Part shown: positions 1 through 64,000 of the stretch, piece by piece | How the letters are laid out: the number at the start of each line of letters is the position of its first letter | How positions within the stretch are numbered: position 1 is the stretch's first letter | DNA from: an uncultured Verrucomicrobiae bacterium | Lineage (GTDB): Bacteria; Verrucomicrobiota; Verrucomicrobiia; Chthoniobacterales; Terrimicrobiaceae | NCBI GenBank assembly: GCA_963706955.1 | Contig: CAVPOC010000008.1 | Span: forward strand, 1-64,000 | Direction of reading: 5' to 3' | DNA length: 64,000 nucleotides | Notes under the pieces: model-generated | The model's database searches: none | Seen by the model: the letters and a program-made list of their open reading frames with translations, nothing else | Told to the model about the DNA's origin: nothing | Position numbers and translations under genes: made by a program

Positions 1-343
1 AATTCTCGCCGAACGATTCTTCACGCGCTCGCAGTTTTGGCATGTCTAAGCATTCTCTTAGGTCAAACCGAATCTGTTGCAGCCCCTCCCTCTTGGACTA
101 CGGTCCGAGGTAGACTTGTCGGTAGCGGAATGTATGGGCCGAACACACCTATCGGGGAATGCGGTTAACATTACGCAACAACAGGTTTGGGCGTTCGTCT
201 CTGGTAGTCTCTCGACCCGATGGCAGATTCCGTTTTTAACAATATACCGTCAGGGCGATACCTTCTTGAGGTCTGGTTTCCGCGCAGGTCGTCCCCGCGA
301 ACATTCGACGTCAGGGCCCGGCGACAGCCGATTTCTGAGGTAG
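1..343 (+). CDS. partial, possibly frameshifted secreted hypothetical protein
   Basis: Frame 1 reads RRTILHALAVLACLSILLGQTESVAAP (signal-peptide-like) and stops just after a GGGG run at ~154; the 77..343 frame could continue it. Confidence 0.3.
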
Positions 344-523
344 GCACAATTAGACTCTGGTAGTCGCCGCGCCGCCAACCAGCCAATGGATGGTGCCGGA
401 ATCGCATCTATGCATCGGGGACTGTTTGAACTGGAAACCGATCGGCCTCGAAGGCACATTGCGCTTTTCTAAGATCTGATAAACTCGGTCCTCGCACCCG
501 CACCAAAGCGTCGAAGCCGCGGC

Positions 524-1371
524 CTACTGGTCGCGCCGCACTGATCGAACCGTGAAGTTGCGTGAATTTCCTTCGAGCTGGACCAGACCTAACTTCTCGG
601 CCGTTTTCAGCAGATCATTGAAGGAGGGAAAGCCATGCGCGCGCTCGTTAAAGCCTGGATTTCGCCGCTTCAACGCGGGCTTGATCATTGATCCCCAAAT
701 TAGATCTTCGCCACGTTCCTCTTCCAGCGCGGCCAGGGTCGCGACCAATGCGTCAAGAGCTTCTTCGCGCGTTGGTCCAGCATTCGGCTCAACCGATTCG
801 TCTTTCGGCCTGGGGTCTGTCTTTTCGGGCTTGAGCGCACCTTCTGACGCTTGCGCTCCTCGCGCACCAAGTCGTCGTAATAGAGGAACTGATCGCAGTT
901 ACTGATAAAGAGATCGGAACTCGAGCTCTTTACGCCTATACCGATGACGGTCTTGGCGTTTTCGCGCAGTTTGCTCACCAGCGGTGAAAAGTCGGAATCA
1001 CCGCTGAGAATCACAAAAGTGTCCAAATGCTGTTTTGTGTAACAAAGGTCCAAGGCGTCGACGACCATGCGGATGTCGGCGGAATTCTTACCGGAATGCC
1101 TGACGTGAGGAATTTCGATGAGCTCGAATGCAGCTTCATGAAGGTCTTTCTTGAACTCCTTGTAGCGGTCGAAGTCGCAATAGGCCTTCTTAACTACGAT
1201 GTGCCCGCGCAGCAGCAACCGCTCGAGAACGAGCTTGATATTAAAGGGCGGAAACTGGGCGGTTTTCGCACCTAAGGCAATGTTCTCAAGATCGAGGAAG
1301 ACCGCCATGGTTGCATCGACTGCCCGTAGCGCATCGCTCAATCCCTCCACTTCTTTGCCATCTCGTGGCAT
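524..1371 (-). CDS. NYN domain ribonuclease-like protein with C-terminal OST-HTH/LOTUS domain (frameshift near 825)
   Basis: VFLDLENI, GKNSADIRMVVDALD and LSGDSDFSPLV NYN motifs; the LOTUS-like tail (WGSMIKPALKRRNPGFNERAHGFPSFNDLL) is in the 524..748 frame. Confidence 0.85.
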
Positions 1372-1399
1372 GCCTTCACGTTTTACCATTAGTTGTCGG

Positions 1400-3546
1400 T
1401 CAGGAATCCGCCGTCCGTTGTATCTCCCTGACGAAGCCTGATGCGGGGGTCTCGCCACAGGTTTATTCAATAGGGCCTCAACCGCAACTAGGCAAAGATC
1501 GTCCGCCAGGGGCTGATCTCCGGAAAACTTCAAGATGTCATCGACAATCGCTTCGGTGAGATCGCCAATGTCCAGCTTGAGATTGTCGCTCATGGCGCGC
1601 TGGAGGCGCTCAATGCCGTAATATTCATCCTGCGCGTTCATGGCTTCTTCGCTTCCATCGGTAAAGAGGAGGAAGATGTCATGCTCCCGGAGCTCATGAT
1701 CAAAGACCTGGTAGGCCGCTTGAGGAAGAAGGCCAAGGGCGGGATTCTTCTTGAGGTCCTTGTAAACCGGACGAATCTCGCCAGTGCGACGATTGGCCAT
1801 CAGCGGGCTCGGATGTCCCGCGGATGCGCATCGCGCTGTGCCTTTTTGCGTATCGAAGACAATGAAACAGGCGGAGACAAAGATGACTTGGTCGGTCCGC
1901 TTCATCGTGTCGTAGAAATGATGGTTTAGGTGCGAAAGGAACAACCCGGGATCCTCACCGCTTTGCGCCAGACCCTGCAGCAACGTTCGCAAGATAGCTG
2001 TCACCAGGGCGGAGCGAGTCCCATGCCCCATCACATCGGCGATCAGAACGCCAGCGCATTGATCGTTCAGCTTAATGACATCGAAGAAATCACCGCTCAC
2101 CGACATGGCAGCGCGATAGATGTGATGAAAGTTTAACGTGAAGCGACACTCGTCCAGGTGGGTGGGAATCTGTGGGTAATCTCGGGGCAAGAAGGCCTGC
2201 TGAAAATCTCGAGCCATGTCGAGGTCGCGCTGAATTTCGGCGGTCTTTGCAGCCAACTCCGTCTTCAAGTCTTCCTGATAGCGAAGCAGCTTCCCGGACA
2301 TAGCTGAAAAATCTTGCGCGAACGCTTCCATCTCGTCTCCAGTTTTGATCGCATCGACGCTGGCGAGGGCCGTTTTCGGGTCCAAAATTTCCCTCCCGCT
2401 GCGCGCGCTCTTCCGCGACGAAAGCACCGTCGCGGCCATCGCTTCGGCGCCTTGGCTCAACGCCTTTAGCGGCGCGAGAATGAATCTATCCGCCAGATAA
2501 ATGACCAGTGCCAACGAAGCCAGAATGATCAAGGTTCCGGCAATCGCCAACACAGCCGCACGCTGACGCAACGGGGCGAGAATGTTCGAGGCGGGCGAGT
2601 GGACAATAACATACATCGGATCGCCGTAAATTTGCTGGTCCAAGTCATACAGGCCGAGGATCCGAACGGCCGAAAACCCGACCATACCGGAGGCTTTCCC
2701 ATTCAACGGAGCGATGAACCAACCGGGAGAGTCTGGCTGCAAATGGCTGACGGCCCGCTGTGAAATCTTCGCGCCCGTCGGGACGAAACTTCGGTCCGAC
2801 AGCTGCAAGAGCACGCTCCCGTCCTGGGCAATGACTTCGGCATTGGCGTCAGCGGCAATTGAGAGAACAGTGACCGAGGCGAGCAGGGTTGAAATATTAA
2901 CGACCGCCTTAAGCACGCCGATAGCCGATCCCGAAGCTTCGGGAACAATCGGCAGTGCGATATTAAGCGCGAGCACGCCTGCGCTTTCGTCGTATTGAAA
3001 ACCCTCCAAGAAAGCCTGCCCGCGGCTCAGACGCATCGCCTCGAGCCACCAGGTCTCTTTCGACTGATCGTAGGTAGAGGGCCGCGAGGTTGCGGCAACC
3101 ACTTTCCCCGAGCGCCCGGCCACAATCAGTTCCGCGAAGATCCAGTTCTTCCTGCCAAAATCCCGCAACCTCGCAGAAAGTGGATTGTTCAGGATGGTTT
3201 GAACCTGGGGACTATCCAGCCGCAATGAAGACCACACCGATTCGATCTGTCCGACACGTAACTTCCAGGCGTCCGACGAAAAATCGACGCCAGGATCCTC
3301 CTCAAACTCCAGGAGTCCGGCCACTCCGCCAAGCGAGAGCAGATCGTTTAGACTGCCAATGCAACGCTCGACCGCCAAACGGATGCTGCGGCCTACCTGG
3401 ATCGACTCACTACGAAACATTCCGCCCTGCTCAGCGACCCGCTGCCGGTAGTCCAGCGTCCAGATAACGCCGATGGCCACCAGCAAAAGCAGAACCGGGG
3501 CCAACACCAGGACGGCCACCAGCTTAGTCCGCAAGCTAAGTTTCAT
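1400..3546 (-). CDS. membrane sensor PP2C/SpoIIE-family phosphatase (TM, Cache-like region, TM, HAMP, SpoIIE); 3' boundary approximate
   Basis: Two TM segments; SGDFFD, IADVMGHG, ASAGHP, FTDG and DDLC PP2C motifs. Reads in frame into the NYN gene as assembled. Confidence 0.85.
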
Positions 3547-3746
3547 GGAGGAGAATTCGGCCGGAACGATTGCGAAGTTCGGACACCGCACTCTGGAAAT
3601 CAATCAGATAATCGGAAAGGAATTGCGAGGCCGACATCGGGGCGGACGGAGGTGAAATCACGGCGCTGGGATGTCTTAAATCAAAAGGGGGCTTGCCAGA
3701 GAGGAGGAGTTGCGCAAGGCTGGCAAGTTCCACATTTGCTACGGCT

Positions 3747-4106
3747 ATGAGCATCATCGAAAAAATTGAGAGCGAACAGCTCAAGAAAGATGTCCCGCAA
3801 TTTCAGGTGGGGGACACGGTCCGGGTGCATACGCGGGTGATCGAAGGGGACAAAGAGCGCATCCAAGTTTACAGCGGGATCGTCATTGGCCGCAAGGGCA
3901 CCGGGCTAAACGCGAATTTCACCGTTCGGAGGGTAAGCTATGGGGAAGGCGTGGAGCGCGTTTTTCCAGTCAACTCGCCGCGTATTGCCAAAATCGAGAT
4001 TGAGCGAAAAGGTGAAGTCCGTCGCGCCAAGCTGAATTACCTTCGCAAGCGGAAGGGAAAGTCGGCAACCGCAGTTAAGGAGAAGTCGCAAGAGAAGCCA
4101 GCCTAG
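3747..4106 (+). CDS. rplS: 50S ribosomal protein L19
   Basis: [13 protein letters not shown]...EGDKERIQ...GEGVERVFP...[10 protein letters not shown]. Confidence 0.97.
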
Positions 4107-4116
4107 TCCCTTACCA

Positions 4117-4731
4117 ATGCCCTGCTCATTCGGGCACGAGCGCTCTCTCAAGAAGCGGGGCATTCTTCTTATCGCTGGCATTGATGAAGCCGGGCGTGGA
4201 CCCCTCGCCGGGCCCGTGGTCGCCGCGGCGGTCATTTTCCTTGAGCATCGGCGCTTCGGAGGCCTGAATGATTCCAAGAAGCTGACGCCGGAATTTCGGG
4301 CGGAGTTGTTCATGCAAATCGCCAACGCCACGCATGTGCATTGGGCAGTATCGGTTCAAGATGTCGTCACCATCGATACGATCAACATCCTTCGGGCGAC
4401 ACATCGAGCGATGTCCCAGGCGATCATCGCCTTGCCCTCGCCACCTGAACACGTGTTGATCGATGGCCTCCCTGTGCCCAACTTCCCTTCTCCGCATACT
4501 GCGATCGTTGGGGGCGACGAACTCAGTCTTTCCATCGCGGCCGCGAGCGTTATCGCCAAAGTCACGCGCGACAGGATCATGAACAAAGTCGACGCGCTTT
4601 ACCCGCAATATGGATTCCGTCGGCACAAGGGTTATGCCACGCCCGAGCATCTCCTCGCCTTGCGCAAATATGGACCATGCCCATTCCATCGCTTCAGCTT
4701 CTCACCGATCGCACAACCGGAGCTCTTCTAA
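4117..4731 (+). CDS. rnhB: ribonuclease HII
   Basis: AGIDEAGRGPLAGPVVAAAV, DSKKL, SIAAASVIAKVTRD, HKGY. Confidence 0.96.
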   Translation: MPCSFGHERSLKKRGILLIAGIDEAGRGPLAGPVVAAAVIFLEHRRFGGLNDSKKLTPEFRAELFMQIANATHVHWAVSVQDVVTIDTINILRATHRAMSQAIIALPSPPEHVLIDGLPVPNFPSPHTAIVGGDELSLSIAAASVIAKVTRDRIMNKVDALYPQYGFRRHKGYATPEHLLALRKYGPCPFHRFSFSPIAQPELF

Positions 4732-4773
4732 GAGAAGATCGATTCCAATTACTGCGACCATCTAACACCACCC

Positions 4774-5055
4774 ATGGGCGCTGAACTCTATTCCAACGGA
4801 CACGGCGATACTCGCTCGAGCAGTTGCCAGATTTTTACCTATTCGACACCGGACGAGATCGAGTCGAACGTTCAAGTCCATACCTTTTCTTCTCAAAGAG
4901 ACGCAGACTTCTTTCTCGAGGGAGTCGAAGCCACCGGTCGTCTGGAGATGGACATGGCGGCAACACAGCCCGTTCTCCTTTCCGACGGCCGATTCGGGAT
5001 CGTTATCAGCTGGCGCGATGGCCGAAGCGGCGGCCTCAGCCAATTCAATCACTAA
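4774..5055 (+). CDS. hypothetical protein
   Basis: 93-aa ATG ORF filling the gap after rnhB; no family recognised. Confidence 0.45.
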   Translation: MGAELYSNGHGDTRSSSCQIFTYSTPDEIESNVQVHTFSSQRDADFFLEGVEATGRLEMDMAATQPVLLSDGRFGIVISWRDGRSGGLSQFNH

Positions 5056-5085
5056 ACGCCTCGCTATCGGCCCGCCAGTCCAATC

Positions 5086-5346
5086 ATGTCACACGTCCTC
5101 GGCGTTGACATGTGCGTGCGCAACCAATTCGACCGGTTCAACCCGGTCAGTGATGTGATCAATCGCGTTCCCAAGCTGGGCGCGCGCGCAGCCTCTGCAC
5201 AACAGTCGTTCCGCGAAAAACTGCTCGACCACCGAAGCTACATCACCGAACACGGCGATGACCTGCCCGAAATTCGCAACTGGCAACGGGGCGGCGCCGC
5301 CGAAAGCAAGACGGCGAACGCGGAGACCGCGGCAGACAACCTTTAG
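5086..5346 (+). pseudogene. C-terminal remnant of phosphoketolase (XFP family)
   Basis: DMCVRNQFDRF..DVINRVPKLGARAA..QSFREKLLDHRSYITEHGDDLPEIRNW resembles the extreme C-terminus of phosphoketolases; the rest of the gene is absent. Confidence 0.75.
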
Positions 5347-5489
5347 AGCATTGCCGCGAGCGACATTTGTCTGTAGCGCCGATTTTCCCATCGTCGACCC
5401 CTCCAACCCGTCGGTGAGGACACCGGCGCTGCAGCTATCGACAGCGAAGGCTTGCGATGAGATGGATGATCACGCCATTCTTCTGCGCG

Positions 5490-5942
5490 ATGACGCAGCT
5501 TTTTGAAATTCTGGACACCCTGCCGAGGCGGGACTTTGCTGCGGGCGAGACGATCATCGAAGAGGGTAGCACGACGGGGATGCTTTTCTTTTTGATCAGC
5601 GGCGAAGTCGAAATTTACAAAGACGAGGTGCCACTGGCATCGACGTCGGAGCCTGGCTCAGTCTTTGGTGAGATGTCCGCATTACTGGGCACAAGCCATC
5701 GCGCCAGCGTGAGAGTTGTGGAGCCCTCCTCCTTTTACGTCGTTGAAGACGGGCGGCAATTCCTGCAAAACCACCCCGTCGTCTCCATGCACGTCTCCGA
5801 ACTGCTCGCGCGGCGCCTTGATGCCTTAAACAGATATCTGGTCGATGTCCGGCAACAGTTCGACGGCCACGACCATCTAAATATGGTCGACGAGGTTCTT
5901 GAAGTGCTTATGCATCGACAGCGGAGGCCACCGGTGCGCTGA
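5490..5942 (+). CDS. cyclic nucleotide-binding domain protein
   Basis: FAAGETIIEEG, GEVEI and GSVFGEMSALLGTSHRASV cNMP-binding signature; no HTH seen. Confidence 0.85.
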   Translation: MTQLFEILDTLPRRDFAAGETIIEEGSTTGMLFFLISGEVEIYKDEVPLASTSEPGSVFGEMSALLGTSHRASVRVVEPSSFYVVEDGRQFLQNHPVVSMHVSELLARRLDALNRYLVDVRQQFDGHDHLNMVDEVLEVLMHRQRRPPVR

Positions 5943-6675
5943 GCTCTCCTGATTCGACCAGGAGGCGTTTCAGGCACTCGCCCTCGAGCGAAAACCATTC
6001 TGCAGTCATTGTCTCCAAGTCGAACACGATCGAGGTGGGCCGCTGGCCAATCTGACGACCCGGGTTGAAGACCCAGGTCTTGTCGATTCGATCGATCCAC
6101 GAACCCTCCGGGTAGAAAGGTGCATTGTGAATGTGGCCGGAAAGCACAAAGTCCGGACCGAAACGACGAATCCACTCAACCAGATACTGATCTCCGGCAA
6201 ACTTCTTTCCTGTCCAACTCACTGGCGATCGGTCGGGGGGCGCATGATGTATCCAGATCCACCTGCCGGTGACCCGGGTAGCGGCCTGGGCTAGGAATTG
6301 CTCGAGCTCACTACGCGAGAACGGACCATCCCACCAAGGACACAAGGTCACCGTTGCGTTAGGCAGCAAAACTTCGTCGCCGTCCACGAAGAGCCCATTG
6401 CCGCGAACGCGCAGCAGCCATTTGGCAAACCATTCGCCGGCGGCATTTCGCGCATCGGCGTCGTGATTTCCCGAGACGACCAGCAAGCGGGTCTGACTCC
6501 GCAAACGCCTGAGATATCGCTCAATCACGGCAATTTGAACATCGGGGTCCAGGGCGCCAGCCACGTCCAGGAGATCTCCACCAATCGCCGCCAGGTCGAA
6601 TGAAGGCGCGTTTGCCAGCAGCCAATCGAACTGCTTCAAACTGTAGTGGAGATCAGCAACGTAGAGAATTTTCAT
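5908..6675 (-). CDS. calcineurin-like metallophosphoesterase
   Basis: ADLH, GDLLD, SGNHD, HHAPP and SGHIH motifs. Confidence 0.88.
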   Translation of the reverse strand: MKILYVADLHYSLKQFDWLLANAPSFDLAAIGGDLLDVAGALDPDVQIAVIERYLRRLRSQTRLLVVSGNHDADARNAAGEWFAKWLLRVRGNGLFVDGDEVLLPNATVTLCPWWDGPFSRSELEQFLAQAATRVTGRWIWIHHAPPDRSPVSWTGKKFAGDQYLVEWIRRFGPDFVLSGHIHNAPFYPEGSWIDRIDKTWVFNPGRQIGQRPTSIVFDLETMTAEWFSLEGECLKRLLVESGELSAPVASAVDA

Positions 6676-7099
6676 GCGCGTGATCCAGAGCATGGACACG
6701 CACAATCGCGCTGCACGCTGGCAAGCTCGTCTCGCACCCATCGGCCCGGATGGCGCCAGATCCTATCCGCCGAGAAGCCGATTGTGTAAAGCTTTCTCGG
6801 GCTCTCTCCCAACGCGGTGAGTTGTGTGCCAACTCGAACAAAAGAACAGGAGCGACGTTCACGACCGACTCCGCTGTAGAAAAGGTTGCGCGCTGTAGCG
6901 ACCATCTCCCCATGGTCGAGGGTCCAGCCCCTCAGCGGCGAGGACGCCGCCGCTGCAACAGAAATGCCGCGGCTGTCGAACTTTTACTACGGGAGCGTCA
7001 TGTTCTTGCCGCAGCAGCCAGGCTCAAGATATGGTGGCGGGCAAAGGCTACTGCGTATACATGCGATCCGAGTCGCCCTCCGGTAACTGGCGCCATTTG

Positions 7100-7537
7100 A
7101 TGCGACTCAGGCAGGTCGCCCAGCGTGTGCGGGGGATCTTGTTTCCGCCACCAACGCCGGCGCACCTGAGGCTCGGGCGATCCGGCGAGAACCTGGCGGT
7201 CCACCACCTGCAAAAGAACGGCCACAAAATTCTCTTCCGCAACTTTCGAGCGCCACATGGGGGCGAGGTTGATATCGTCTGCCGCGATAAGCGGCATAAT
7301 GAACTGGTCTTTGTCGAGGTGAAGACACGGACATCCGAAGACTTCGGACGTCCCCTGGATGCGGTTGACCGGAAGAAACGGCGCTTGATTCTCCGCGGAG
7401 CGATGACGTGGCTGAGGATGCTTGACATGCCCGACATCGTCTTTCGCTTCGACGTCGTTGAAGTGGTCATCTCCAGTCCCACCGAAGTGCGTCACATCGA
7501 AAACGCCTTTCGCATGCCGGACAACTATTCCTATTGA
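7100..7537 (+). CDS. YraN family PD-(D/E)XK endonuclease-like protein
   Basis: LGRSGENLA, RNFR..GEVDIV, LVFVEVKTR, FRFDVVEV; start codon uncertain. Confidence 0.9.
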   Translation: MRLRQVAQRVRGILFPPPTPAHLRLGRSGENLAVHHLQKNGHKILFRNFRAPHGGEVDIVCRDKRHNELVFVEVKTRTSEDFGRPLDAVDRKKRRLILRGAMTWLRMLDMPDIVFRFDVVEVVISSPTEVRHIENAFRMPDNYSY

Positions 7538-7605
7538 TCCGGAATCCGAAATTATCGCAAAACCGGCTGCCGGTGGATTAAGCCACTGGCAGCATAATAT
7601 CTCTA

Positions 7606-8565
7606 ATGCGCATCCTTTCCGGCATCCAGCCTTCAGGCACTCTGCACCTTGGCAACTATTTCGGGATGATGAAGCCGGCAATCGAGCTTCAACATCGGGG
7701 GGAAGCATTCTATTTCATTGCCGACCTCCACGCGCTGACAACGGTTCGTGATGCCGGAGAGCTCAGCGAGAATATACGCAACGTAGCCATCGACTTTCTT
7801 GCCTGCGGCCTCGATCCGCGCCGGGCATGCTTCTTTCGCCAATCGCAAGTGCCGGCAGTCACCGAATTGGCATGGATACTCAGCACATTGACTCCGATGG
7901 GGCTGCTCGAGCGGAGCCATTCTTACAAGGACAAGATTCAGCGAGGGATCGCAGCGTCGCACGGACTTTTCGCCTATCCCGTGCTCATGGCAGCGGACAT
8001 TCTCATCTACGACAGCGATGTGGTCCCCGTCGGCAAGGACCAGAAACAACATCTCGAGGTCACGCGCGACCTCGTCCTCAAGTTCAATGAAACTTTCGGC
8101 CCGACTCTGAAGCTGCCCGAGCCGAGCATTCGCGAGGAAACGGCGGCGGTTCCTGGACTCGACGGCGAAAAGATGAGCAAGAGCTATGGGAACACCATTG
8201 GCATCTTTGAAGAGGAATCTTCCCTACGAAAGAAAGTGATGGGTCTAAAGACAGATTCGACGCCCGTCGAGCAGCCTAAGTCTCTCGAGCAATCAACCAT
8301 CCTGGCTCTTTACAAGCTCGTCGCGAGCTCGTCCGACTATGGTCTGATGGAGGATCAATTTCGCGCCGGGGGCGTTGGTTATGGTGAGTTCAAGAAAAGA
8401 CTCTTCGCGGCACTATGGGACTATTTTGCATCGATGCGACGGCGGCGAGAGGAAATCCTCGCCGATCCCGGCTATGTCGAACTAGTGCTCCGGGAAGGTC
8501 GGCTGCGAGCCAACCAGGTCGCCGAAGAAGTGATGTCCAGAGTGCGCTCCGCGACCGGACTTTAG
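7606..8565 (+). CDS. trpS: tryptophan--tRNA ligase
   Basis: SGIQPSGTLHLGNY, YPVLMAADIL, KMSKS. Confidence 0.97.
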   Translation: MRILSGIQPSGTLHLGNYFGMMKPAIELQHRGEAFYFIADLHALTTVRDAGELSENIRNVAIDFLACGLDPRRACFFRQSQVPAVTELAWILSTLTPMGLLERSHSYKDKIQRGIAASHGLFAYPVLMAADILIYDSDVVPVGKDQKQHLEVTRDLVLKFNETFGPTLKLPEPSIREETAAVPGLDGEKMSKSYGNTIGIFEEESSLRKKVMGLKTDSTPVEQPKSLEQSTILALYKLVASSSDYGLMEDQFRAGGVGYGEFKKRLFAALWDYFASMRRRREEILADPGYVELVLREGRLRANQVAEEVMSRVRSATGL

Positions 8566-8666
8566 CGCGTGACCAGGGATTGAAGCGTGATCATGCGGCG
8601 ATGCGAAGATCCGTTTGCCTGGACAGCATCTAGCTTTCGCCGGCCTGATCGCAAGGCAACGCAACT

Positions 8667-9320
8667 TTAATTCTGCTGGTCGTCAGCGGCAGTTGCCGCA
8701 GGAGTTATTGCCGGTCCTGATGCCGACGTTAATTTGTCAAGAATCGGGGCAATGCTCGGATCAACCTTCGCCATCGCTTTGCTGACCGCTTGTCGATAAG
8801 CTTCAATGACCGTCTTGCGCTCCGCGGTGGTCACAGCATCCCATCTCTTTTTCTCGGCGGCCGCGACGCCCGGATCGTCTTCCACCTGCGCCATGAGCCT
8901 CAACAGCTTCTGGCGTTCTTCCTCACTCAGAGCGCTTAATCTGGCCTCTGACCAAGCCCGACGAGCCCTAAACTGCATTGACACCTTTCGCACCAGCTCG
9001 GCAAGCCCAGGATCTATTTCCAACATCTTTGTCCGCATCCCCTTGAAAAATTCCCTGTTGGCGCGCTGAGCGTCCTTACGCAGTCGCTGTAGCTTTGGAT
9101 CCTCTAGTGCCTTTTCGCGGACGGCAAGAAACCGCTGGCGGGTCTCCTCCGGAACGCCCTCCAAAAATTTCGAAATAAACTGCTCGCCGCGCCCTCCCTC
9201 CTCCGAGGACTCGGCCGGACTCGTCTGGGGAGAAGCGATGGCGTTGGTAGTCTGTGCATGTGCCGGGCGCCCTCCGCAAGCCACCAGGAAAATCCCGGCA
9301 GCTAAAAGTTGATATCTCAT
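8667..9320 (-). CDS. secreted helical hypothetical protein
   Basis: Signal peptide ending AHA; two internal helical repeats (ALEDPKL../VEDDPGV.., EIDPGLA/KVDPSIA). Confidence 0.7.
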   Translation of the reverse strand: MRYQLLAAGIFLVACGGRPAHAQTTNAIASPQTSPAESSEEGGRGEQFISKFLEGVPEETRQRFLAVREKALEDPKLQRLRKDAQRANREFFKGMRTKMLEIDPGLAELVRKVSMQFRARRAWSEARLSALSEEERQKLLRLMAQVEDDPGVAAAEKKRWDAVTTAERKTVIEAYRQAVSKAMAKVDPSIAPILDKLTSASGPAITPAATAADDQQN

Positions 9321-9433
9321 ACGCGTGAAAAATTTAACGCTTCGACTGATCAAAAGTTACGCCGATCCTCGGCTCTTTCATATTGAGCAATGAAGGAATT
9401 GGCTTCCGAGCGACCGTTGCGCGGTTGGCGGCC

Positions 9434-10771
9434 TCATACGCCGCGTCTCTGCATTTGGTGCATTGTTTCCTGCGATTTGGCAACTGGTCTGAGAGGGGCC
9501 GGTAACCGAATAATAAACGAGGTGCCCTGCCCGGGCACACTCTCGACCGCTATCGAACCTCCGTGCGCCAGGATGATATGCTTGACGATCGCCAATCCTA
9601 AGCCTGTCCCACCACCGCGGTCTCGTGAGCGGTCCTTGTGGACCCGATAGAACCGCTCAAAGATGTGCGCCTGATCACCATAGGGAATCCCGGGACCATT
9701 ATCCGAAAAAACGATCTCGATATCCGCATCGACGCGCCGGCTCGTTACACGAATGGCGATCTCATCCGAGGTCGCGTGACGCAGAGAATTTTCCAACAGA
9801 TTCTCAAAGACCTGCTCGATGCGATCCGGATCGACATCGGCAAATGACGCTTGCGGATCCCATTCCTTGGTAACGCGAGCATGACGCTCGAAAATCGCCG
9901 GTGCAATGCGCTCCACAACCCCGTCCAGAAGCAGCGGCAGCTCGACATTGGCGAAGTTCGGCTGCACTGAGCGGTGTTCGAGCTGAGAGAGGGTCAAGAG
10001 GTCCTCGATCAGCAGGCTGAGGCGCTGGCCATTTTTCGCCATTGCTTTTAACCAAGCTTCGGTCGTGTCGCGATCATCCAGCGCTCCGTCCAGCAGCATT
10101 TCGACGTAGCCATTGATGATAGCCAGAGGGGTGCGAAATTCATGCGACACATTGGCAACGAATTCGCGGCGAACCTCCTCAAGATCTTTGACCCTGGTGA
10201 CGTCATGGAAAACGATGACCGCACCGAGCGGTCGAGCTTTTCGCCCCGGAGTTAAGCCATTTACGTAAACCTCGGCGTGCTTGGTCGCATAGCCCTCGCG
10301 GGTGGCAACACCCAGGGGAAGCTCGATAGTGCGCGCAACTCCATCGAACAGGGTCTTCTCAATTGCTTGCTGGAGTTCAGGATTGAGGAAAACCTCAATA
10401 ATCGTGCGGTTGACCGGAGATTGCTTAAGGCCGAGCATCCGCTCCAGTGATTCGTTGGCCAAACGGATTCGCTGCGCGCGGTCGGTAATCACCACTCCCT
10501 CGACCATGCTCGAGAGAATCGCTTTCAAACTGAAACCCTCCGCGGCAATCTGCTGATCGAGCTGCTGAAGCAACTCGGAGATTCGGCGGACATCGGCATA
10601 TGTCTCCTGAAGCAAGCCTTGGTGCGAACTCAGCAACACTGGTCGAAAATCACCCTGAGCCAGCCGCCGCAGAACGGCACGGAGTTCGTTGAAGGGCGCA
10701 ACGATACGGAAATAAGCCAAAACGCCCGCAACTACCAAGGCTCCCAGGAGAATTTCTGTCCACGGAATCAA
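9434..10771 (-). CDS. PhoR-like sensor histidine kinase (HAMP, PAS, HisKA, HATPase)
   Basis: RREFVANVSHEFRTPL, NLLENS, DNGPGI, FERFYRV, GGTGLGLAIVKH. Confidence 0.92.
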   Translation of the reverse strand: MIPWTEILLGALVVAGVLAYFRIVAPFNELRAVLRRLAQGDFRPVLLSSHQGLLQETYADVRRISELLQQLDQQIAAEGFSLKAILSSMVEGVVITDRAQRIRLANESLERMLGLKQSPVNRTIIEVFLNPELQQAIEKTLFDGVARTIELPLGVATREGYATKHAEVYVNGLTPGRKARPLGAVIVFHDVTRVKDLEEVRREFVANVSHEFRTPLAIINGYVEMLLDGALDDRDTTEAWLKAMAKNGQRLSLLIEDLLTLSQLEHRSVQPNFANVELPLLLDGVVERIAPAIFERHARVTKEWDPQASFADVDPDRIEQVFENLLENSLRHATSDEIAIRVTSRRVDADIEIVFSDNGPGIPYGDQAHIFERFYRVHKDRSRDRGGGTGLGLAIVKHIILAHGGSIAVESVPGQGTSFIIRLPAPLRPVAKSQETMHQMQRRGV

Positions 10772-11472
10772 GAGCCAATCACCGCATTGAAGCGGTACCC
10801 CTCACCTCGCACCGTCTCCAGCTTCGCCGAGTGCTTGCCAAGTTTTTCTCGCAACCGGCGAATATGCGTATCCACCGTCCGTGTATCAATTGGGTTCTGA
10901 TACCCCCAAACATCGTAGAGAAGCATCTCCCGCGACTGGGTGCGACCCCGACGTTCGATCAACACCGCGAGCAGCTTAAATTCGGTGCCTGTCAGATCGA
11001 GACGCCGTCCCTCCAGCCGGATATCGAATTTGCTCTTGTCCAAATGGAAGCCACCGACCTCAAGGATCTCGCTCGCCACTCTGGACCGAGATCTCCGCAG
11101 CAGCGCTTGGATCCGCAAGACAAGCTCGCGCGGACTGAACGGCTTCGTGACATAGTCATCGGCGCCGATCTCCAGGCCGCGAATTCGTTCGCTCAGTTCT
11201 CCCCTTGCGGTCAGCATAAGAATCGGCAGCAGCTCAGTTTCAGAATCCTTCTTGAGCGCTCTGCACACGGAATGCCCATCCATCCCTGGCAGCATCAGAT
11301 CGAGGATCACGATCTCCGGTCGGTTTTCGCGGGCCATTTGGAGCCCGGTGAGTCCATCATTGGCGACCAGCACGGAAAACCCAGCCTTGTTCAGGTTGTA
11401 CCGGAGCAAGTCAACGACGTCGCCTTCGTCTTCGACGAGGAGCACAGTGTCGCCCATGGCGTTCCGGCTCAT
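10768..11472 (-). CDS. PhoB/OmpR-family response regulator
   Basis: LLVEDE, LDLMLPG, GADDYVTKPFS, TRTVDTHIRRLREKL; overlaps the kinase start. Confidence 0.93.
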   Translation of the reverse strand: MSRNAMGDTVLLVEDEGDVVDLLRYNLNKAGFSVLVANDGLTGLQMARENRPEIVILDLMLPGMDGHSVCRALKKDSETELLPILMLTARGELSERIRGLEIGADDYVTKPFSPRELVLRIQALLRRSRSRVASEILEVGGFHLDKSKFDIRLEGRRLDLTGTEFKLLAVLIERRGRTQSREMLLYDVWGYQNPIDTRTVDTHIRRLREKLGKHSAKLETVRGEGYRFNAVIGS

Positions 11473-11798
11473 AGCCGAAGAAGCCGAACTTTGGCAAGCG
11501 GGGAAGACTGACATTGGCACCGACATCGCTTGGTAGAAAAGATTCGGGCCACTCGCGTACGATGCTCAGAACAAAGGAAACTGAACCGCGGTGGCCCGAA
11601 TATGCTGCCTTAACCGATAATTTAGACGCTGCGGAATGTTCGATGTTCAAAGAAAAATTCAAAACGCATCGCCCATTTCAGCAGGCATTACGTAAGGCAT
11701 TCATAATGAGCCGCAAGGTCCCATGAGGACAAAGCAAAAAAATTCGCTGGATTCCTTCTCGGATTTCAGCGATTCGGGGAGCGAACGTTTCTCGGACT

Positions 11799-12308
11799 AT
11801 GGCAACGCTGCAAGCCGTCCAGGCCGACATTACCACGCTGGAGGTGGATGCGGTCGTCAACGCGGCGAACTCCTCTCTGCTCGGCGGCGGGGGTGTTGAT
11901 GGCGCCATTCACCGGGCCGCCGGACCTGGCTTGTTGGAGGAATGTCGCACCTTGGGCGGTTGCGAAACCGGAAATGCGAAACTTACCAAGGGATACAACC
12001 TGCCGGCGCGCTGTGTTGTTCACACGGTCGGGCCGGTTTGGCACGGCGGTCACAGAGGCGAAGCAGAACTCCTGGCGTCCTGCTACCGACGGGTGCTCGA
12101 GATCGCTCGAGAGAATGACCTTCGAAGCGTGGCATTCCCGTCGATCAGCACCGGTGTCTACGGGTATCCGTTCGAACAAGCAGCCACAATCGCTGTGACC
12201 ACCATCAATGAGTTCATTGATGCGGAACCCTCCTCCTTTGAGAAGATCGTGTTCTGTTGTTTTTCAGCTCGCGATCTGGAAATCTATAAAAAGTTGCTGA
12301 AAAGCTAA
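11799..12308 (+). CDS. macrodomain O-acetyl-ADP-ribose deacetylase (YmdB-like)
   Basis: [43 protein letters not shown]. Confidence 0.93.
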
Positions 12309-12931
12309 CGACGCGGTTTGTCTTCCTTTTTCTGGTCGGGTTGGGGTGTTTTTTTCTGGTCGGGTCGGGGTGTCGGGAAGCGCAAGGGTTGAAACGGTTG
12401 CTCTTCAGTATAGTAAGGATCCCAGTAAACCTCGGAAGTCCTTTTCCATTTTACTCCCTCGTCCGGCATGAGCGAATTGTCTCTGAGGCGTTGACGCACT
12501 TCCTCGCGAATTTGCTGACTGGCCGCTTCGGGTGGAGAGTCGAGCTCGAGACGCCGGGTAATCACTGTATTTTGATCGATGACCTGGTAGTTGACGAAGA
12601 CGTAACCGCCCTCTGGGATCTCACCGGATGTCACCGCGCATTTCAAGGAGAGAAAACGGCTGTAAGACACACGCGATATCCAGCCTTCAAATTCCCAAAC
12701 TCCCCGCGGAGTCTTCTTGCGCCCCAGGGAGCGAAAACTGACGTAGTAGCGATCGCTGGTAATTGGAACCACCCGTGCGCGATAAGTTCTGCCTTTGGAG
12801 TCCGTGCCCTCCCAGACGCCCAGCAACCAACTGTTGATATCTTTGGACGGTCCGCTGGTTAGCGGATGCTCAAAGAAACAACCTGTCAGCAGCGTACAAA
12901 GAATTAGCCACGCAAGCGCTCGTATCCTCAT
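12305..12931 (-). CDS. hypothetical lipoprotein
   Basis: Lipobox LLTGC. Confidence 0.75.
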
Positions 12932-12945
12932 GATTCTGCGCGCTG

Positions 12946-14238
12946 CTATATCCGAGTTCCCGAGGCGATAACACTACTTTTCGGAATAACAACGATCCCA
13001 TCGCGGATATAGAAGCCTTCGCCATTCATCTCTTTATCCTTGCCCTCTGGGGAGAGAACCACGTTGTCTCCGATGCGTGCGTTCTTGTCGATGATGGCAT
13101 TACGGATGTCGCAGCCACGACCAATGCCGATGTTGGGAACGTTCCCCCGGCTTCGTCCCGAGTCCGTTTCGTAATAGTCCGCTCCCATCAAAATGACATC
13201 TTTGACCACCGAGCCGGCCCCAATCACCGAGCGAATCCCAATAATGCTGTGCTCGACGGTTGCCTCATCGATAACGCAACCGTCGCAAACCAGCGAGCGA
13301 TCAATACTGGTTGAACGCACGATGCTGGCGGGAAGAAAGCGGGGATGCGTGTAAACCGGAGCGCCCGGCTCGTTGAAACTGAACTTTGGATTCGGGTCCG
13401 TCAGTTTTAAATTGGCTTCGAAGAAGGCGGCGATCGTTCCAATATCCTCCCAATAGCCTTGGAAGATATAAGCGGTGACCTTGTAATTTCTGATTGCGGC
13501 GGGGATGATGTTTTTGCCGAAGTCGGCGAAATCATTGTCAAGGCACTCTTTGAGGACTTCGCGGTTGAACACATAAATGCCCATGGAGGCCTGATAGAGG
13601 TCGGCATGGGACTCGCCAATCGATTGGAGAAGGTCGGAAGGGATGCGAAGACCGTCCAGCACCTGCGGATCTTTCGGCTTCTCAACGAACTCGATGATCT
13701 TCCGCTTTTCGTCGGTGTGCATTATCCCAAAGCCGGAGGCTGCCGCGCGGTTCACCGGGATCGTGCCAACGGTAATGTCGGAGTTGGTCTCGAGGTGCTG
13801 GCGTAAGACGTGCCGGTAGTCCATCCGATATAGCTGATCACCGCTGAGAATGATGTAGTAGTCAACTGGACGCTCCAGGAAGTAGCGCAGGTTTTGCCGG
13901 ACCGCATCCGCAGTTCCTTGATACCAATGCGAACCCTCGGGGGTCTGTTGGGCCGCCAGGATCTCTACAAAGCTCGGGGTAAAGTTATCGAACTTGTAAC
14001 TCGCGTTGATATGGCGATGCAGCGACATGCTGTTGAATTGCGTGAGCACATAGATGCTGCGAATCCCCGAATTGAGGCAATTGCTGATCGGTATGTCCAC
14101 CAGCCGATACTTGCCTCCGAGCGGCACCGCCGGCTTCGCTCGTTCCTTCGTCAGGGGAAATAGCCGGGTCCCGGCTCCCCCTCCCATTATGATGGCCAGA
14201 GTGCGATTGACAGGGAGTAACAGGGGAAGCTGGCTCAT
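12946..14238 (-). CDS. glgC: glucose-1-phosphate adenylyltransferase
   Basis: GGGAGTRLFPLTKERAKPAVPLGGKYRLVD, WYQGTADAVRQ, YWEDIGT. Confidence 0.96.
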   Translation of the reverse strand: MSQLPLLLPVNRTLAIIMGGGAGTRLFPLTKERAKPAVPLGGKYRLVDIPISNCLNSGIRSIYVLTQFNSMSLHRHINASYKFDNFTPSFVEILAAQQTPEGSHWYQGTADAVRQNLRYFLERPVDYYIILSGDQLYRMDYRHVLRQHLETNSDITVGTIPVNRAAASGFGIMHTDEKRKIIEFVEKPKDPQVLDGLRIPSDLLQSIGESHADLYQASMGIYVFNREVLKECLDNDFADFGKNIIPAAIRNYKVTAYIFQGYWEDIGTIAAFFEANLKLTDPNPKFSFNEPGAPVYTHPRFLPASIVRSTSIDRSLVCDGCVIDEATVEHSIIGIRSVIGAGSVVKDVILMGADYYETDSGRSRGNVPNIGIGRGCDIRNAIIDKNARIGDNVVLSPEGKDKEMNGEGFYIRDGIVVIPKSSVIASGTRI

Positions 14239-14294
14239 AAACGGGAATTGAATCTTGCTCGGCTTCGAGGGAATTGTCACGATTCAAAATTCCC

Positions 14295-16142
14295 ATGTGC
14301 GGTATTGTTGGCTACATCGGCAAAGCGGAGGCAGTTCCAATCCTGCTGGACGGGTTGCGGCGTCTTGAATACCGCGGGTACGATTCGGCAGGGATAGCCA
14401 CGATCAACGGCGGAGGCATCGAGGTTCGCAAGACTGTCGGACGTATTGCGGATCTGACCCAAGTCATCTCGGCAAGCCCTCCGCACGGCCACCTTGGCAT
14501 CAGTCATACGCGCTGGGCTACCCACGGTGGAGTAACCAACGAGAACGCTCATCCGCATTTCGACGCCAGGCGACGCCTGGTCTTAGTTCACAACGGCGTC
14601 ATTGAAAATTATTTGTCACTCCGCGCTCAGCTCGAAGAGAAAGGCCATCTTTTCCAATCTCAAACGGACACCGAGGTTCTAGCCCACCTTATCGGCGCGA
14701 CCTTCGACAGCCGCGGGGAGAAGACACAGTCCGCGCTCGTCGAGGCTGTTCGCGAATCGTTGCGCCAGGTGATCGGAACCTACGGCATCGCCGTCATCCA
14801 CGCGGATGTCCCCGGTGTTCTCATCGGTGCGCGCCGGGGAAGTCCCCTGGTGCTTGGCGTCGGCAAGGGGGAGCACTTTCTCGCCAGCGATGTCTCCGCC
14901 ATCGTCGCGCATACGCGCGAGGCGGTTTATCTAAATGACTACGAAATTGTCACCATCAGAGCCGATGGATTCGATATCAGCACTCTCGCCGGCTCAGATG
15001 CCAGCTTCCAGGTTAGCACGGTAGAGTTCCAAGCCGAGGACGTCGATAAGGGCGCCTTTCCGCATTACATGCTCAAGGAGATCTTCGAGCAGCCGAACTC
15101 GGTTCGCGACGCTTTGCGTGGGCGCCTTTCCATTGAAGAGGCAACTGCCAAACTCGGCGGCTTGGAAATGACCAATGCCGAACTTCGCCAGGTCGAACGA
15201 ATCGTTTTGAGCGGATGTGGCACTGCCTTCCATGCGGCCATGGTTGGTGAGTACCTCATCGAGTCTCTTGCCCATATTCCGGTGGAATGCGAGTTCGCAA
15301 GCGAGTTGCGATACCGCAACCTGCCGATGACTCGCGACACACTCGTCTTCGTCATCAGCCAGAGCGGAGAGACCGCGGATACCCTGGCCGCTCTGCGCGA
15401 AAGCCAGCGTAAGGGTCATCGCACTCTGGGGATCTGCAACAATGTCGCCAGCACGATCGCGCGTGAGAGTGATGGGGGGGTTTACATGCATGCCGGACCA
15501 GAGATCGGCGTCGCGGCGACAAAATCGTTCACTTCCCAGCTCACCATCGTCACGCTCCTGGCACTGCTCCTTGGCCGAATCCACTACCTCTCCTATGCGG
15601 AGGGACTGGACATCATCTCGCAGATGGAAAAGCTGCCCGACAAAGTCGCCAAGACGCTCGAGCTAAACGATCAAATGGCAGCAATCGCCCGGAAGTATTC
15701 GCAGGCGAAAAACTTTCTCTTTATGGGACGTCAGGCAAACTACCCCATCGCTCTGGAGGGCGCCTTGAAACTGAAGGAAGTCAGCTACATTGCCGCTTCG
15801 GGGTATCCCAGTGCCGAGCTGAAACATGGCGTCATCGCTCTGATTAACGAGGAGACGCCCTCGCTCTTTATAGCTCCGCGAGATGCAGTCTTTGAGAAAA
15901 ACCTGAGCAACATTGAAGAGGTAAAGGCGCGCAAAGGCCCTGTCATTGCCGTGGGCACGGAAGGCGACCAGTCGCTCGCCAAGATCGCGGACGACGTCAT
16001 TTACATCCCGAAAGCTCCAGATTACCTCACCCCGATTCTCTCCGTAATTCCTCTGCAGCTGTTAGCCTACTACATCGCCGTCGAGCTCGGCTGCGACGTG
16101 GACAAGCCGCGAAACCTTGCCAAGAGTGTGACCGTCGAATAG
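14295..16142 (+). CDS. glmS: glutamine--fructose-6-phosphate aminotransferase
   Basis: MCGIVG N-terminus, HTRWATHG, SQSGETADT, C-terminal PRNLAKSVTVE. Confidence 0.98.
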   Translation: MCGIVGYIGKAEAVPILLDGLRRLEYRGYDSAGIATINGGGIEVRKTVGRIADLTQVISASPPHGHLGISHTRWATHGGVTNENAHPHFDARRRLVLVHNGVIENYLSLRAQLEEKGHLFQSQTDTEVLAHLIGATFDSRGEKTQSALVEAVRESLRQVIGTYGIAVIHADVPGVLIGARRGSPLVLGVGKGEHFLASDVSAIVAHTREAVYLNDYEIVTIRADGFDISTLAGSDASFQVSTVEFQAEDVDKGAFPHYMLKEIFEQPNSVRDALRGRLSIEEATAKLGGLEMTNAELRQVERIVLSGCGTAFHAAMVGEYLIESLAHIPVECEFASELRYRNLPMTRDTLVFVISQSGETADTLAALRESQRKGHRTLGICNNVASTIARESDGGVYMHAGPEIGVAATKSFTSQLTIVTLLALLLGRIHYLSYAEGLDIISQMEKLPDKVAKTLELNDQMAAIARKYSQAKNFLFMGRQANYPIALEGALKLKEVSYIAASGYPSAELKHGVIALINEETPSLFIAPRDAVFEKNLSNIEEVKARKGPVIAVGTEGDQSLAKIADDVIYIPKAPDYLTPILSVIPLQLLAYYIAVELGCDVDKPRNLAKSVTVE

Positions 16143-16155
16143 ACCTCGGCGGCAA

Positions 16156-16167
16156 TTATTTTCCGTA
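16156..16167 (+). repeat. left att core TTATTTTCCGTA
   Basis: Identical to 46291-46302; 13 bp downstream of the glmS stop. Confidence 0.85.
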
Positions 16168-16239
16168 ATTGTTAGCGGTCCGACGCGGCGTAAGCGTAAC
16201 CCGTTGCAGTGCAACGGTGCACGAGAAAATGTTTGCCCA

Positions 16240-16259
16240 TGTGCTACGTTTTGTGCTAC
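16240..16259 (+). promoter_or_regulatory. putative integrase arm-type sites TGTGCTAC-N4-TGTGCTAC
   Basis: Matches TGTGCTAC-N4-TGTACTAC at 46151-46170 with the same spacing and orientation. Confidence 0.7.
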
Positions 16260-16268
16260 TTTTACGCT

Positions 16269-17407
16269 ATGTTACGCTCCGCGCATCCGGAAGACAAATT
16301 TGTGGCCGTTTACGATTCCCGCCGGCAGCGGGTGCGGGGCTTGTGGCGCCGCGGGAAACGCTACTATGCGCAGATGCGGGTGGAGTCGGCGGCGGCGTCA
16401 GCAAGCCGAAGCGCATCCCGCTGGCCGCGGATACGCTTGACCAAGCCCGGGCTGAGCTGGAGGCGAAGCGCACCGAAAACCGGCGGGGGCAACTGCACGT
16501 CCCGGGCCGTCGGCCGGCCTTCGCGGATGTGGTTAGGGAATACCTGGCAAGCGCCGAATTTAGCGGCAAGGCGCTAGCCAGTCGAAACAACGAACGACGC
16601 GCCTTGGCGCGGTGGGTTGCCTACCTAGGCGACGTGCGGGTTGACTGGATCAAAGCGGCCCGCCTCAGCGCCTACCGCGATAGCCGCAACGCGCGCGGCG
16701 TAAAACCGCAAACCGTCAACCTTGACCTGATCTATTTCGGAAATGCGATGCGGTTCGCGGTGGACCGCGGCTGGCTGGCGGATGTCCCCCGGCTGCGGCG
16801 CCTGAAACCCGCGCCCACGGCGAAGCGCCGGCTTTTGCCCGCGGCGGAGATTGAACGGCTGCTGGCGCATTGCCGGCCGGACGTCATCAAGAACGCCGAT
16901 TTGTTGCGGTATTACGTGCACTTCCTCGCCTTGACGGGCGCGCGCAAGGCGGAGGCGCTTAAGGTCCGCTGGTCGGATGTTGATTTCGGCAACCGGCAGG
17001 TGACGATCGGCGCGGCCGGCGACAGCAAAGGCGGGCGGTATCGCGCGGTGGACTTTTCGCCCGAACTTGAAGCGCTGCTCGTTGAAATGCGCGAGAACCG
17101 CCAGCCGGATTCGAGTTATCTATTCCCCGGTCCGGCCCGTGCCGGGCGGGATATTCCGGCCGCGGCGCTGGAAGGCCCCTTCGATATTGTGCGGCGCGCG
17201 GCGGGGCTGCCCCGGGTGGGCTTTCACGACTTCCGGCACTTTTACGCCAGCCAAGCCGTGATGTCCGGCATCGACTATATGACCGTGGCGAGCTGGCTCG
17301 GGCATCGGGACGGCGGGGTGTTGGTCGGCAAGGTTTACGGGCACCTCAGCGATACCCACAAGAAGCGCATGGCTGCAAACCTTGCCATCCTCAAAAGAAA
17401 ATCGTAA
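16269..17407 (+). CDS. tyrosine recombinase/integrase (frameshift near 16385)
   Basis: Catalytic set TGAR, DSK, FHDFRH, LGH, VYGH. The N-terminal arm-like part (MLRSAHPEDKF..RVRGLWRRGKRYYAQMRV) is in a different frame. Confidence 0.93.
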
Positions 17408-17500
17408 CGGTTCGTAAAAAAACTTGACCTGCCCCGTGGCGTAGCGGGAAAAGTAAGCAACATATTACAGCGCAATCGCTTATGCTTACCCACGGGACTC

Positions 17501-17626
17501 GGGGAGCAGCGGGGAGCAGCGAGGAGCAGCGAGGAGCAGCGAGGAGCAGCGAGGAGCAGCGAGGAGCAGCGAGGAGCACGGGAGCAGCGAAGCAGCGAGG
17601 AGCAGCGAGGAGCAGCGGGGAGCAGC
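17501..17626 (+). repeat. 10-bp tandem repeat G(A/G)GGAGCAGC, ~13 copies, some degenerate
   Basis: Directly visible array between the integrase and the xis-like gene. Confidence 0.95.
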
Positions 17627-17692
17627 GGCGAATAATCACCGTGGCCGGCCACGTCTCCGTAAGCCCTTAATAATAGGGCACATGTGCGATAA

Positions 17693-17724
17693 TTTCAACA
17701 TACGTAGCGCTACGTATGTTGAAA
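17693..17724. repeat. 32-bp perfect palindrome TTTCAACATACGTAGC|GCTACGTATGTTGAAA
   Basis: The arms are exact reverse complements with no spacer. Confidence 0.95.
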
Positions 17725-17762
17725 AAACGTAGCGTAAATGCCTTTATGCTATTGGTTTGCGC

Positions 17763-18043
17763 ATGAAAATCGACACCTGACGCCGCCGCCACTGAACAAT
17801 GGATCCCGTTCGACCATTGGCTAAGCCAATTCGGCCGAACCAGGCAGACCGGTTTTCGCTGGCGAAAGGAACTGCCGTGGTTGGAAGTGACGAAACATTA
17901 TGGGCAGGGTTTACATCAGCGTCGCAAGCGCTAGGCGCTTTTCGGAGCTGGCGTCCGCGGGAGAACTGCCGGGCCGGCATAAAACGCCGCCCCCGCCGCC
18001 CGTCAGGGGTGCAAAAAAGGCTTCCGGCAAGATCACCGCCTGA
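17763..18043 (+). CDS. excisionase/RDF-like small HTH protein (two apparent extra-A frameshifts)
   Basis: Removing one A from each of two A-runs (~17766, ~17893) gives MKSTPDAAATEQWIPFDHWLSQFGRTRQTGFRWRKELPWLEVTNIMGRVYISVASARRFSELASAGEL, a MerR/Xis-like HTH-wing pattern. Confidence 0.55.
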
Positions 18044-18090
18044 TTGGCAATGGCCCGCAATTCCCGACCGTTGGAAGGGAAGCAAGCAGC

Positions 18091-18273
18091 ATGAACTACC
18101 ACAACGAGACATTGGGCGCCCGCCTCACGCGCCTACTGAAAGCGAGCTTGCGGGACCCTACCTTAACCCAATCGATACTAGAGCGCCTCACGGAGCAGCA
18201 GCGAGAGCAGCCCCAGCCACGCAACTGCGACCCCGAGTTGAGGCAAGCGAGCCTGTTTGAAGCTCATGAATGA
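18091..18273 (+). CDS. small hypothetical protein of the island core
   Basis: ATG ORF whose stop overlaps the start of the next gene. Confidence 0.5.
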   Translation: MNYHNETLGARLTRLLKASLRDPTLTQSILERLTEQQREQPQPRNCDPELRQASLFEAHE

Positions 18274-19159
18274 GGAACCGCCTTATTCGGCTAGCCGGAT
18301 AAAAAGGCGGCGCCGAACCAGTGCGGAGATGGCCGAGTTGTTCAAAGCCGTCGTCGCGGTCCTCAACGGCTACGGGAACGATCGCATTTCGCTCCGGCAT
18401 CTATGCTATCGGCTCTCTTCGACTGGCGTGATTTCGAAGACGGAAACCGCTTTTGACACGCTGGCTGGTCACCTTGCCAAGTGGCGCAAGCAAGGTCTCA
18501 TCCCTTTCGGCCGCTTTGTAGATGCGACCCGCTGGTATCACGGCAGCACGACTTTCGACAACGCGGCTGAGGCCCTGGAAGATTCGATCGCCGCCTACCG
18601 AAAGAACCTTTGGCGGACGCAACCCTTCCATGTCGAGGTATGGGTTGAAAAGGAGGCCGTCGCGAGCATCGTCGTACCGGTCGCCGACCACTGGGGCATC
18701 AAAACCTTTGTTTGCCGCGGGTTCACATCGCTGACATCGACGTGGGAGGCGGCCGAGATATTCAAGGAAGCCATTTGGCACGGCAAAAAGCCGCTCATCC
18801 TTTACCTTGGGGATCTCGATCTGAAGGGCAAGCAGTGCGGCGATACAATCCGGAATCATTTCGCCCTACACGACCTCGACGGCGAGGTTGAATTGCGCCT
18901 TGTGGCTATCCTGCCCGAGCATATCGAGCGCTTTAATCTTCCGACACGCCCGCCCAAGTTTAGGGGTGACCCGGCGGAGTGTGTGGAGATTGATACGCTG
19001 TCATCGGCGCAGATTCGCGAGCTTTTGGAAGCTGAGATCACGGCCTTGATTGATCCGGAAGAGTGGATCCGCCTGCAAGGGATCGAAGCGGCCGAACAAC
19101 AGACCTTAAAGAACATCTTCCTCGTACACCGAGATGAATTATTGGAAGGCGCCGCATGA
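18266..19159 (+). CDS. Spo11/TopoVI-A-like protein (winged helix plus TOPRIM; Mini-A-like)
   Basis: SLRHLCYRL (Tyr at a Spo11-like position), EVWVEKEA, CRGFTS, LYLGDLDLKG (DxD), EIDTL. Confidence 0.65.
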   Translation: MNEEPPYSASRIKRRRRTSAEMAELFKAVVAVLNGYGNDRISLRHLCYRLSSTGVISKTETAFDTLAGHLAKWRKQGLIPFGRFVDATRWYHGSTTFDNAAEALEDSIAAYRKNLWRTQPFHVEVWVEKEAVASIVVPVADHWGIKTFVCRGFTSLTSTWEAAEIFKEAIWHGKKPLILYLGDLDLKGKQCGDTIRNHFALHDLDGEVELRLVAILPEHIERFNLPTRPPKFRGDPAECVEIDTLSSAQIRELLEAEITALIDPEEWIRLQGIEAAEQQTLKNIFLVHRDELLEGAA

Positions 19160-19525
19160 ACGAATTTATGCAAACCCAACACGACAATAACGGGCCAGGC
19201 GCTACTGCACCGGCCCCACCATTAAGGCCGGGAAGCGGAAGCGCCCCCGGGAAACCAACAACCATGCAAGAATCCGGGGCCGCCCCGCCACCCGTCGTAT
19301 GAACAGCGCTTCGCCATCCCATCCTACCGCCTTGCGCGCAGGAGGCAAGGCATTGATCGGGGCCTGCTACCGGCCCTCTGCTTAAAAGGAAGGTCGCCGC
19401 CCCGTGAGCGCGCCTTGCAAATGCAAACGGCGACCCCTTGCGAGGCCGCCGCTGGAATCCTGAATCTAAACTCCCAACTCAACCCGCCGAGGCCGAATCG
19501 AGAATCCCACTTCGAGGTATGACTA

Positions 19526-21199
19526 ATGCATAACCTAAATAACCCGCCGTTAATTGTAAAGCAGCTGGTTGATCGGATCGCGCTCCGCGATCCTCCGGTC
19601 GGCGCCCGCAAGAATCAGTCTGATGACTGGCCTGATCCGAAGCCGCTACGAAAGGAGATCATCCCTGTCATCAAAATGGAGCCGACGATGCTACCCGAAT
19701 CGCTGCGCCCATGGAATGTGGACATCGCGTATCGCATGCAATGTCCGCTCGACTTTGTCGGGGTCGCCTCAATCTGTATGTTCTCGCTCGTAATCGGAGC
19801 TGGCTGCGCGATCCGACCAAAACAGAAAGACGATTGGGCGGTAATCCCGAACTTGTGGGGAAGTTTGATTGGGCGACCTGGCGACATGAAGACGCCCGCA
19901 ATGGAAGCTGTATTCAAACTGCTGCACCGGCTGGAAGCCGAGGCGGGCGAAGTCTTTAAAGCTGAAATGAAACGCTACGAGGCAGCGAAAGCCGGACATG
20001 AGGCGAAGACCGCTGCGATCAAGTCGAAGATGCAGGCGGCGCACAAGAAAGGTGAGGCGGGCGAAGCGGTCGAACTCGAACAAGTGCTCGCTGATCTTGA
20101 AGCACCTGAGGCACCTATGCGTAAGCGCTGGATCACAAATGATGCGACGATTGCGAAGCTCGGCGAGCTGATCCGCGACAACCCACGTGGAATTGGTCAA
20201 CTCTTCGATGAATTGATCTCCTTTTTTGCGCGGCTCGATCGCGATGATCACGTCGAGGATCGCGGATTCCATTTGCAATCGTGGAATGGATACGGAACCC
20301 ACAAGTGTGATCGCATTGGCCGCGGCACAACAGAATCACCGCAGCTTTGCGAGACGATCTTTGGCTGTATTACTCCGTCGCCTCTGATCGCGTATCTCTC
20401 GCGCGTGAGCACAGAGAAGCAGAACGATGGCCTGATGCAACGTTTCCAGTTGTCGGTTTGCCCCGATGAGCCGGACTCCAAAGGCGATGTCATCATCGTC
20501 GATGAATATCCTGATCGCGAGGCGGCGACCCTTGTTTTCGAGATCATCAAGAAGCTCGCGAAAACAGACTTCATTGAGCTTGGAGCCGAGATGAGCGAGT
20601 TCTACAACAAGCCGTTCTTTCACTTCGACGAACAAGCGTTCGCATTCTTCGAAACGTGGCTCAAAAAGCTGATCAGAAAGGTGCGCCGCACGGACGAGAC
20701 ACCAGTGATGTCCCAGCACCTGAATAAGTTCAAGAGTTTGATGCCGTCGCTCGCGTTGATCTTCTACCTTGTCGATGTCGCGAAAGCTCTTCTCGATGGC
20801 AAAGAGATCGACGCCCTAGGCGACTGCCGAATCCCGCTGGGATACGCTGAACTCGCGGCGCGCTGGTGCGACTATCTCGAAAGTCACGCGCGCCGGATTT
20901 ACCAACTCGGATTCTCGGCAAGCGCGGCCGCCGCTGAACGGTTGCTAAACAAGCTATCCGGGGATGAGCTTCCGAACGAGTTCTCCGCGCGCGATGTTTA
21001 CACGCGAAACTGGGCGCTGCTCGATTCGAGCGCTCTCGCAGAGGCAGCGATCGACGAATTGCTCGATGCGGGATGGGTGCGAGCATCGCCGCAGGGCTCG
21101 AAGCCGCAATTTTCTTCAATCGGGCGGCCGCTTGGCAAAAAGTTCACTAAGCACCCAAAACTTAGAGAGTTATGGCAAAATTATCATGGAGATTTGTGA
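19526..21199 (+). CDS. DUF3987/YfjI-family P-loop NTPase (putative replication helicase)
   Basis: MQCPLDFV, PNLWGSLIGRPGDMKT (Walker A), NDATIAKL, FDE (Walker B), DRIGRG, DGLMQRF; winged-helix-like C-terminus. Confidence 0.85.
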   Translation: MHNLNNPPLIVKQLVDRIALRDPPVGARKNQSDDWPDPKPLRKEIIPVIKMEPTMLPESLRPWNVDIAYRMQCPLDFVGVASICMFSLVIGAGCAIRPKQKDDWAVIPNLWGSLIGRPGDMKTPAMEAVFKLLHRLEAEAGEVFKAEMKRYEAAKAGHEAKTAAIKSKMQAAHKKGEAGEAVELEQVLADLEAPEAPMRKRWITNDATIAKLGELIRDNPRGIGQLFDELISFFARLDRDDHVEDRGFHLQSWNGYGTHKCDRIGRGTTESPQLCETIFGCITPSPLIAYLSRVSTEKQNDGLMQRFQLSVCPDEPDSKGDVIIVDEYPDREAATLVFEIIKKLAKTDFIELGAEMSEFYNKPFFHFDEQAFAFFETWLKKLIRKVRRTDETPVMSQHLNKFKSLMPSLALIFYLVDVAKALLDGKEIDALGDCRIPLGYAELAARWCDYLESHARRIYQLGFSASAAAAERLLNKLSGDELPNEFSARDVYTRNWALLDSSALAEAAIDELLDAGWVRASPQGSKPQFSSIGRPLGKKFTKHPKLRELWQNYHGDL

Positions 21200-21383
21200 C
21201 TTTTGTTGCGTGACCTATAGAGCGTTCAGACCCGCAAAGTGAAAAAGTCACAAAAGTCACAAAACAGCAGCTTTCTCGCGCGCGCGTATACGCACAGTAA
21301 CCTTCTTCTAAGACTTTTGTGACTTTTGTGATTTTTCACTTTTGGCTGGGAAAACGTATTAGGCGACGTCACAAAACACAAAA
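21193..21383. repeat. inverted 9-bp iteron arrays (AAAAGTCAC), putative replication origin
   Basis: 21236-21264 and 21312-21342 are near-perfect inverted repeats around a CGCGCGCGCGTATACG tract; extra copies at 21193 and 21368. Confidence 0.75.
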
Positions 21384-21722
21384 CTCCCCAGGTGCGAATT
21401 GCACGAATTCGACGAATGGGAAAGGAGTGACGTGACCGGTATTCTTTTCCCACCCGTATGACCTTGGAAGCCATGTAGTTAGATTTATGCGAACCCAACC
21501 CCCATTTCATGATCTCACTTCACGATGATTCCGCCGAACCAGACTACGAAGCACTGGCGGCACGCTTGACCACGAAAACCGGTATTCCCTGGACGCCCAC
21601 CGAGGTCAAAATGTGGGCGGAACTCTTTTTGGGGCTGGCGGCCGGACCGGACGAATCAGACGGTTAAGCCTCTTTCGCCCATGCGCAAGCTTGTGTTCGC
21701 CGGGTTTGCGCTTTTTGCGCTT

Positions 21723-22244
21723 TTAGGAACCTTCTCGCCGCAAGCGGCGCATCGTCTCAGCTTTCTTCTGGCGACGAATATTCGCCTTCGCTTCCTCCGC
21801 CGCAATTTGCTGGGCGCTGGCCGGTCGAAGAGGCTTCCCGCCCTCACCCCTTTCGGGTTGAAAGACCTTTTCAGGCAGTTCGGATAACTCCGTCAAAAAT
21901 TCATGAGCTGCCTCGGTGAGGAGTTGTCGAGCGGCGTGCTCGTGGGGCAGGCCCACCATTCGAGACGCGTATCGGGGGGCAAAGTTCAGAATCGTTCTCC
22001 GTAGCACCGTGAGAATATCAGCGAGTTGTCTCTGAATTCGCCCCCGATCGAGCAGTTCTCCCCGACGACGCTGGGCCTCGGTCTCCGCCATGAAGGCTTT
22101 TGCCTCCATTTGGCGATTTCGATGGGTCAAATATTCGCGAGAGAGCCTTTGCATCTCCGCCTTGTTGGTGGGCTGGCCATTGCCCCCGATTTTGGGAAGT
22201 CTCGGCTTGCTCCCGGCCACTCCTTGCGTCGGATGTTGGGACAT
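21723..22244 (-). CDS. Nu1/DUF1441-like terminase small subunit homolog
   Basis: AETEAQRRRGELLDR..LADILTVLRRTILNFAPRYASRMVG..LLTEAAHEFLTELSE resembles the C-terminal helices of lambda Nu1-type TerS. Confidence 0.55.
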   Translation of the reverse strand: MSQHPTQGVAGSKPRLPKIGGNGQPTNKAEMQRLSREYLTHRNRQMEAKAFMAETEAQRRRGELLDRGRIQRQLADILTVLRRTILNFAPRYASRMVGLPHEHAARQLLTEAAHEFLTELSELPEKVFQPERGEGGKPLRPASAQQIAAEEAKANIRRQKKAETMRRLRREGS

Positions 22245-22472
22245 TTAATCGAAAAGTGAATTACCTGTGGTTAATGCAGCCCCTTTTTGTTGGACGCGCC
22301 GCATCGTGCAGAGGTAAAATGGCTGGAAGAACCTTATGGGGAGGGGCGCTTTGATACATTCGAGGTATGGCATAGGAAGGAAGAAGAGCCGGTCCCCAGC
22401 TAACACGAGACAAGACGGGCGCCGGTCAACCCAAACTTGGTAACCGATGCGCACTATTCTTCTCCAAAGCGC

Positions 22473-22625
22473 GGTCGAGGCACCCAGCGAGTTCAGGGCC
22501 CAATAGATAGCCGTGTTGTGGGCGCAGACGCAACTTCCGCAAATTATCATTGCCAACCAAAGTCTTCTGAAGACGGGGGTTCGCAATGCCAGCCACGTAG
22601 AGGTTTTTTTAGCGGTCTTTTCCAA
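22473..22625 (-). pseudogene. MFS transporter N-terminal remnant
   Basis: STWLALRTPVFRRLWLA.. first TM only. Confidence 0.6.
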
Positions 22626-22882
22626 GGGGAGTGGTCGAGTTAAAGCGGGAGGGTCTTCTTTATCTCCGAATTCTCTACTGAGTACGCTTCGGGTAACAAT
22701 CGCATATAGAAAGCAGTTTCCTTGGATCCCGATGCAGCTTCTGCCGCGCTGTGCGGCATCGTCAGAACCGGTACACTGCCTTGCTCAAGCTGGTCTTCAG
22801 CGAGGACGAGATCCAGAGAGTCATTGCGCGAGGCGGCAGCCCCGCCACTGATTGCTGTAGCTTCGGATTTCGATTTTCAAGA

Positions 22883-23200
22883 TCATGGCGCCTGCACGCA
22901 TCGGAGTCCGAGGGGTTCGTGCCCGTATTGACCTCCCCCTTGCCGCGCGTGCCCACTGTGTAGCGGGTGCAATATTGAGTGTTGCAGAGGAAGGAACCGC
23001 CTTTGTGGACGCGCTTTTTCTTCGACGGCTCGACGGGATCGAAGGGGTTTTCCGGGCCTGCGGGTTTCGCGTGACGCTCCCTTCATTCAAGTTTTTGAAA
23101 ATAATCGGGACGATACCACTCGCTGCACCATTGCCAGACGTTGCCCGCCACGTCGTAGAGACCGTAGTCATTTGGGGAAACGATTTCACGGGCGCGATAC
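22883..23200 (-). pseudogene. formylglycine-generating enzyme (FGE-sulfatase) C-terminal remnant
   Basis: Across frames: DYGLYDVAGNVWQWCSEWY, RVHKGGSFLCNTQYCTRY, LGLRCV. Confidence 0.75.
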
Positions 23201-23474
23201 CGGCACTATCCCTTGGTGACGAGCGGGGTGAAGGAGTTCATCCGCTTCTGGCAGACCACTCACGTGCTCTGCTCGCGCGTTACCTCTATTTATGCGCTTT
23301 CGCGGGTTTTACAGAGAGTGCGCGATACGGGTTCGAATCCCGTTAGGGTCGCCACTCGTTTAGAGCGACGATTCGCCTTCAATATCAGATAAATAGAGCG
23401 TCTACGGACGATTCGCCAGTCCTGATTGAAAGTGCAGTTTGGTGCTGTTCTGGCGGAAAAATTGTTACCTTTTG

Positions 23475-25304
23475 CTACCCTCTGTGGAGATAGGAAAGGA
23501 GGATCCTTTGGATTTCGGTTTCTGTTTTTGGATGGGTTTGCACATCATGGCCCGTTGGGACAATCAGCTCGGATTCGGCACCGTCTAAGTGTGAGCTCGA
23601 GTAGCCAACGATGCCGTCGGAGCTTTGCGGCGAGTCACCACGACCGCGGTCTCCGATCACGGAGTGGTAAGCTAACCCGGGGGCGAATGGAGCATGTTCG
23701 AATGCCTTGTAGATTGGCGCCTCTGGAGAGAGGGAATCGATTCCCGTGAACGAGCGTCGACTCACCTTCAATCCGTCGAGTACGTCAACAAGTGACGAGA
23801 GCACACGGGTCTGAAATCGCACCAAGCTTGTCGGCAACCCGACAAATTTGCGTCCGAGCTGGGCGAATGAGGCGTCGGCCATTCGGGTGCCGCGATGTGG
23901 GGTCGCCAGGAAGATGACTTCTCTCACTCCTGGTACCGGTTTCCAGAAAATTAATCTCCGGAGCTCTTCGCGATCTTCCGGCTCCAGTTGGACCTGATCG
24001 AAAGGTGTTTTGGAAACGAGCGTCCACAGCTGCTCACCAACGTCGGTTGCAAGAATCCGAGCGATGGTTCCCCCCATGCTGTACCCGACGATCACGATAT
24101 TTTTCGACGCGCGCGAGTTACCGCCCGGGTCACCCGAGCCGCGGATAAGCGCGATTTTGTCGCGAATGAGTGCGGCCGATTGTGGAACGGGCACTCCTGT
24201 TGAATAGAACGCGTACCAAAACTGAAAGTTTGCACGGATCAATGGGTTCTTCATCGCGTCGGTGGCAACGTTTCGCCAGACGAGCGGCGAAGATGTGAGC
24301 CCGTGCAGAAGCAAGACGGGAATGCGGTCGGGATCGAATGGCTCGATGAGATAGATTCCGTTGTAATCCGCGCCCGCCTCTACGTTCAGGATAGCACGAA
24401 CGCCAAGCATCAGGTCGTTGATTCCCTCGAACGACATTGCCAGCGGCGCTGTGAAGTCGCCAGCGAGCAGAAGGGACTTTCCTTGGATGCGGGCGGTCGC
24501 CGTGCGGTCCAGGTCGTAAACCTTCAGGCGCACCCGCGTCTGGCCATTGCTCTCGCGATCAAAGTCAGCGAACGAACCAAGGGGCGCAAAAACGCCTCGC
24601 TTCGGAGGTTGGAAGCCCAGTTCGGCCCGCCTAGCTTCGGTACGTTCGCGGATTCCAACTAGCGGAGCGCCGATGCCGTCGGTACGCGCCCGCTTTTTGA
24701 AACCCGTGACCTTAACGTAGTCCGCAGGGACCAATCGATCGAAGTATCGAGAGTGGTAGCGATCCTCCGCGGCGTAACGCGGGGCCACGCTCCTGGTGCC
24801 CAATGGCGTTTCCACCGTGAGCGTTCCCGAGCCTGCAGCGAGAGCCCTGGAATGCTCAAAAACGAACGCGGCGAGCGCGGTGTTATAGATGGCGACAGAC
24901 CTGCAGGTGGCCGGAGTGGCGTCCCAGCGCGAAGATGGCACACCGGATTGAAGTAGACTCCGATAGGCCAACTCGCATGCAGCAAGGGCGTATCCTCCGC
25001 GCAGGCCGCGCTTCAAGACCGCGGAGGACTCGGCAAGCCGCAATACGATTTCCGCCGCTTGTGCCAAGCGACGGGAATCCGTCCCTGCCCATTGCTTCAG
25101 CTCGCCGGGCGATGTTTCCGGTTTTCCTTTGTCTAACCTCAGCCTGTCCCTGCGAGCGTCGCGTACGATTTCGGCGCTGGAGAGAACTCCCTTCGGGACC
25201 GGGCGGTAAGGCTCCGATTGAATGCGGGTGGTAATCGTCGAGCCGCAGCCGGTCAGAAAAATTGCGAGCCATGCTACGCCGAGAACACATCTGCGCTCAA
25301 CCAT
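23475..25304 (-). CDS. alpha/beta-hydrolase lipoprotein (lipase/esterase-like)
   Basis: Lipobox FLTGC; LLHGLTSS, GYSMGG nucleophile elbow, ATPHRG, SDGIV..SSHL. Confidence 0.85.
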   Translation of the reverse strand: MVERRCVLGVAWLAIFLTGCGSTITTRIQSEPYRPVPKGVLSSAEIVRDARRDRLRLDKGKPETSPGELKQWAGTDSRRLAQAAEIVLRLAESSAVLKRGLRGGYALAACELAYRSLLQSGVPSSRWDATPATCRSVAIYNTALAAFVFEHSRALAAGSGTLTVETPLGTRSVAPRYAAEDRYHSRYFDRLVPADYVKVTGFKKRARTDGIGAPLVGIRERTEARRAELGFQPPKRGVFAPLGSFADFDRESNGQTRVRLKVYDLDRTATARIQGKSLLLAGDFTAPLAMSFEGINDLMLGVRAILNVEAGADYNGIYLIEPFDPDRIPVLLLHGLTSSPLVWRNVATDAMKNPLIRANFQFWYAFYSTGVPVPQSAALIRDKIALIRGSGDPGGNSRASKNIVIVGYSMGGTIARILATDVGEQLWTLVSKTPFDQVQLEPEDREELRRLIFWKPVPGVREVIFLATPHRGTRMADASFAQLGRKFVGLPTSLVRFQTRVLSSLVDVLDGLKVSRRSFTGIDSLSPEAPIYKAFEHAPFAPGLAYHSVIGDRGRGDSPQSSDGIVGYSSSHLDGAESELIVPTGHDVQTHPKTETEIQRILLSYLHRG

Positions 25305-25467
25305 CGGACTTCTGGCCCGTAAACATTAGTTCCTTGCGAAGGCAATCGTGGAGTTGGGAGTGTCAAACTGTTTTTTTGAGGTCCTGAATGGTTTGCATGG
25401 TTCAATGTGCTCTTGATTGCAAGGGCAATCTGCCGTTGGCGTCGACGTCTCTAGACCTTGTTTGACG

Positions 25468-25615
25468 AAAACCCTGTGTCTGAAGCTATCGGAAAGCTTC
25501 ACAAAAGTCATTTGGACGATCGGTTTCGCCCTTTCCGCTGTGATCAGCTTCTCGCTGTTTGAACCTCGTCATCGAGGGCATTGCGCTCGGCATGGCTTAT
25601 ATCATCTGGACGGGG
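25468..25615 (+). pseudogene. SMR/DMT small multidrug exporter remnant
   Basis: LKLSESFTK...IALGMAYIIWTG across a frameshift. Confidence 0.65.
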
Positions 25616-25717
25616 AAATCGCTTAACGGCGGTTACGCGGATTTTGCGCCCTACTGCTTTCAGTTGTCATTGGAGGTGGTTCCGGAGCAACATGGCCGCT
25701 TCCTCATTAAAAGTGGC

Positions 25718-26368
25718 ATGAAAAACAAGCATCGGCGGAGCCGTGTCGTCACTTTCTCGTTGACTGCTGTTGCCATAGCCACAACGGCCTTGCTCGTCGC
25801 GACCGGCTGCGGGAAGAAGCAGGAACAATCTCCAGGCGAAATCGTGCGCTCGGTAAAGACCTTCACATTGGGCCAGGTGGCGGTCCAAAGAACCATGGAG
25901 CTGCCGGGCGAAACAAGGGCGAGCAAGGAGGCGACGCTCGCTTTCGAAGTTAATGGACGCATTTCCGAACTTCCGGTCAAGGAAGGTGATGTCGTCAAGG
26001 AAGGGCAGTTACTTGCACAACTTGATCCGCGCGAGCTGAAAGCGAGTTTGGATTCGGCGATTGCCGACTGGAATGCGGCAAAGGCTAAGTTCGAACGGGC
26101 AGCAAGACTGCTTGAGAGAAGGGTCATTTCCACTCAAGAATTCGAGAACGAGAAGCGCGAGTATCAGGTGAGCGTTGCGAAGCTGGACCAGGCAAAGAAG
26201 GTCTTCGGGGACACAACGTTGAAGGCGGATTTCGACGGGGTGGTCGCAAAAATCTTCGTCAAGCAGTTCGAGAATATCGCAGCCAAAGCGAACGTGATGG
26301 TGCTTCAGGACACCTCCGAGACCTCGAGCACGTTGCCCTCAGTTAATCACTTCGAGTCTCGCATCTGA
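25718..26368 (+). pseudogene. RND efflux membrane fusion protein, C-terminally truncated
   Basis: Lipobox ATGC, LAFEVNGRI, VKEGDVVKEGQLLAQLD, TTLKADFDGVV; the beta-barrel end and the RND partner are missing. Confidence 0.8.
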
Positions 26369-26666
26369 GCCACGATCCTAAAAAAAGCATGCTTTTTGGT
26401 TTTAAACGAGGGGAGGGGGCGGACCAGGATTCAGCCCAACCCAGCCCCCCTCGAATAGTTTCCACGCTTCTTGGTGAGGTTCTTCCGGTATCCAGCAGGG
26501 TTCAGGAATTTTATTCCTAAACACGCTTTCACCCGCTATTGTTGGTTAACGACTGATTCTTTGGTGAAACGCGACCATGGTCCGCCGGCGGGAGCGCCGC
26601 GAGCTTTCACGCTACACGTTGGACTCTTTGCGACGCCTTGGTTGCATCCGAATGGCGGTTAGGCCC

Positions 26667-29600
26667 ATGAAAACGGAGGACAGACGCGTCTGCCCGAGTT
26701 GCGGTAATGAGTTTTCCGGAGCAGTGGAATTCTGTCCGATGTGCATGCTGCACGGGGCACTCGCTGATGACGTTGAGTCCGGCGAGTCTTCTTCTGAGCG
26801 CGTGATCAAGCCGAAATCGCAAGACGTGGCACGACGATTTCAGCACTATGAGGTAGTAGCTCGGCAAAGACGGGAGACTTGTCGAGCTAGGTCACGGCGC
26901 GATGGGCGTAACCTACAAAGCGTTCGACATCGACCTTCGATGCCCCGTGACATTGAAAGTCATCAGCGAGAAGTATCTCGGTGACGAATCGGCGCGCCTT
27001 CGTTTCTTGCGTGAAGCACGCGCAGCGGCCAGAGATTCGTCATCCAAATGTTGCCTCGGTCTTCCACCTTGGGAGAACGGGCGACAATTACTTCTACGCG
27101 ATGGAGTTTGTGGACGGAGAAACTCTCGACAACCTGATCAGGCGCTCAGGACGGCTTGAGGTAAAGTTGGCTCTGGACATTGCGACGCAGGTCGCCGCTG
27201 GTTTGGCTGCCGTCCACAAACAGGAGCTCGTTCACCGTGACATCAAACCAAGCAATATCATGGTGAGCTTTGAGGAGGAGGGCGCTGTGACAGCTAAGAT
27301 TATCGATCTCGGCTTGGCCAAGGCGGTCGATGAATCCGGTGCTCAAACCACGATCTCGGGGAGCGGGGCCTTTGCCGGCACACCAGAGTTCGCCAGTCCG
27401 GAACAAGTTATAGGAGGAGAGGTAGATATCCGTTCGGATCTCTACTCGCTGGGAGTTTCGCTCTGGCAGATGCTGACCGGTCAGGTGCCATTTCGGGGTA
27501 CTGCCGCCGGAGTTATGTCTCAACATCAGCACGCTCCCTTGCCGCTTGAGAAACTCGAAAGTGTGCCGCAGCCAGTCGTCAGCCTCATTGAAGTGCTGCT
27601 CGATAAAGATCCCAAGCGGCGTTTTCAGACACCGGCCGAACTTCTGAAGGCGTTGCCGACGATAACGGGCGCTATCGACGAAGGCCTTACAATTACTTAT
27701 CAGAGCTTGGGGTCGAGGCCCGACAGAGATTCCTACTCCGTAACCCGCAAGCCGCCTGCAAGACTGGGACCGGAGAAGATCTCAATAGCCAGATTGCCAG
27801 TTACAGGAAGCGATATTTTTGGGCGGGAGGATGACATCGCTTTCTTGGATGGTTCCTGGGCAAACGAGGATACAAATATCGTCACGATTGTGGCCTGGGC
27901 TGGTGTCGGGAAGTCGACACTCGTCAATCATTGGCTCAGGACGGATGGCCGCCCAACACTATCGTTCTGCTGAGCTAGTTTTTGGTTGGTCATTTTACCG
28001 GCAGGGTACCAGCGGGGGCACCTCGTCCGCAGATGAATTCCTTGACGCTGCTTTAACTTGGTTTGGAGATCCCGATCCACGGATAGGAACGGCATGGGAG
28101 AAGGGCGAAAGATTGGCGAAACTGATCGCGCATCGTCGAACCCTACTGGTTCTGGATGGCCTGGAGCCGCTCCAAAATCCGCCTGGTCCACAAGAAGGAC
28201 GGCTTCCGTGATGCTTCCCTGCAGGCGCTTCTGCGCGAGCTTGCTGCTTTCAATAAGGGGCTTTGCATAATCACCACGCGGCTGCCGGTCGCTGACCTTG
28301 CGGATCACGCGGGGACCTCAGCCCCGCGTCGGGACTTGGAACAGCTATCCAGCGATGCCGGGGCAAAGCTACTCCGAGCGCTGGCCGTAAAGGGAGATGA
28401 AGTGGAGCTGCGGACTGCCAGCGACGAGTTCAGCGGCCATTGTCTGGCGCTAGCTCTGTTGGGCAGTTATCTGACTGATGCTTACAATGGAGATATCCAT
28501 TTTCGCAAAGAAGTGTCCGCCCGTCTCGCTCACGACGTACGACAAGGAGCCCACGCCAGAAAGGTGATGGAATCTTACCAAACCTGGTTTGGGGAAGGTC
28601 CTGAGCTGTCGGTTCTGCGCATGTTAGGCCTATTTGACCGTCCCGCTGACGAAAAGGCGTTGGAAGTACTGCTGAAACCACCTGTGATCCATGGCCTTAC
28701 GGAGTCGTTAACTTATTTGAGCCCGTGCCGACTGGCGCACGATTCTTGCCAGGTTAAGAAGAGCGAAGCTTCTCGCCGGAGAAGATCCGCACAATCCCGG
28801 ACACCTCGATACGCATCCTCTCGTTCGTGAGCACTTTGGTGAACAGCTCCAGAGTCAGCGAAGCGAGGCGTGGAAGGAATGCAATAGACGGCTTTACAAC
28901 TACTATCGAGCGCTCGCGCCCCAGTTGCCAGATAGTTTTAGGGAGATGGAGCCGCTTTTCTCGTCCGTTATCTGCGGCTGCAATGCCGGACTATTTCGTG
29001 AAGCACTACATGAAGTCTACATTCCGCGAATTCAGCGCGGAGATGTCTACTTTGCCGCCAATGTCCTCGGGGCCAGAGGGGCATTACTCTTGGTGTTAGT
29101 CCATTTCTTCGAACACGCACGGTGGGGGTCACCCGTGGAAACCGGTGTCGCGGAACAGAGTCTCACTGCGGAAGATCAGCTCTTCATCCTCACGCAGGCG
29201 ACGCTTTATCTGACCGCTACGCGAGGACCCGCAGCACCTGAGATGCGAATTTGTTACGAACTCGCTGAGCCCTTGTGCCATTCCCTTAATCGTCCGCTGC
29301 TACTGTATGTGACGCTGGCGGGTCATTGGCGCTTTTCTCTTCACACTGAGAAGCTGACTGCGACCATGCGGATTGCCGAACGGGTTTGCACACTGGCGGA
29401 AGAGCAGAACAACCCTGCCCTTAAAGTAGGAGCCTACCACATTTCGGCAGCGACGCTCTACAATTTGGGCGATTTTCAGGCCGCACGCAAATACGCGAGG
29501 AGTGGCATTCAAATCTGGCGCTCGGGGGCAGTGCCGTCTCCGGTGGAGGACTTCGAAACCGCCGCCGTCTGTTGTCTATGCTATGACGGAGTATTAGACT

Positions 29601-30253
29601 GGCATTTCGGAGAGATGGACTCCTGCCAAGCGAGGATGGCAGAAGCGATCGCGTTAGCCAAAGAGGTGAACGATATGCCCGGACTGGCCGTCGCACTATG
29701 CCTTGCAGCGTTACTCGGTTACTGTAAGCGTAATCCAGCTGAAGTGGAACGCCTGGCATCAGACGTCATTGAACTGTCAACTCGTCACCATTTTGCGCAT
29801 TGGCTGGTTCACGGATCCATACTTCGCGGTTGGGCGCGTAGCGCTTCCGGTAACACCAAGGAAGGCATCTCGTGGATCGAGGACGGAATCCGAGACTTTC
29901 GGGCCACTGGCGCAATCATAGGCCTGCCAACTGCGCTGGGAATGAAAGCTGAAGCTTTGCACTTAGCGGATCGTACGTCCGAAGCTCTTGAGGCAATCAA
30001 GGAGGCAGAGGCACTAGTCGAAAGATATGAAGAGCGCCGTTTGTTTCCCGAACTGCACCGGCTCCGTGGTGTGTTTCTCACGGCTATGGGTGCTGACGAG
30101 ACCCAGATTGAGGCTTCGTTCTGCGAAGCCATCAGAGTCGCAAAGGAGCAGAAGTCGGTTTCGCTAGAGAAACGCGCAGAAGCAACTTACGCAGAATACC
30201 GCCGCCAAAAAGCGAGTGGGTTAGGAGGACGTGGATTTCGACTACCCCTTTGA
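26667..30253 (+). pseudogene. Ser/Thr kinase, STAND-like ATPase and TPR-like helical protein, about five frameshifts
   Basis: CPSC..CPMC knuckle, HRDIKPSN, DLGLAK, GTPEFASPEQ, AWAGVGKST, LLVLDGLE and a TPR-like tail spread over ORFs 26577, 26902, 26981, 27819, 28156 and 28925. Confidence 0.85.
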
Positions 30254-30450
30254 TAACTTACCTTCGGCACTGGTAGAACCGCTGCCGCCTGGGGGTCAGG
30301 ACGAGTTGCTCATAGTAAGCGGTTTGCAGTTGCCGCCGGATCGCGTCATCTTGCACGCATGGCTGCCAAATCACCCCCCAAGTCCGCCAAGTCCGCCCTG
30401 AAACCTAAACAAGCTGCCTCCAAGAAGGGCGGCAAAGGGGGGAAATACTG

Positions 30451-30855
30451 ATGCCGGCGCTAGGACAGCGTAAAGAACCCGAGATACCGGTCGAGAAGAT
30501 TAAGCAACTGGCGAGTATAGGGTGCACCGATGAGGAGATATCACTCATTGCTGGCATATCGGAGGCCACTCTTCAGACGAGATATCATGCCCTATTAAAA
30601 GAAGGACGTGCCTCGTTTAAAGCCGAGATCCGTGGGATGCAACGGAGGCGGTGCTTGGACGGTTCGGACACGATGCTAATCTGGCTTGGTAAGGTTGTCC
30701 TGCACCAAAAAGAGCGCACGGAACTCACGCTTGAGGCGACTGATACGCTCGCGGCGTTCATCAACTCAATCCGCGAGGCGGGAGGGCCAAGACAGTTTGC
30801 CGTGGCGGAGCGCGGGGGGCCACTGCACGCGGAAGATAACGGGGGGCGTGGCTAG
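30451..30855 (+). CDS. HTH-type terminase small subunit-like protein
   Basis: LASIGCTDEEISLIAGISEATL...GSDTMLIWLGKVVLHQ pattern typical of phage TerS-like proteins. Confidence 0.7.
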   Translation: MPALGQRKEPEIPVEKIKQLASIGCTDEEISLIAGISEATLQTRYHALLKEGRASFKAEIRGMQRRRCLDGSDTMLIWLGKVVLHQKERTELTLEATDTLAAFINSIREAGGPRQFAVAERGGPLHAEDNGGRG

Positions 30856-30869
30856 GTTATACGGTCCGC

Positions 30870-31277
30870 TCACACGCCGCGTTCACGCCAGAATTTACCG
30901 TTGAGCGGAGGAGCCGGCCCCTTTAAGCCACCCAGTTCCGCCTGGGTCTTTAGGAACGCGTCATAAGCGACGCGGAATTCTTCCTCGCCCAGGCCGGCAA
31001 ATTCCAGGTCCGCCGAAATATCGAGTTCAGTCCCGTCTTGGAACGTTAGCCGCATTGTTGAAACTGGGACCGACATGCGCGTATGAGGGCGGATTATGGC
31101 CTTGCCGTTCTCGAAGATGATGTCTTGTGGTGCGATTTCGGGCTGCACAGGCTGGGCGGCTTTCTTCTTAGCGGCTATCTCGCGTTTCGCCTGCTCCACT
31201 TCTTGCTGAAAAGCCGCCTCTGAGGCGAGTAGATCGGCCTCGCTCGGGATAATTTTCCACGCGGTGTGACTATCCAT
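30870..31277 (-). CDS. hypothetical protein
   Basis: ORF with plausible composition in the second phage-like patch. Confidence 0.5.
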   Translation of the reverse strand: MDSHTAWKIIPSEADLLASEAAFQQEVEQAKREIAAKKKAAQPVQPEIAPQDIIFENGKAIIRPHTRMSVPVSTMRLTFQDGTELDISADLEFAGLGEEEFRVAYDAFLKTQAELGGLKGPAPPLNGKFWRERGV

Positions 31278-31284
31278 CCGGCCT

Positions 31285-31473
31285 TCACCGATTTGTCTTA
31301 AACGCCACATTGCATGGCGGTCCAGTTGCTTCTTCGAAAGACGGAGGAACGCCATGGAACCAGTCTTTGATCCGATCACACAGAACGACGAAGCCGATGA
31401 TTGCCGCGATGCAGACACCGATGGAGCCGAAGACCAGCACGCTGGCGGCGACTTGTTCGATAGTGTTGCTCAT
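31285..31473 (-). CDS. small membrane protein
   Basis: Single hydrophobic segment VAASVLVFGSIGVCIAAIIGFVVLC. Confidence 0.5.
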   Translation of the reverse strand: MSNTIEQVAASVLVFGSIGVCIAAIIGFVVLCDRIKDWFHGVPPSFEEATGPPCNVAFKTNR

Positions 31474-31517
31474 CGTCTTGCTACAAGTAGCATTATGTAG
31501 CATCCCTTGATTCGCAA

Positions 31518-31724
31518 ATGGAGGCCACGTAACCAGTAGAAAAACCGCTCAGCGAGCGTATCAAGGCAACCCGCAAGGTGCTGGGCCTCTCGCGAGTCAA
31601 GGCCGCGAAGAAGTGGAGCATCTCGGCCGCAACGATCCGCGCCTGGGAAGAAGAGAAGCGCAATCCAAGCGGTCTCTACCTTGCGCGGATTACTTGGATA
31701 CTTGGCCGGCTGGAACGGACTTAG
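31518..31724 (+). CDS. XRE/Cro-family HTH protein (5' end disrupted; not in the ORF track)
   Basis: From 31536: EKPLSERIKATRKVLGLSRVKAAKKWSISAATIRAWEEEKRNPSGLYL. Confidence 0.7.
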
Positions 31725-31769
31725 CCGTGAAGCGGTCGGTCAGACTAAATCATCAAGACCGGAATCGAT

Positions 31770-32086
31770 TATGACGAACGAGGAATTAATCCGCACAGTT
31801 TTGGACAGCGCATTGCAGACGCATGGCGAGAAAGGTTTTTTCGTGCGCAGTCTGCGGGAACAACTGCGGAGTCTGGAGCACTTCAAGAAGGTCAAGCCGC
31901 TCCTGGGGACGGAGACGTTTCACATCGGGGGCGAGGGGCGAGGCAAGCGAGGACCCCCAGCTAGGGGAATACCGGGAGGACATGTATGGGAACCCGATCC
32001 TGAGTCCGGAGGAACAGGCGGAAGCGGAGGCGGAGGAGGAAAAGAGGCAACAGGAGGAGTGCGCCAGTCGTCGGGATCGTCCGTGA
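31770..32086 (+). CDS. hypothetical protein, probably frameshifted
   Basis: The MTNEELIRTVLD frame appears to join the acidic C-terminal frame 31823..32086. Confidence 0.35.
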
Positions 32087-32640
32087 GCGCGCTAGAGGGT
32101 AACCATACTCGCGGGATACCTTGATACTTTAACCGCTCGCACGATGCCGGCGGCACCACCGCTTGCTTGGGTAGTTCGAGGAAGGTCCGCATGAGGACGA
32201 TTCGATTCGGATCTTTCGCTTAGCAAGCTCCAAGGCGCGAGAGGTGCAACGGGTTTTTTCGGCTGATAGTGACCGCAAGACGTTGCGGGATCTTGATGCC
32301 TTCGGCGAACAAAAGGGACGCCATGTTCCCGAAGTGTTGTCTCACTTGGCTTTTCCCGGATGCCATCTAGTCATCGGATGCTGATAAATACAGGGACTTC
32401 GGTTAGTGATGGCATGTCACCGCAGCTTTCATACCACCTCAGACGACTTAAGATTATCACGCACTCGTCGACGCGGCAAATTTCCGCCTAGCATAGAGGA
32501 AGCGGAAGGAAGCAAGGCCGCTGGATCCGCCAGCGCATTCGACTGGCGAAGCTGACGCGCTGACAATAACGGTCCCTTCCGTGACCGACTCTCTATTCGG
32601 CTCTCTTGCAAGATTTGACACAGCATTCTAAATTACTTAG

Positions 32641-33063
32641 GTGGGAAAAATGATTCGCGACCATCTTGTTCCCGCGGTTAAAGAGGTATTCCCGAATCTT
32701 GCGTTTAAGATTTCACCTACTTCAAATCCTATTATTTCGCTTTCTTCCAGTTCGGCCGAAATCGGCGATCTCCACATATATGACGATGGAGACCAGGCGA
32801 CGGTTATCATTACTGGGATTGCGCACGGAGATTTCGGTGTCTATGACGAAAATCTCAATACAGAAGAGAAGGAACAAATTATTACAGAAGACGTGATCAG
32901 TTTTCTCGTGACACTATTCTCCGATCGCGTTGTTCTCTACCGAACTTTCTCAAAAGGCATGGGCGGCTGGACCGTTATTGAACAGGGAGTCAAGGACATT
33001 GAATTCATAGCTGGGCGAGAGTATTTTGTTTGGTCTGGTCTTATAACACCGCCTAAAGCCTAA
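32641..33063 (+). CDS. hypothetical protein (AT-richer than flanks)
   Basis: 140-aa ORF with globular-type composition. Confidence 0.65.
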   Translation: MGKMIRDHLVPAVKEVFPNLAFKISPTSNPIISLSSSSAEIGDLHIYDDGDQATVIITGIAHGDFGVYDENLNTEEKEQIITEDVISFLVTLFSDRVVLYRTFSKGMGGWTVIEQGVKDIEFIAGREYFVWSGLITPPKA

Positions 33064-33094
33064 GGGGACTCTCACTATCCCGCCTCGAGTAGGC

Positions 33095-33254
33095 GCTCGT
33101 GGGCAAGACCTACGTCACCCCTCTCGTCACCAAGGGCGCCCGCCGGGCCACGAAGCCTGCCTCGGAGAAGCTTACCTCCCGCCAGCGCGAAAGTGCTGCA
33201 ACTCCTCGCACGAAGGCCGCGCCATGAAGGAAATCGCGGACCGCCTCCAGGTAA
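33095..33254 (+). pseudogene. NarL/LuxR response regulator C-terminal remnant
   Basis: GKTYVTPLVT..EKLTSRQRE/VLQLLA/EGRAMKEIADRLQV across frameshifts. Confidence 0.65.
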
Positions 33255-33432
33255 GAGCTCGCACCGCGGCCTTTCACAAATACACGATCATGTAGATTAC
33301 CGTCCACAGTCCTACGTCCTGGGGTTTCAGTTCGGAAGATGCTATCTGCCTTTCGAAATTTCTGGCGTATTATAATACTGGAATGTGCCTCTGTGACGGA
33401 AAACACGCTATCCCACCAGCCTCCCGCACCGA

Positions 33433-34437
33433 ATGAAAATCACTAACCTGACCACTTCAATCGTTATCGCAATCACTTTCCTGGTAATGTCCCAACTGAT
33501 AATTAGCGCCCGCGCCGCGGACGAGGCCAAAGGGGACACCAAACGCAAGGTGGTAATTGGTTTTATTGCCAAGAGCCTGGCTAATGATGTCTTCCAAGTC
33601 GCTCAGGCCGGTGCTAAAGATGCCGCCCGAGAGCTCGGGCAGAAATACAATGTGGACGTTGAGGTCCAGATCCTGACACCAAATGAGGAAGATGCAGTCA
33701 AACAGGCCGAGGCTCTAGAAGCGCTGACAGGTCGCGCCGATGGCGTTGCAATATCTTGTTCGGACGCAGACACTTTAACGCCATCCATTGATAAGGCCGT
33801 TTCAAAGGGCGTGCCGGTCATGTGTTTCGATTCCGATGCTCCCGAGAGTAAGCGCTTTGCTTTCTATGGAACTGATGACAAGGCGTGTGGTCAGCGAACC
33901 GTGGACCTTCTCGCCAAAGCCATGGGCGAGAAAGGAACGATCGCGATTCTTGCTGGCAATCAGCGCGCCCCCAATCTCCAGAATCGCGTGGCGGGCGCAA
34001 AGGAGGCACTCGCAAATTACCCGAACATGAAACTCAATGAACGGGGCGGGGTTTTCTACCATGCCGAAATTTCCGAAAAGGCAGCGGAGTTTCTCCAAAA
34101 CGTACAGGCTGCCCATCCTGAAATCGAGGGGTGGGCGATGCTCGGCGGCTGGCCATTGTTCACAGCGGATGCCTTAAAATGGCCGGCTGGTTCCATCAAA
34201 GTCGTGGCGGTTGATGCGCTTCCGTCGGAACTCGAATATGTAAAGAAGGGATACGTTGAGGCCCTAATCGCACAAGATTGCTACGGCTGGGGAACCAAAT
34301 CGATCGATATTCTCCTTAACAAGATCGTCAACGACCAGACTCCGCCGGAGGTGAAGCTTATAGATCCGCTGACGCTCGTCACTAAGGAGAATGTGGATTC
34401 CTATGGTGAGAATTGGAAGAAGTTGCTCCAGAAATAG
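33433..34437 (+). CDS. sugar ABC transporter substrate-binding protein (RbsB-like)
   Basis: Signal peptide, IAKSLANDVF, GVPVMCFDSD, YGTDD, VVAVDAL, IAQDCYGWG. Confidence 0.88.
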   Translation: MKITNLTTSIVIAITFLVMSQLIISARAADEAKGDTKRKVVIGFIAKSLANDVFQVAQAGAKDAARELGQKYNVDVEVQILTPNEEDAVKQAEALEALTGRADGVAISCSDADTLTPSIDKAVSKGVPVMCFDSDAPESKRFAFYGTDDKACGQRTVDLLAKAMGEKGTIAILAGNQRAPNLQNRVAGAKEALANYPNMKLNERGGVFYHAEISEKAAEFLQNVQAAHPEIEGWAMLGGWPLFTADALKWPAGSIKVVAVDALPSELEYVKKGYVEALIAQDCYGWGTKSIDILLNKIVNDQTPPEVKLIDPLTLVTKENVDSYGENWKKLLQK

Positions 34438-34508
34438 GCCGTCTTACGGGCAGTTTCATTCGCGGATGGGAAGCGCGACAGTTTGGCACTGCCTCAACTT
34501 TGAACTGC

Positions 34509-34790
34509 ATGCGCAAACAAGTCGAAATTGTCAACAAGCTCGGGCTGCACGCGCGACCGGCGGCGCTGTTTGTCCGGTACGTACTCAGGTTCAAGAGCAT
34601 AATCACGATTTGCAAAGGTGAGGAGAATTTTTCAGCCGCCAGCTTACTGGAAGTGCTGACCGCCAATTTAAATTGTGGCGACCGTGTCGTGCTGGAGGCG
34701 ATCGGGCCCGATGAACAGGAGGCACTTAATGAGCTTGAAGCATTGCTGCTTCGTTTTCCCGATGAAGAGGGCGGCGCTCAGGGGAACTGA
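34509..34790 (+). CDS. HPr-family phosphocarrier protein
   Basis: NKLGLHARPAA (His15 motif), AASLLEVL (Ser46 region), AIGPDEQEAL. Confidence 0.88.
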   Translation: MRKQVEIVNKLGLHARPAALFVRYVLRFKSIITICKGEENFSAASLLEVLTANLNCGDRVVLEAIGPDEQEALNELEALLLRFPDEEGGAQGN

Positions 34791-34808
34791 GGCTAGCCAA
34801 GAAAACTC

Positions 34809-35099
34809 TTACGTGGGAATTTGATCAAGTCCATCGCCGAGAGTTCGAGAGAAGATCCGCTTCAGAGTTTTTTCCCAGTCTCTCTGCCCGCAGTCGAAAG
34901 CATAGCGATTTATCTTCTCAATTAAATGAACAGGAAGCACTAGGATTTTGGTATGCGGATCGGTGTTATCTTGAAGGGTCAACAACAGCCTCTGGAATCC
35001 TCCTTCACTACGCGATGCCGGGTCTGGTTGCATCAGCGCGTCAAACTCGTCGTCGTTTAACGAAAGGGAGATGGCATTTGGCACCATGTTACGTATCAA
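34809..35099 (-). CDS. hypothetical protein
   Basis: 96-aa ORF (GGFQRLLLTLQ..INRYAFD..WEKTLKRIFSRTLG); family not named. Confidence 0.6.
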   Translation of the reverse strand: MIRNMVPNAISLSLNDDEFDALMQPDPASRSEGGFQRLLLTLQDNTDPHTKILVLPVHLIEKINRYAFDCGQRDWEKTLKRIFSRTLGDGLDQIPT

Positions 35100-35127
35100 T
35101 TAAGGCTGTCCCTGAAGAGGCATCAAG

Positions 35128-35285
35128 TCACATTTGACGCGACCGGCTGAACACCACGTCATAATTGGAATTCGTTTCCCGCCGCACTTGAGAGTGATGA
35201 ATGCCGTGCATTCGGGGCGTGACGAGAAATCGGTTCAGCCAGCGTTCCAGGCGAATGGGTAGCCGCAGATTGCTGTGGTGGAGAT
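35128..35285 (-). pseudogene. sterol desaturase/fatty-acid hydroxylase remnant
   Basis: LHHSNLRLP..FLVTPRMHGIHHS..ETNSNY histidine boxes only. Confidence 0.75.
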
Positions 35286-35289
35286 CGGC

Positions 35290-36942
35290 ATGACCGGGTG
35301 GGACTGGAGAGACTGGGCGGGCTGGGCCGGTTTCAACGACGGCAGCGTCAACGGAGGGTCCGGAAACTGGTCGGCGGGGATCTGGCTCACCGCACGGCAG
35401 ATGGCCCGGTTCGGCCATCTCTTTCTCAACCGGGGCAATTGGGCCGGACAGCAATTGATCAGCGCCTCCTGGGTGGATCAGGCCACGTCCCCACAAGTGG
35501 CTCAGAACCTGCCTCGGGGCGCCAGCAGCACGGATCTCAACGGACCCGGAAACTACGGCTTCAACTGGTGGACGAGCGGCGTCCGGTCCGACGGGAGCCG
35601 CATGTGGCCGGCCGCGCCGAACGGCACGTACGCCGCGGGCGGGCTGAACGTCAATGTCTGCTTCGTGATTCCCGAATGGAACATGGTCATCGTCCGCCAG
35701 GGAATGTCGTGGAGAGGCGATCAAATTGATCCGGTCCTGAGCACCTTCCTCGGAAAGGTCGGTGCCGCCCTGGGAACGGCGCCTCCACCGACGGCGCCTC
35801 CACCGACGGACGCCGTCACGAGCTTCACGCTGGTGAATGCGGATACGGATCAGGATCTCGGGGTCCTGGCCGACGGGGCCGTGATCGACCTGACGACGCT
35901 GCCGACCCGGAACCTCAATGTCCGAGCTAATACGTCCCCGTCGCCCGTCGGGAGCGTCCGATTTGTGCTGGACGGAAACGCCGCGATCGAGAACGCCGCG
36001 CCGTACACCCTGGCCGGCGATGCGGGAGGCAACTACAATCCCTGGACCCCCACCGTGACGTCGCACATCCTCACAACAACCCCCTATTCCGGGGCCGGCG
36101 CTACAGGAGCGGCAGGAAACTCCTTGACGGTCCACTTCACCGTCACCGAGAGCGCCTCCAGCTACCGCATCGGCCTGAGCCATGACGGCAACCAGCACGA
36201 TTCGGACGACATCCTCTCCATTGCGATGGGACTGGCCGTCATCGTCGAGTCTGGGCTGGCGCCGAGGCTCGTCCATTGCGACTACAACAACCATCTGGGC
36301 GACAACAATCCGTCCATGGCCGCGGAGATGGCGGCGAGCGCCAACGAGGCTGCCCAGCGATGGGGCATCCCGTCGTCCGTGCTGTTCGACTGCCAGCAGA
36401 ACCTGACCGGAGCGGTCAACAGCATCCGGGACGCCATCAACGCCTCTTCATCGGCCAACCGGTTCTATCTCGTTTGCGCGGGTCCGATGGAGGTGGCCTG
36501 GCGCGGCATCAACGCGTCCGACCCCGCCAAGAGGCAATACTGCACGGCGATCTCGCACAGCCTGTGGAACGACGAGCATGCCGACACTCCGCAGATGACC
36601 CACACGTGGTCGTCGATCCAGTCGAGCGGCGTCCAGACGATCCACATCCAGGATCAGAATCCCGGCCTTCAGACGGGCCTCGCGAACTGGACGTGGCTGC
36701 GCGACTCGGGCGTTCGGTGGGCCTGGCTCTACGGCCGGAACGACGCCGCCTACGCGAACCTGGGGCTCTTCGACTGCTCCGACGCCGGGATGGTCTACTA
36801 CGTCCTTACGGGTCCCTCCGACATGGCCGCCGATCCGGCGAAGATCCGATACCTCTTCACGACCGGCCCGGGGGGGCTTCGAGGAGGGCGCCGGAGGCCC
36901 GGTGGTGACGTCCCTGACGCTCGTGCAAGGCGCCGCCTTTGA
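35290..36942 (+). pseudogene. internal fragment of a GC-rich multidomain protein (serine hydrolase C-half, beta-rich domain, further domain)
   Basis: LTARQMARFGHLFLNRGNWAGQQLISASWV and YGFNWW (class C beta-lactamase-like, SxxK half missing); VTSFTLVNADTD domain; a second copy begins (PVVTSLTLV) at ~36900 and is cut off. Confidence 0.7.
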
Positions 36943-37360
36943 CTATCACTCATCCGTCTTCAAGCAAGAATGCGGCGTTCTGGGCCTTGTAGCTGAACAT
37001 GGCTTGGTACCCGCATGACTCCTCGTCGCGAAGTTTTCGTTCACGAAGCAGGCCATTTAGTAATCGGTCTCCGGCTCGGCATTCGCGAGCAGGGAATCGT
37101 GTTCGCTGGGGTTCGGGCAAGCGAGGCAGCAAATGGCGGAGTGAAGCCGCCGTTCTTTCAAGGAAATCTCTCCCAGTTCATCCTCACGTAGTAGAGTTCC
37201 TTGCCTGGTCGTTTGTAAGGTTTGCACCGAGTGAGACGACTGTAGAGTGGATGAATTGTCTCCAGACATCTCGGGCGCCAATTCTGCTGCAGACTTCTCT
37301 GAGAGTTCCTAGCCGAGACGAGCTTGCGAGCCGATTTTTCAGAAGGTCGAGGTGACAGAA

Positions 37361-37660
37361 ATGCTGCGACGTGCTCTTGAATCGCTTTGGGCCTTACAGC
37401 GTCTGACGTGTCGAGAAGCCACTCGACTCGCAGCCCATGCAATGGACCGGCCGTTGACGCTTGGCGAGCGCCTCCAGCTGTCCTCGCACAACCTGCTTTG
37501 CAGCTATTGCAGGAACTACGCTCGCCAGCTTCGTTTCTTGCGCAAGTGGGTGCGACATGACAATAGTCGCAATGCCGGCTCCCCGGAACCCCGAATCCCA
37601 AAGGCCTCGGCTTCCCGCATCAAAATGAGACTCGAGCGCGAAATCTCACGTGCCCAATGA
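37361..37660 (+). CDS. zf-HC2 anti-sigma-like protein (no adjacent sigma factor recognised)
   Basis: LTCREATRL..LTLGERLQLSSHNLLCSYCRNY (HxxxCxxC). Confidence 0.8.
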   Translation: MLRRALESLWALQRLTCREATRLAAHAMDRPLTLGERLQLSSHNLLCSYCRNYARQLRFLRKWVRHDNSRNAGSPEPRIPKASASRIKMRLEREISRAQ

Positions 37661-37731
37661 GCCTCTGCCTAAGGCGACAGTCATCATACCTATCTCGTCA
37701 GACCCCCAACGGGCTCGGCGAGAACAAAGGG

Positions 37732-37799
37732 GATCCCGCGCTCACCGTCATCTCCAATGCCCTGCGTTTGGCGATCATTTGCTAGGCCGAGTGAACTGA
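37732..37799 (+). pseudogene. GMC oxidoreductase extreme C-terminal remnant
   Basis: PALTVISNALR./GDHLLGRVN*. Confidence 0.45.
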
Positions 37800-38124
37800 A
37801 AAGTGATTCCGGCGACGCTACTGTCCGGCTGTTCAGTGCCTGGGAAGCCAAATCTCGTAGTTTCCCGGATCGAGATCGTTCGAGTTAGAAACGCTGATCA
37901 AGTTCGGTTCTTCGCCTGTGAATCTCTTGACTGTCTCGGCCAGTCCGCTCAGAAAAGGCTCTTCATTGGCGTTTTTTGAGAAACGAATCTCCAGATTCTC
38001 GGGAGTAGTCAATTTAGCCTCTTTGGCGTTACTTAAACGTCAACACCCTGGACGGTGATTCCTTTCTCCTCAAGCGCCTGAGCCAGCTTCTCGCCCAGCA
38101 TTAGCTGAGAGTCATCGGCGGCGA

Positions 38125-39042
38125 CTATGAAAATGGGAGGTATGCGCTTTTGCCCTTCGTCAGCTCTTCCGGCAACGGCTTCCCCGAATTAAGTGATTGT
38201 ATGGCTGATTCGGCTATCACCCGGAGCGCAGTCCTCGGACTCGAAATCACGAACATATTCAGTTGATCACTGACAAACTTTGAAAGCTCGGCAGAACGGT
38301 TGGCGAGGTCTACCACACCTGTGGCAATCTCCTGAAGGCGACGGTAGTCTTGCACAAGGCTGAGCAGGGCCAGCTTTATCTGAAGCCCAACGCGGATTTG
38401 CTTTTGATCGGGATTCCCCCCTGCCTTGTTATTGATAAAGCTCCAAGTTCGGTCCATAGCCGATAGCTCGGTAATCAGCGCTTTCCTATAAGATTCATCG
38501 GCTTCGACTAGCGTATGAATGTCGAGCATTAGTTGCCTCCTTAAGACTTCGACTTCTGTCACGGTTGGAATCAGGCTCGAAATGCCCCGCACCATCAGAG
38601 GCTTGAGCTCTTGCTGGTAAGTCTGTTGCGCGAGTAGCTGTGGCATCATTCGAAGGGCATCGAGCCTGACGGTCTCATTGGTTGCATTGGCAGCCACCGT
38701 CGACAAGACACTAACGGTCATCTCCGGGGAGATGCGTCCTGATGCGAGCAAATGGTCCACATAGAAAATACAATACTGCTGCTTAATCGGATCTTTGTCG
38801 AATGCGTCGGCCAGGAGCTTCCGCGTCTGCTCCATCTGCCGCTCCCCTTCCATACTAAAAAAGGTCAGAATAGTGATCAACGTGCCCGCGACCGACAAAA
38901 CGACCGGAACCGAGATCTTCTGAATCAGATCAAGGAGCGAGAACTTCGGCTTCGGCTCCTTGATGACGTCTCCACAGTGAGGACAAGTGTTGGCGTTTTC
39001 GGATATTTCGCCGCCACATTCTTTGCATTGCACCATCGCCAT
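38125..39042 (-). CDS. zinc-ribbon membrane protein with helical C-terminal region
   Basis: CKECGGEISENANTCPHCG followed by one TM helix. Confidence 0.75.
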   Translation of the reverse strand: MAMVQCKECGGEISENANTCPHCGDVIKEPKPKFSLLDLIQKISVPVVLSVAGTLITILTFFSMEGERQMEQTRKLLADAFDKDPIKQQYCIFYVDHLLASGRISPEMTVSVLSTVAANATNETVRLDALRMMPQLLAQQTYQQELKPLMVRGISSLIPTVTEVEVLRRQLMLDIHTLVEADESYRKALITELSAMDRTWSFINNKAGGNPDQKQIRVGLQIKLALLSLVQDYRRLQEIATGVVDLANRSAELSKFVSDQLNMFVISSPRTALRVIAESAIQSLNSGKPLPEELTKGKSAYLPFS

Positions 39043-39474
39043 AACAAACTTGTTGAAGAGTATCAATGTGAGTTGCGTTTGTCTCTCGACAACCTCGACA
39101 TGACTGGGATTGGAATTGCGAGAGTGTCGGCAACGCTTCTGTATGCAACCAATGCATCAGTGGCACACCCCGGATGTCATTGCCAATGCGATCCAGGAAG
39201 TGAAGACCCCTTGCGCTGAGCCACTTATATCGAAGTGTTCGAAGCGACCGGTTCGCCTACAGCGCAGCGGCGCTCTATAGGCGCCGAAATGCTCCGCCTG
39301 CCTGTTTCGCCGTGCCAATCGCCAATCGACCGCGCCGCCGAGTCATCGTCACGGCACGCGAAAACATGCTTCAGCTTCACCGCGTAGATGGCTCGCTCGC
39401 CGCGAAGACCCTCTGCTCTCCAAGTGTAAGAAAACGGGGAGATTCCCGACTCATCAAACAACCAACGACGCATT

Positions 39475-40011
39475 ATGAAATCCCAACAACTCACTGATCT
39501 CGCCCGCGCGGGCTACGAGCTACTCATCGCGGGCGCTTCAAGTTTGAAATCGCCCTTTCTGCTTATTGTCCGGCTCTATTGGGGCTGGCAGATGTTTGTG
39601 TCCGGCCGCGCGCACTTGTCCGACGTCCCGGCAATGGTGGAGCGCTTTCAGGAATGGGGCGTGCCGTTCCCGACTTTCAACGTTTATGTCTCCGGCCTCA
39701 CGGAGTGTGCGTGCGGTCTCCTGTTGCTCGTGGGTTTCGCCTCGCGGCTAACCACCATTCCTCTCATCGTCAACTTTTGCGTCGCATATCTTACGGCAAG
39801 CCGGGAGGTCCTACTAAACGTGTTTAGCGACCCTGACGCATTCGTTTCCGATGCCGCATTTCTCTTCCTGCTCGCCTCTGTGATCGTCTTCATCTTCGGG
39901 CCGGGTGCGTTCTCGGTGGACGCCGTTCTCAAAAAACTGTTCGTTGCACCGCGCAAGAAGGAGGGCGAAGCCATTGCCGCCGCTTCACCTCTTCCCCAGA
40001 CCATCTGGTAA
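39475..40011 (+). CDS. DoxX family membrane protein
   Basis: LLIVRLYWGW, ECACGLLLLVGFASR, GPGAFSVD. Confidence 0.88.
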   Translation: MKSQQLTDLARAGYELLIAGASSLKSPFLLIVRLYWGWQMFVSGRAHLSDVPAMVERFQEWGVPFPTFNVYVSGLTECACGLLLLVGFASRLTTIPLIVNFCVAYLTASREVLLNVFSDPDAFVSDAAFLFLLASVIVFIFGPGAFSVDAVLKKLFVAPRKKEGEAIAAASPLPQTIW

Positions 40012-40434
40012 GCTACGGAGTCTGCACTGAACAAACTTTGAACGAAGGACGATCTGCAAATCTTACAGACCGGCCGAAGAACGAAGGGCGCACCGTGCTT
40101 CACGCACTGGGCGCTGGAGTGGCTTGCGGCCTTTGGGGATGCTCGCGCGGGGCAGGCCATCGCTCAGGACTGCGCCGCCGGCGCCAGCGGGTTGCGCACA
40201 CCGGTGATCCGCTCCCGCGTCACCGCCACGTAGTTTGCCGTCGTGGCAAACTGGGCGTGGCCGAGGCAGCTTGAGCGTCGGCAGATCGTCGGCCATCCTC
40301 CAGCAGATGCGTGGCAAAACTATGGCGCAGACAATGGATGCCGCCGCGGTTGGGCAGGCAAAGAACCCCAATTTCCTTTCTGTTTGCCGAACGCAAAGGT
40401 CAATGACGGGAGCCAGCCGTCGATGACGTTCGGT

Positions 40435-41823
40435 TTATCCCCTCGGTTTAATGTTCTGGTTCAGATGGAACAGATTGTCCGGATCGTACTGCTTTTTGAT
40501 CTGTGCCAAGCGATCATAGTTGGCGCCGTAAGCGGCGGCCACCCGATCGCTTTCTTCTTCCGTCATAAAGTTCACGTAGGCACCATCGGAGGCGTATGGG
40601 GCAGAGGCTTGGAAAAACGCGCGTGCCCAAGCGATACACCGCTCATCGTCTCTCATCTCATCCCATCGCCCGTGAACGTTGAGCACAAACTTTGCGTCCC
40701 GATGACGATATGCCATGGCATCTGCCGAAACGCGATTGGCTGCGCCTGCGATAAGCCCGATGAAAATCTCGCACTGCGGCGAAGGCAGCTTGCCGGCGAA
40801 CTCGATCATAGAGTTCAGCGCGCCATCACCGAGTTCTGTAAAATTATGGGATTTCCAATAGTTTCTCGCGCCAGGTGTAAGCAGAGGATCAAAGGCTTTC
40901 TCCCACTGCGTGTAGGGCTGAGCACCGACGTGTTCGCCGTGGGGGTGCCAAAACGGAGCAGCGGCTCAATCATTTTCCTGCCTTGAACAACATCCCCGGT
41001 GTAGAAGATGGGAAGCACGACCACCTCTTTGCCATGCACCTCTCCGGGAAGAAACGGCAGGGGCGGAGCCTTGCGCAATACCACCCACACATTGAGTTCC
41101 TCAGGTGCCGACTCCACAAATTCGCGATACTGCGTCAGCACCTGCTTTGCCTGGTCGAACGGAAAAACAATCAATCCAGCCAGAATTTCGGGACCGACCG
41201 CATGAAGCTTGAATTCGAATTGAGTAACAACCGCAAAATTACCGCCGCCTCCTCGAATTGCCCAAAATAGGTCGGCGTTTTCCTGTTCGCTGGCTCGGAA
41301 TTTCTTGCCGTCCGCAGTGACCACGTCTGCAGACACCAAATTGTCGACGGTCATGCCGTATTTGCGCGTCAACCAACCGAATCCGCCGCCCAGCGTCAGC
41401 CCGGCGATCCCGGTGGTGGAAATTGATTCCTACCGGCGTAGCCAGCCCATGGGCCTGTGTCGCTTCATCGAGATCGGCCAGTGTCGCACCAGGTTCGACA
41501 TAGGCGCGCTTCTTCTCTGCATCAACGCGTACGTTCCTCATCGTTGAAAAGTCGATCATTACGCCGTTGTCGCACAAAGCGTTCCCCGCAATGTTATGTC
41601 CCGCGCCTCGAATCGATATCTCCAGTCCGTTCTCGCGTGCGAACCAGATGGCATGCGGAACGTCATTGGCCTGTGCACATCGCACGATGAGAGCAGGCCG
41701 CCGATCGATCATCGCATTCCATATTTCGCGAACCTCGTCATAGTTCCCATCACCCGGCAGAACGATCTGACCTTTCACCTTGCTCGCAAGATTCTCGGTC
41801 GCCTTTTTAGGTATGTTTACCAT
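40435..41823 (-). pseudogene. FAD-binding oxidoreductase with BBE domain (two frameshifts)
   Basis: IRGAGHNIAG, DLFWAIRGGGGNF and YGANYDRLAQIKKQYDPDNLFHLNQNI in three frames. Confidence 0.88.
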
Positions 41824-42383
41824 GGTTTTTTCGTTTCGATTTTGAGCAGTAACGCTGAGCCGAGCGCCCCGAGGTTAGGGGAAGATGCGTCGGCTCGGCC
41901 GGTGTCCCGCGTTGAGTGTTTATTTTTCCGATTTGGTTCGTTGTTTTATACCAACAAGTTAGTACGCCGCTAGGTGAAAAAAGACTAGGCTCGGCTGTCA
42001 GTGTAGCCAACGAGAGTCGAAATCCGCGGATGGCCTTGGTAATGCGGATCGGATGGGCCCTGGGGAGTATGATGGAACCCTCGAGAATGCCTAGAAGCGT
42101 ATGGCCCACAAATGGCCTTCCGCCACACCGGACGGGCTCGACGTCCACGATCTACCGCGACATCCAAGTGCGGGATCATGCCTGAGTCCTTAGAGTACGA
42201 TTTGGAACAGATTCTGCGATGACCCGAAATGGCTCTCATGCTCGTCAGCGCCGATGTTATACGCGTTGATGGGAACTGGTTGGCGTTCGCCGTGTAGGGC
42301 ACGATTCCTTTCCTCAGCCCCCAAAAAGCAGAGCTGGCTCCAGCGCATCCGCGGCATCATTGAACATTCCCAGCGACAGGTGA

Positions 42384-43829
42384 CTATCCGCGCACGACGC
42401 GATACACGGATGCGCTGCCTTCGACGCCGCGAAGAGGGGCAGCAAATTCGACGACCTTATGGCCGGCAAGGAGAGGGCTAACTTCCGGCGCAGTATAGAG
42501 CGCTTCCGAGATACAGATCTCGCCGGCATCTGCCAGGGCCTGCACGCGCGCGGCGACATTCACGGTCTGACCGAAATAGTCCAGGTTGTCGTTCAGCGTC
42601 ACGGCGATTGACGGGCCGCAATGCGCGCCGATCTTGAGGATGATGCCCGGTTCGCCATGCTCGCGATTGTAGCGCTCGATTTCCCCGAGAATGTGCACCG
42701 CTGCCGCGACCGCATCTGTCGGGCGGGAGAAGACAGCCATCACCGCGTCACCGATCGTCTTTACGACAGCGCCGGAATGTTCCTGGACGGCGGCGTCGAG
42801 CAACGCGAAATGCTCGCGGACCAGCGCATAGGCATTCAGATCGCCAAGGCGTTCATACATGGCGGTCGAGCCCTTGAGGTCCGTGAACAGAAAGGTCACT
42901 TGCCGGATACCGAGCCCTTCCCTCTCGTCGACGCGCTCCGATCGGAACAGCCGCCGGAAGGTTTGTCTCGCAAGCAACGTTCCGCCCGACATGTATGGCT
43001 CGAAGTCGAGCACTGGTTTGCTCGTCTGGGCCACGATTTCGGGAGGCCAGTTGATCAGGAGCAGCGAGCCGCGCGCGGGTCCGGAGTTCTCGACCTCGAT
43101 GACGATAGGACCGGGCGGCACGGTGGGCAGCGAAGGTGAAAAGCGCTGCCCATCGTATCTGATTCGCAGCAGCGTTGGCGTCGTTGTTGGCTCGCCAGCT
43201 ACCGGCACCATCAATGCGGCCTGCGTCCTGACGTTCACGCCCGAGAGAGCGCCGGGGCCAAGGTCAGCCCGCAGCGTGGTGGTGGACTCCGGCGGCAAGA
43301 ACGCCAGGCCGCGAACCAATCCGTGGAGAAAGTCGAGAAACCGGACCTGTTGCCCGGGGAGTCGCCCGTCGTTCGAAAATCGAAGCTTCCAATGGAAGTC
43401 CTCGACCGAGAGCGAATCGGGATCATGGAACGGCAGCCGACGGAGTTGCGGCGACACCGTAAACGTGACCTCGATGAAATCGTCCAGGTCGGTGTCGCCC
43501 GATACGTCGCACAAGCCGCAGACATAGTGGGTCTTGAGCGTGCGCAGCGCTCCGAAGCTGTCGAGCACCATGCCGGACTGCGGGCAAATGACGTCCCAGC
43601 TCATCTCGAACAATCCGCTTCGAGTCGCATGAAGGAACAGGTCGATGCTTTCGGCTTCGGCTACTGAGCGGTCGCGAGCGAACGCTAGCGGATTGACACG
43701 GTACAGGGACAGATCGTCGCCGCTCCTGATGAGCGCTTCGAATTTCGAGATCACGCGCGGGCTCCAGGACCGCGCCTGCTCGATCTCCGTCATCTTGCTT
43801 TCGAGAAGCCCTTCCTGAATGTTGTTCAT
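42384..43829 (-). CDS. adenylate/guanylate cyclase domain protein with DUF5939-like N-terminus
   Basis: FLFTDLKGSTAMY, VKTIGDAVMA, LDYFGQTVNVAARVQ. Confidence 0.88.
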   Translation of the reverse strand: MNNIQEGLLESKMTEIEQARSWSPRVISKFEALIRSGDDLSLYRVNPLAFARDRSVAEAESIDLFLHATRSGLFEMSWDVICPQSGMVLDSFGALRTLKTHYVCGLCDVSGDTDLDDFIEVTFTVSPQLRRLPFHDPDSLSVEDFHWKLRFSNDGRLPGQQVRFLDFLHGLVRGLAFLPPESTTTLRADLGPGALSGVNVRTQAALMVPVAGEPTTTPTLLRIRYDGQRFSPSLPTVPPGPIVIEVENSGPARGSLLLINWPPEIVAQTSKPVLDFEPYMSGGTLLARQTFRRLFRSERVDEREGLGIRQVTFLFTDLKGSTAMYERLGDLNAYALVREHFALLDAAVQEHSGAVVKTIGDAVMAVFSRPTDAVAAAVHILGEIERYNREHGEPGIILKIGAHCGPSIAVTLNDNLDYFGQTVNVAARVQALADAGEICISEALYTAPEVSPLLAGHKVVEFAAPLRGVEGSASVYRVVRG

Positions 43830-44281
43830 CTGCGCGCCAGGGCAGTTTAGCGTACGATACTCATTGCCTGAATCCCGGGCCACAAATTTGTTTACAGGCT
43901 CGCCGTTCACCGCACGCGACACACGACCGCGGCGACCCGCTTTAAAAGCGAACTGTCACTCGCGGGCGCTCCCCCCTTCTTTTTCGCAACTGCCCTACAC
44001 CGATCGGCTCTTGGGTGTCGCTCTCGTCCGAAGATTCTTCAAGCAGCCTCGGCTCACGCCTTTTGCTCGGCGATGGGGGCGCCAGCGTTCACAGCAAGGC
44101 AGGCGAGCCAGTCTCCGCCTTCAGCGCGGATGTGGACTATGCCGAATTGCTGCCACGCTTGTTCGAGTTGTAGCCTGGGGCTCTTCCGCGCCGGTATCGA
44201 ATAGCCGCCACCAATCTCAACGGTGCTGGAACAACCGGGCAGGATGACCAAGGCAAGGGTGCCCCTCTACTAAAGCGCTGA

Positions 44282-45774
44282 ATGAAGCTGCCACGCTTGA
44301 TGCCTGTGGCGATTGCCGCCAGTCTTGGTTTCGGCCTTCATCCCATCTGCGCGGCTTCCCCGATGGACTCGGTATCGGTGCCCGACTCCAAAGACAAGCA
44401 GACCCCCGTTGCCGCTGCTTCCCGTCTGACCAGCGAAATGGAGAAGATGGCGGAGCTCCATGACTACAATTTCGTTAATCCGGAGAAGCAATACACCCTC
44501 CCGGAGCTCGTTGATCTGGCACAGCGGCACAATTTAACCACACGAACCGCTTGGGGAGAGCCATCCAGGCAGCCGCGTAAACCGGCATGACCAAGGCTGA
44601 GTTCTACCCCTTACTGACGGTGGTGAGCAGTTATGGTGGGGGATACTGGCATCAGGCCGTGACCGGTGCCCTCAAGCAAACTGGATTAGTGGTCCCCATT
44701 GAACTCAATGACAAGGCCGGTGGACCTTACACCGTCTTCAATGCCGGGGTGAGTCTGCGCTACACCCTCTTCGATTTCGGACAGCGGAGCGCCCTCACCA
44801 ACGCCGCCAAACGCAAACAACTCGCCGCCAATCTCACCTTCAACGCCACGCACCAGACAGTCACCTTCCAAGTCACCCAAGCCTATTACACTCTGGAGAC
44901 CACTCGTCGCCTGATCGAGGCCGCCGAGATCTCCGCCGCCTTGGCGTCGGACATCCTTTCCGCCACCCAGGACAAGTTTGAACACGGCTTGGTGACCGAA
45001 CCAACCCTGCTCCAGGCACGGCAGGCCAAGGCGCAGGGCGAATTCGACCTGGTCAACGCCCGTTCCAACTGGGAGGTAGCCCGCGTCAACCTGATCGAGG
45101 TGATCGGAGCCCAACCGCAATGCGCACTCAAGGTGGCCCCGGCGAATTTCGCCTCTCTCGGGAGTCAAATACAAGAGCCGCTTGACCTCTTCGTCCAGTC
45201 GGCTCTGAAGCAGAAGCCCGACTTACTCGCCAAAGTGGCCGAAGCCCAGGCGGCTCAGGCGAGCCTGCGTGCGGCAAGGGCCGCTCCTCTTCCCACGGTC
45301 TCACTCACCGCTATGCAAAACTACAGCCAGTTTGAGACGACAATCCAAGGCAGCGGTAACGTGCTGAGCAATGTTGGTCTTGGATTCCAGAACTACGGCG
45401 GTTTTGTGAAAGTCGAGTGGCCAATTTTTGACGGCGGCCTGGACAGCAACAAGATCAAGGCCGCCGAGTCGTCGTGGAGGGAGGCCAACGAGGCGGTGCT
45501 CCTCGCGTGGGTTAAGAGCATTGCAGATGTCTTGCGAGCCTATACCAACTTAAAAGCGGCCCTCGCCCGCCGGGAGTCGGCCGAGGCGCTCCAGACTGCG
45601 AGCAAGGCCGCTTATGATTCGCTGCGGGCGAGTTTTGATCTCGGCATCACACCGATTCAGGATGTTCTCGCAGCCCGCACCTCTTTGGCACAGGCCATGG
45701 CTCTGAGGGCTACCGCCGACGGGGCCGTTGCAGCGAGCCTCGCGACCCTCGCCTACGTCAGCGGGCGGCTTTGA
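44282..45774 (+). pseudogene. TolC-family outer membrane efflux protein (frameshift near 44555-44585)
   Basis: Signal peptide and YTLPELVDLAQRHN in one frame; KAEFYP, YTLFDFGQR and WPIFDGG in the next. Confidence 0.82.
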
Positions 45775-46150
45775 TTTTGGAAAAAACGAGCCATTTTATT
45801 GCTGCCGCCAGTATGAAGGATGGCAAAGGGTTTCGTCAGGGCGGGCGCGGCGGAAGGATGGCTGCTTGTGACGAGTTTACCGCAACCGGAGACTATGAAG
45901 TTTGCATGGACGGCTTAGCCACTGAATTGGCCGATTGGGCTGAGGAGCCGTCAAGCGGCCCCGGTCCGGCTCGCTGCCGTCGGGTAAAAGTGCATTTCAA
46001 ATACCCATGAGGCGTCTTTGGGGTAGTAGCCGGCGCCGGGTAATGCTCATACAGCCAGCGCGCGAATTCCTCTTTTCCCCAACCGGAAAAAATGTGATCC
46101 ACGCCCGATGTTTGCTGGTAACTCCGCGCCTGTCCCCCCTCAAACTGCCG

Positions 46151-46170
46151 TGTGCTACATTTTGTACTAC
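46151..46170 (+). promoter_or_regulatory. putative integrase arm-type sites TGTGCTAC-N4-TGTACTAC
   Basis: Counterpart of 16240-16259. Confidence 0.7.
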
Positions 46171-46290
46171 ACGCCGGGGAGCCTACGCCGGGCCGCGCCG
46201 ATGCTAGCGGTGCGCCCGCCCCGCTTGTGTTTATGCGGTTCGGAGGCCGTTTTGCGTTACGCGCCGTTACGCCGCGGGCCGGCAAAAAAC

Positions 46291-46302
46291 TTATTTTCCG
46301 TA
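46291..46302 (+). repeat. right att core TTATTTTCCGTA
   Basis: Identical to 16156-16167; encodes the last codons (YGK-stop) of the minus-strand lipoprotein gene. Confidence 0.85.
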
Positions 46303-46518
46303 GTGGGGAGAAAAAGTCTGCTCGGTGGTCCTGGTCGCCGTTGTTTGAACGAAGACCGTCGTCACCTTGGGAATTCCGGTCCGCAGCATCCGGGTGTAGG
46401 GTCCGTTGGCGAAATAGTTCCGCGGGGAATAAAGGTCTGCCCGGTTCTCAAGCGTCGTGCATGACGTTCCCAGGGCCATGGCGGCGGCGCAAACCATAAC
46501 AAGGAAGGCACGCTTCAC
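46291..46518 (-). CDS. small lipoprotein (island integration target)
   Basis: GTG start, KRAFLVMVCAAAMALGTSC lipobox. Confidence 0.65.
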   Translation of the reverse strand: MKRAFLVMVCAAAMALGTSCTTLENRADLYSPRNYFANGPYTRMLRTGIPKVTTVFVQTTATRTTEQTFSPHYGK

Positions 46519-46578
46519 GCACAAGAGGTAAACCTCTTCCCTGGTCAACTGTCAATGCGCTAAGACTTGCCAGCACTG

Positions 46579-47523
46579 ATGCTCGCCTATTACGTCCACG
46601 ATCTAAGCCCTTTTCTGGTCCGCTTCGGAGGCAACTTCGGTTTGCGCTGGTACGGATTGGCCTATGTCGCGGCATTCATCATCGGAATTCTCATTGTCCG
46701 CCGGCTCTCGCGCCTGGGATACTGCGACATCCCCGTAGAAAGGGTTTCCGACTTCATCATTGGGTGCGCCCTCTTCGGGGTGCTTCTGGGTGGTCGGCTT
46801 GGTTACATGCTCTTCTACGACCTAGGAAACTTTCTTCAGAATCCCTTGATCTTTTTCCGCATCATGGACGGCGGCATGTCCGCCCACGGAGGAATGTTGG
46901 GGGTCACTCTCTACGCTCTTTGGTATTCATACAAGCATCAGGTCTCCTGGCGAAACTTAGGCGACAACCTTGTCGTGGCCGTGCCGATCGGGCTTTTCCT
47001 GGGCAGGTTGGCGAACTTCATCAACGGGGAGCTCTATGGACGGGTTTCCACTGTGCCTTGGGCAGTGCAATTTCCCAAGGAATTGTATGAGGCGCCCGAG
47101 GAGAGTGTGCGTCAGGTCCTCATGCAAGCCGTCGCGGTTAACCCCAACTGGACTACCGTCGAGCATGTCGTCGAGAACGTGCGCCATTCTCCGGCCTTGC
47201 GGGAGATCCTCGCGGGCGCGCTATCGCCGCGCCATCCTTCACAGTTGTATGAGGCTGCTCTCGAAGGGGTCCTCCTCTTTGCCATTCTTTGGATCCTGCG
47301 GACCCACTTTCGACTTCCGAATGGAATCCTTACCGGCGCCTACTTTGTCGGCTACGCAATTCTTCGGATGATCGCTGAGCTCTTCCGTGAACCAGATGCC
47401 CCTCTGACCGGCCCGCTTACTCGGGGCCAGTTTCTCTCCGTATTCCTGCTCGCGATCGGGGTAGGATTTTTTATTTCTGCCTGGCTCCGGCCTGAATTTC
47501 CAGTCCGCCGCGGGAGGGGCTAA
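46579..47523 (+). CDS. lgt: prolipoprotein diacylglyceryl transferase
   Basis: RWYGLAY, GGRLGY, GGMSAHGG, GRLANFINGELYGR, RHPSQLYE. Confidence 0.96.
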   Translation: MLAYYVHDLSPFLVRFGGNFGLRWYGLAYVAAFIIGILIVRRLSRLGYCDIPVERVSDFIIGCALFGVLLGGRLGYMLFYDLGNFLQNPLIFFRIMDGGMSAHGGMLGVTLYALWYSYKHQVSWRNLGDNLVVAVPIGLFLGRLANFINGELYGRVSTVPWAVQFPKELYEAPEESVRQVLMQAVAVNPNWTTVEHVVENVRHSPALREILAGALSPRHPSQLYEAALEGVLLFAILWILRTHFRLPNGILTGAYFVGYAILRMIAELFREPDAPLTGPLTRGQFLSVFLLAIGVGFFISAWLRPEFPVRRGRG

Positions 47524-47532
47524 GATTCTGCC

Positions 47533-50193
47533 ATGGTTGTTGTCGATTATCAGCGTGGGGTTCGCTTGCCTTCGGCCGAACTCTGGCTGGACCCGCGCGA
47601 CGTGCGCGAGTTTGCCTTCGTCTCCCATGCCCACAGCGACCATACGGGCTTTCACCGGCGGATCCTCTGCACGCCGGCAACCGCTCGCCTTATTCAGGTG
47701 CGGCTTGGCGACGATATCGCCGCCTTTGAAAGCCTCGCCTTCGGCGAGCTCAGAAGATTTGAGGACTGGTCCGCGACCTTGCTTCCGGCCGGGCACGTGC
47801 TCGGCTCGGCGCAATTGCTTTACCAGGATCGACAGGGCACGCTGCTCTACACCGGCGATTTCAAGCTGCGAAACGGACTTTCCTCCGAGCCGGCCGCGAT
47901 TCCGCAGGCGGAAACGCTCGTCATGGAGACCACCTACGGGTTGCCTCGCTATCAGTTTCCACCTACCGAGGAGACGCTTGGCGCGGTCATAAAGTTTTGC
48001 CACGAAGCTCTCGAAGAAGGCGAAACTCCGGTGCTTTTTGGCTATGCCCTGGGCAAAGCACAGGAAATTCTTGCCGCGCTCAAGACCGCCAATCTCCCCG
48101 TGATGCTGCATGGAGCGATCGCCAGAATCGCGAGGGTTTACGAGGAGTTTGGAATGATTTTCCCGCCTTACGCCCACTTCGAGGCGAAGGCCTCGCGTGG
48201 GCACGTCATCATCTGTCCCCCGGCAATCAATGGCTCCAGGACTCTGCGATTGGTTCACCGTCCGCGAACAGCCGCCCTCACTGGCTGGGCGATGGACGCC
48301 GGCGCAGTTCACCGTCTTCAGGTTGACGCGGCCTTTCCGCTCTCTGACCATGCAGATTATTGTGATTTGCTACGCTATGTTGAAGCGGTGCGCCCTCGTC
48401 GCGTGCTTACCCTGCATGGATTCGCGCAGGAATTTGCCCGCGATCTCCGCAGCCGCGGGATCGAGGCTTGGGCATTGACCGGACCAAACCAACTGGAGCT
48501 CCCCATCTCGATGTCGATCCCACCCGAAACGAACTCTGTCCGCAACGGGGACCCGGCAATGGAAGAGAGCGGCTTCAATCGCTTTTGCCTTGCTTGTGAG
48601 GCGGTGCGCACCTCAACGGGCAAGCTCGAGAAAACTCGCCGCCTTTCGGAATATCTTCGTTCCCTAGACGATCGCGAGCTTCCCTTGGCAGTGGTCTGGT
48701 TGACTGGACGACCATTTGCGCAATCCGATAGCCGCCCTGTGAACGTCGGCTGGGCCGTAATCTATCGAGCCCTTCTCATGGCGAGCGGGATTTCAGAGCC
48801 CGACCTGCGCGCGATCGGCCGCAAGCATAACGATGCTGGGCTGACCGCGGCAGAAGTCATGCGCGCAAAGCCGGGCTCCCGCTCGCTCCCCTTACTCGAC
48901 GTCGGAGATATTTTCGCGCGCCTGCGGGATGCGCGCGGCCCGGTCCTCAAGACGGAGATCTTGACCGGGATCCTCAAGGAGATGCCTGCCCCCGCCGCAG
49001 GTTACCTGGTTCGGATTCTCACCGGTGATCTCCGCATCGGCCTCAAAGAGGGCCTGCTTGAAGATGCCATCAATACCGCGTTCGACCGCGAGATCGCGGC
49101 CGTTCGAGAAGCCCATATGCTACTTGGGAACATCGGCCAGGTGGCCCTTCTCGCGCGGCAAGACCGCCTCCAAGATGCCGAATTGACGCTCTTTCAGCCG
49201 GTCCGATGCATGCTGGCGAGCCCTGAACCCGACAGCGCTGCCGTCTGGCAGCGGCAAGGCGCCGCGGGAACGGTTTGGCTCGAAGACAAATTAGATGGGA
49301 TTCGCGCGCAGGTTCATTGCGACTTGGCGCGCGTTGAGATCTTCTCGCGCGACCTTCGCCAAATCACCGAGTCTTTCCCGGAGATAGCGCTGGCTGCTCG
49401 CAATCTCGGTTGCAGCGCGGTGTTTGATGGCGAGATCCTTGCCTGGGAGGCTGGGAGGGCTCTTCCGTTCCTGGAGTTGCAAAAAAGACTCGGACGGCGC
49501 GAACCGGACCTTTTCCTCGGAGGAGAAATTCCGGTGGCGTACGTAATCTTCGACATCCTTCTGCTCGACCAAGCTTCGTTGCTGAACCAGCCTCTTGCCG
49601 AACGCCGCCGACTCCTTGAGACTCTGACGTTGCAGGAACCATTGCTGAGGTCCAGAGTCGAACCTGCCAGCGACCCTGCGGCCATCGAGATGGCGTTCGC
49701 CGCAGCCCGCGAGCGAGGCAATGAAGGCCTGCTTGCCAAAGATCCCACGAGCTCTTACACCCCAGGCCGCCGCGGCCTCGCTTGGATCAAGCTCAAAAAG
49801 GAGTTTGCGACCCTTGATGTGGCTGTCGTTGCCGTCGAATATGGAAACGGCCGGCGAAGCAAGGTGCTTAGCGACTATACATTCGCGGTCCGTGACGACT
49901 CCGGCGACCAACTGCTAACTATTGGCAAGGCCTACTCGGGCCTTACGGATGCTGAGATTCAGGAACTCACGGATATTTTTCTAAATATCGCGACCTCACG
50001 GCAGGGAAACCGAATTGAAGTCGAGCCCAAAATAATAATCGAAGTTGCCTTCGATTCGATCCAGAAAAGCAATCGCCACGCGAGCGGCCTTGCACTTAGG
50101 TTTCCCCGTATTAAACGAATTCGGGAAGACAAGACTGTCCGCGATATAGATACCCTCGCCACCGCTCGCCGGCTCGCTGGGATCGCGGAATAG
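47533..50193 (+). CDS. MBL-fold/beta-CASP exonuclease fused to ATP-dependent DNA ligase
   Basis: SHAHSDH, AGHVLGSA, YTGDF, ETTYG, LSDHAD; then EDKLDGIR, FDGEI, EGLLAK, WIKLK, LRFPRI. Confidence 0.92.
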   Translation: MVVVDYQRGVRLPSAELWLDPRDVREFAFVSHAHSDHTGFHRRILCTPATARLIQVRLGDDIAAFESLAFGELRRFEDWSATLLPAGHVLGSAQLLYQDRQGTLLYTGDFKLRNGLSSEPAAIPQAETLVMETTYGLPRYQFPPTEETLGAVIKFCHEALEEGETPVLFGYALGKAQEILAALKTANLPVMLHGAIARIARVYEEFGMIFPPYAHFEAKASRGHVIICPPAINGSRTLRLVHRPRTAALTGWAMDAGAVHRLQVDAAFPLSDHADYCDLLRYVEAVRPRRVLTLHGFAQEFARDLRSRGIEAWALTGPNQLELPISMSIPPETNSVRNGDPAMEESGFNRFCLACEAVRTSTGKLEKTRRLSEYLRSLDDRELPLAVVWLTGRPFAQSDSRPVNVGWAVIYRALLMASGISEPDLRAIGRKHNDAGLTAAEVMRAKPGSRSLPLLDVGDIFARLRDARGPVLKTEILTGILKEMPAPAAGYLVRILTGDLRIGLKEGLLEDAINTAFDREIAAVREAHMLLGNIGQVALLARQDRLQDAELTLFQPVRCMLASPEPDSAAVWQRQGAAGTVWLEDKLDGIRAQVHCDLARVEIFSRDLRQITESFPEIALAARNLGCSAVFDGEILAWEAGRALPFLELQKRLGRREPDLFLGGEIPVAYVIFDILLLDQASLLNQPLAERRRLLETLTLQEPLLRSRVEPASDPAAIEMAFAAARERGNEGLLAKDPTSSYTPGRRGLAWIKLKKEFATLDVAVVAVEYGNGRRSKVLSDYTFAVRDDSGDQLLTIGKAYSGLTDAEIQELTDIFLNIATSRQGNRIEVEPKIIIEVAFDSIQKSNRHASGLALRFPRIKRIREDKTVRDIDTLATARRLAGIAE

Positions 50194-50203
50194 ACGCCAG
50201 CGT

Positions 50204-50734
50204 CTAGAGATAGTCCTTCATCTCGTAAAGAGCGGGATCGCGCTGGGGACGGCCGCGCCGCAACTTTAGAGACCCTGTCTTATCTTCGGCGGCTGCACCC
50301 TCGCCAAATTCCTCGCCGAGATTTTCCAGAGAGTCGCCGAATTCCTCTTCGAGTTTCTCCGGATCCTCACCGCGTTCCAAGCGCTGGATCATTTGCTCCA
50401 TCGCATCCGGCATTTTTTGTCCGGTCGCCTCGGTCATCTTGCGCATGAGCCGCCCAAGTTGTCGGGGATCCGGGTTATCCTCGTTCATTGAAGACATCTC
50501 GCTTTCCATCTCCGCCATTACTCGCTCCATCCGCGGATCAAGACTATCGGAACCCTCGGGTGCATCCGATTGCTCCTTGGCACGACCGGTAACGGCGAAT
50601 TGCGAGATCATCCGCTCCATTCGCGCGGTGGGATCATCCGGACAGCGCGGCGTCAGCTGACCCTGGGCAACGCTCCGGGCAAGAAAACTGTAAATCCGAT
50701 TCGTGTCCGGAGAGTAGAATTCGTAAATTGGCAT
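50204..50734 (-). CDS. FmdB-family regulatory protein
   Basis: MPIYEFY N-terminus; DPRQLGRLMRKM..RLERGEDPEKLEEE. Confidence 0.75.
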   Translation of the reverse strand: MPIYEFYSPDTNRIYSFLARSVAQGQLTPRCPDDPTARMERMISQFAVTGRAKEQSDAPEGSDSLDPRMERVMAEMESEMSSMNEDNPDPRQLGRLMRKMTEATGQKMPDAMEQMIQRLERGEDPEKLEEEFGDSLENLGEEFGEGAAAEDKTGSLKLRRGRPQRDPALYEMKDYL

Positions 50735-50799
50735 CGCATCGGAAATATACCTTCCAGGGGCTTCGGCGCACGCGGGAAAGTGGCTCCACGGTCAGACCC

Positions 50800-52281
50800 T
50801 TAGCGCATGGCGTCGATCAATTCTTCTAGAGTGACCACCGCAAAGCAAGTTGCGGAATCGGACACCGCGTACGGCAAGATCAGCTTTCCCCGGTGAATCA
50901 TGCCGCCACACGTGTAGACGACGTTGGGAACGTAACCCTCGCGCTCGTCGGCTTCCGGTTTGATCAGCGGCTCGCGCAGGCGCCCGATGACACGGCTCGG
51001 ATCGGTGTGATCCAGCAGAATCGCACCGATGCAGTATTTGCGCATCGGTCCGACGCCGTGAGTCAAGACCAGCCAGCCGGCATCTGTCTCGATCGGCGAG
51101 CCGCAATTGCCCAATTGCACAAATTCCCACGGCTCCGCGGGCCGCAGGATAACGTGCGAATCGTACCAAAAGTGCGGATGCTCGGAAAACATCAGGTGGA
51201 TGTTCTCGTTGTCTTGCCGCGAGAGCATGCAGTAATACCCATTGATCTTCCTGGGAAACATCGCCATGCCCTTGTTTCTTACTGCCGGTCCATTGAGCGT
51301 GCAGACCCTGAAGTGAAGAAAGTCTTGCGTCTCGAGCAACTGCGGGAGAATTGTCCGGCCATCATACGCGGTGTATGTCGCGTAGTAAATGGGAGGAGTG
51401 TCTGCGTCGCGAAAGTAAACGAAGCGCGCGTCCTCAATTCCATTGCTCTGGCTTGGGGAAAATGGAAAGATGATGCGTTCGGAGATCGATTCCTCCGGCG
51501 CAAAGGCAATCTCGTAATTCGAGCGGGCCAACAATACCATCTTCTCGCCGATCACCGGCGCTTCTGGATCGGAATGGCCAATTTTGAGGATATCGACAGC
51601 CGTCCGGAGATGATCGAAGGTGAACTTCTCACCGAGGGCGTCGAGAACTTGCCGGGCAAAGTCGGTGTCCAGGCCAAGTTCTCCAAGTTTTCGCAGAAAC
51701 AAATCCCGTTCATACACTGCAGAAGGTATCGGACGCGGTTCGGTGACAAAACGTGAGCCACTCGCGAGCTGTATTTCGCCGTGCTCATCCACGACACCGG
51801 AGCGGAAAGTGATGCAGGAGATATGCCCTTCGCCGGTGGCCCGAAGGCTGAGAATGACCCGCACGCACCCCGGAGCGACGTTGGTCTGATCAGGATGAGG
51901 AATGATGCTCGGATTGAAAAGTGCCGCACTCTCCAGCGAATACTCGCTGGTAAAATACGAGCCGATCAGCAATTGCCGGCTTTCGGAAACGGTCACATCG
52001 CCAGGTAAATATTCCCGCACCTGCGAGAACCGCAGGGCCAAGATGTCTGTGACCCTTTGATGGCGATCTCCGAAGTCATTCAGAATCTCATCGATCAACG
52101 CGCTGACGTGTTCTTCCGATAAGGCGAGAACCCGCGCAAGAATCAAGCGCGCGCGTGGCGAGTCGATCGACTTCATTTCCGTTCCACCGACTGCGGCCGG
52201 AAAGAAAGGGCGCATGAGCACACGGGCGGAATTCGGCCGCAACGTCAGCGGCAAACGGCGCACCGTGATAGACTCACTCAC
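50800..52281 (-). CDS. glycoside hydrolase family 130 protein
   Basis: AALFNPSI, NGIEDARF, YTAYDG, NKGMAMFPRKING, EGYVPNVVYTCG. Confidence 0.9.
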   Translation of the reverse strand: MSESITVRRLPLTLRPNSARVLMRPFFPAAVGGTEMKSIDSPRARLILARVLALSEEHVSALIDEILNDFGDRHQRVTDILALRFSQVREYLPGDVTVSESRQLLIGSYFTSEYSLESAALFNPSIIPHPDQTNVAPGCVRVILSLRATGEGHISCITFRSGVVDEHGEIQLASGSRFVTEPRPIPSAVYERDLFLRKLGELGLDTDFARQVLDALGEKFTFDHLRTAVDILKIGHSDPEAPVIGEKMVLLARSNYEIAFAPEESISERIIFPFSPSQSNGIEDARFVYFRDADTPPIYYATYTAYDGRTILPQLLETQDFLHFRVCTLNGPAVRNKGMAMFPRKINGYYCMLSRQDNENIHLMFSEHPHFWYDSHVILRPAEPWEFVQLGNCGSPIETDAGWLVLTHGVGPMRKYCIGAILLDHTDPSRVIGRLREPLIKPEADEREGYVPNVVYTCGGMIHRGKLILPYAVSDSATCFAVVTLEELIDAMR

Positions 52282-52462
52282 GCAACTTGCCCCCCATAGA
52301 AGAAAAGCGGACCAGCCCCTTTAGCAAATCGAGGACAGCCACGAGAATAGGCCGTTTCAGTTGACCGTCGTCGATCAAGCAATTCACGTTGCGTCCCATC
52401 CTGGCGACGCCCATCTGCCGCGGAGCGAAACGAATGTCAAGCGTGTTGCTAAAATTTGCCTC

Positions 52463-52640
52463 TTGCCCTCGTCGGATCCGGTGCTAGCATGCCCACGTGT
52501 CGGCGATTGCGAGCACCTATCTAAATCTTGCTCCTCGACTCGGGTTGCTCCCGAGACGACTTACCTTCCTTTCATAACCGGCATAGGCTGCGTTCCCGGC
52601 GGGCGTGCTAGTGCCGCGCTCCTTTTCTCCTCTCCGCCGG
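52463..52640 (+). promoter_or_regulatory. putative leuA promoter with Leu-rich leader peptide/attenuator
   Basis: TTGCCC-N16-TAGCAT; GTG ORF 52497-52577 with 7 Leu in 26 codons; hairpins. Confidence 0.5.
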
Positions 52641-52656
52641 CCAACCAATCCACCTT

Positions 52657-54207
52657 ATGTCTTCGAAAATAATCATTTTTGATACGACGCTGCGCGACGG
52701 GGAACAATGCCCGGGCGCCAGCATGAACCTGCGCGAGAAAATGGAAATCGCCCGCCAACTGGGACGCCTCAACGTTGATGTGATCGAGGCCGGCTTTCCC
52801 GTCATTAGCGATGGCGACTTTGAAGCGGTGCGGACCATCGCTTCGGAAATCAGGGGGCCAATTATTTGTGGGCTCGCCCGGTGCGTTCCCAAGGATATCG
52901 ACGCCGCCGGCGCCGCCGTCCGACCCGCCGGCGAGTTGGCGCGCATTCATGTCTTTCTGGCGACGTCCGCAATCCATCGGGAGTTCAAACTGAAGAAGGC
53001 TGAGGAGGAGATCGTCCGGCTGGCCATCGAGGGCGTAAGGCGCGCCAAAGCTTTGACGAAAGATGTCGAGTTTTCCCCGGAAGATGCTTCTCGCACTGAG
53101 CCGGAATTTCTCGCGCGGGTCGTCCAAGCGGCCATCGAAGCGGGCGCCACCACGGTGAATATCCCTGATACCGTGGGCTTCGCCGTCCCAGAGCAATACG
53201 CCTCCCTGATTTCCTACTTGCGTGACAACGTGAGGAACATTGACGATGCGGTGATCAGCGTGCATTGCCACGATGATCTCGGGCTGGCGGTTGCCAACTC
53301 GTTGGCGGCCATCAAGGCAGGGGCTCGGCAGGTGGAGGGAACATTCAATGGCATCGGGGAACGCGCCGGCAATTGCGCATTGGAGGAAGTCGTCATGGCG
53401 ATGAAGACTCGTAGCGAATACTTCAGCGGGGTGCACACCGGCATCGTCACGCGCGAAATCTTGAAGACCTCACGCATCATCAGCCGAATGAGCGGCCTGC
53501 ATGTCGCCCGAAGCAAAGCGATTGTCGGAGAAAATGCCTTCGCACATAGCGCAGGTATTCACCAGGACGGCATCCTGAAAAAACGCGAAACCTATGAGAT
53601 CATGGACCCGGAGGATGTCGGTTGGGGCGGCACGGAACTGCCCCTCACCAAACATAGCGGTCGCCATGCCATGGTCGCCCGACTCGAGCACCTCGGCTAC
53701 AAACTGACCGCCCATGAGATCGCCAGCGTCTTCGAGCGTTTCAAGGATGTCGGCGACAAGAAAAAGTTCGTTTACGACGATGACCTCGCCGCTCTGGTTG
53801 AGGATTCCATGTCGGTCGGAACGGAAACATACATTCTCGAATACATCCACGTCACCAGCGGCTCGACGACGGTCCCGACCGCAACCGTCAAGCTGAAAAA
53901 AGGCGCCGAGACGCTCCAGGATTCCAGTCCGGGCAATGGCGCGGTGGACGCGGCTATGCAAGCAATCGACCGGATCGTAAAACGTCGCGGCCACTTGGCG
54001 CAATACACCGTCGAAGCGGTCACTCAGGGACGCGACTCCTTGGGTGAAGTGACTTTGAAGGTCGACTTTGGCAACGGCGAGTTGATCACTGGAAAAGGCG
54101 CCAGCACCGACGTCATCGAAGCCAGCGCGCGCGCCTATCTCAACGCCGTCAACCGGGCCGAATTGCTCCACGACCGCAAACACGCGTCAGTCCTCGCCCC
54201 GATTTGA
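52657..54207 (+). CDS. leuA: 2-isopropylmalate synthase
   Basis: [36 protein letters not shown]-terminal regulatory domain. Confidence 0.97.
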
Positions 54208-54331
54208 GTTATAGCCGCGATATCGCCATCGCCGCGGGCTTTTTGTAGCGGCGATGTCCTCATCGCCGATTGGCCTTTGTCGCGGCGTACTACGGCCGGT
54301 ATAGTAAATTATATCGTCGAGGTGAACCAGG

Positions 54332-54395
54332 TGTAGGGGCGCTTGTGTCAAGCGCCCAGCGATATCCACAGGCGCTTGGCACAAGCGCCTCTACA
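54332..54395. repeat. GTAG-type REP doublet (REPIN-like)
   Basis: TGTAGGGGCGCTTGTGTCAAGCGCC ... GGCGCTTGGCACAAGCGCCTCTACA: inverted pair, each copy with an internal palindrome. Confidence 0.75.
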
Positions 54396-54775
54396 AATTT
54401 TGTTTCGCCTTGATCCGGCAACACGCCTGGCTTGGTAATTCCGCGGCAGGCGGAGAAAGCTTAGTCACCAACCCTTTCTAAGCTTGGCAGAAACGATTGC
54501 TTTGGTCGCGATAAAACAGCAATCTCTGATGGACCTAGATCGCCACAACGACGCCGGCGCGCCTTCCGTTTCTGCGCTCCGATTTTAGCCTTGAAGCCCG
54601 GCATTGGTTCGCTACCAGCAATTTTCGCGCTGCCCGGCACCGACCATGATGTTATATTCTGCTCCGAAACCGTTGCGCAAACGCTTCGGGCGCCGATATG
54701 AACAATGTAGGTTTAGCGAAAACTATTTGCCAGTCTCGGGCCGACTGTTTCTCCCTGGTCACTCAATGAATAAAA

Positions 54776-55303
54776 GTGAAAACTCTAGAGTCAAAGATTG
54801 TATACCAAAACAGGTGGATGACCGTAAAAGAGGATGTCGTTCAGCGCGAAAACGGCAGCACCGGAATATACGGAATAGTTGAAAAGCCTGATTTTGCCGT
54901 GATTGCGGCAATGGACAATGGTCGAGTCTACTTAGTTGAACAGCATCGTTATCCGGTGGGTTCAAGGTTTTGGGAGCTTCCACAAGGCTCGTGGGAATCT
55001 AGTTCTATAAGTGCTTGCGACCTAGCCAAAGCCGAACTTAGGGAGGAAACTGGTATCATTGCGCACACTGTTGAGCACATTGGACACCTCTTTCTAGCAT
55101 ATGGATACTCAAATCAAGGATACGATATTTTTATCGCCTGCGAACTAGAGCATGCGTCGCAGGACTTGGACATCGAAGAGCATGGTCTAGCGGTGCGATC
55201 TTTCTTAATCTCGGATGTTGAATCAATGATCGTTGAAGGACACATTAAAGATGGAACTACAGTGGCTGCCTTTGGGTTGCTCAAGTTGAGTAAGAAAATC
55301 TAG
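54776..55303 (+). CDS. NUDIX hydrolase (ADP-ribose pyrophosphatase-like)
   Basis: WELPQG..AKAELREETG Nudix box; AT-richer than flanks. Confidence 0.9.
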   Translation: MKTLESKIVYQNRWMTVKEDVVQRENGSTGIYGIVEKPDFAVIAAMDNGRVYLVEQHRYPVGSRFWELPQGSWESSSISACDLAKAELREETGIIAHTVEHIGHLFLAYGYSNQGYDIFIACELEHASQDLDIEEHGLAVRSFLISDVESMIVEGHIKDGTTVAAFGLLKLSKKI

Positions 55304-55427
55304 CTACAAGTCTGATGCTTCTTTTCGGGGAATTTCGTTTGAGGTGTCTCGTCTGCTGATGCGGACTGAACAATTTGTGCGCAGTAGCGGACGGTATCAA
55401 TCACATGATTAGATAAGTCGCGTGCTA

Positions 55428-56417
55428 CTACCCTGTGATCACAGAGCTATCAGCGTAACCGCTGGGATGCGTCTTGTGCCAGTCCCAAGCACTTTGCACG
55501 ATGCTTTTGAGATCCGGATGTCCCGGAACCCAGCCGAGAACCTTCCTCGCCCTGGTTGCATCAGCCACAAGTGCGGTACAATCGCCAGGACGACGTGGTT
55601 GAATTTCTGCGGGAATCGGGTGTCCAGTCACTTCGCGACAAACGTCAATGACCTCTTTGACGGTGTAGCCGTCGCCGTTGCCGAGATTGAATGCCCCGTC
55701 GATACCCGGTTTGAGTGCTAGTATGTGCGCCTGGGCGAGATCCCTGATGTGGATATAGTCACGCACACAGGTTCCGTCCCGCGTTTCATAATCATCGCCG
55801 AAGATAAAGACTTTTTCGCGTTTTCCCTGCGCCACCTGTAAGACAAGTGGGATTAAGTGACTTTCCGGGTTGTGCGCCTCGCCATACTTTTCGGTAGCGC
55901 CGCAGGCGTTAAAATAGCGAAGGAATACACATTCAATGCCATGAATTATCTGTCCCCATTGAAAAATTCTTTCACAGAGGAGTTTGGACTCCCCGTACAC
56001 TGACTCAGGTTTCTGCGGCAGAGTTTCGTCCATCGGGGTACGCTCGGGTGTGCCATAGGTGGCGCACGTCGAGGAGAAGATCAACTTCTTGCATCCGGAC
56101 TCCACCATGGCGCTCATCAGATTAAGCGAACCAGTAACATTGTTTTCGAAAAACGGCATCGGTTCTTTCATCGATTGGCCGACTTCGATGTAAGCCGCAA
56201 AATGAATGACGGCGTCTGGGCGATTGGCAAGAAGGGCACTCTTAATGTCCTCCTTGAAGCGAAGGTCGCCCTGGATGTATTTTGCGCGAGGATCGACTGC
56301 GGGTTGGTATCCGCGCTCCAAATTGTCGAACACGACAACTTCATGTCCCTCGTCGCAGAGCAGTTCAGTGGTGACGCTTCCGATGTATCCGGCTCCGCCG
56401 GGAACGAGTACTTTCAT
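55428..56417 (-). CDS. galE: UDP-glucose 4-epimerase
   Basis: GGAGYIGS, HFAA, FSSTCATYG, YGESK, LRYFNACGA, DGTCVRDYIH. Confidence 0.96.
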   Translation of the reverse strand: MKVLVPGGAGYIGSVTTELLCDEGHEVVVFDNLERGYQPAVDPRAKYIQGDLRFKEDIKSALLANRPDAVIHFAAYIEVGQSMKEPMPFFENNVTGSLNLMSAMVESGCKKLIFSSTCATYGTPERTPMDETLPQKPESVYGESKLLCERIFQWGQIIHGIECVFLRYFNACGATEKYGEAHNPESHLIPLVLQVAQGKREKVFIFGDDYETRDGTCVRDYIHIRDLAQAHILALKPGIDGAFNLGNGDGYTVKEVIDVCREVTGHPIPAEIQPRRPGDCTALVADATRARKVLGWVPGHPDLKSIVQSAWDWHKTHPSGYADSSVITG

Positions 56418-56500
56418 AGCTGATCTCCTTTTCGCGTGTGGCGTATCATGCGCGTCCTCTAAGGGTGCAACGATGCGCGGTTAGTATTAGACGTGGTAAA

Positions 56501-57667
56501 TCACCTAACTATGGTCGCTCCGGAGGAAGGGACGATGGTTTCCGCGGTAGGCTCGAGCCCTTTAATCCTGCAGATGTCGATGATCTTGGCACAACTAACA
56601 TCGGCATCGGCCTCATGAACCAGAGCTACAACGCTGCCACCCCAGCCACCACCGGAAAGACGCGCCCCAAGGGCACCGGCTTCGCGCGCAGCTTCGACGA
56701 CGATGTCGAGCTCGTCGCACGAATTTTCAAAAGCCGTGCGGGAAGTCTCATGTGAGTCGTAAAGAAACTGGCCAAAGGCTTCGAGCTTACCGTTCTTGAG
56801 CAGCTTCACGCCCTCTTCGACACGCGTAATTTCAGCAACTATATGCGTGGCACGTTGGGCCGCTTCGGGGTCGATCTTACCTTTGTTGGCTTCAAACTCC
56901 TCCCATGAAACGTCGCGCAGCGCGGTCACCGGGTGATCGAGCAGTGCTCCCAGCTCCTTAGCTGCCTTTTCGCAACTAATGCGGCGTGCGTTGTAGGGTG
57001 AGTCGGCCAGCGCGTGCTTGATGTGCGGGTTAATCATCAGGAACACGACATCGTCGGGAAGCTTAACCGGATAAGCTTCCAGTGAGCGGAAATCGCTGTG
57101 GATCAGTCCGTGGTGTTCGCCGTAGATGCTGGAGAACTGATCGAGCAGACCGCAGTTGCAGCCGGCAAAGTCGTTCTCGGCCTTCTGGGCAATTTTGGCG
57201 ATTTCGGTCTTATCGAGTGACACTCCGGCGTATTTGAGAACCGCATACGCGGTTGCGACTTCGAGTGCTGCCGAACTGGAAAGTCCGGCGCCCATCGGAA
57301 TTGATCCCATGAAAGAACAATCTATTCCGTCCGCAATAACCCCTTTGTCGCGAAGATAGTGCATGACTCCCTTTACAAAGTTGGCCCACTGGACCGTTGC
57401 ATCGAGCCGTGTGCTGTTTGAGGGATCGAACTCAGTAGTCTCGTGCAAATCGCTGGCAATAAGGCGGACGCCCGGTTTTTGCGATTTCGAGATGCAGAAG
57501 CAATGGCCCATATTGATCGCCGCGGAAAGGACAGTACCTTCGTTATAGTCCGTGTGGTTCCCCAACACTTCGATTCGGCCCGGCGCGTAGGAAACCGTGG
57601 TAGGTTCAGTCCCGTAGCTTTTGGTATGGATAGCTATGCTTTTTTTAACAACGTTCGGATCATACAT
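56501..57667 (-). CDS. galK: galactokinase
   Basis: APGRIEVLGNHTDYNEG, PMGAGLSSSAA, CGLLDQ, GARLSGGGWGG. Confidence 0.94.
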   Translation of the reverse strand: MYDPNVVKKSIAIHTKSYGTEPTTVSYAPGRIEVLGNHTDYNEGTVLSAAINMGHCFCISKSQKPGVRLIASDLHETTEFDPSNSTRLDATVQWANFVKGVMHYLRDKGVIADGIDCSFMGSIPMGAGLSSSAALEVATAYAVLKYAGVSLDKTEIAKIAQKAENDFAGCNCGLLDQFSSIYGEHHGLIHSDFRSLEAYPVKLPDDVVFLMINPHIKHALADSPYNARRISCEKAAKELGALLDHPVTALRDVSWEEFEANKGKIDPEAAQRATHIVAEITRVEEGVKLLKNGKLEAFGQFLYDSHETSRTAFENSCDELDIVVEAAREAGALGARLSGGGWGGSVVALVHEADADVSCAKIIDICRIKGLEPTAETIVPSSGATIVR

Positions 57668-58014
57668 GTTCTACATTCCGTAATGTTTTAGGTATCGCGA
57701 AGCATAGTCCTCATGATGCTAATGGCTTGGATCGGTCGTCTGACATCGTAGTCAACGCCAACTAGAGGCGATTTCATAAGCAGAGGTTATCGCCTCTTGA
57801 CAGTAGAAGGCCGTTGGTCCAATGGGGGCACTGCCCCAGCTGGGCAAAAGAAAGGATGATGGAACACGACAACCAGAAGCCGAATTCAGCCGCCGTGCTC
57901 GACTAGTACGGCCGCCACTGAGACTATGTATCAGCGCGCTTACACGGCCGTCGAAGTTTAGCATCGTGGACCGATCATTAGGGATGAGGTTTCTCGAGCG
58001 AAGCCGCCCGGTTT

Positions 58015-58674
<660 letters not shown>

Positions 58675-58879
58675 TCAAGAACGGCGGCAATCTCTTGCTG
58701 GGTCTATGGAATAACGGTAAGGCTTCCCAGCTGCTGAGTCTTCCTATCTTGACAGCAAAACCGGCAAATTCCTCGCAGTGCGCTGCGCCGAGCTCCTCGC
58801 CCGCATTTCCCGCCTTCCAAGACTGCATTCCATTCGAACTGTCTTTGTCGGTGGCTGCTGGCCCACCTTTCTTCGGTAT

Positions 58880-59089
58880 TCACATTCGACAAGCTCGATC
58901 CCACGACGCATCTCTATCTGTGATTATTCCGGCATCGTGGAGTGCGAGCTCTTCGCTAACGTATATTGGGGATTCGGTGGGGAGATAATCCGCCCTCCGA
59001 CACTCGAACTTAGCGGCAAGACTAAGCCTTTCGCAAACCACAACGGATACACCCGCCACATGGAAGCGGTGAGGAGAGCCAGAACTTAG
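58880..59089 (+). pseudogene. possible DnaE/DnaE2 C-terminal OB-fold remnant
   Basis: ISICDYSGIVECELFANVY..KPFANHNGY resembles the DnaE OB-fold tail. Confidence 0.45.
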
Positions 59090-59127
59090 TGCTGATCTCC
59101 TGTACTCATCAGCTTCACCGTCTAGGC

Positions 59128-59874
59128 TTATCGTCCTTTCATGTGAATGGATGGGCCCGGGCTAGTCAACTTCGCCATTTCGCTTCGAACCTGCTCATGG
59201 AGTTCAGCGATCCACATCGGTCCGGCATCGTCGCTAGCCTCCCTTGTCTTCTCTCGAAGGTCGCGTGGAGCAATGATCAGCTGGACATCGTCGAGGCCGG
59301 TGCGGGCGACGAGCACGAACAGTTCTTCCACCGCAGGATCTCCGATCGCGATACATCCGATGGACTCCGCGCCTCCATGAATCATGATGTCCCCGCCAAG
59401 CATCGAAAGATCGCGCCCGTCCCGGCCGGCCTGCTCGATATCGGCTGCGTTCGGATAATCGACGCGCAAGGACAAGTGATATCGGCTGTTCGGATTCAAA
59501 AGCTCGATCCGATAGAAGCCCTCCGGGACCTGCTTATCACCTTCACGCAGCTTCGGACCAACAATTCCGCTCGCCGCGAGAATCGGGTATGAGAGAACGA
59601 ACCTTGGTCCATGAAAATCGTCCGCGGCATAAATCTCCAGCCGCTTCTCTTCCTTAAGGGCGAGGAGGGTGAGGTGCTCCGGTGGCCAGGATATCCCTGC
59701 CCGCTCGAAAGCCGGACGCAAGCGGCGGTCGACGTGCGGGCCCAAAACGCGAATCACTTCTTCAATCGTCCGTGGTTTCGGCGGCAGCGAAGCAGGTCGC
59801 AGAAGTTGTCGATAGTACCAGGCGCCGATCCCTGCCAGCGCGAGCAGTACGGTCGCAACCACGCCGAGCCGCAT
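59128..59874 (-). CDS. L,D-transpeptidase (YkuD/YafK-like) family protein
   Basis: GPKLREGDKQVPEGFY, YHLSLRVDYPN, GGDIMIHGGAESIGC. Confidence 0.88.
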   Translation of the reverse strand: MRLGVVATVLLALAGIGAWYYRQLLRPASLPPKPRTIEEVIRVLGPHVDRRLRPAFERAGISWPPEHLTLLALKEEKRLEIYAADDFHGPRFVLSYPILAASGIVGPKLREGDKQVPEGFYRIELLNPNSRYHLSLRVDYPNAADIEQAGRDGRDLSMLGGDIMIHGGAESIGCIAIGDPAVEELFVLVARTGLDDVQLIIAPRDLREKTREASDDAGPMWIAELHEQVRSEMAKLTSPGPSIHMKGR

Positions 59875-59893
59875 TCGGCCGGCAACCTTCCCA

Positions 59894-60865
59894 CTAGAGC
59901 TTTCCCTCGCGCACATAATAGCTTTGCGCGGCCTCCAGAGCTTCGCTCAGGCTTATCGAGGCACGCCAGCCCGTCAGACGAGCAAACTTGGACCCGTCAA
60001 CCACCCAGCGGTCGGGCCAGATTTCCCGCGCTCGATCGCGTGTCAGGCTCGGCGCTTTTGCCCGCAAACTTGGAATCGTGTCAACGAAAGCCGACAGCAT
60101 TCGAACAACCAGATGAGGGACCGGCACGGTCACTCCTCTCGCATGGCAAGCCGCCGCCGCCGCCGCGATCAATTGCCAGTCGGTCATGGACTGCACCGAA
60201 GCAACATAGCTGGCCTGCGGGCAAGGCTCGCTTTCGAGAGCCAAAAAAATGGCCGTAACGAGATCATCAACTGCGATGAAACTATAGGATTTTGCCCGAA
60301 GTCCTGGCTTGATACGGAGAGCGCCCCGAGCCATTCGAAAAAGCGGAAGCGTGGCCGTGTCGCGTGGCCCCAGGATCATCGGCGGACGCAAGATTGAAAT
60401 CGGACGATTTGGAAATTCGTCACGGATTGCGCGCTCCATCGCGAGTTTGGATTCTCCGTACCAGGTAATCGGCGCATCGGGATCTTCCTCCGACCGAGCT
60501 ACCCTGCCGTCCGGTGTCGGACCACCAGCCGACTGCGACGAGATGACCACTGTGCGGCATTCCGGAGGCAACGCGCGCAGAGTTGCCAGCGTCCAATCGA
60601 CATTGGTCCGAAAGTAATCACTGCGATTTCGCTCGAAAAGGACCCCGCCTCCCAAAACCGCGCGGCGCGGGGAGATTCTTGGCCAGCGATCTGGTAGTGC
60701 GGAAAGCAACTGGATTTCCTGCGGATCTCTCTTTTCAAATCGAAGCTGCTGCAGGAGCTTGTCGGCATTGCGCACCGCCGTAAGCACCTCTGTGCCTTCG
60801 GACAGCGCGCGGAGAAGGATATTCCGCCCAAGGAAGCCCGTGGCTCCGGTGAGGAGCAGACTCAT
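59894..60865 (-). CDS. NAD-dependent epimerase/reductase (candidate ceramide or ketosphinganine reductase)
   Basis: TGATGFLG, ISSQSAGGP, YGESK; follows spt and the bCerS-like gene on the same strand. Confidence 0.8.
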   Translation of the reverse strand: MSLLLTGATGFLGRNILLRALSEGTEVLTAVRNADKLLQQLRFEKRDPQEIQLLSALPDRWPRISPRRAVLGGGVLFERNRSDYFRTNVDWTLATLRALPPECRTVVISSQSAGGPTPDGRVARSEEDPDAPITWYGESKLAMERAIRDEFPNRPISILRPPMILGPRDTATLPLFRMARGALRIKPGLRAKSYSFIAVDDLVTAIFLALESEPCPQASYVASVQSMTDWQLIAAAAAACHARGVTVPVPHLVVRMLSAFVDTIPSLRAKAPSLTRDRAREIWPDRWVVDGSKFARLTGWRASISLSEALEAAQSYYVREGKL

Positions 60866-60916
60866 GAAGCATGCAACTGGACCCGAACTTCGCCGGTCTC
60901 GGCGCAGACAGATTTT

Positions 60917-62038
60917 CTAAGAGAGCGATTTCTCATAGATCCTCCACTCCTGCTGTTGAATCCCACCGACCATGAGGCAAATCTCGATAATCTCTTTGTT
61001 GCTTTCCTCGATCCAGCCGATCGTCGCATTGGAGTACCGTTTCTTGGCAGAGACAAACTGCTCGTAAATCAACCACGCATGCAAGCCGCGATCACGAAAC
61101 CGCGGCGAGATTCCGAGAACGGCCTGCCGAACCCAGTTGGTGCGATGTGTCTTCATCAGCCAAAGAATGTGCGGCAGCCTGAGCAGAGGCGGAGTTTTCT
61201 TCACGCGCGCGAGGATCTCATTGAAATTCGGCAGCGAAAGAGCCACCCCCGCGTTCTCTCCGTTAACTTCCGCGATGAGCATCATCTCCGGGTCGGCAAA
61301 CGCCCTCATATCGTCTGCAGTCGCGAGCAACTCGTCCATGGTAACGGGGATAAAACCCCAGTTCCGCTCCAGCGTGGAGTTATAGACCTCCTGGACGATC
61401 TTCAGCTCATCCTCGAGCTTCGACATCCTGATCGGTCGAAGCTTGACGTTCGCTCGCTTGACCATTCGCTCCACAATGCGTTTCAGGCGCGTGGGGACCT
61501 CCAGCCGGTGTAAGGGTAGCAAGTATCCAAAGGATCGCCAGACGACACGAAATCCCAACTGCTCGATGAGCGTCTTTTGATATTCAGGATTCCAGCAGAG
61601 TCCAAGACAGGGTGAATGTTCAAACCCTTCCACCAGCAACCCGCATTCATCATTGATACTGGGATTATAGGGCCCACGCAGGCACTCCCGATTGCGCGCC
61701 CTCAGGATCGCGCCAGCCGCATCGAAAAGCTCCCGGGCCAGCTCGGGGTTATCCTCGCAGTCGAAGAAACCGAAGAAACCGGTGCGATCGTGGTATCGCT
61801 CGTTGTGTGCGTGATTGATGATGGCCGCAATCCTCCCGACAGGTTTGTCCCCGCGCCAGGCAACAAACGGATAAATCTCGCCGGAGAGTCTGTTGAACGT
61901 GGATTTCGGTGAAAGGTATTTGACGATGCTCCCGGGAAAGGGCGGAATGAACGCGGGATCGAGACCATGGAGTCTCTCGGGGAGACTCTCAAAAAGCCGC
62001 TCTTCCTTTCTGGTCCTGCACAAGCGAATCGAGTACAT
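60917..62038 (-). CDS. GNAT-fold N-acyltransferase, bacterial ceramide synthase-like
   Basis: GRIAAIINHAHN, GFFGFFDCED, LRGPYNPSINDECGLLVEGF, NWGFIP, WIEESN. Confidence 0.75.
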   Translation of the reverse strand: MYSIRLCRTRKEERLFESLPERLHGLDPAFIPPFPGSIVKYLSPKSTFNRLSGEIYPFVAWRGDKPVGRIAAIINHAHNERYHDRTGFFGFFDCEDNPELARELFDAAGAILRARNRECLRGPYNPSINDECGLLVEGFEHSPCLGLCWNPEYQKTLIEQLGFRVVWRSFGYLLPLHRLEVPTRLKRIVERMVKRANVKLRPIRMSKLEDELKIVQEVYNSTLERNWGFIPVTMDELLATADDMRAFADPEMMLIAEVNGENAGVALSLPNFNEILARVKKTPPLLRLPHILWLMKTHRTNWVRQAVLGISPRFRDRGLHAWLIYEQFVSAKKRYSNATIGWIEESNKEIIEICLMVGGIQQQEWRIYEKSLS

Positions 62039-62117
62039 TCTCGCAGAGAACGAGCGCCGGACCTAATTGAAGTGGCTCAAGCTAAGCAGGCCAGCGCGCC
62101 AATCACCACGGCCATCG

Positions 62118-63464
62118 CTACCTCGAAATGGCTCGACGCGCGCCTTGACCATTCCAATTCGCATCTTGGACTCCCGCGTGCACCGCCGACTTTCTGGAAC
62201 CCTCATCTTCCAAACGAAAATCGAAGACATTGGCCTTGCGTTTTCCAGGATCAGCGTAAGCAGGATCATCGAACGTCCCAAGCTCGCGGGCCAGCTTGGC
62301 AAAGACTTCGAGCACATCGTCGAGATCTTCTTCCGTGTGGGTAGCCATGTAGCTCGTGCGCACAATCGCCTCGCCATAGCGAACGGCCGGATAGATCGCG
62401 GGCGTGGCGAAGACTCCCTCTTCGAAGAGGCGCTGCGTAAACTGGAACGCCTTCGCCTCACTACCAATTAGAATCGGAATGATCGGTGTCTCCGTGTTTC
62501 CGATTTGGAAGCCGAGATGCTTGAACCCCTGGTGCATCTTTCGCGTGTTGCGCCAGAGTTGTTCGATCCGCTCCGGCTCCTGTTGCATAATCTCCAACGC
62601 CTTGAGGACTCCGCCGGCGACGGCGGGTGCCAGCGACGCCGTGAAGATGAAACAGCGCGCTCGATGCTTAAGATACTCGATCATTTGTCCGTCGCCAGCG
62701 ATAAACCCACCCATGGAACCAAGCGACTTGGAAAATGTTCCCATGACGATATCCACCTCATCGTTCAGGCCGAACTCGTGGACAACGCCGCGGCCCTGTG
62801 GACCAAGCACTCCCAGCGAGTGCGCTTCGTCGACGTAAACCCGAGCCCCAAATTCCTTCGCGATCTCCAGCTGCGCGGGCAAGTCGGCAATATCTCCGGA
62901 CATGCTGAAGACTCCATCCATCACCACGAGCTTGCCAGCCTCCTCCGGTTGTCTCTTTAACCGGTTACGCAAAGAGACTGCTGAGTTGTGCCTGTAGGGA
63001 ATGAGCTTCGCCGGCGCAAACTGGCAACCATCGATGATGCTGGCGTGATTTTCGCGATCACATAAAATCACATCACCGTCTTCCGTCAGCGAGGCCAAGG
63101 CCCCCTGATTTGCAAAGAAACCGGTGGAAAAAAGCAACACCGCTTCGCGCTGGACAAATTCCGCCAATGCCTCCTCGAGCTGCGTGTGCAGCTTTAGGGT
63201 GCCATTGAGCAAGCGAGATCCGGTGCAACCTGAGCCATACCTGCGCGTCGCTTCACAGGCGGCTTCGATGACCCGTTCATCCTGTGCCAGGCCCAAATAG
63301 TTGTTTGAGCCAATCATGATCTTGCGCTGACCTTCGCAGATTACATAGTTGCCGTGCGTCTCCTCAATGCATCGAAAATAGGGATAAAACCCCTGCGCCC
63401 GCGCGTCAGCGCTGTCCCTATAATCCCGGCATTTTTGATATAAATCTCTCACCACGTGAGGCAT
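62118..63464 (-). CDS. spt: serine palmitoyltransferase-like alpha-oxoamine synthase
   Basis: GFYPYFR, GSNNYLGL, YGSGCTGSRLLNGT, NHASIIDG, DEAHSLGV, GTFSKS (PLP Lys). Confidence 0.8.
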   Translation of the reverse strand: MPHVVRDLYQKCRDYRDSADARAQGFYPYFRCIEETHGNYVICEGQRKIMIGSNNYLGLAQDERVIEAACEATRRYGSGCTGSRLLNGTLKLHTQLEEALAEFVQREAVLLFSTGFFANQGALASLTEDGDVILCDRENHASIIDGCQFAPAKLIPYRHNSAVSLRNRLKRQPEEAGKLVVMDGVFSMSGDIADLPAQLEIAKEFGARVYVDEAHSLGVLGPQGRGVVHEFGLNDEVDIVMGTFSKSLGSMGGFIAGDGQMIEYLKHRARCFIFTASLAPAVAGGVLKALEIMQQEPERIEQLWRNTRKMHQGFKHLGFQIGNTETPIIPILIGSEAKAFQFTQRLFEEGVFATPAIYPAVRYGEAIVRTSYMATHTEEDLDDVLEVFAKLARELGTFDDPAYADPGKRKANVFDFRLEDEGSRKSAVHAGVQDANWNGQGARRAISR

Positions 63465-64000
63465 GACCTAATCCCTGCAAGAGTTGCACGAATGTCGCCG
63501 TTGTAAATTCTTTTCCTAGGAGCCTGAGGTAGGCGCACCGTTCAGTCCTGATGGGATTCGCAAGTGAGATAACTGCGTTTCAGGGAAAATCCCTCAAAAA
63601 AGCAGCCTGGATCAGACTGGCGAAGCGCATCCGAACGTCTGGCGCTGCGCCCAGATGTCAAGGCAATCGTCCGGGGAGGAAGATTGTGCCCGCCACGTAG
63701 AGCAAGAAAAAGGCGTGGAGACGGCGTCTAAGCTCTATCCTTCACAACCGATTCCCGACGCATCGGCGGCAAAAAACCCATTTCCTACGACGCCTTTTCA
63801 TTCGACTTTCGCCAACCATTGTCTTGCCAACACATGATCCCGACGGACCGCGGAGGTTGAATGAAAATGATCTAGTAAAATTGAACCCGTCAGATCGGAG
63901 TATCATGCTTAACTCGACAGTGGGAGTCGACTAGTCCTAGTCACTGGCTTCGTCACCAGGGTCGCCGTGGACTCAATCACTCCGTCAATCTTGGGTAACC

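Follow-up and report, generated by a model that had tools for sequence, protein, structure and literature searches.

Genes and features of the locus

The window, i.e. the whole stretch of 64,000 nucleotides from a soil bacterium analysed here, harbours an integrative element at 16159-46300, located between glmS on one side and a small probable lipoprotein gene followed by lgt on the other. No tRNA genes were found in the window. The features identified at the locus were as follows.

14274..16142, + strand: glmS (Pfam SIS and GATase), host flank and, on our best reading, a bystander
16153..16171, + strand: glmS-side junction, containing the 12-bp repeat 16156-16167; filled also in run X1
16184..16193, + strand: 10-mer with an inverted copy at 46267-46276, of doubtful significance
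16233..16262, + strand: putative int promoter (-35-like TTGCCC, 18 bp, -10-like TACTTT), overlapping an arm pair
16240..16259, + strand: int-side arm-type site pair, two 8-mers with a 12-bp period; putative arm site
16269..17407, + strand: tyrosine integrase gene, int (PF00589, PF24624, phrog_1), with a predicted N-terminal sheet-and-helix domain
17481..17637, + strand: 10-bp tandem repeat array downstream of int, with a different copy number in X1
18257..19159, + strand: topoisomerase-like protein (phrog_6247, E 7e-45)
19526..21199, + strand: DUF3987 helicase-like protein (PF13148; phrog_2373)
21243..21336, no strand: 22-bp inverted repeat of short direct repeats, 95% complementary, possibly origin-like
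21723..22244, - strand: small-terminase-like ORF (phrog_57, E 3e-12)
22400..45900, no strand: patchwork cargo, with a hydrolase, an RND adaptor, a split Ser/Thr kinase-TPR module and a sugar-binding protein; further genes encode HPr, DoxX, FAD oxidase pieces, an adenylate cyclase and a TolC-like protein
46151..46170, + strand: far-end arm-type site pair, 142 bp ahead of the core A
46288..46306, + strand: lipoprotein-side junction, containing the 12-bp repeat 46291-46302
46291..46548, - strand: small probable lipoprotein gene (85-codon ORF 46548-46291), on our best reading the true target
46567..47523, + strand: lgt (PF01790), host flank

The content of the element (int, DUF3987, topoisomerase-like protein, inverted repeat and TerS-like ORF) may be PICI-like, with no AlpA match, and at 30 kb with its cargo the element is large; it may be packaged by a helper phage. 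Pieces of the cargo match scattered loci of the genus at 64-98%, and the cargo is host-like in composition. A test for compositional contrast singled out only the 15-20 kb bin. Searching for a recombination directionality factor gave no credible Pfam match in 9 small or unassigned ORFs, and indels were present at 17770-18040. No Tns families were detected among the scanned island ORFs of at least 80 aa, where overlapping shadow ORFs were partly scanned; a TniQ search of the genome was empty, but so were its controls, and it carries no weight.

Ends of the element and the occupied site

The 12-bp core, TTATTTTCCGTA, is present at 16156-16167 and 46291-46302 with no third copy in the 4.16-Mb genome, while a common 12-mer was found in just 0.055% of 20,000 draws of random 100-bp pairs. 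The island is genuine and has sharply defined ends, as the initial annotation had proposed with coordinates that were all correct. The core begins 13 bp after the glmS stop (16142), contains no glmS sequence and makes up the final 12 nt (Y-G-K-stop) of the small ORF of 85 codons. Formally, the crossover could lie anywhere within it; since the whole family shares these arm pairs and the distances at which they lie (see below), we place a putative 7-bp overlap, TTTTCCG, at 16159-16165, with its second copy at 46294-46300. In this register, the glmS-side junction comprises the host half-site CAATTA (16153-16158) and the element half-site TAATTG (16166-16171), and the lipoprotein-side junction comprises the element half-site AACTTA (46288-46293) and, beyond the overlap, the host half-site TAGTGG. 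AACTTA supplies the stop codon of the lipoprotein gene, which agrees with the earlier suggestion that the insertion preserves this gene. The overlap differs from the host tRNA-Phe loop by 1 mismatch and from that of Leu(TAA) by 2, and an identical AAAAAACTTA lies ahead of a tRNA loop in locus L035 of the integrase family. A remnant tRNA half on the element side was also considered and rejected, 263 of 300 shuffles scoring equally well.

The 85-codon ORF had no match in Pfam or NCBIfam; a lipobox-like Cys recognised by eye and the position beside lgt suggest that it probably encodes a lipoprotein. The gene is present in 27 of the 41 genomes searched. The predicted empty site, with glmS adjoining the lipoprotein gene, was recovered in all 14 informative genomes of the same genus, including G007 with the exact 13 bp and core and a GlmS identity of 98%, and in soil run X5, in which int pieces are present and yet the host contig passes through the empty site. 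Run X1 carries a variant element at the same junction, which possibly goes back to one and the same insertion and has since diverged in place, rather than being independent. Only 3 of the 15 genomes of the genus have the exact 7-bp overlap, which varies in 12 of 14 relatives, and outside the genus glmS abutted the lipoprotein gene in none of 6 loci. The anticipated attP joint (46290, core, 16168) was not seen in the contigs of 4 runs, compared over 15300-19300 (4 kb round the left end). Runs with a low word share were left out.

The integrase and its arm-type sites

The real start of int is the ATG at 16269, which the initial annotation had missed. In the window assembly the gene is frameshifted near 16385, a point likewise missed, so that the N-terminal domain is lost from this copy; intact int was found as allele P0124 and in contigs of X1 and X3. 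The catalytic domain matched PF00589 above the cut-off, and R236, K264, H330, R333, H356 and Y367 were invariant in 80/80 aligned proteins. The structural model of the intact allele predicts an N-terminal arm-binding domain of strands (22-62) and a helix (67-82), these parts having high pLDDT. The top Foldseek fold match, over the full length, was lambda Int on a core site; identity to lambda Int is 16-19%.

In the whole genome there are exactly two copies of TGTGCTAC-N4-TGT[GA]CTAC, one at 16240 and the other at 46151. An arm pair with up to 2 mismatches was found in 104/157 homologous loci compared to 5/5000 background windows, and the distance from the far arm pair to the core is 136-155 bp in 15 mapped elements, being 141-144 bp in 10 of these. 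The window element likewise has a pair ahead of int and another roughly 142 bp from the far core. The behaviour of the TGTGCTAC pairs is that of arm sites, as had been suggested, and they are putatively bound by the integrase. The int-side pair overlaps the putative int promoter, so the integrase probably represses itself. This promoter fell below the threshold of a generic promoter scan, which gave 0 sites at either element end; it was recognised from TTG at -7 (95/84/88%) and from a start codon at +29 in 74/81 clusters.

The inverted 10-mers, which had been expected to flank the core, are indeed present 16 and 14 bp from it. However, with up to 1 mismatch the inverted pair was retained in just 2/157 homologous loci, and in the near-identical element of run X1 the 10-mer is changed at 16185 and 16189; we therefore rejected it as a conserved site. 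The 10-mers are weak evidence in any case because the genome has 18 copies, inverted pairs arise by chance in 0.3% of flank pairs drawn at random and in 2.3% when flanks are matched for composition, and so few loci share them.

A family of integrases at tRNA anticodon loops

The initial annotation had placed the integrase in a family targeting the glmS 3′ neighbourhood. On the contrary, among the 101 integrase clusters whose upstream DNA could be read, int is divergent to a tRNA, mostly Leu, in 94, and glmS, the lipoprotein gene or lgt was found in none of the 190 other integrase loci. This Verrucomicrobiota family targets tRNA anticodon loops: in the mapped elements the crossover lies in the loop and the tRNA 5′ half is carried by the element, with the 5′ segment duplicated from position 39/40 in 16 of 18 distinct two-ended elements. 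As the integrase brings a replacement 5′ half, int ends up divergent to the tRNA. Five exceptions (L030, L033, L065, L112 and L207) lie at non-tRNA sites or leave the tRNA unrestored; among them L033, an off-target example, retains its tRNA 5′ half. The window element has neither a divergent tRNA nor a duplicated 5′ half.

Position of the window integrase and residue changes in its subclade

The window integrase nests among tRNA-Leu-linked integrases with SH-aLRT values of 98-99, in quick trees built without bootstrap in which the window branch is long. A core-binding Arg, present in 94/94 tRNA-linked clusters, is replaced by Gln in all six proteins of its subclade (window/P0124 and P0005-P0009); P0008 and P0009 have the Gln and retain the second helix motif of the family. 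Translated upstream frames suggest that P0006 and P0007 are tRNA-less, and the N-terminal read-through of P0007 encodes the far arm, a linker and the near arm, arranged as in attP and lacking tRNA motifs. Genomes of the order (301), genus (19), family (102), sister family (30) and class (401) did not reveal the DNA context of P0005-P0009, and neither did metagenome contigs, where the best 80 of 272 matches were at most 52% identical; neither the context nor a close relative was found in viral contigs.

These residue changes could underlie the new target. We tentatively suggest, as a possibility held somewhat short of even, that the whole subclade left tRNA dependence stepwise, with the Arg-to-Gln change in the core-binding helix coming first, after which the recognition helix of the catalytic domain was rewritten and the tRNA 5′ half lost; its members would now use short TTA-N7-TA sites, with the host stop codon doubling as a half-site.

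Comparison with known systems

The AB-CB-CAT layout described for lambda Int in PMC8138268 (structure PDB 1z1b) has its counterpart in the three-domain model and catalytic motifs of the window integrase, along with the putative 7-bp overlap between inverted half-sites and the direct arm repeats on both sides; the arm motif, unlike these, is a different one, and no IHF/Xis sites are shown. An att region overlapping the int promoter is shared with KplE1 IntS and IntF. Islands with a tRNA 5′ fragment account for 159/3919 islands in Islander, as given in PMC4383910, and the SIT+OD int-tRNA arrangement for <8% of 1273 (PMC2951348). This rare anticodon-loop, opposite-divergent arrangement is precisely that of the parent family, whereas the window element lacks both tRNA and tRNA half and targets the end of a protein gene. 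Our literature searches returned no description of this Verrucomicrobiota family, although TIGER/Islander tables may list it.

HE-PICIs are described in PMC10111431 as having a doubled motif with a 12-bp period, 81 and 132 bp from the attP centre; the window pairs are centred about 88 and 137 bp on the two sides of attP. Clade-level moves to protein-coding sites and a satellite-like content of int, helicase and TerS are also shared. HE-PICIs differ in having their own motif, enterobacterial hosts and prophage late genes as targets.

Origin of the insertion site

It is likely, in our judgement, that the window element belongs to a retargeted lineage of the tRNA family, which uses an anticodon-loop-like 7-mer at the stop codon of the lipoprotein gene, glmS being a bystander. 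A satellite-like element would have been inserted at 16159-46300 by an arm-binding, lambda-type tyrosine integrase whose lineage retained both arm pairs at the family spacing, dispensed with the tRNA half and altered residues of its DNA-recognition helices. Recombination would now take place at the loop-like TTTTCCG just inside the stop codon, which AACTTA would restore. A single landing on a look-alike site, by relaxed specificity or with another primary site such as an unrestored tRNA-Phe loop, seems unlikely to us. The single base separating the overlap from the tRNA-Phe loop, the five family exceptions and run X5, with int pieces beside an empty site, all speak for it. However, each end is identical to the empty site across 12 bp, the needed stop codon is supplied by the element half-site, the variant element of X1 occupies the same junction, and the off-target L033 kept its tRNA 5′ half whereas the window element has none.

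Specialisation of an integrase family for the glmS 3′ neighbourhood in different hosts, as a convergence with Tn7, is refuted for the family and altogether improbable. The site does lie 13 bp behind glmS, members of the genus conserve the pairing of glmS with the lipoprotein gene, and the small subclade with the five closest proteins could share the lipoprotein end; nevertheless, none of the 190 other loci has these genes, the overlap varies among most relatives, glmS does not adjoin the lipoprotein gene in the loci outside the genus and the core is free of glmS sequence. Tn7 itself, which according to PMC3273789 inserts just downstream of glmS (attTn7) using TnsABC+D, shares with the window element this position directly behind glmS. 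A TnsD-guided, Tn7-like insertion was rejected as next to impossible, as it is contradicted by the att anatomy: a tyrosine integrase lies at the end of the element, the 12-bp shared core lies inside the neighbouring gene, and the scanned island ORFs include no Tns families. The patchwork, host-like cargo and the frameshifts of the element in the assembly might also point to chance repeats, an assembly artefact or several unrelated insertions making up the 30 kb; this is very improbable given the precise empty site and the unique arm pairs at both ends with family-typical spacing. The parallel with Tn7 drawn in the initial annotation looks coincidental, and the island is not evidence of glmS convergence with Tn7.

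Implications

Target switching by integrases is frequent, as stated in PMC4383910, but cases in which the parental and the new site can be compared directly, with the arm geometry unchanged and candidate specificity residues at hand, are rare. The locus also exposes a large Verrucomicrobiota family with a rare 5′-half tRNA arrangement, whose att pairs might be used as tools for integration in a phylum that has few. If the stepwise departure of the whole subclade is true, its members would provide a natural residue-level series for tyrosine integrases switching from tRNA to protein-gene targets.

Ends of the element and the empty site

The initial annotation described an integrative island whose motif positions were all correct when re-read from the sequence:

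16142, end of glmS
16156 and 46291, the 12-mer core, its sole copies in the 4.16-Mb genome searched
16240 and 46151, the near and far arm pairs (TGTGCTAC-N4-TGT[GA]CTAC), likewise sole occurrences in that genome
minus strand, 85-codon ORF (small probable lipoprotein gene), closed by the 12-mer

Its inverted 10-mers are also present where proposed; as evidence they are weak, since such a 10-mer arises in 2.3% of composition-matched flanks, is found at 2 of 157 homologous loci and is altered in a close variant of the element from sequencing run X1. A terminator-like hairpin (16132–16162) at the glmS end, not above chance (1 found vs 0.6 expected), draws its tail from the core T-run and would thus survive integration.

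The predicted empty site (glmS stop, 13 bp, core, small gene) was found exactly in the genus genome G007, with 98% GlmS identity. The small gene was detected in 14 of the 18 other genus genomes, adjoining glmS across a 12–22 bp gap in all 14; in the other 4 (60–94% complete), a glmS match was absent as well. A contig of soil run X5 follows the host sequence up to 16167 and continues from 46303 on, which is an empty site, a host contig of run X3 ends exactly at 16167, and an X1 contig covers 16138 onward, crosses the core and then enters a variant element. The expected attP junction was not seen in 4 runs from 2 studies, over 15300–19300, the only region compared. The element is real.

Targets of the integrase family

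Integrase homologues were gathered by genome, order, metagenome (best 80 of 272), genus and family searches, and those named were nearly all from Verrucomicrobiota. Removal of matches <250 aa and clustering at 90% identity left 112 clusters, 94 of which have a divergent tRNA immediately upstream of int (78 Leu, 9 Met, 3 Phe, 2 Arg, 1 Lys and 1 Gln); the remaining clusters comprise 1 with a same-strand tRNA, 6 without tRNA, the window among them, and 11 at a contig edge. The expectation that homologues share target and arms held for the arm pair, found upstream of int at 104/157 loci (≤2 mismatches) vs 5/5000 background windows, but not for the target. Nor was a glmS-3′ family target borne out, as glmS, the small gene or lgt occurs at the window locus alone among 191 integrase loci collected, many of them short (>1,500 bp upstream in 87).

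A two-ended search of 141 divergent-tRNA rows (duplicates included, flanks mostly ≤10 kb) detected a second tRNA copy in 22, representing 18 distinct elements. The duplicated block starts at tRNA position 39/40 and extends toward the 5′ end in 16 of these, the other 2 having shorter 5′ tRNA pieces, which indicates that the family crossover lies in the anticodon loop and that the element brings the tRNA 5′ half. This arrangement is known and rare, with 159 of 3919 Islander islands (PMC4383910), and SIT+OD shapes make up <8% of 1273 (PMC2951348).

At L136, L169, L175, L193 and L200, only the 5′ half of a tRNA lies upstream of int, its 3′ half being absent, and the first four have an arm-like pair farther upstream; within the parent family, these loci resemble attP-type circles or tandem arrays. 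At L059, L060 and L061, tRNA-Leu and int share one strand. This arrangement is the common one, which suggests a flip within the family. Arrays of tRNA genes lie downstream of the integrase at L033:16408–20985 (14 genes) and L043:10146–11198 (7 genes). At G000:C8:1031795–1033102, a second tRNA-Leu(TAA) stands beside a weak PF00589 match, with two further integrase matches at 1057476 and 1099889. The integrases of L025 and L037, records titled Klebsiella and Bifidobacterium, fall inside Verrucomicrobiota clades, and these are probably mis-binned contigs.

Crossover register and integrase relationships

In 15/16 elements, the first shared base comes 136–155 bp after the far arm pair (141–144 bp in 10); in the window, the pair is 142 bp ahead of the A at 46293. 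This spacing points to a 7-bp overlap at 16159–16165 and 46294–46300, in the anticodon-loop register; such a length is typical of the exchange segment according to PMC10111431, where HE-PICIs have doubled motifs at similar distances. Given this register, the sequence predicts that the element half-site supplies the stop codon of the lipoprotein gene. The left junction reads CAATTA-N7-TAATTG, TAAGTT on the X1 element side inverts the far-end AACTTA exactly, and locus L035 carries the same AAAAAACTTA ahead of its loop. Among 39 tRNAs, the overlap is closest to the host tRNA-Phe loop (1 mismatch; 2 to Leu(TAA)). It is exact in G000, G007 and G016 only and differs in 12 other genus genomes, which argues for a narrow target.

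No tRNA genes were found in the window, and the 33 bp following the overlap resemble no host tRNA 5′ half. Two quick trees placed the window integrase within tRNA-Leu integrases (SH-aLRT 98–99), in one clade (SH-aLRT 99) with five closer proteins (86, 71, 68, 65 and 64% identical). In all of them, Gln replaces an Arg that is present in 94/94 tRNA-linked clusters; the residue opens a modelled helix (157–176) of the core-binding domain. The window, P0005, P0006, P0007 and P0097 also show changes in the stretch that aligns to the XerA helix preceding the HxxR motif, a helix that reads core bases according to work on XerD and Cre. The over-long N-terminus of protein P0007 is a translation of the far arm pair, a linker and, 75 codons on, the near arm pair. 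The linker matches the window far end (score 62, 0/300 shuffles as good), and the extension contains no tRNA-derived motif; the extensions of P0056, P0088 (by eye), P0098 and P0101 do contain such motifs. The P0007 extension thus reads as an attP-type junction, or a tandem one, from a relative.

It is possible that the window insertion represents landing at a secondary site, since other family members are also off tRNA or leave it unrestored. L030, L033 and L207 sit at non-tRNA sites, the tRNA 5′ half being kept in L033 and absent from L030 and L207; at L065 and L112, the tRNA 3′ half and loop upstream of int are followed by non-tRNA sequence, so the tRNA is unrestored, recalling tRNA-dependent lysogeny (PMC10865867).

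Integrase promoter, allele and element content

The arm pair was readable in 81/111 clusters, with TTG at −7 in 95/84/88% and the start codon at +29 in 74/81, suggesting that it covers a sigma-70-like int promoter, although a generic promoter scan called no int promoter there. The arrangement resembles KplE1 IntS and divergent IntF, for which overlap with the int promoter is shown in PMC2951348; Int probably represses its own gene through the arm pair.

In the window, int carries a frameshift near 16385 that splits off the N-terminal domain. The int frame is open in X1 and X3 contigs and in protein P0124, and the host flanks have no gaps vs G007, which leaves either decay or consensus error as a possible cause. 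For the intact allele, an AlphaFold model (pLDDT 89) shows a domain of sheet and helix at the N-terminus, with lambda Int as best fold match. Downstream of int follow, in order:

10-bp repeat array
topoisomerase-like gene
DUF3987
origin-like inverted repeat
TerS-like ORF

By sequence, this content looks satellite-like. The array (17481–17637, ~14 tandem copies, between int and the following ORFs) differs in copy number in X1 and could be a regulator-binding array. No RDF was identified among 9 small or unassigned ORFs scanned against Pfam, and the replication genes of the element were not found next to homologous integrases. The rest of the element (24 kb) is a patchwork whose modules occur scattered across the genus; a Ser/Thr kinase-TPR module (26460–30291), split in three ORFs, has ~8 relatives elsewhere in the source genome and many in the genus.

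Comparison with known systems

Identity with Tn7 (PMC3273789) was rejected. The element appears to work like a lambda-type system, with predicted arm binding by its integrase. Target switching by integrases is already known (PMC4383910). The literature search found no description of this tRNA-5′-half integrase family or of the glmS-lipoprotein site; TIGER/Islander tables may already list such islands. Since Int belongs to the family by phylogeny, yet the family target feature is missing, the element is a variant. The insertion is real and well mapped, and the integrase family variant is new within the literature searched.
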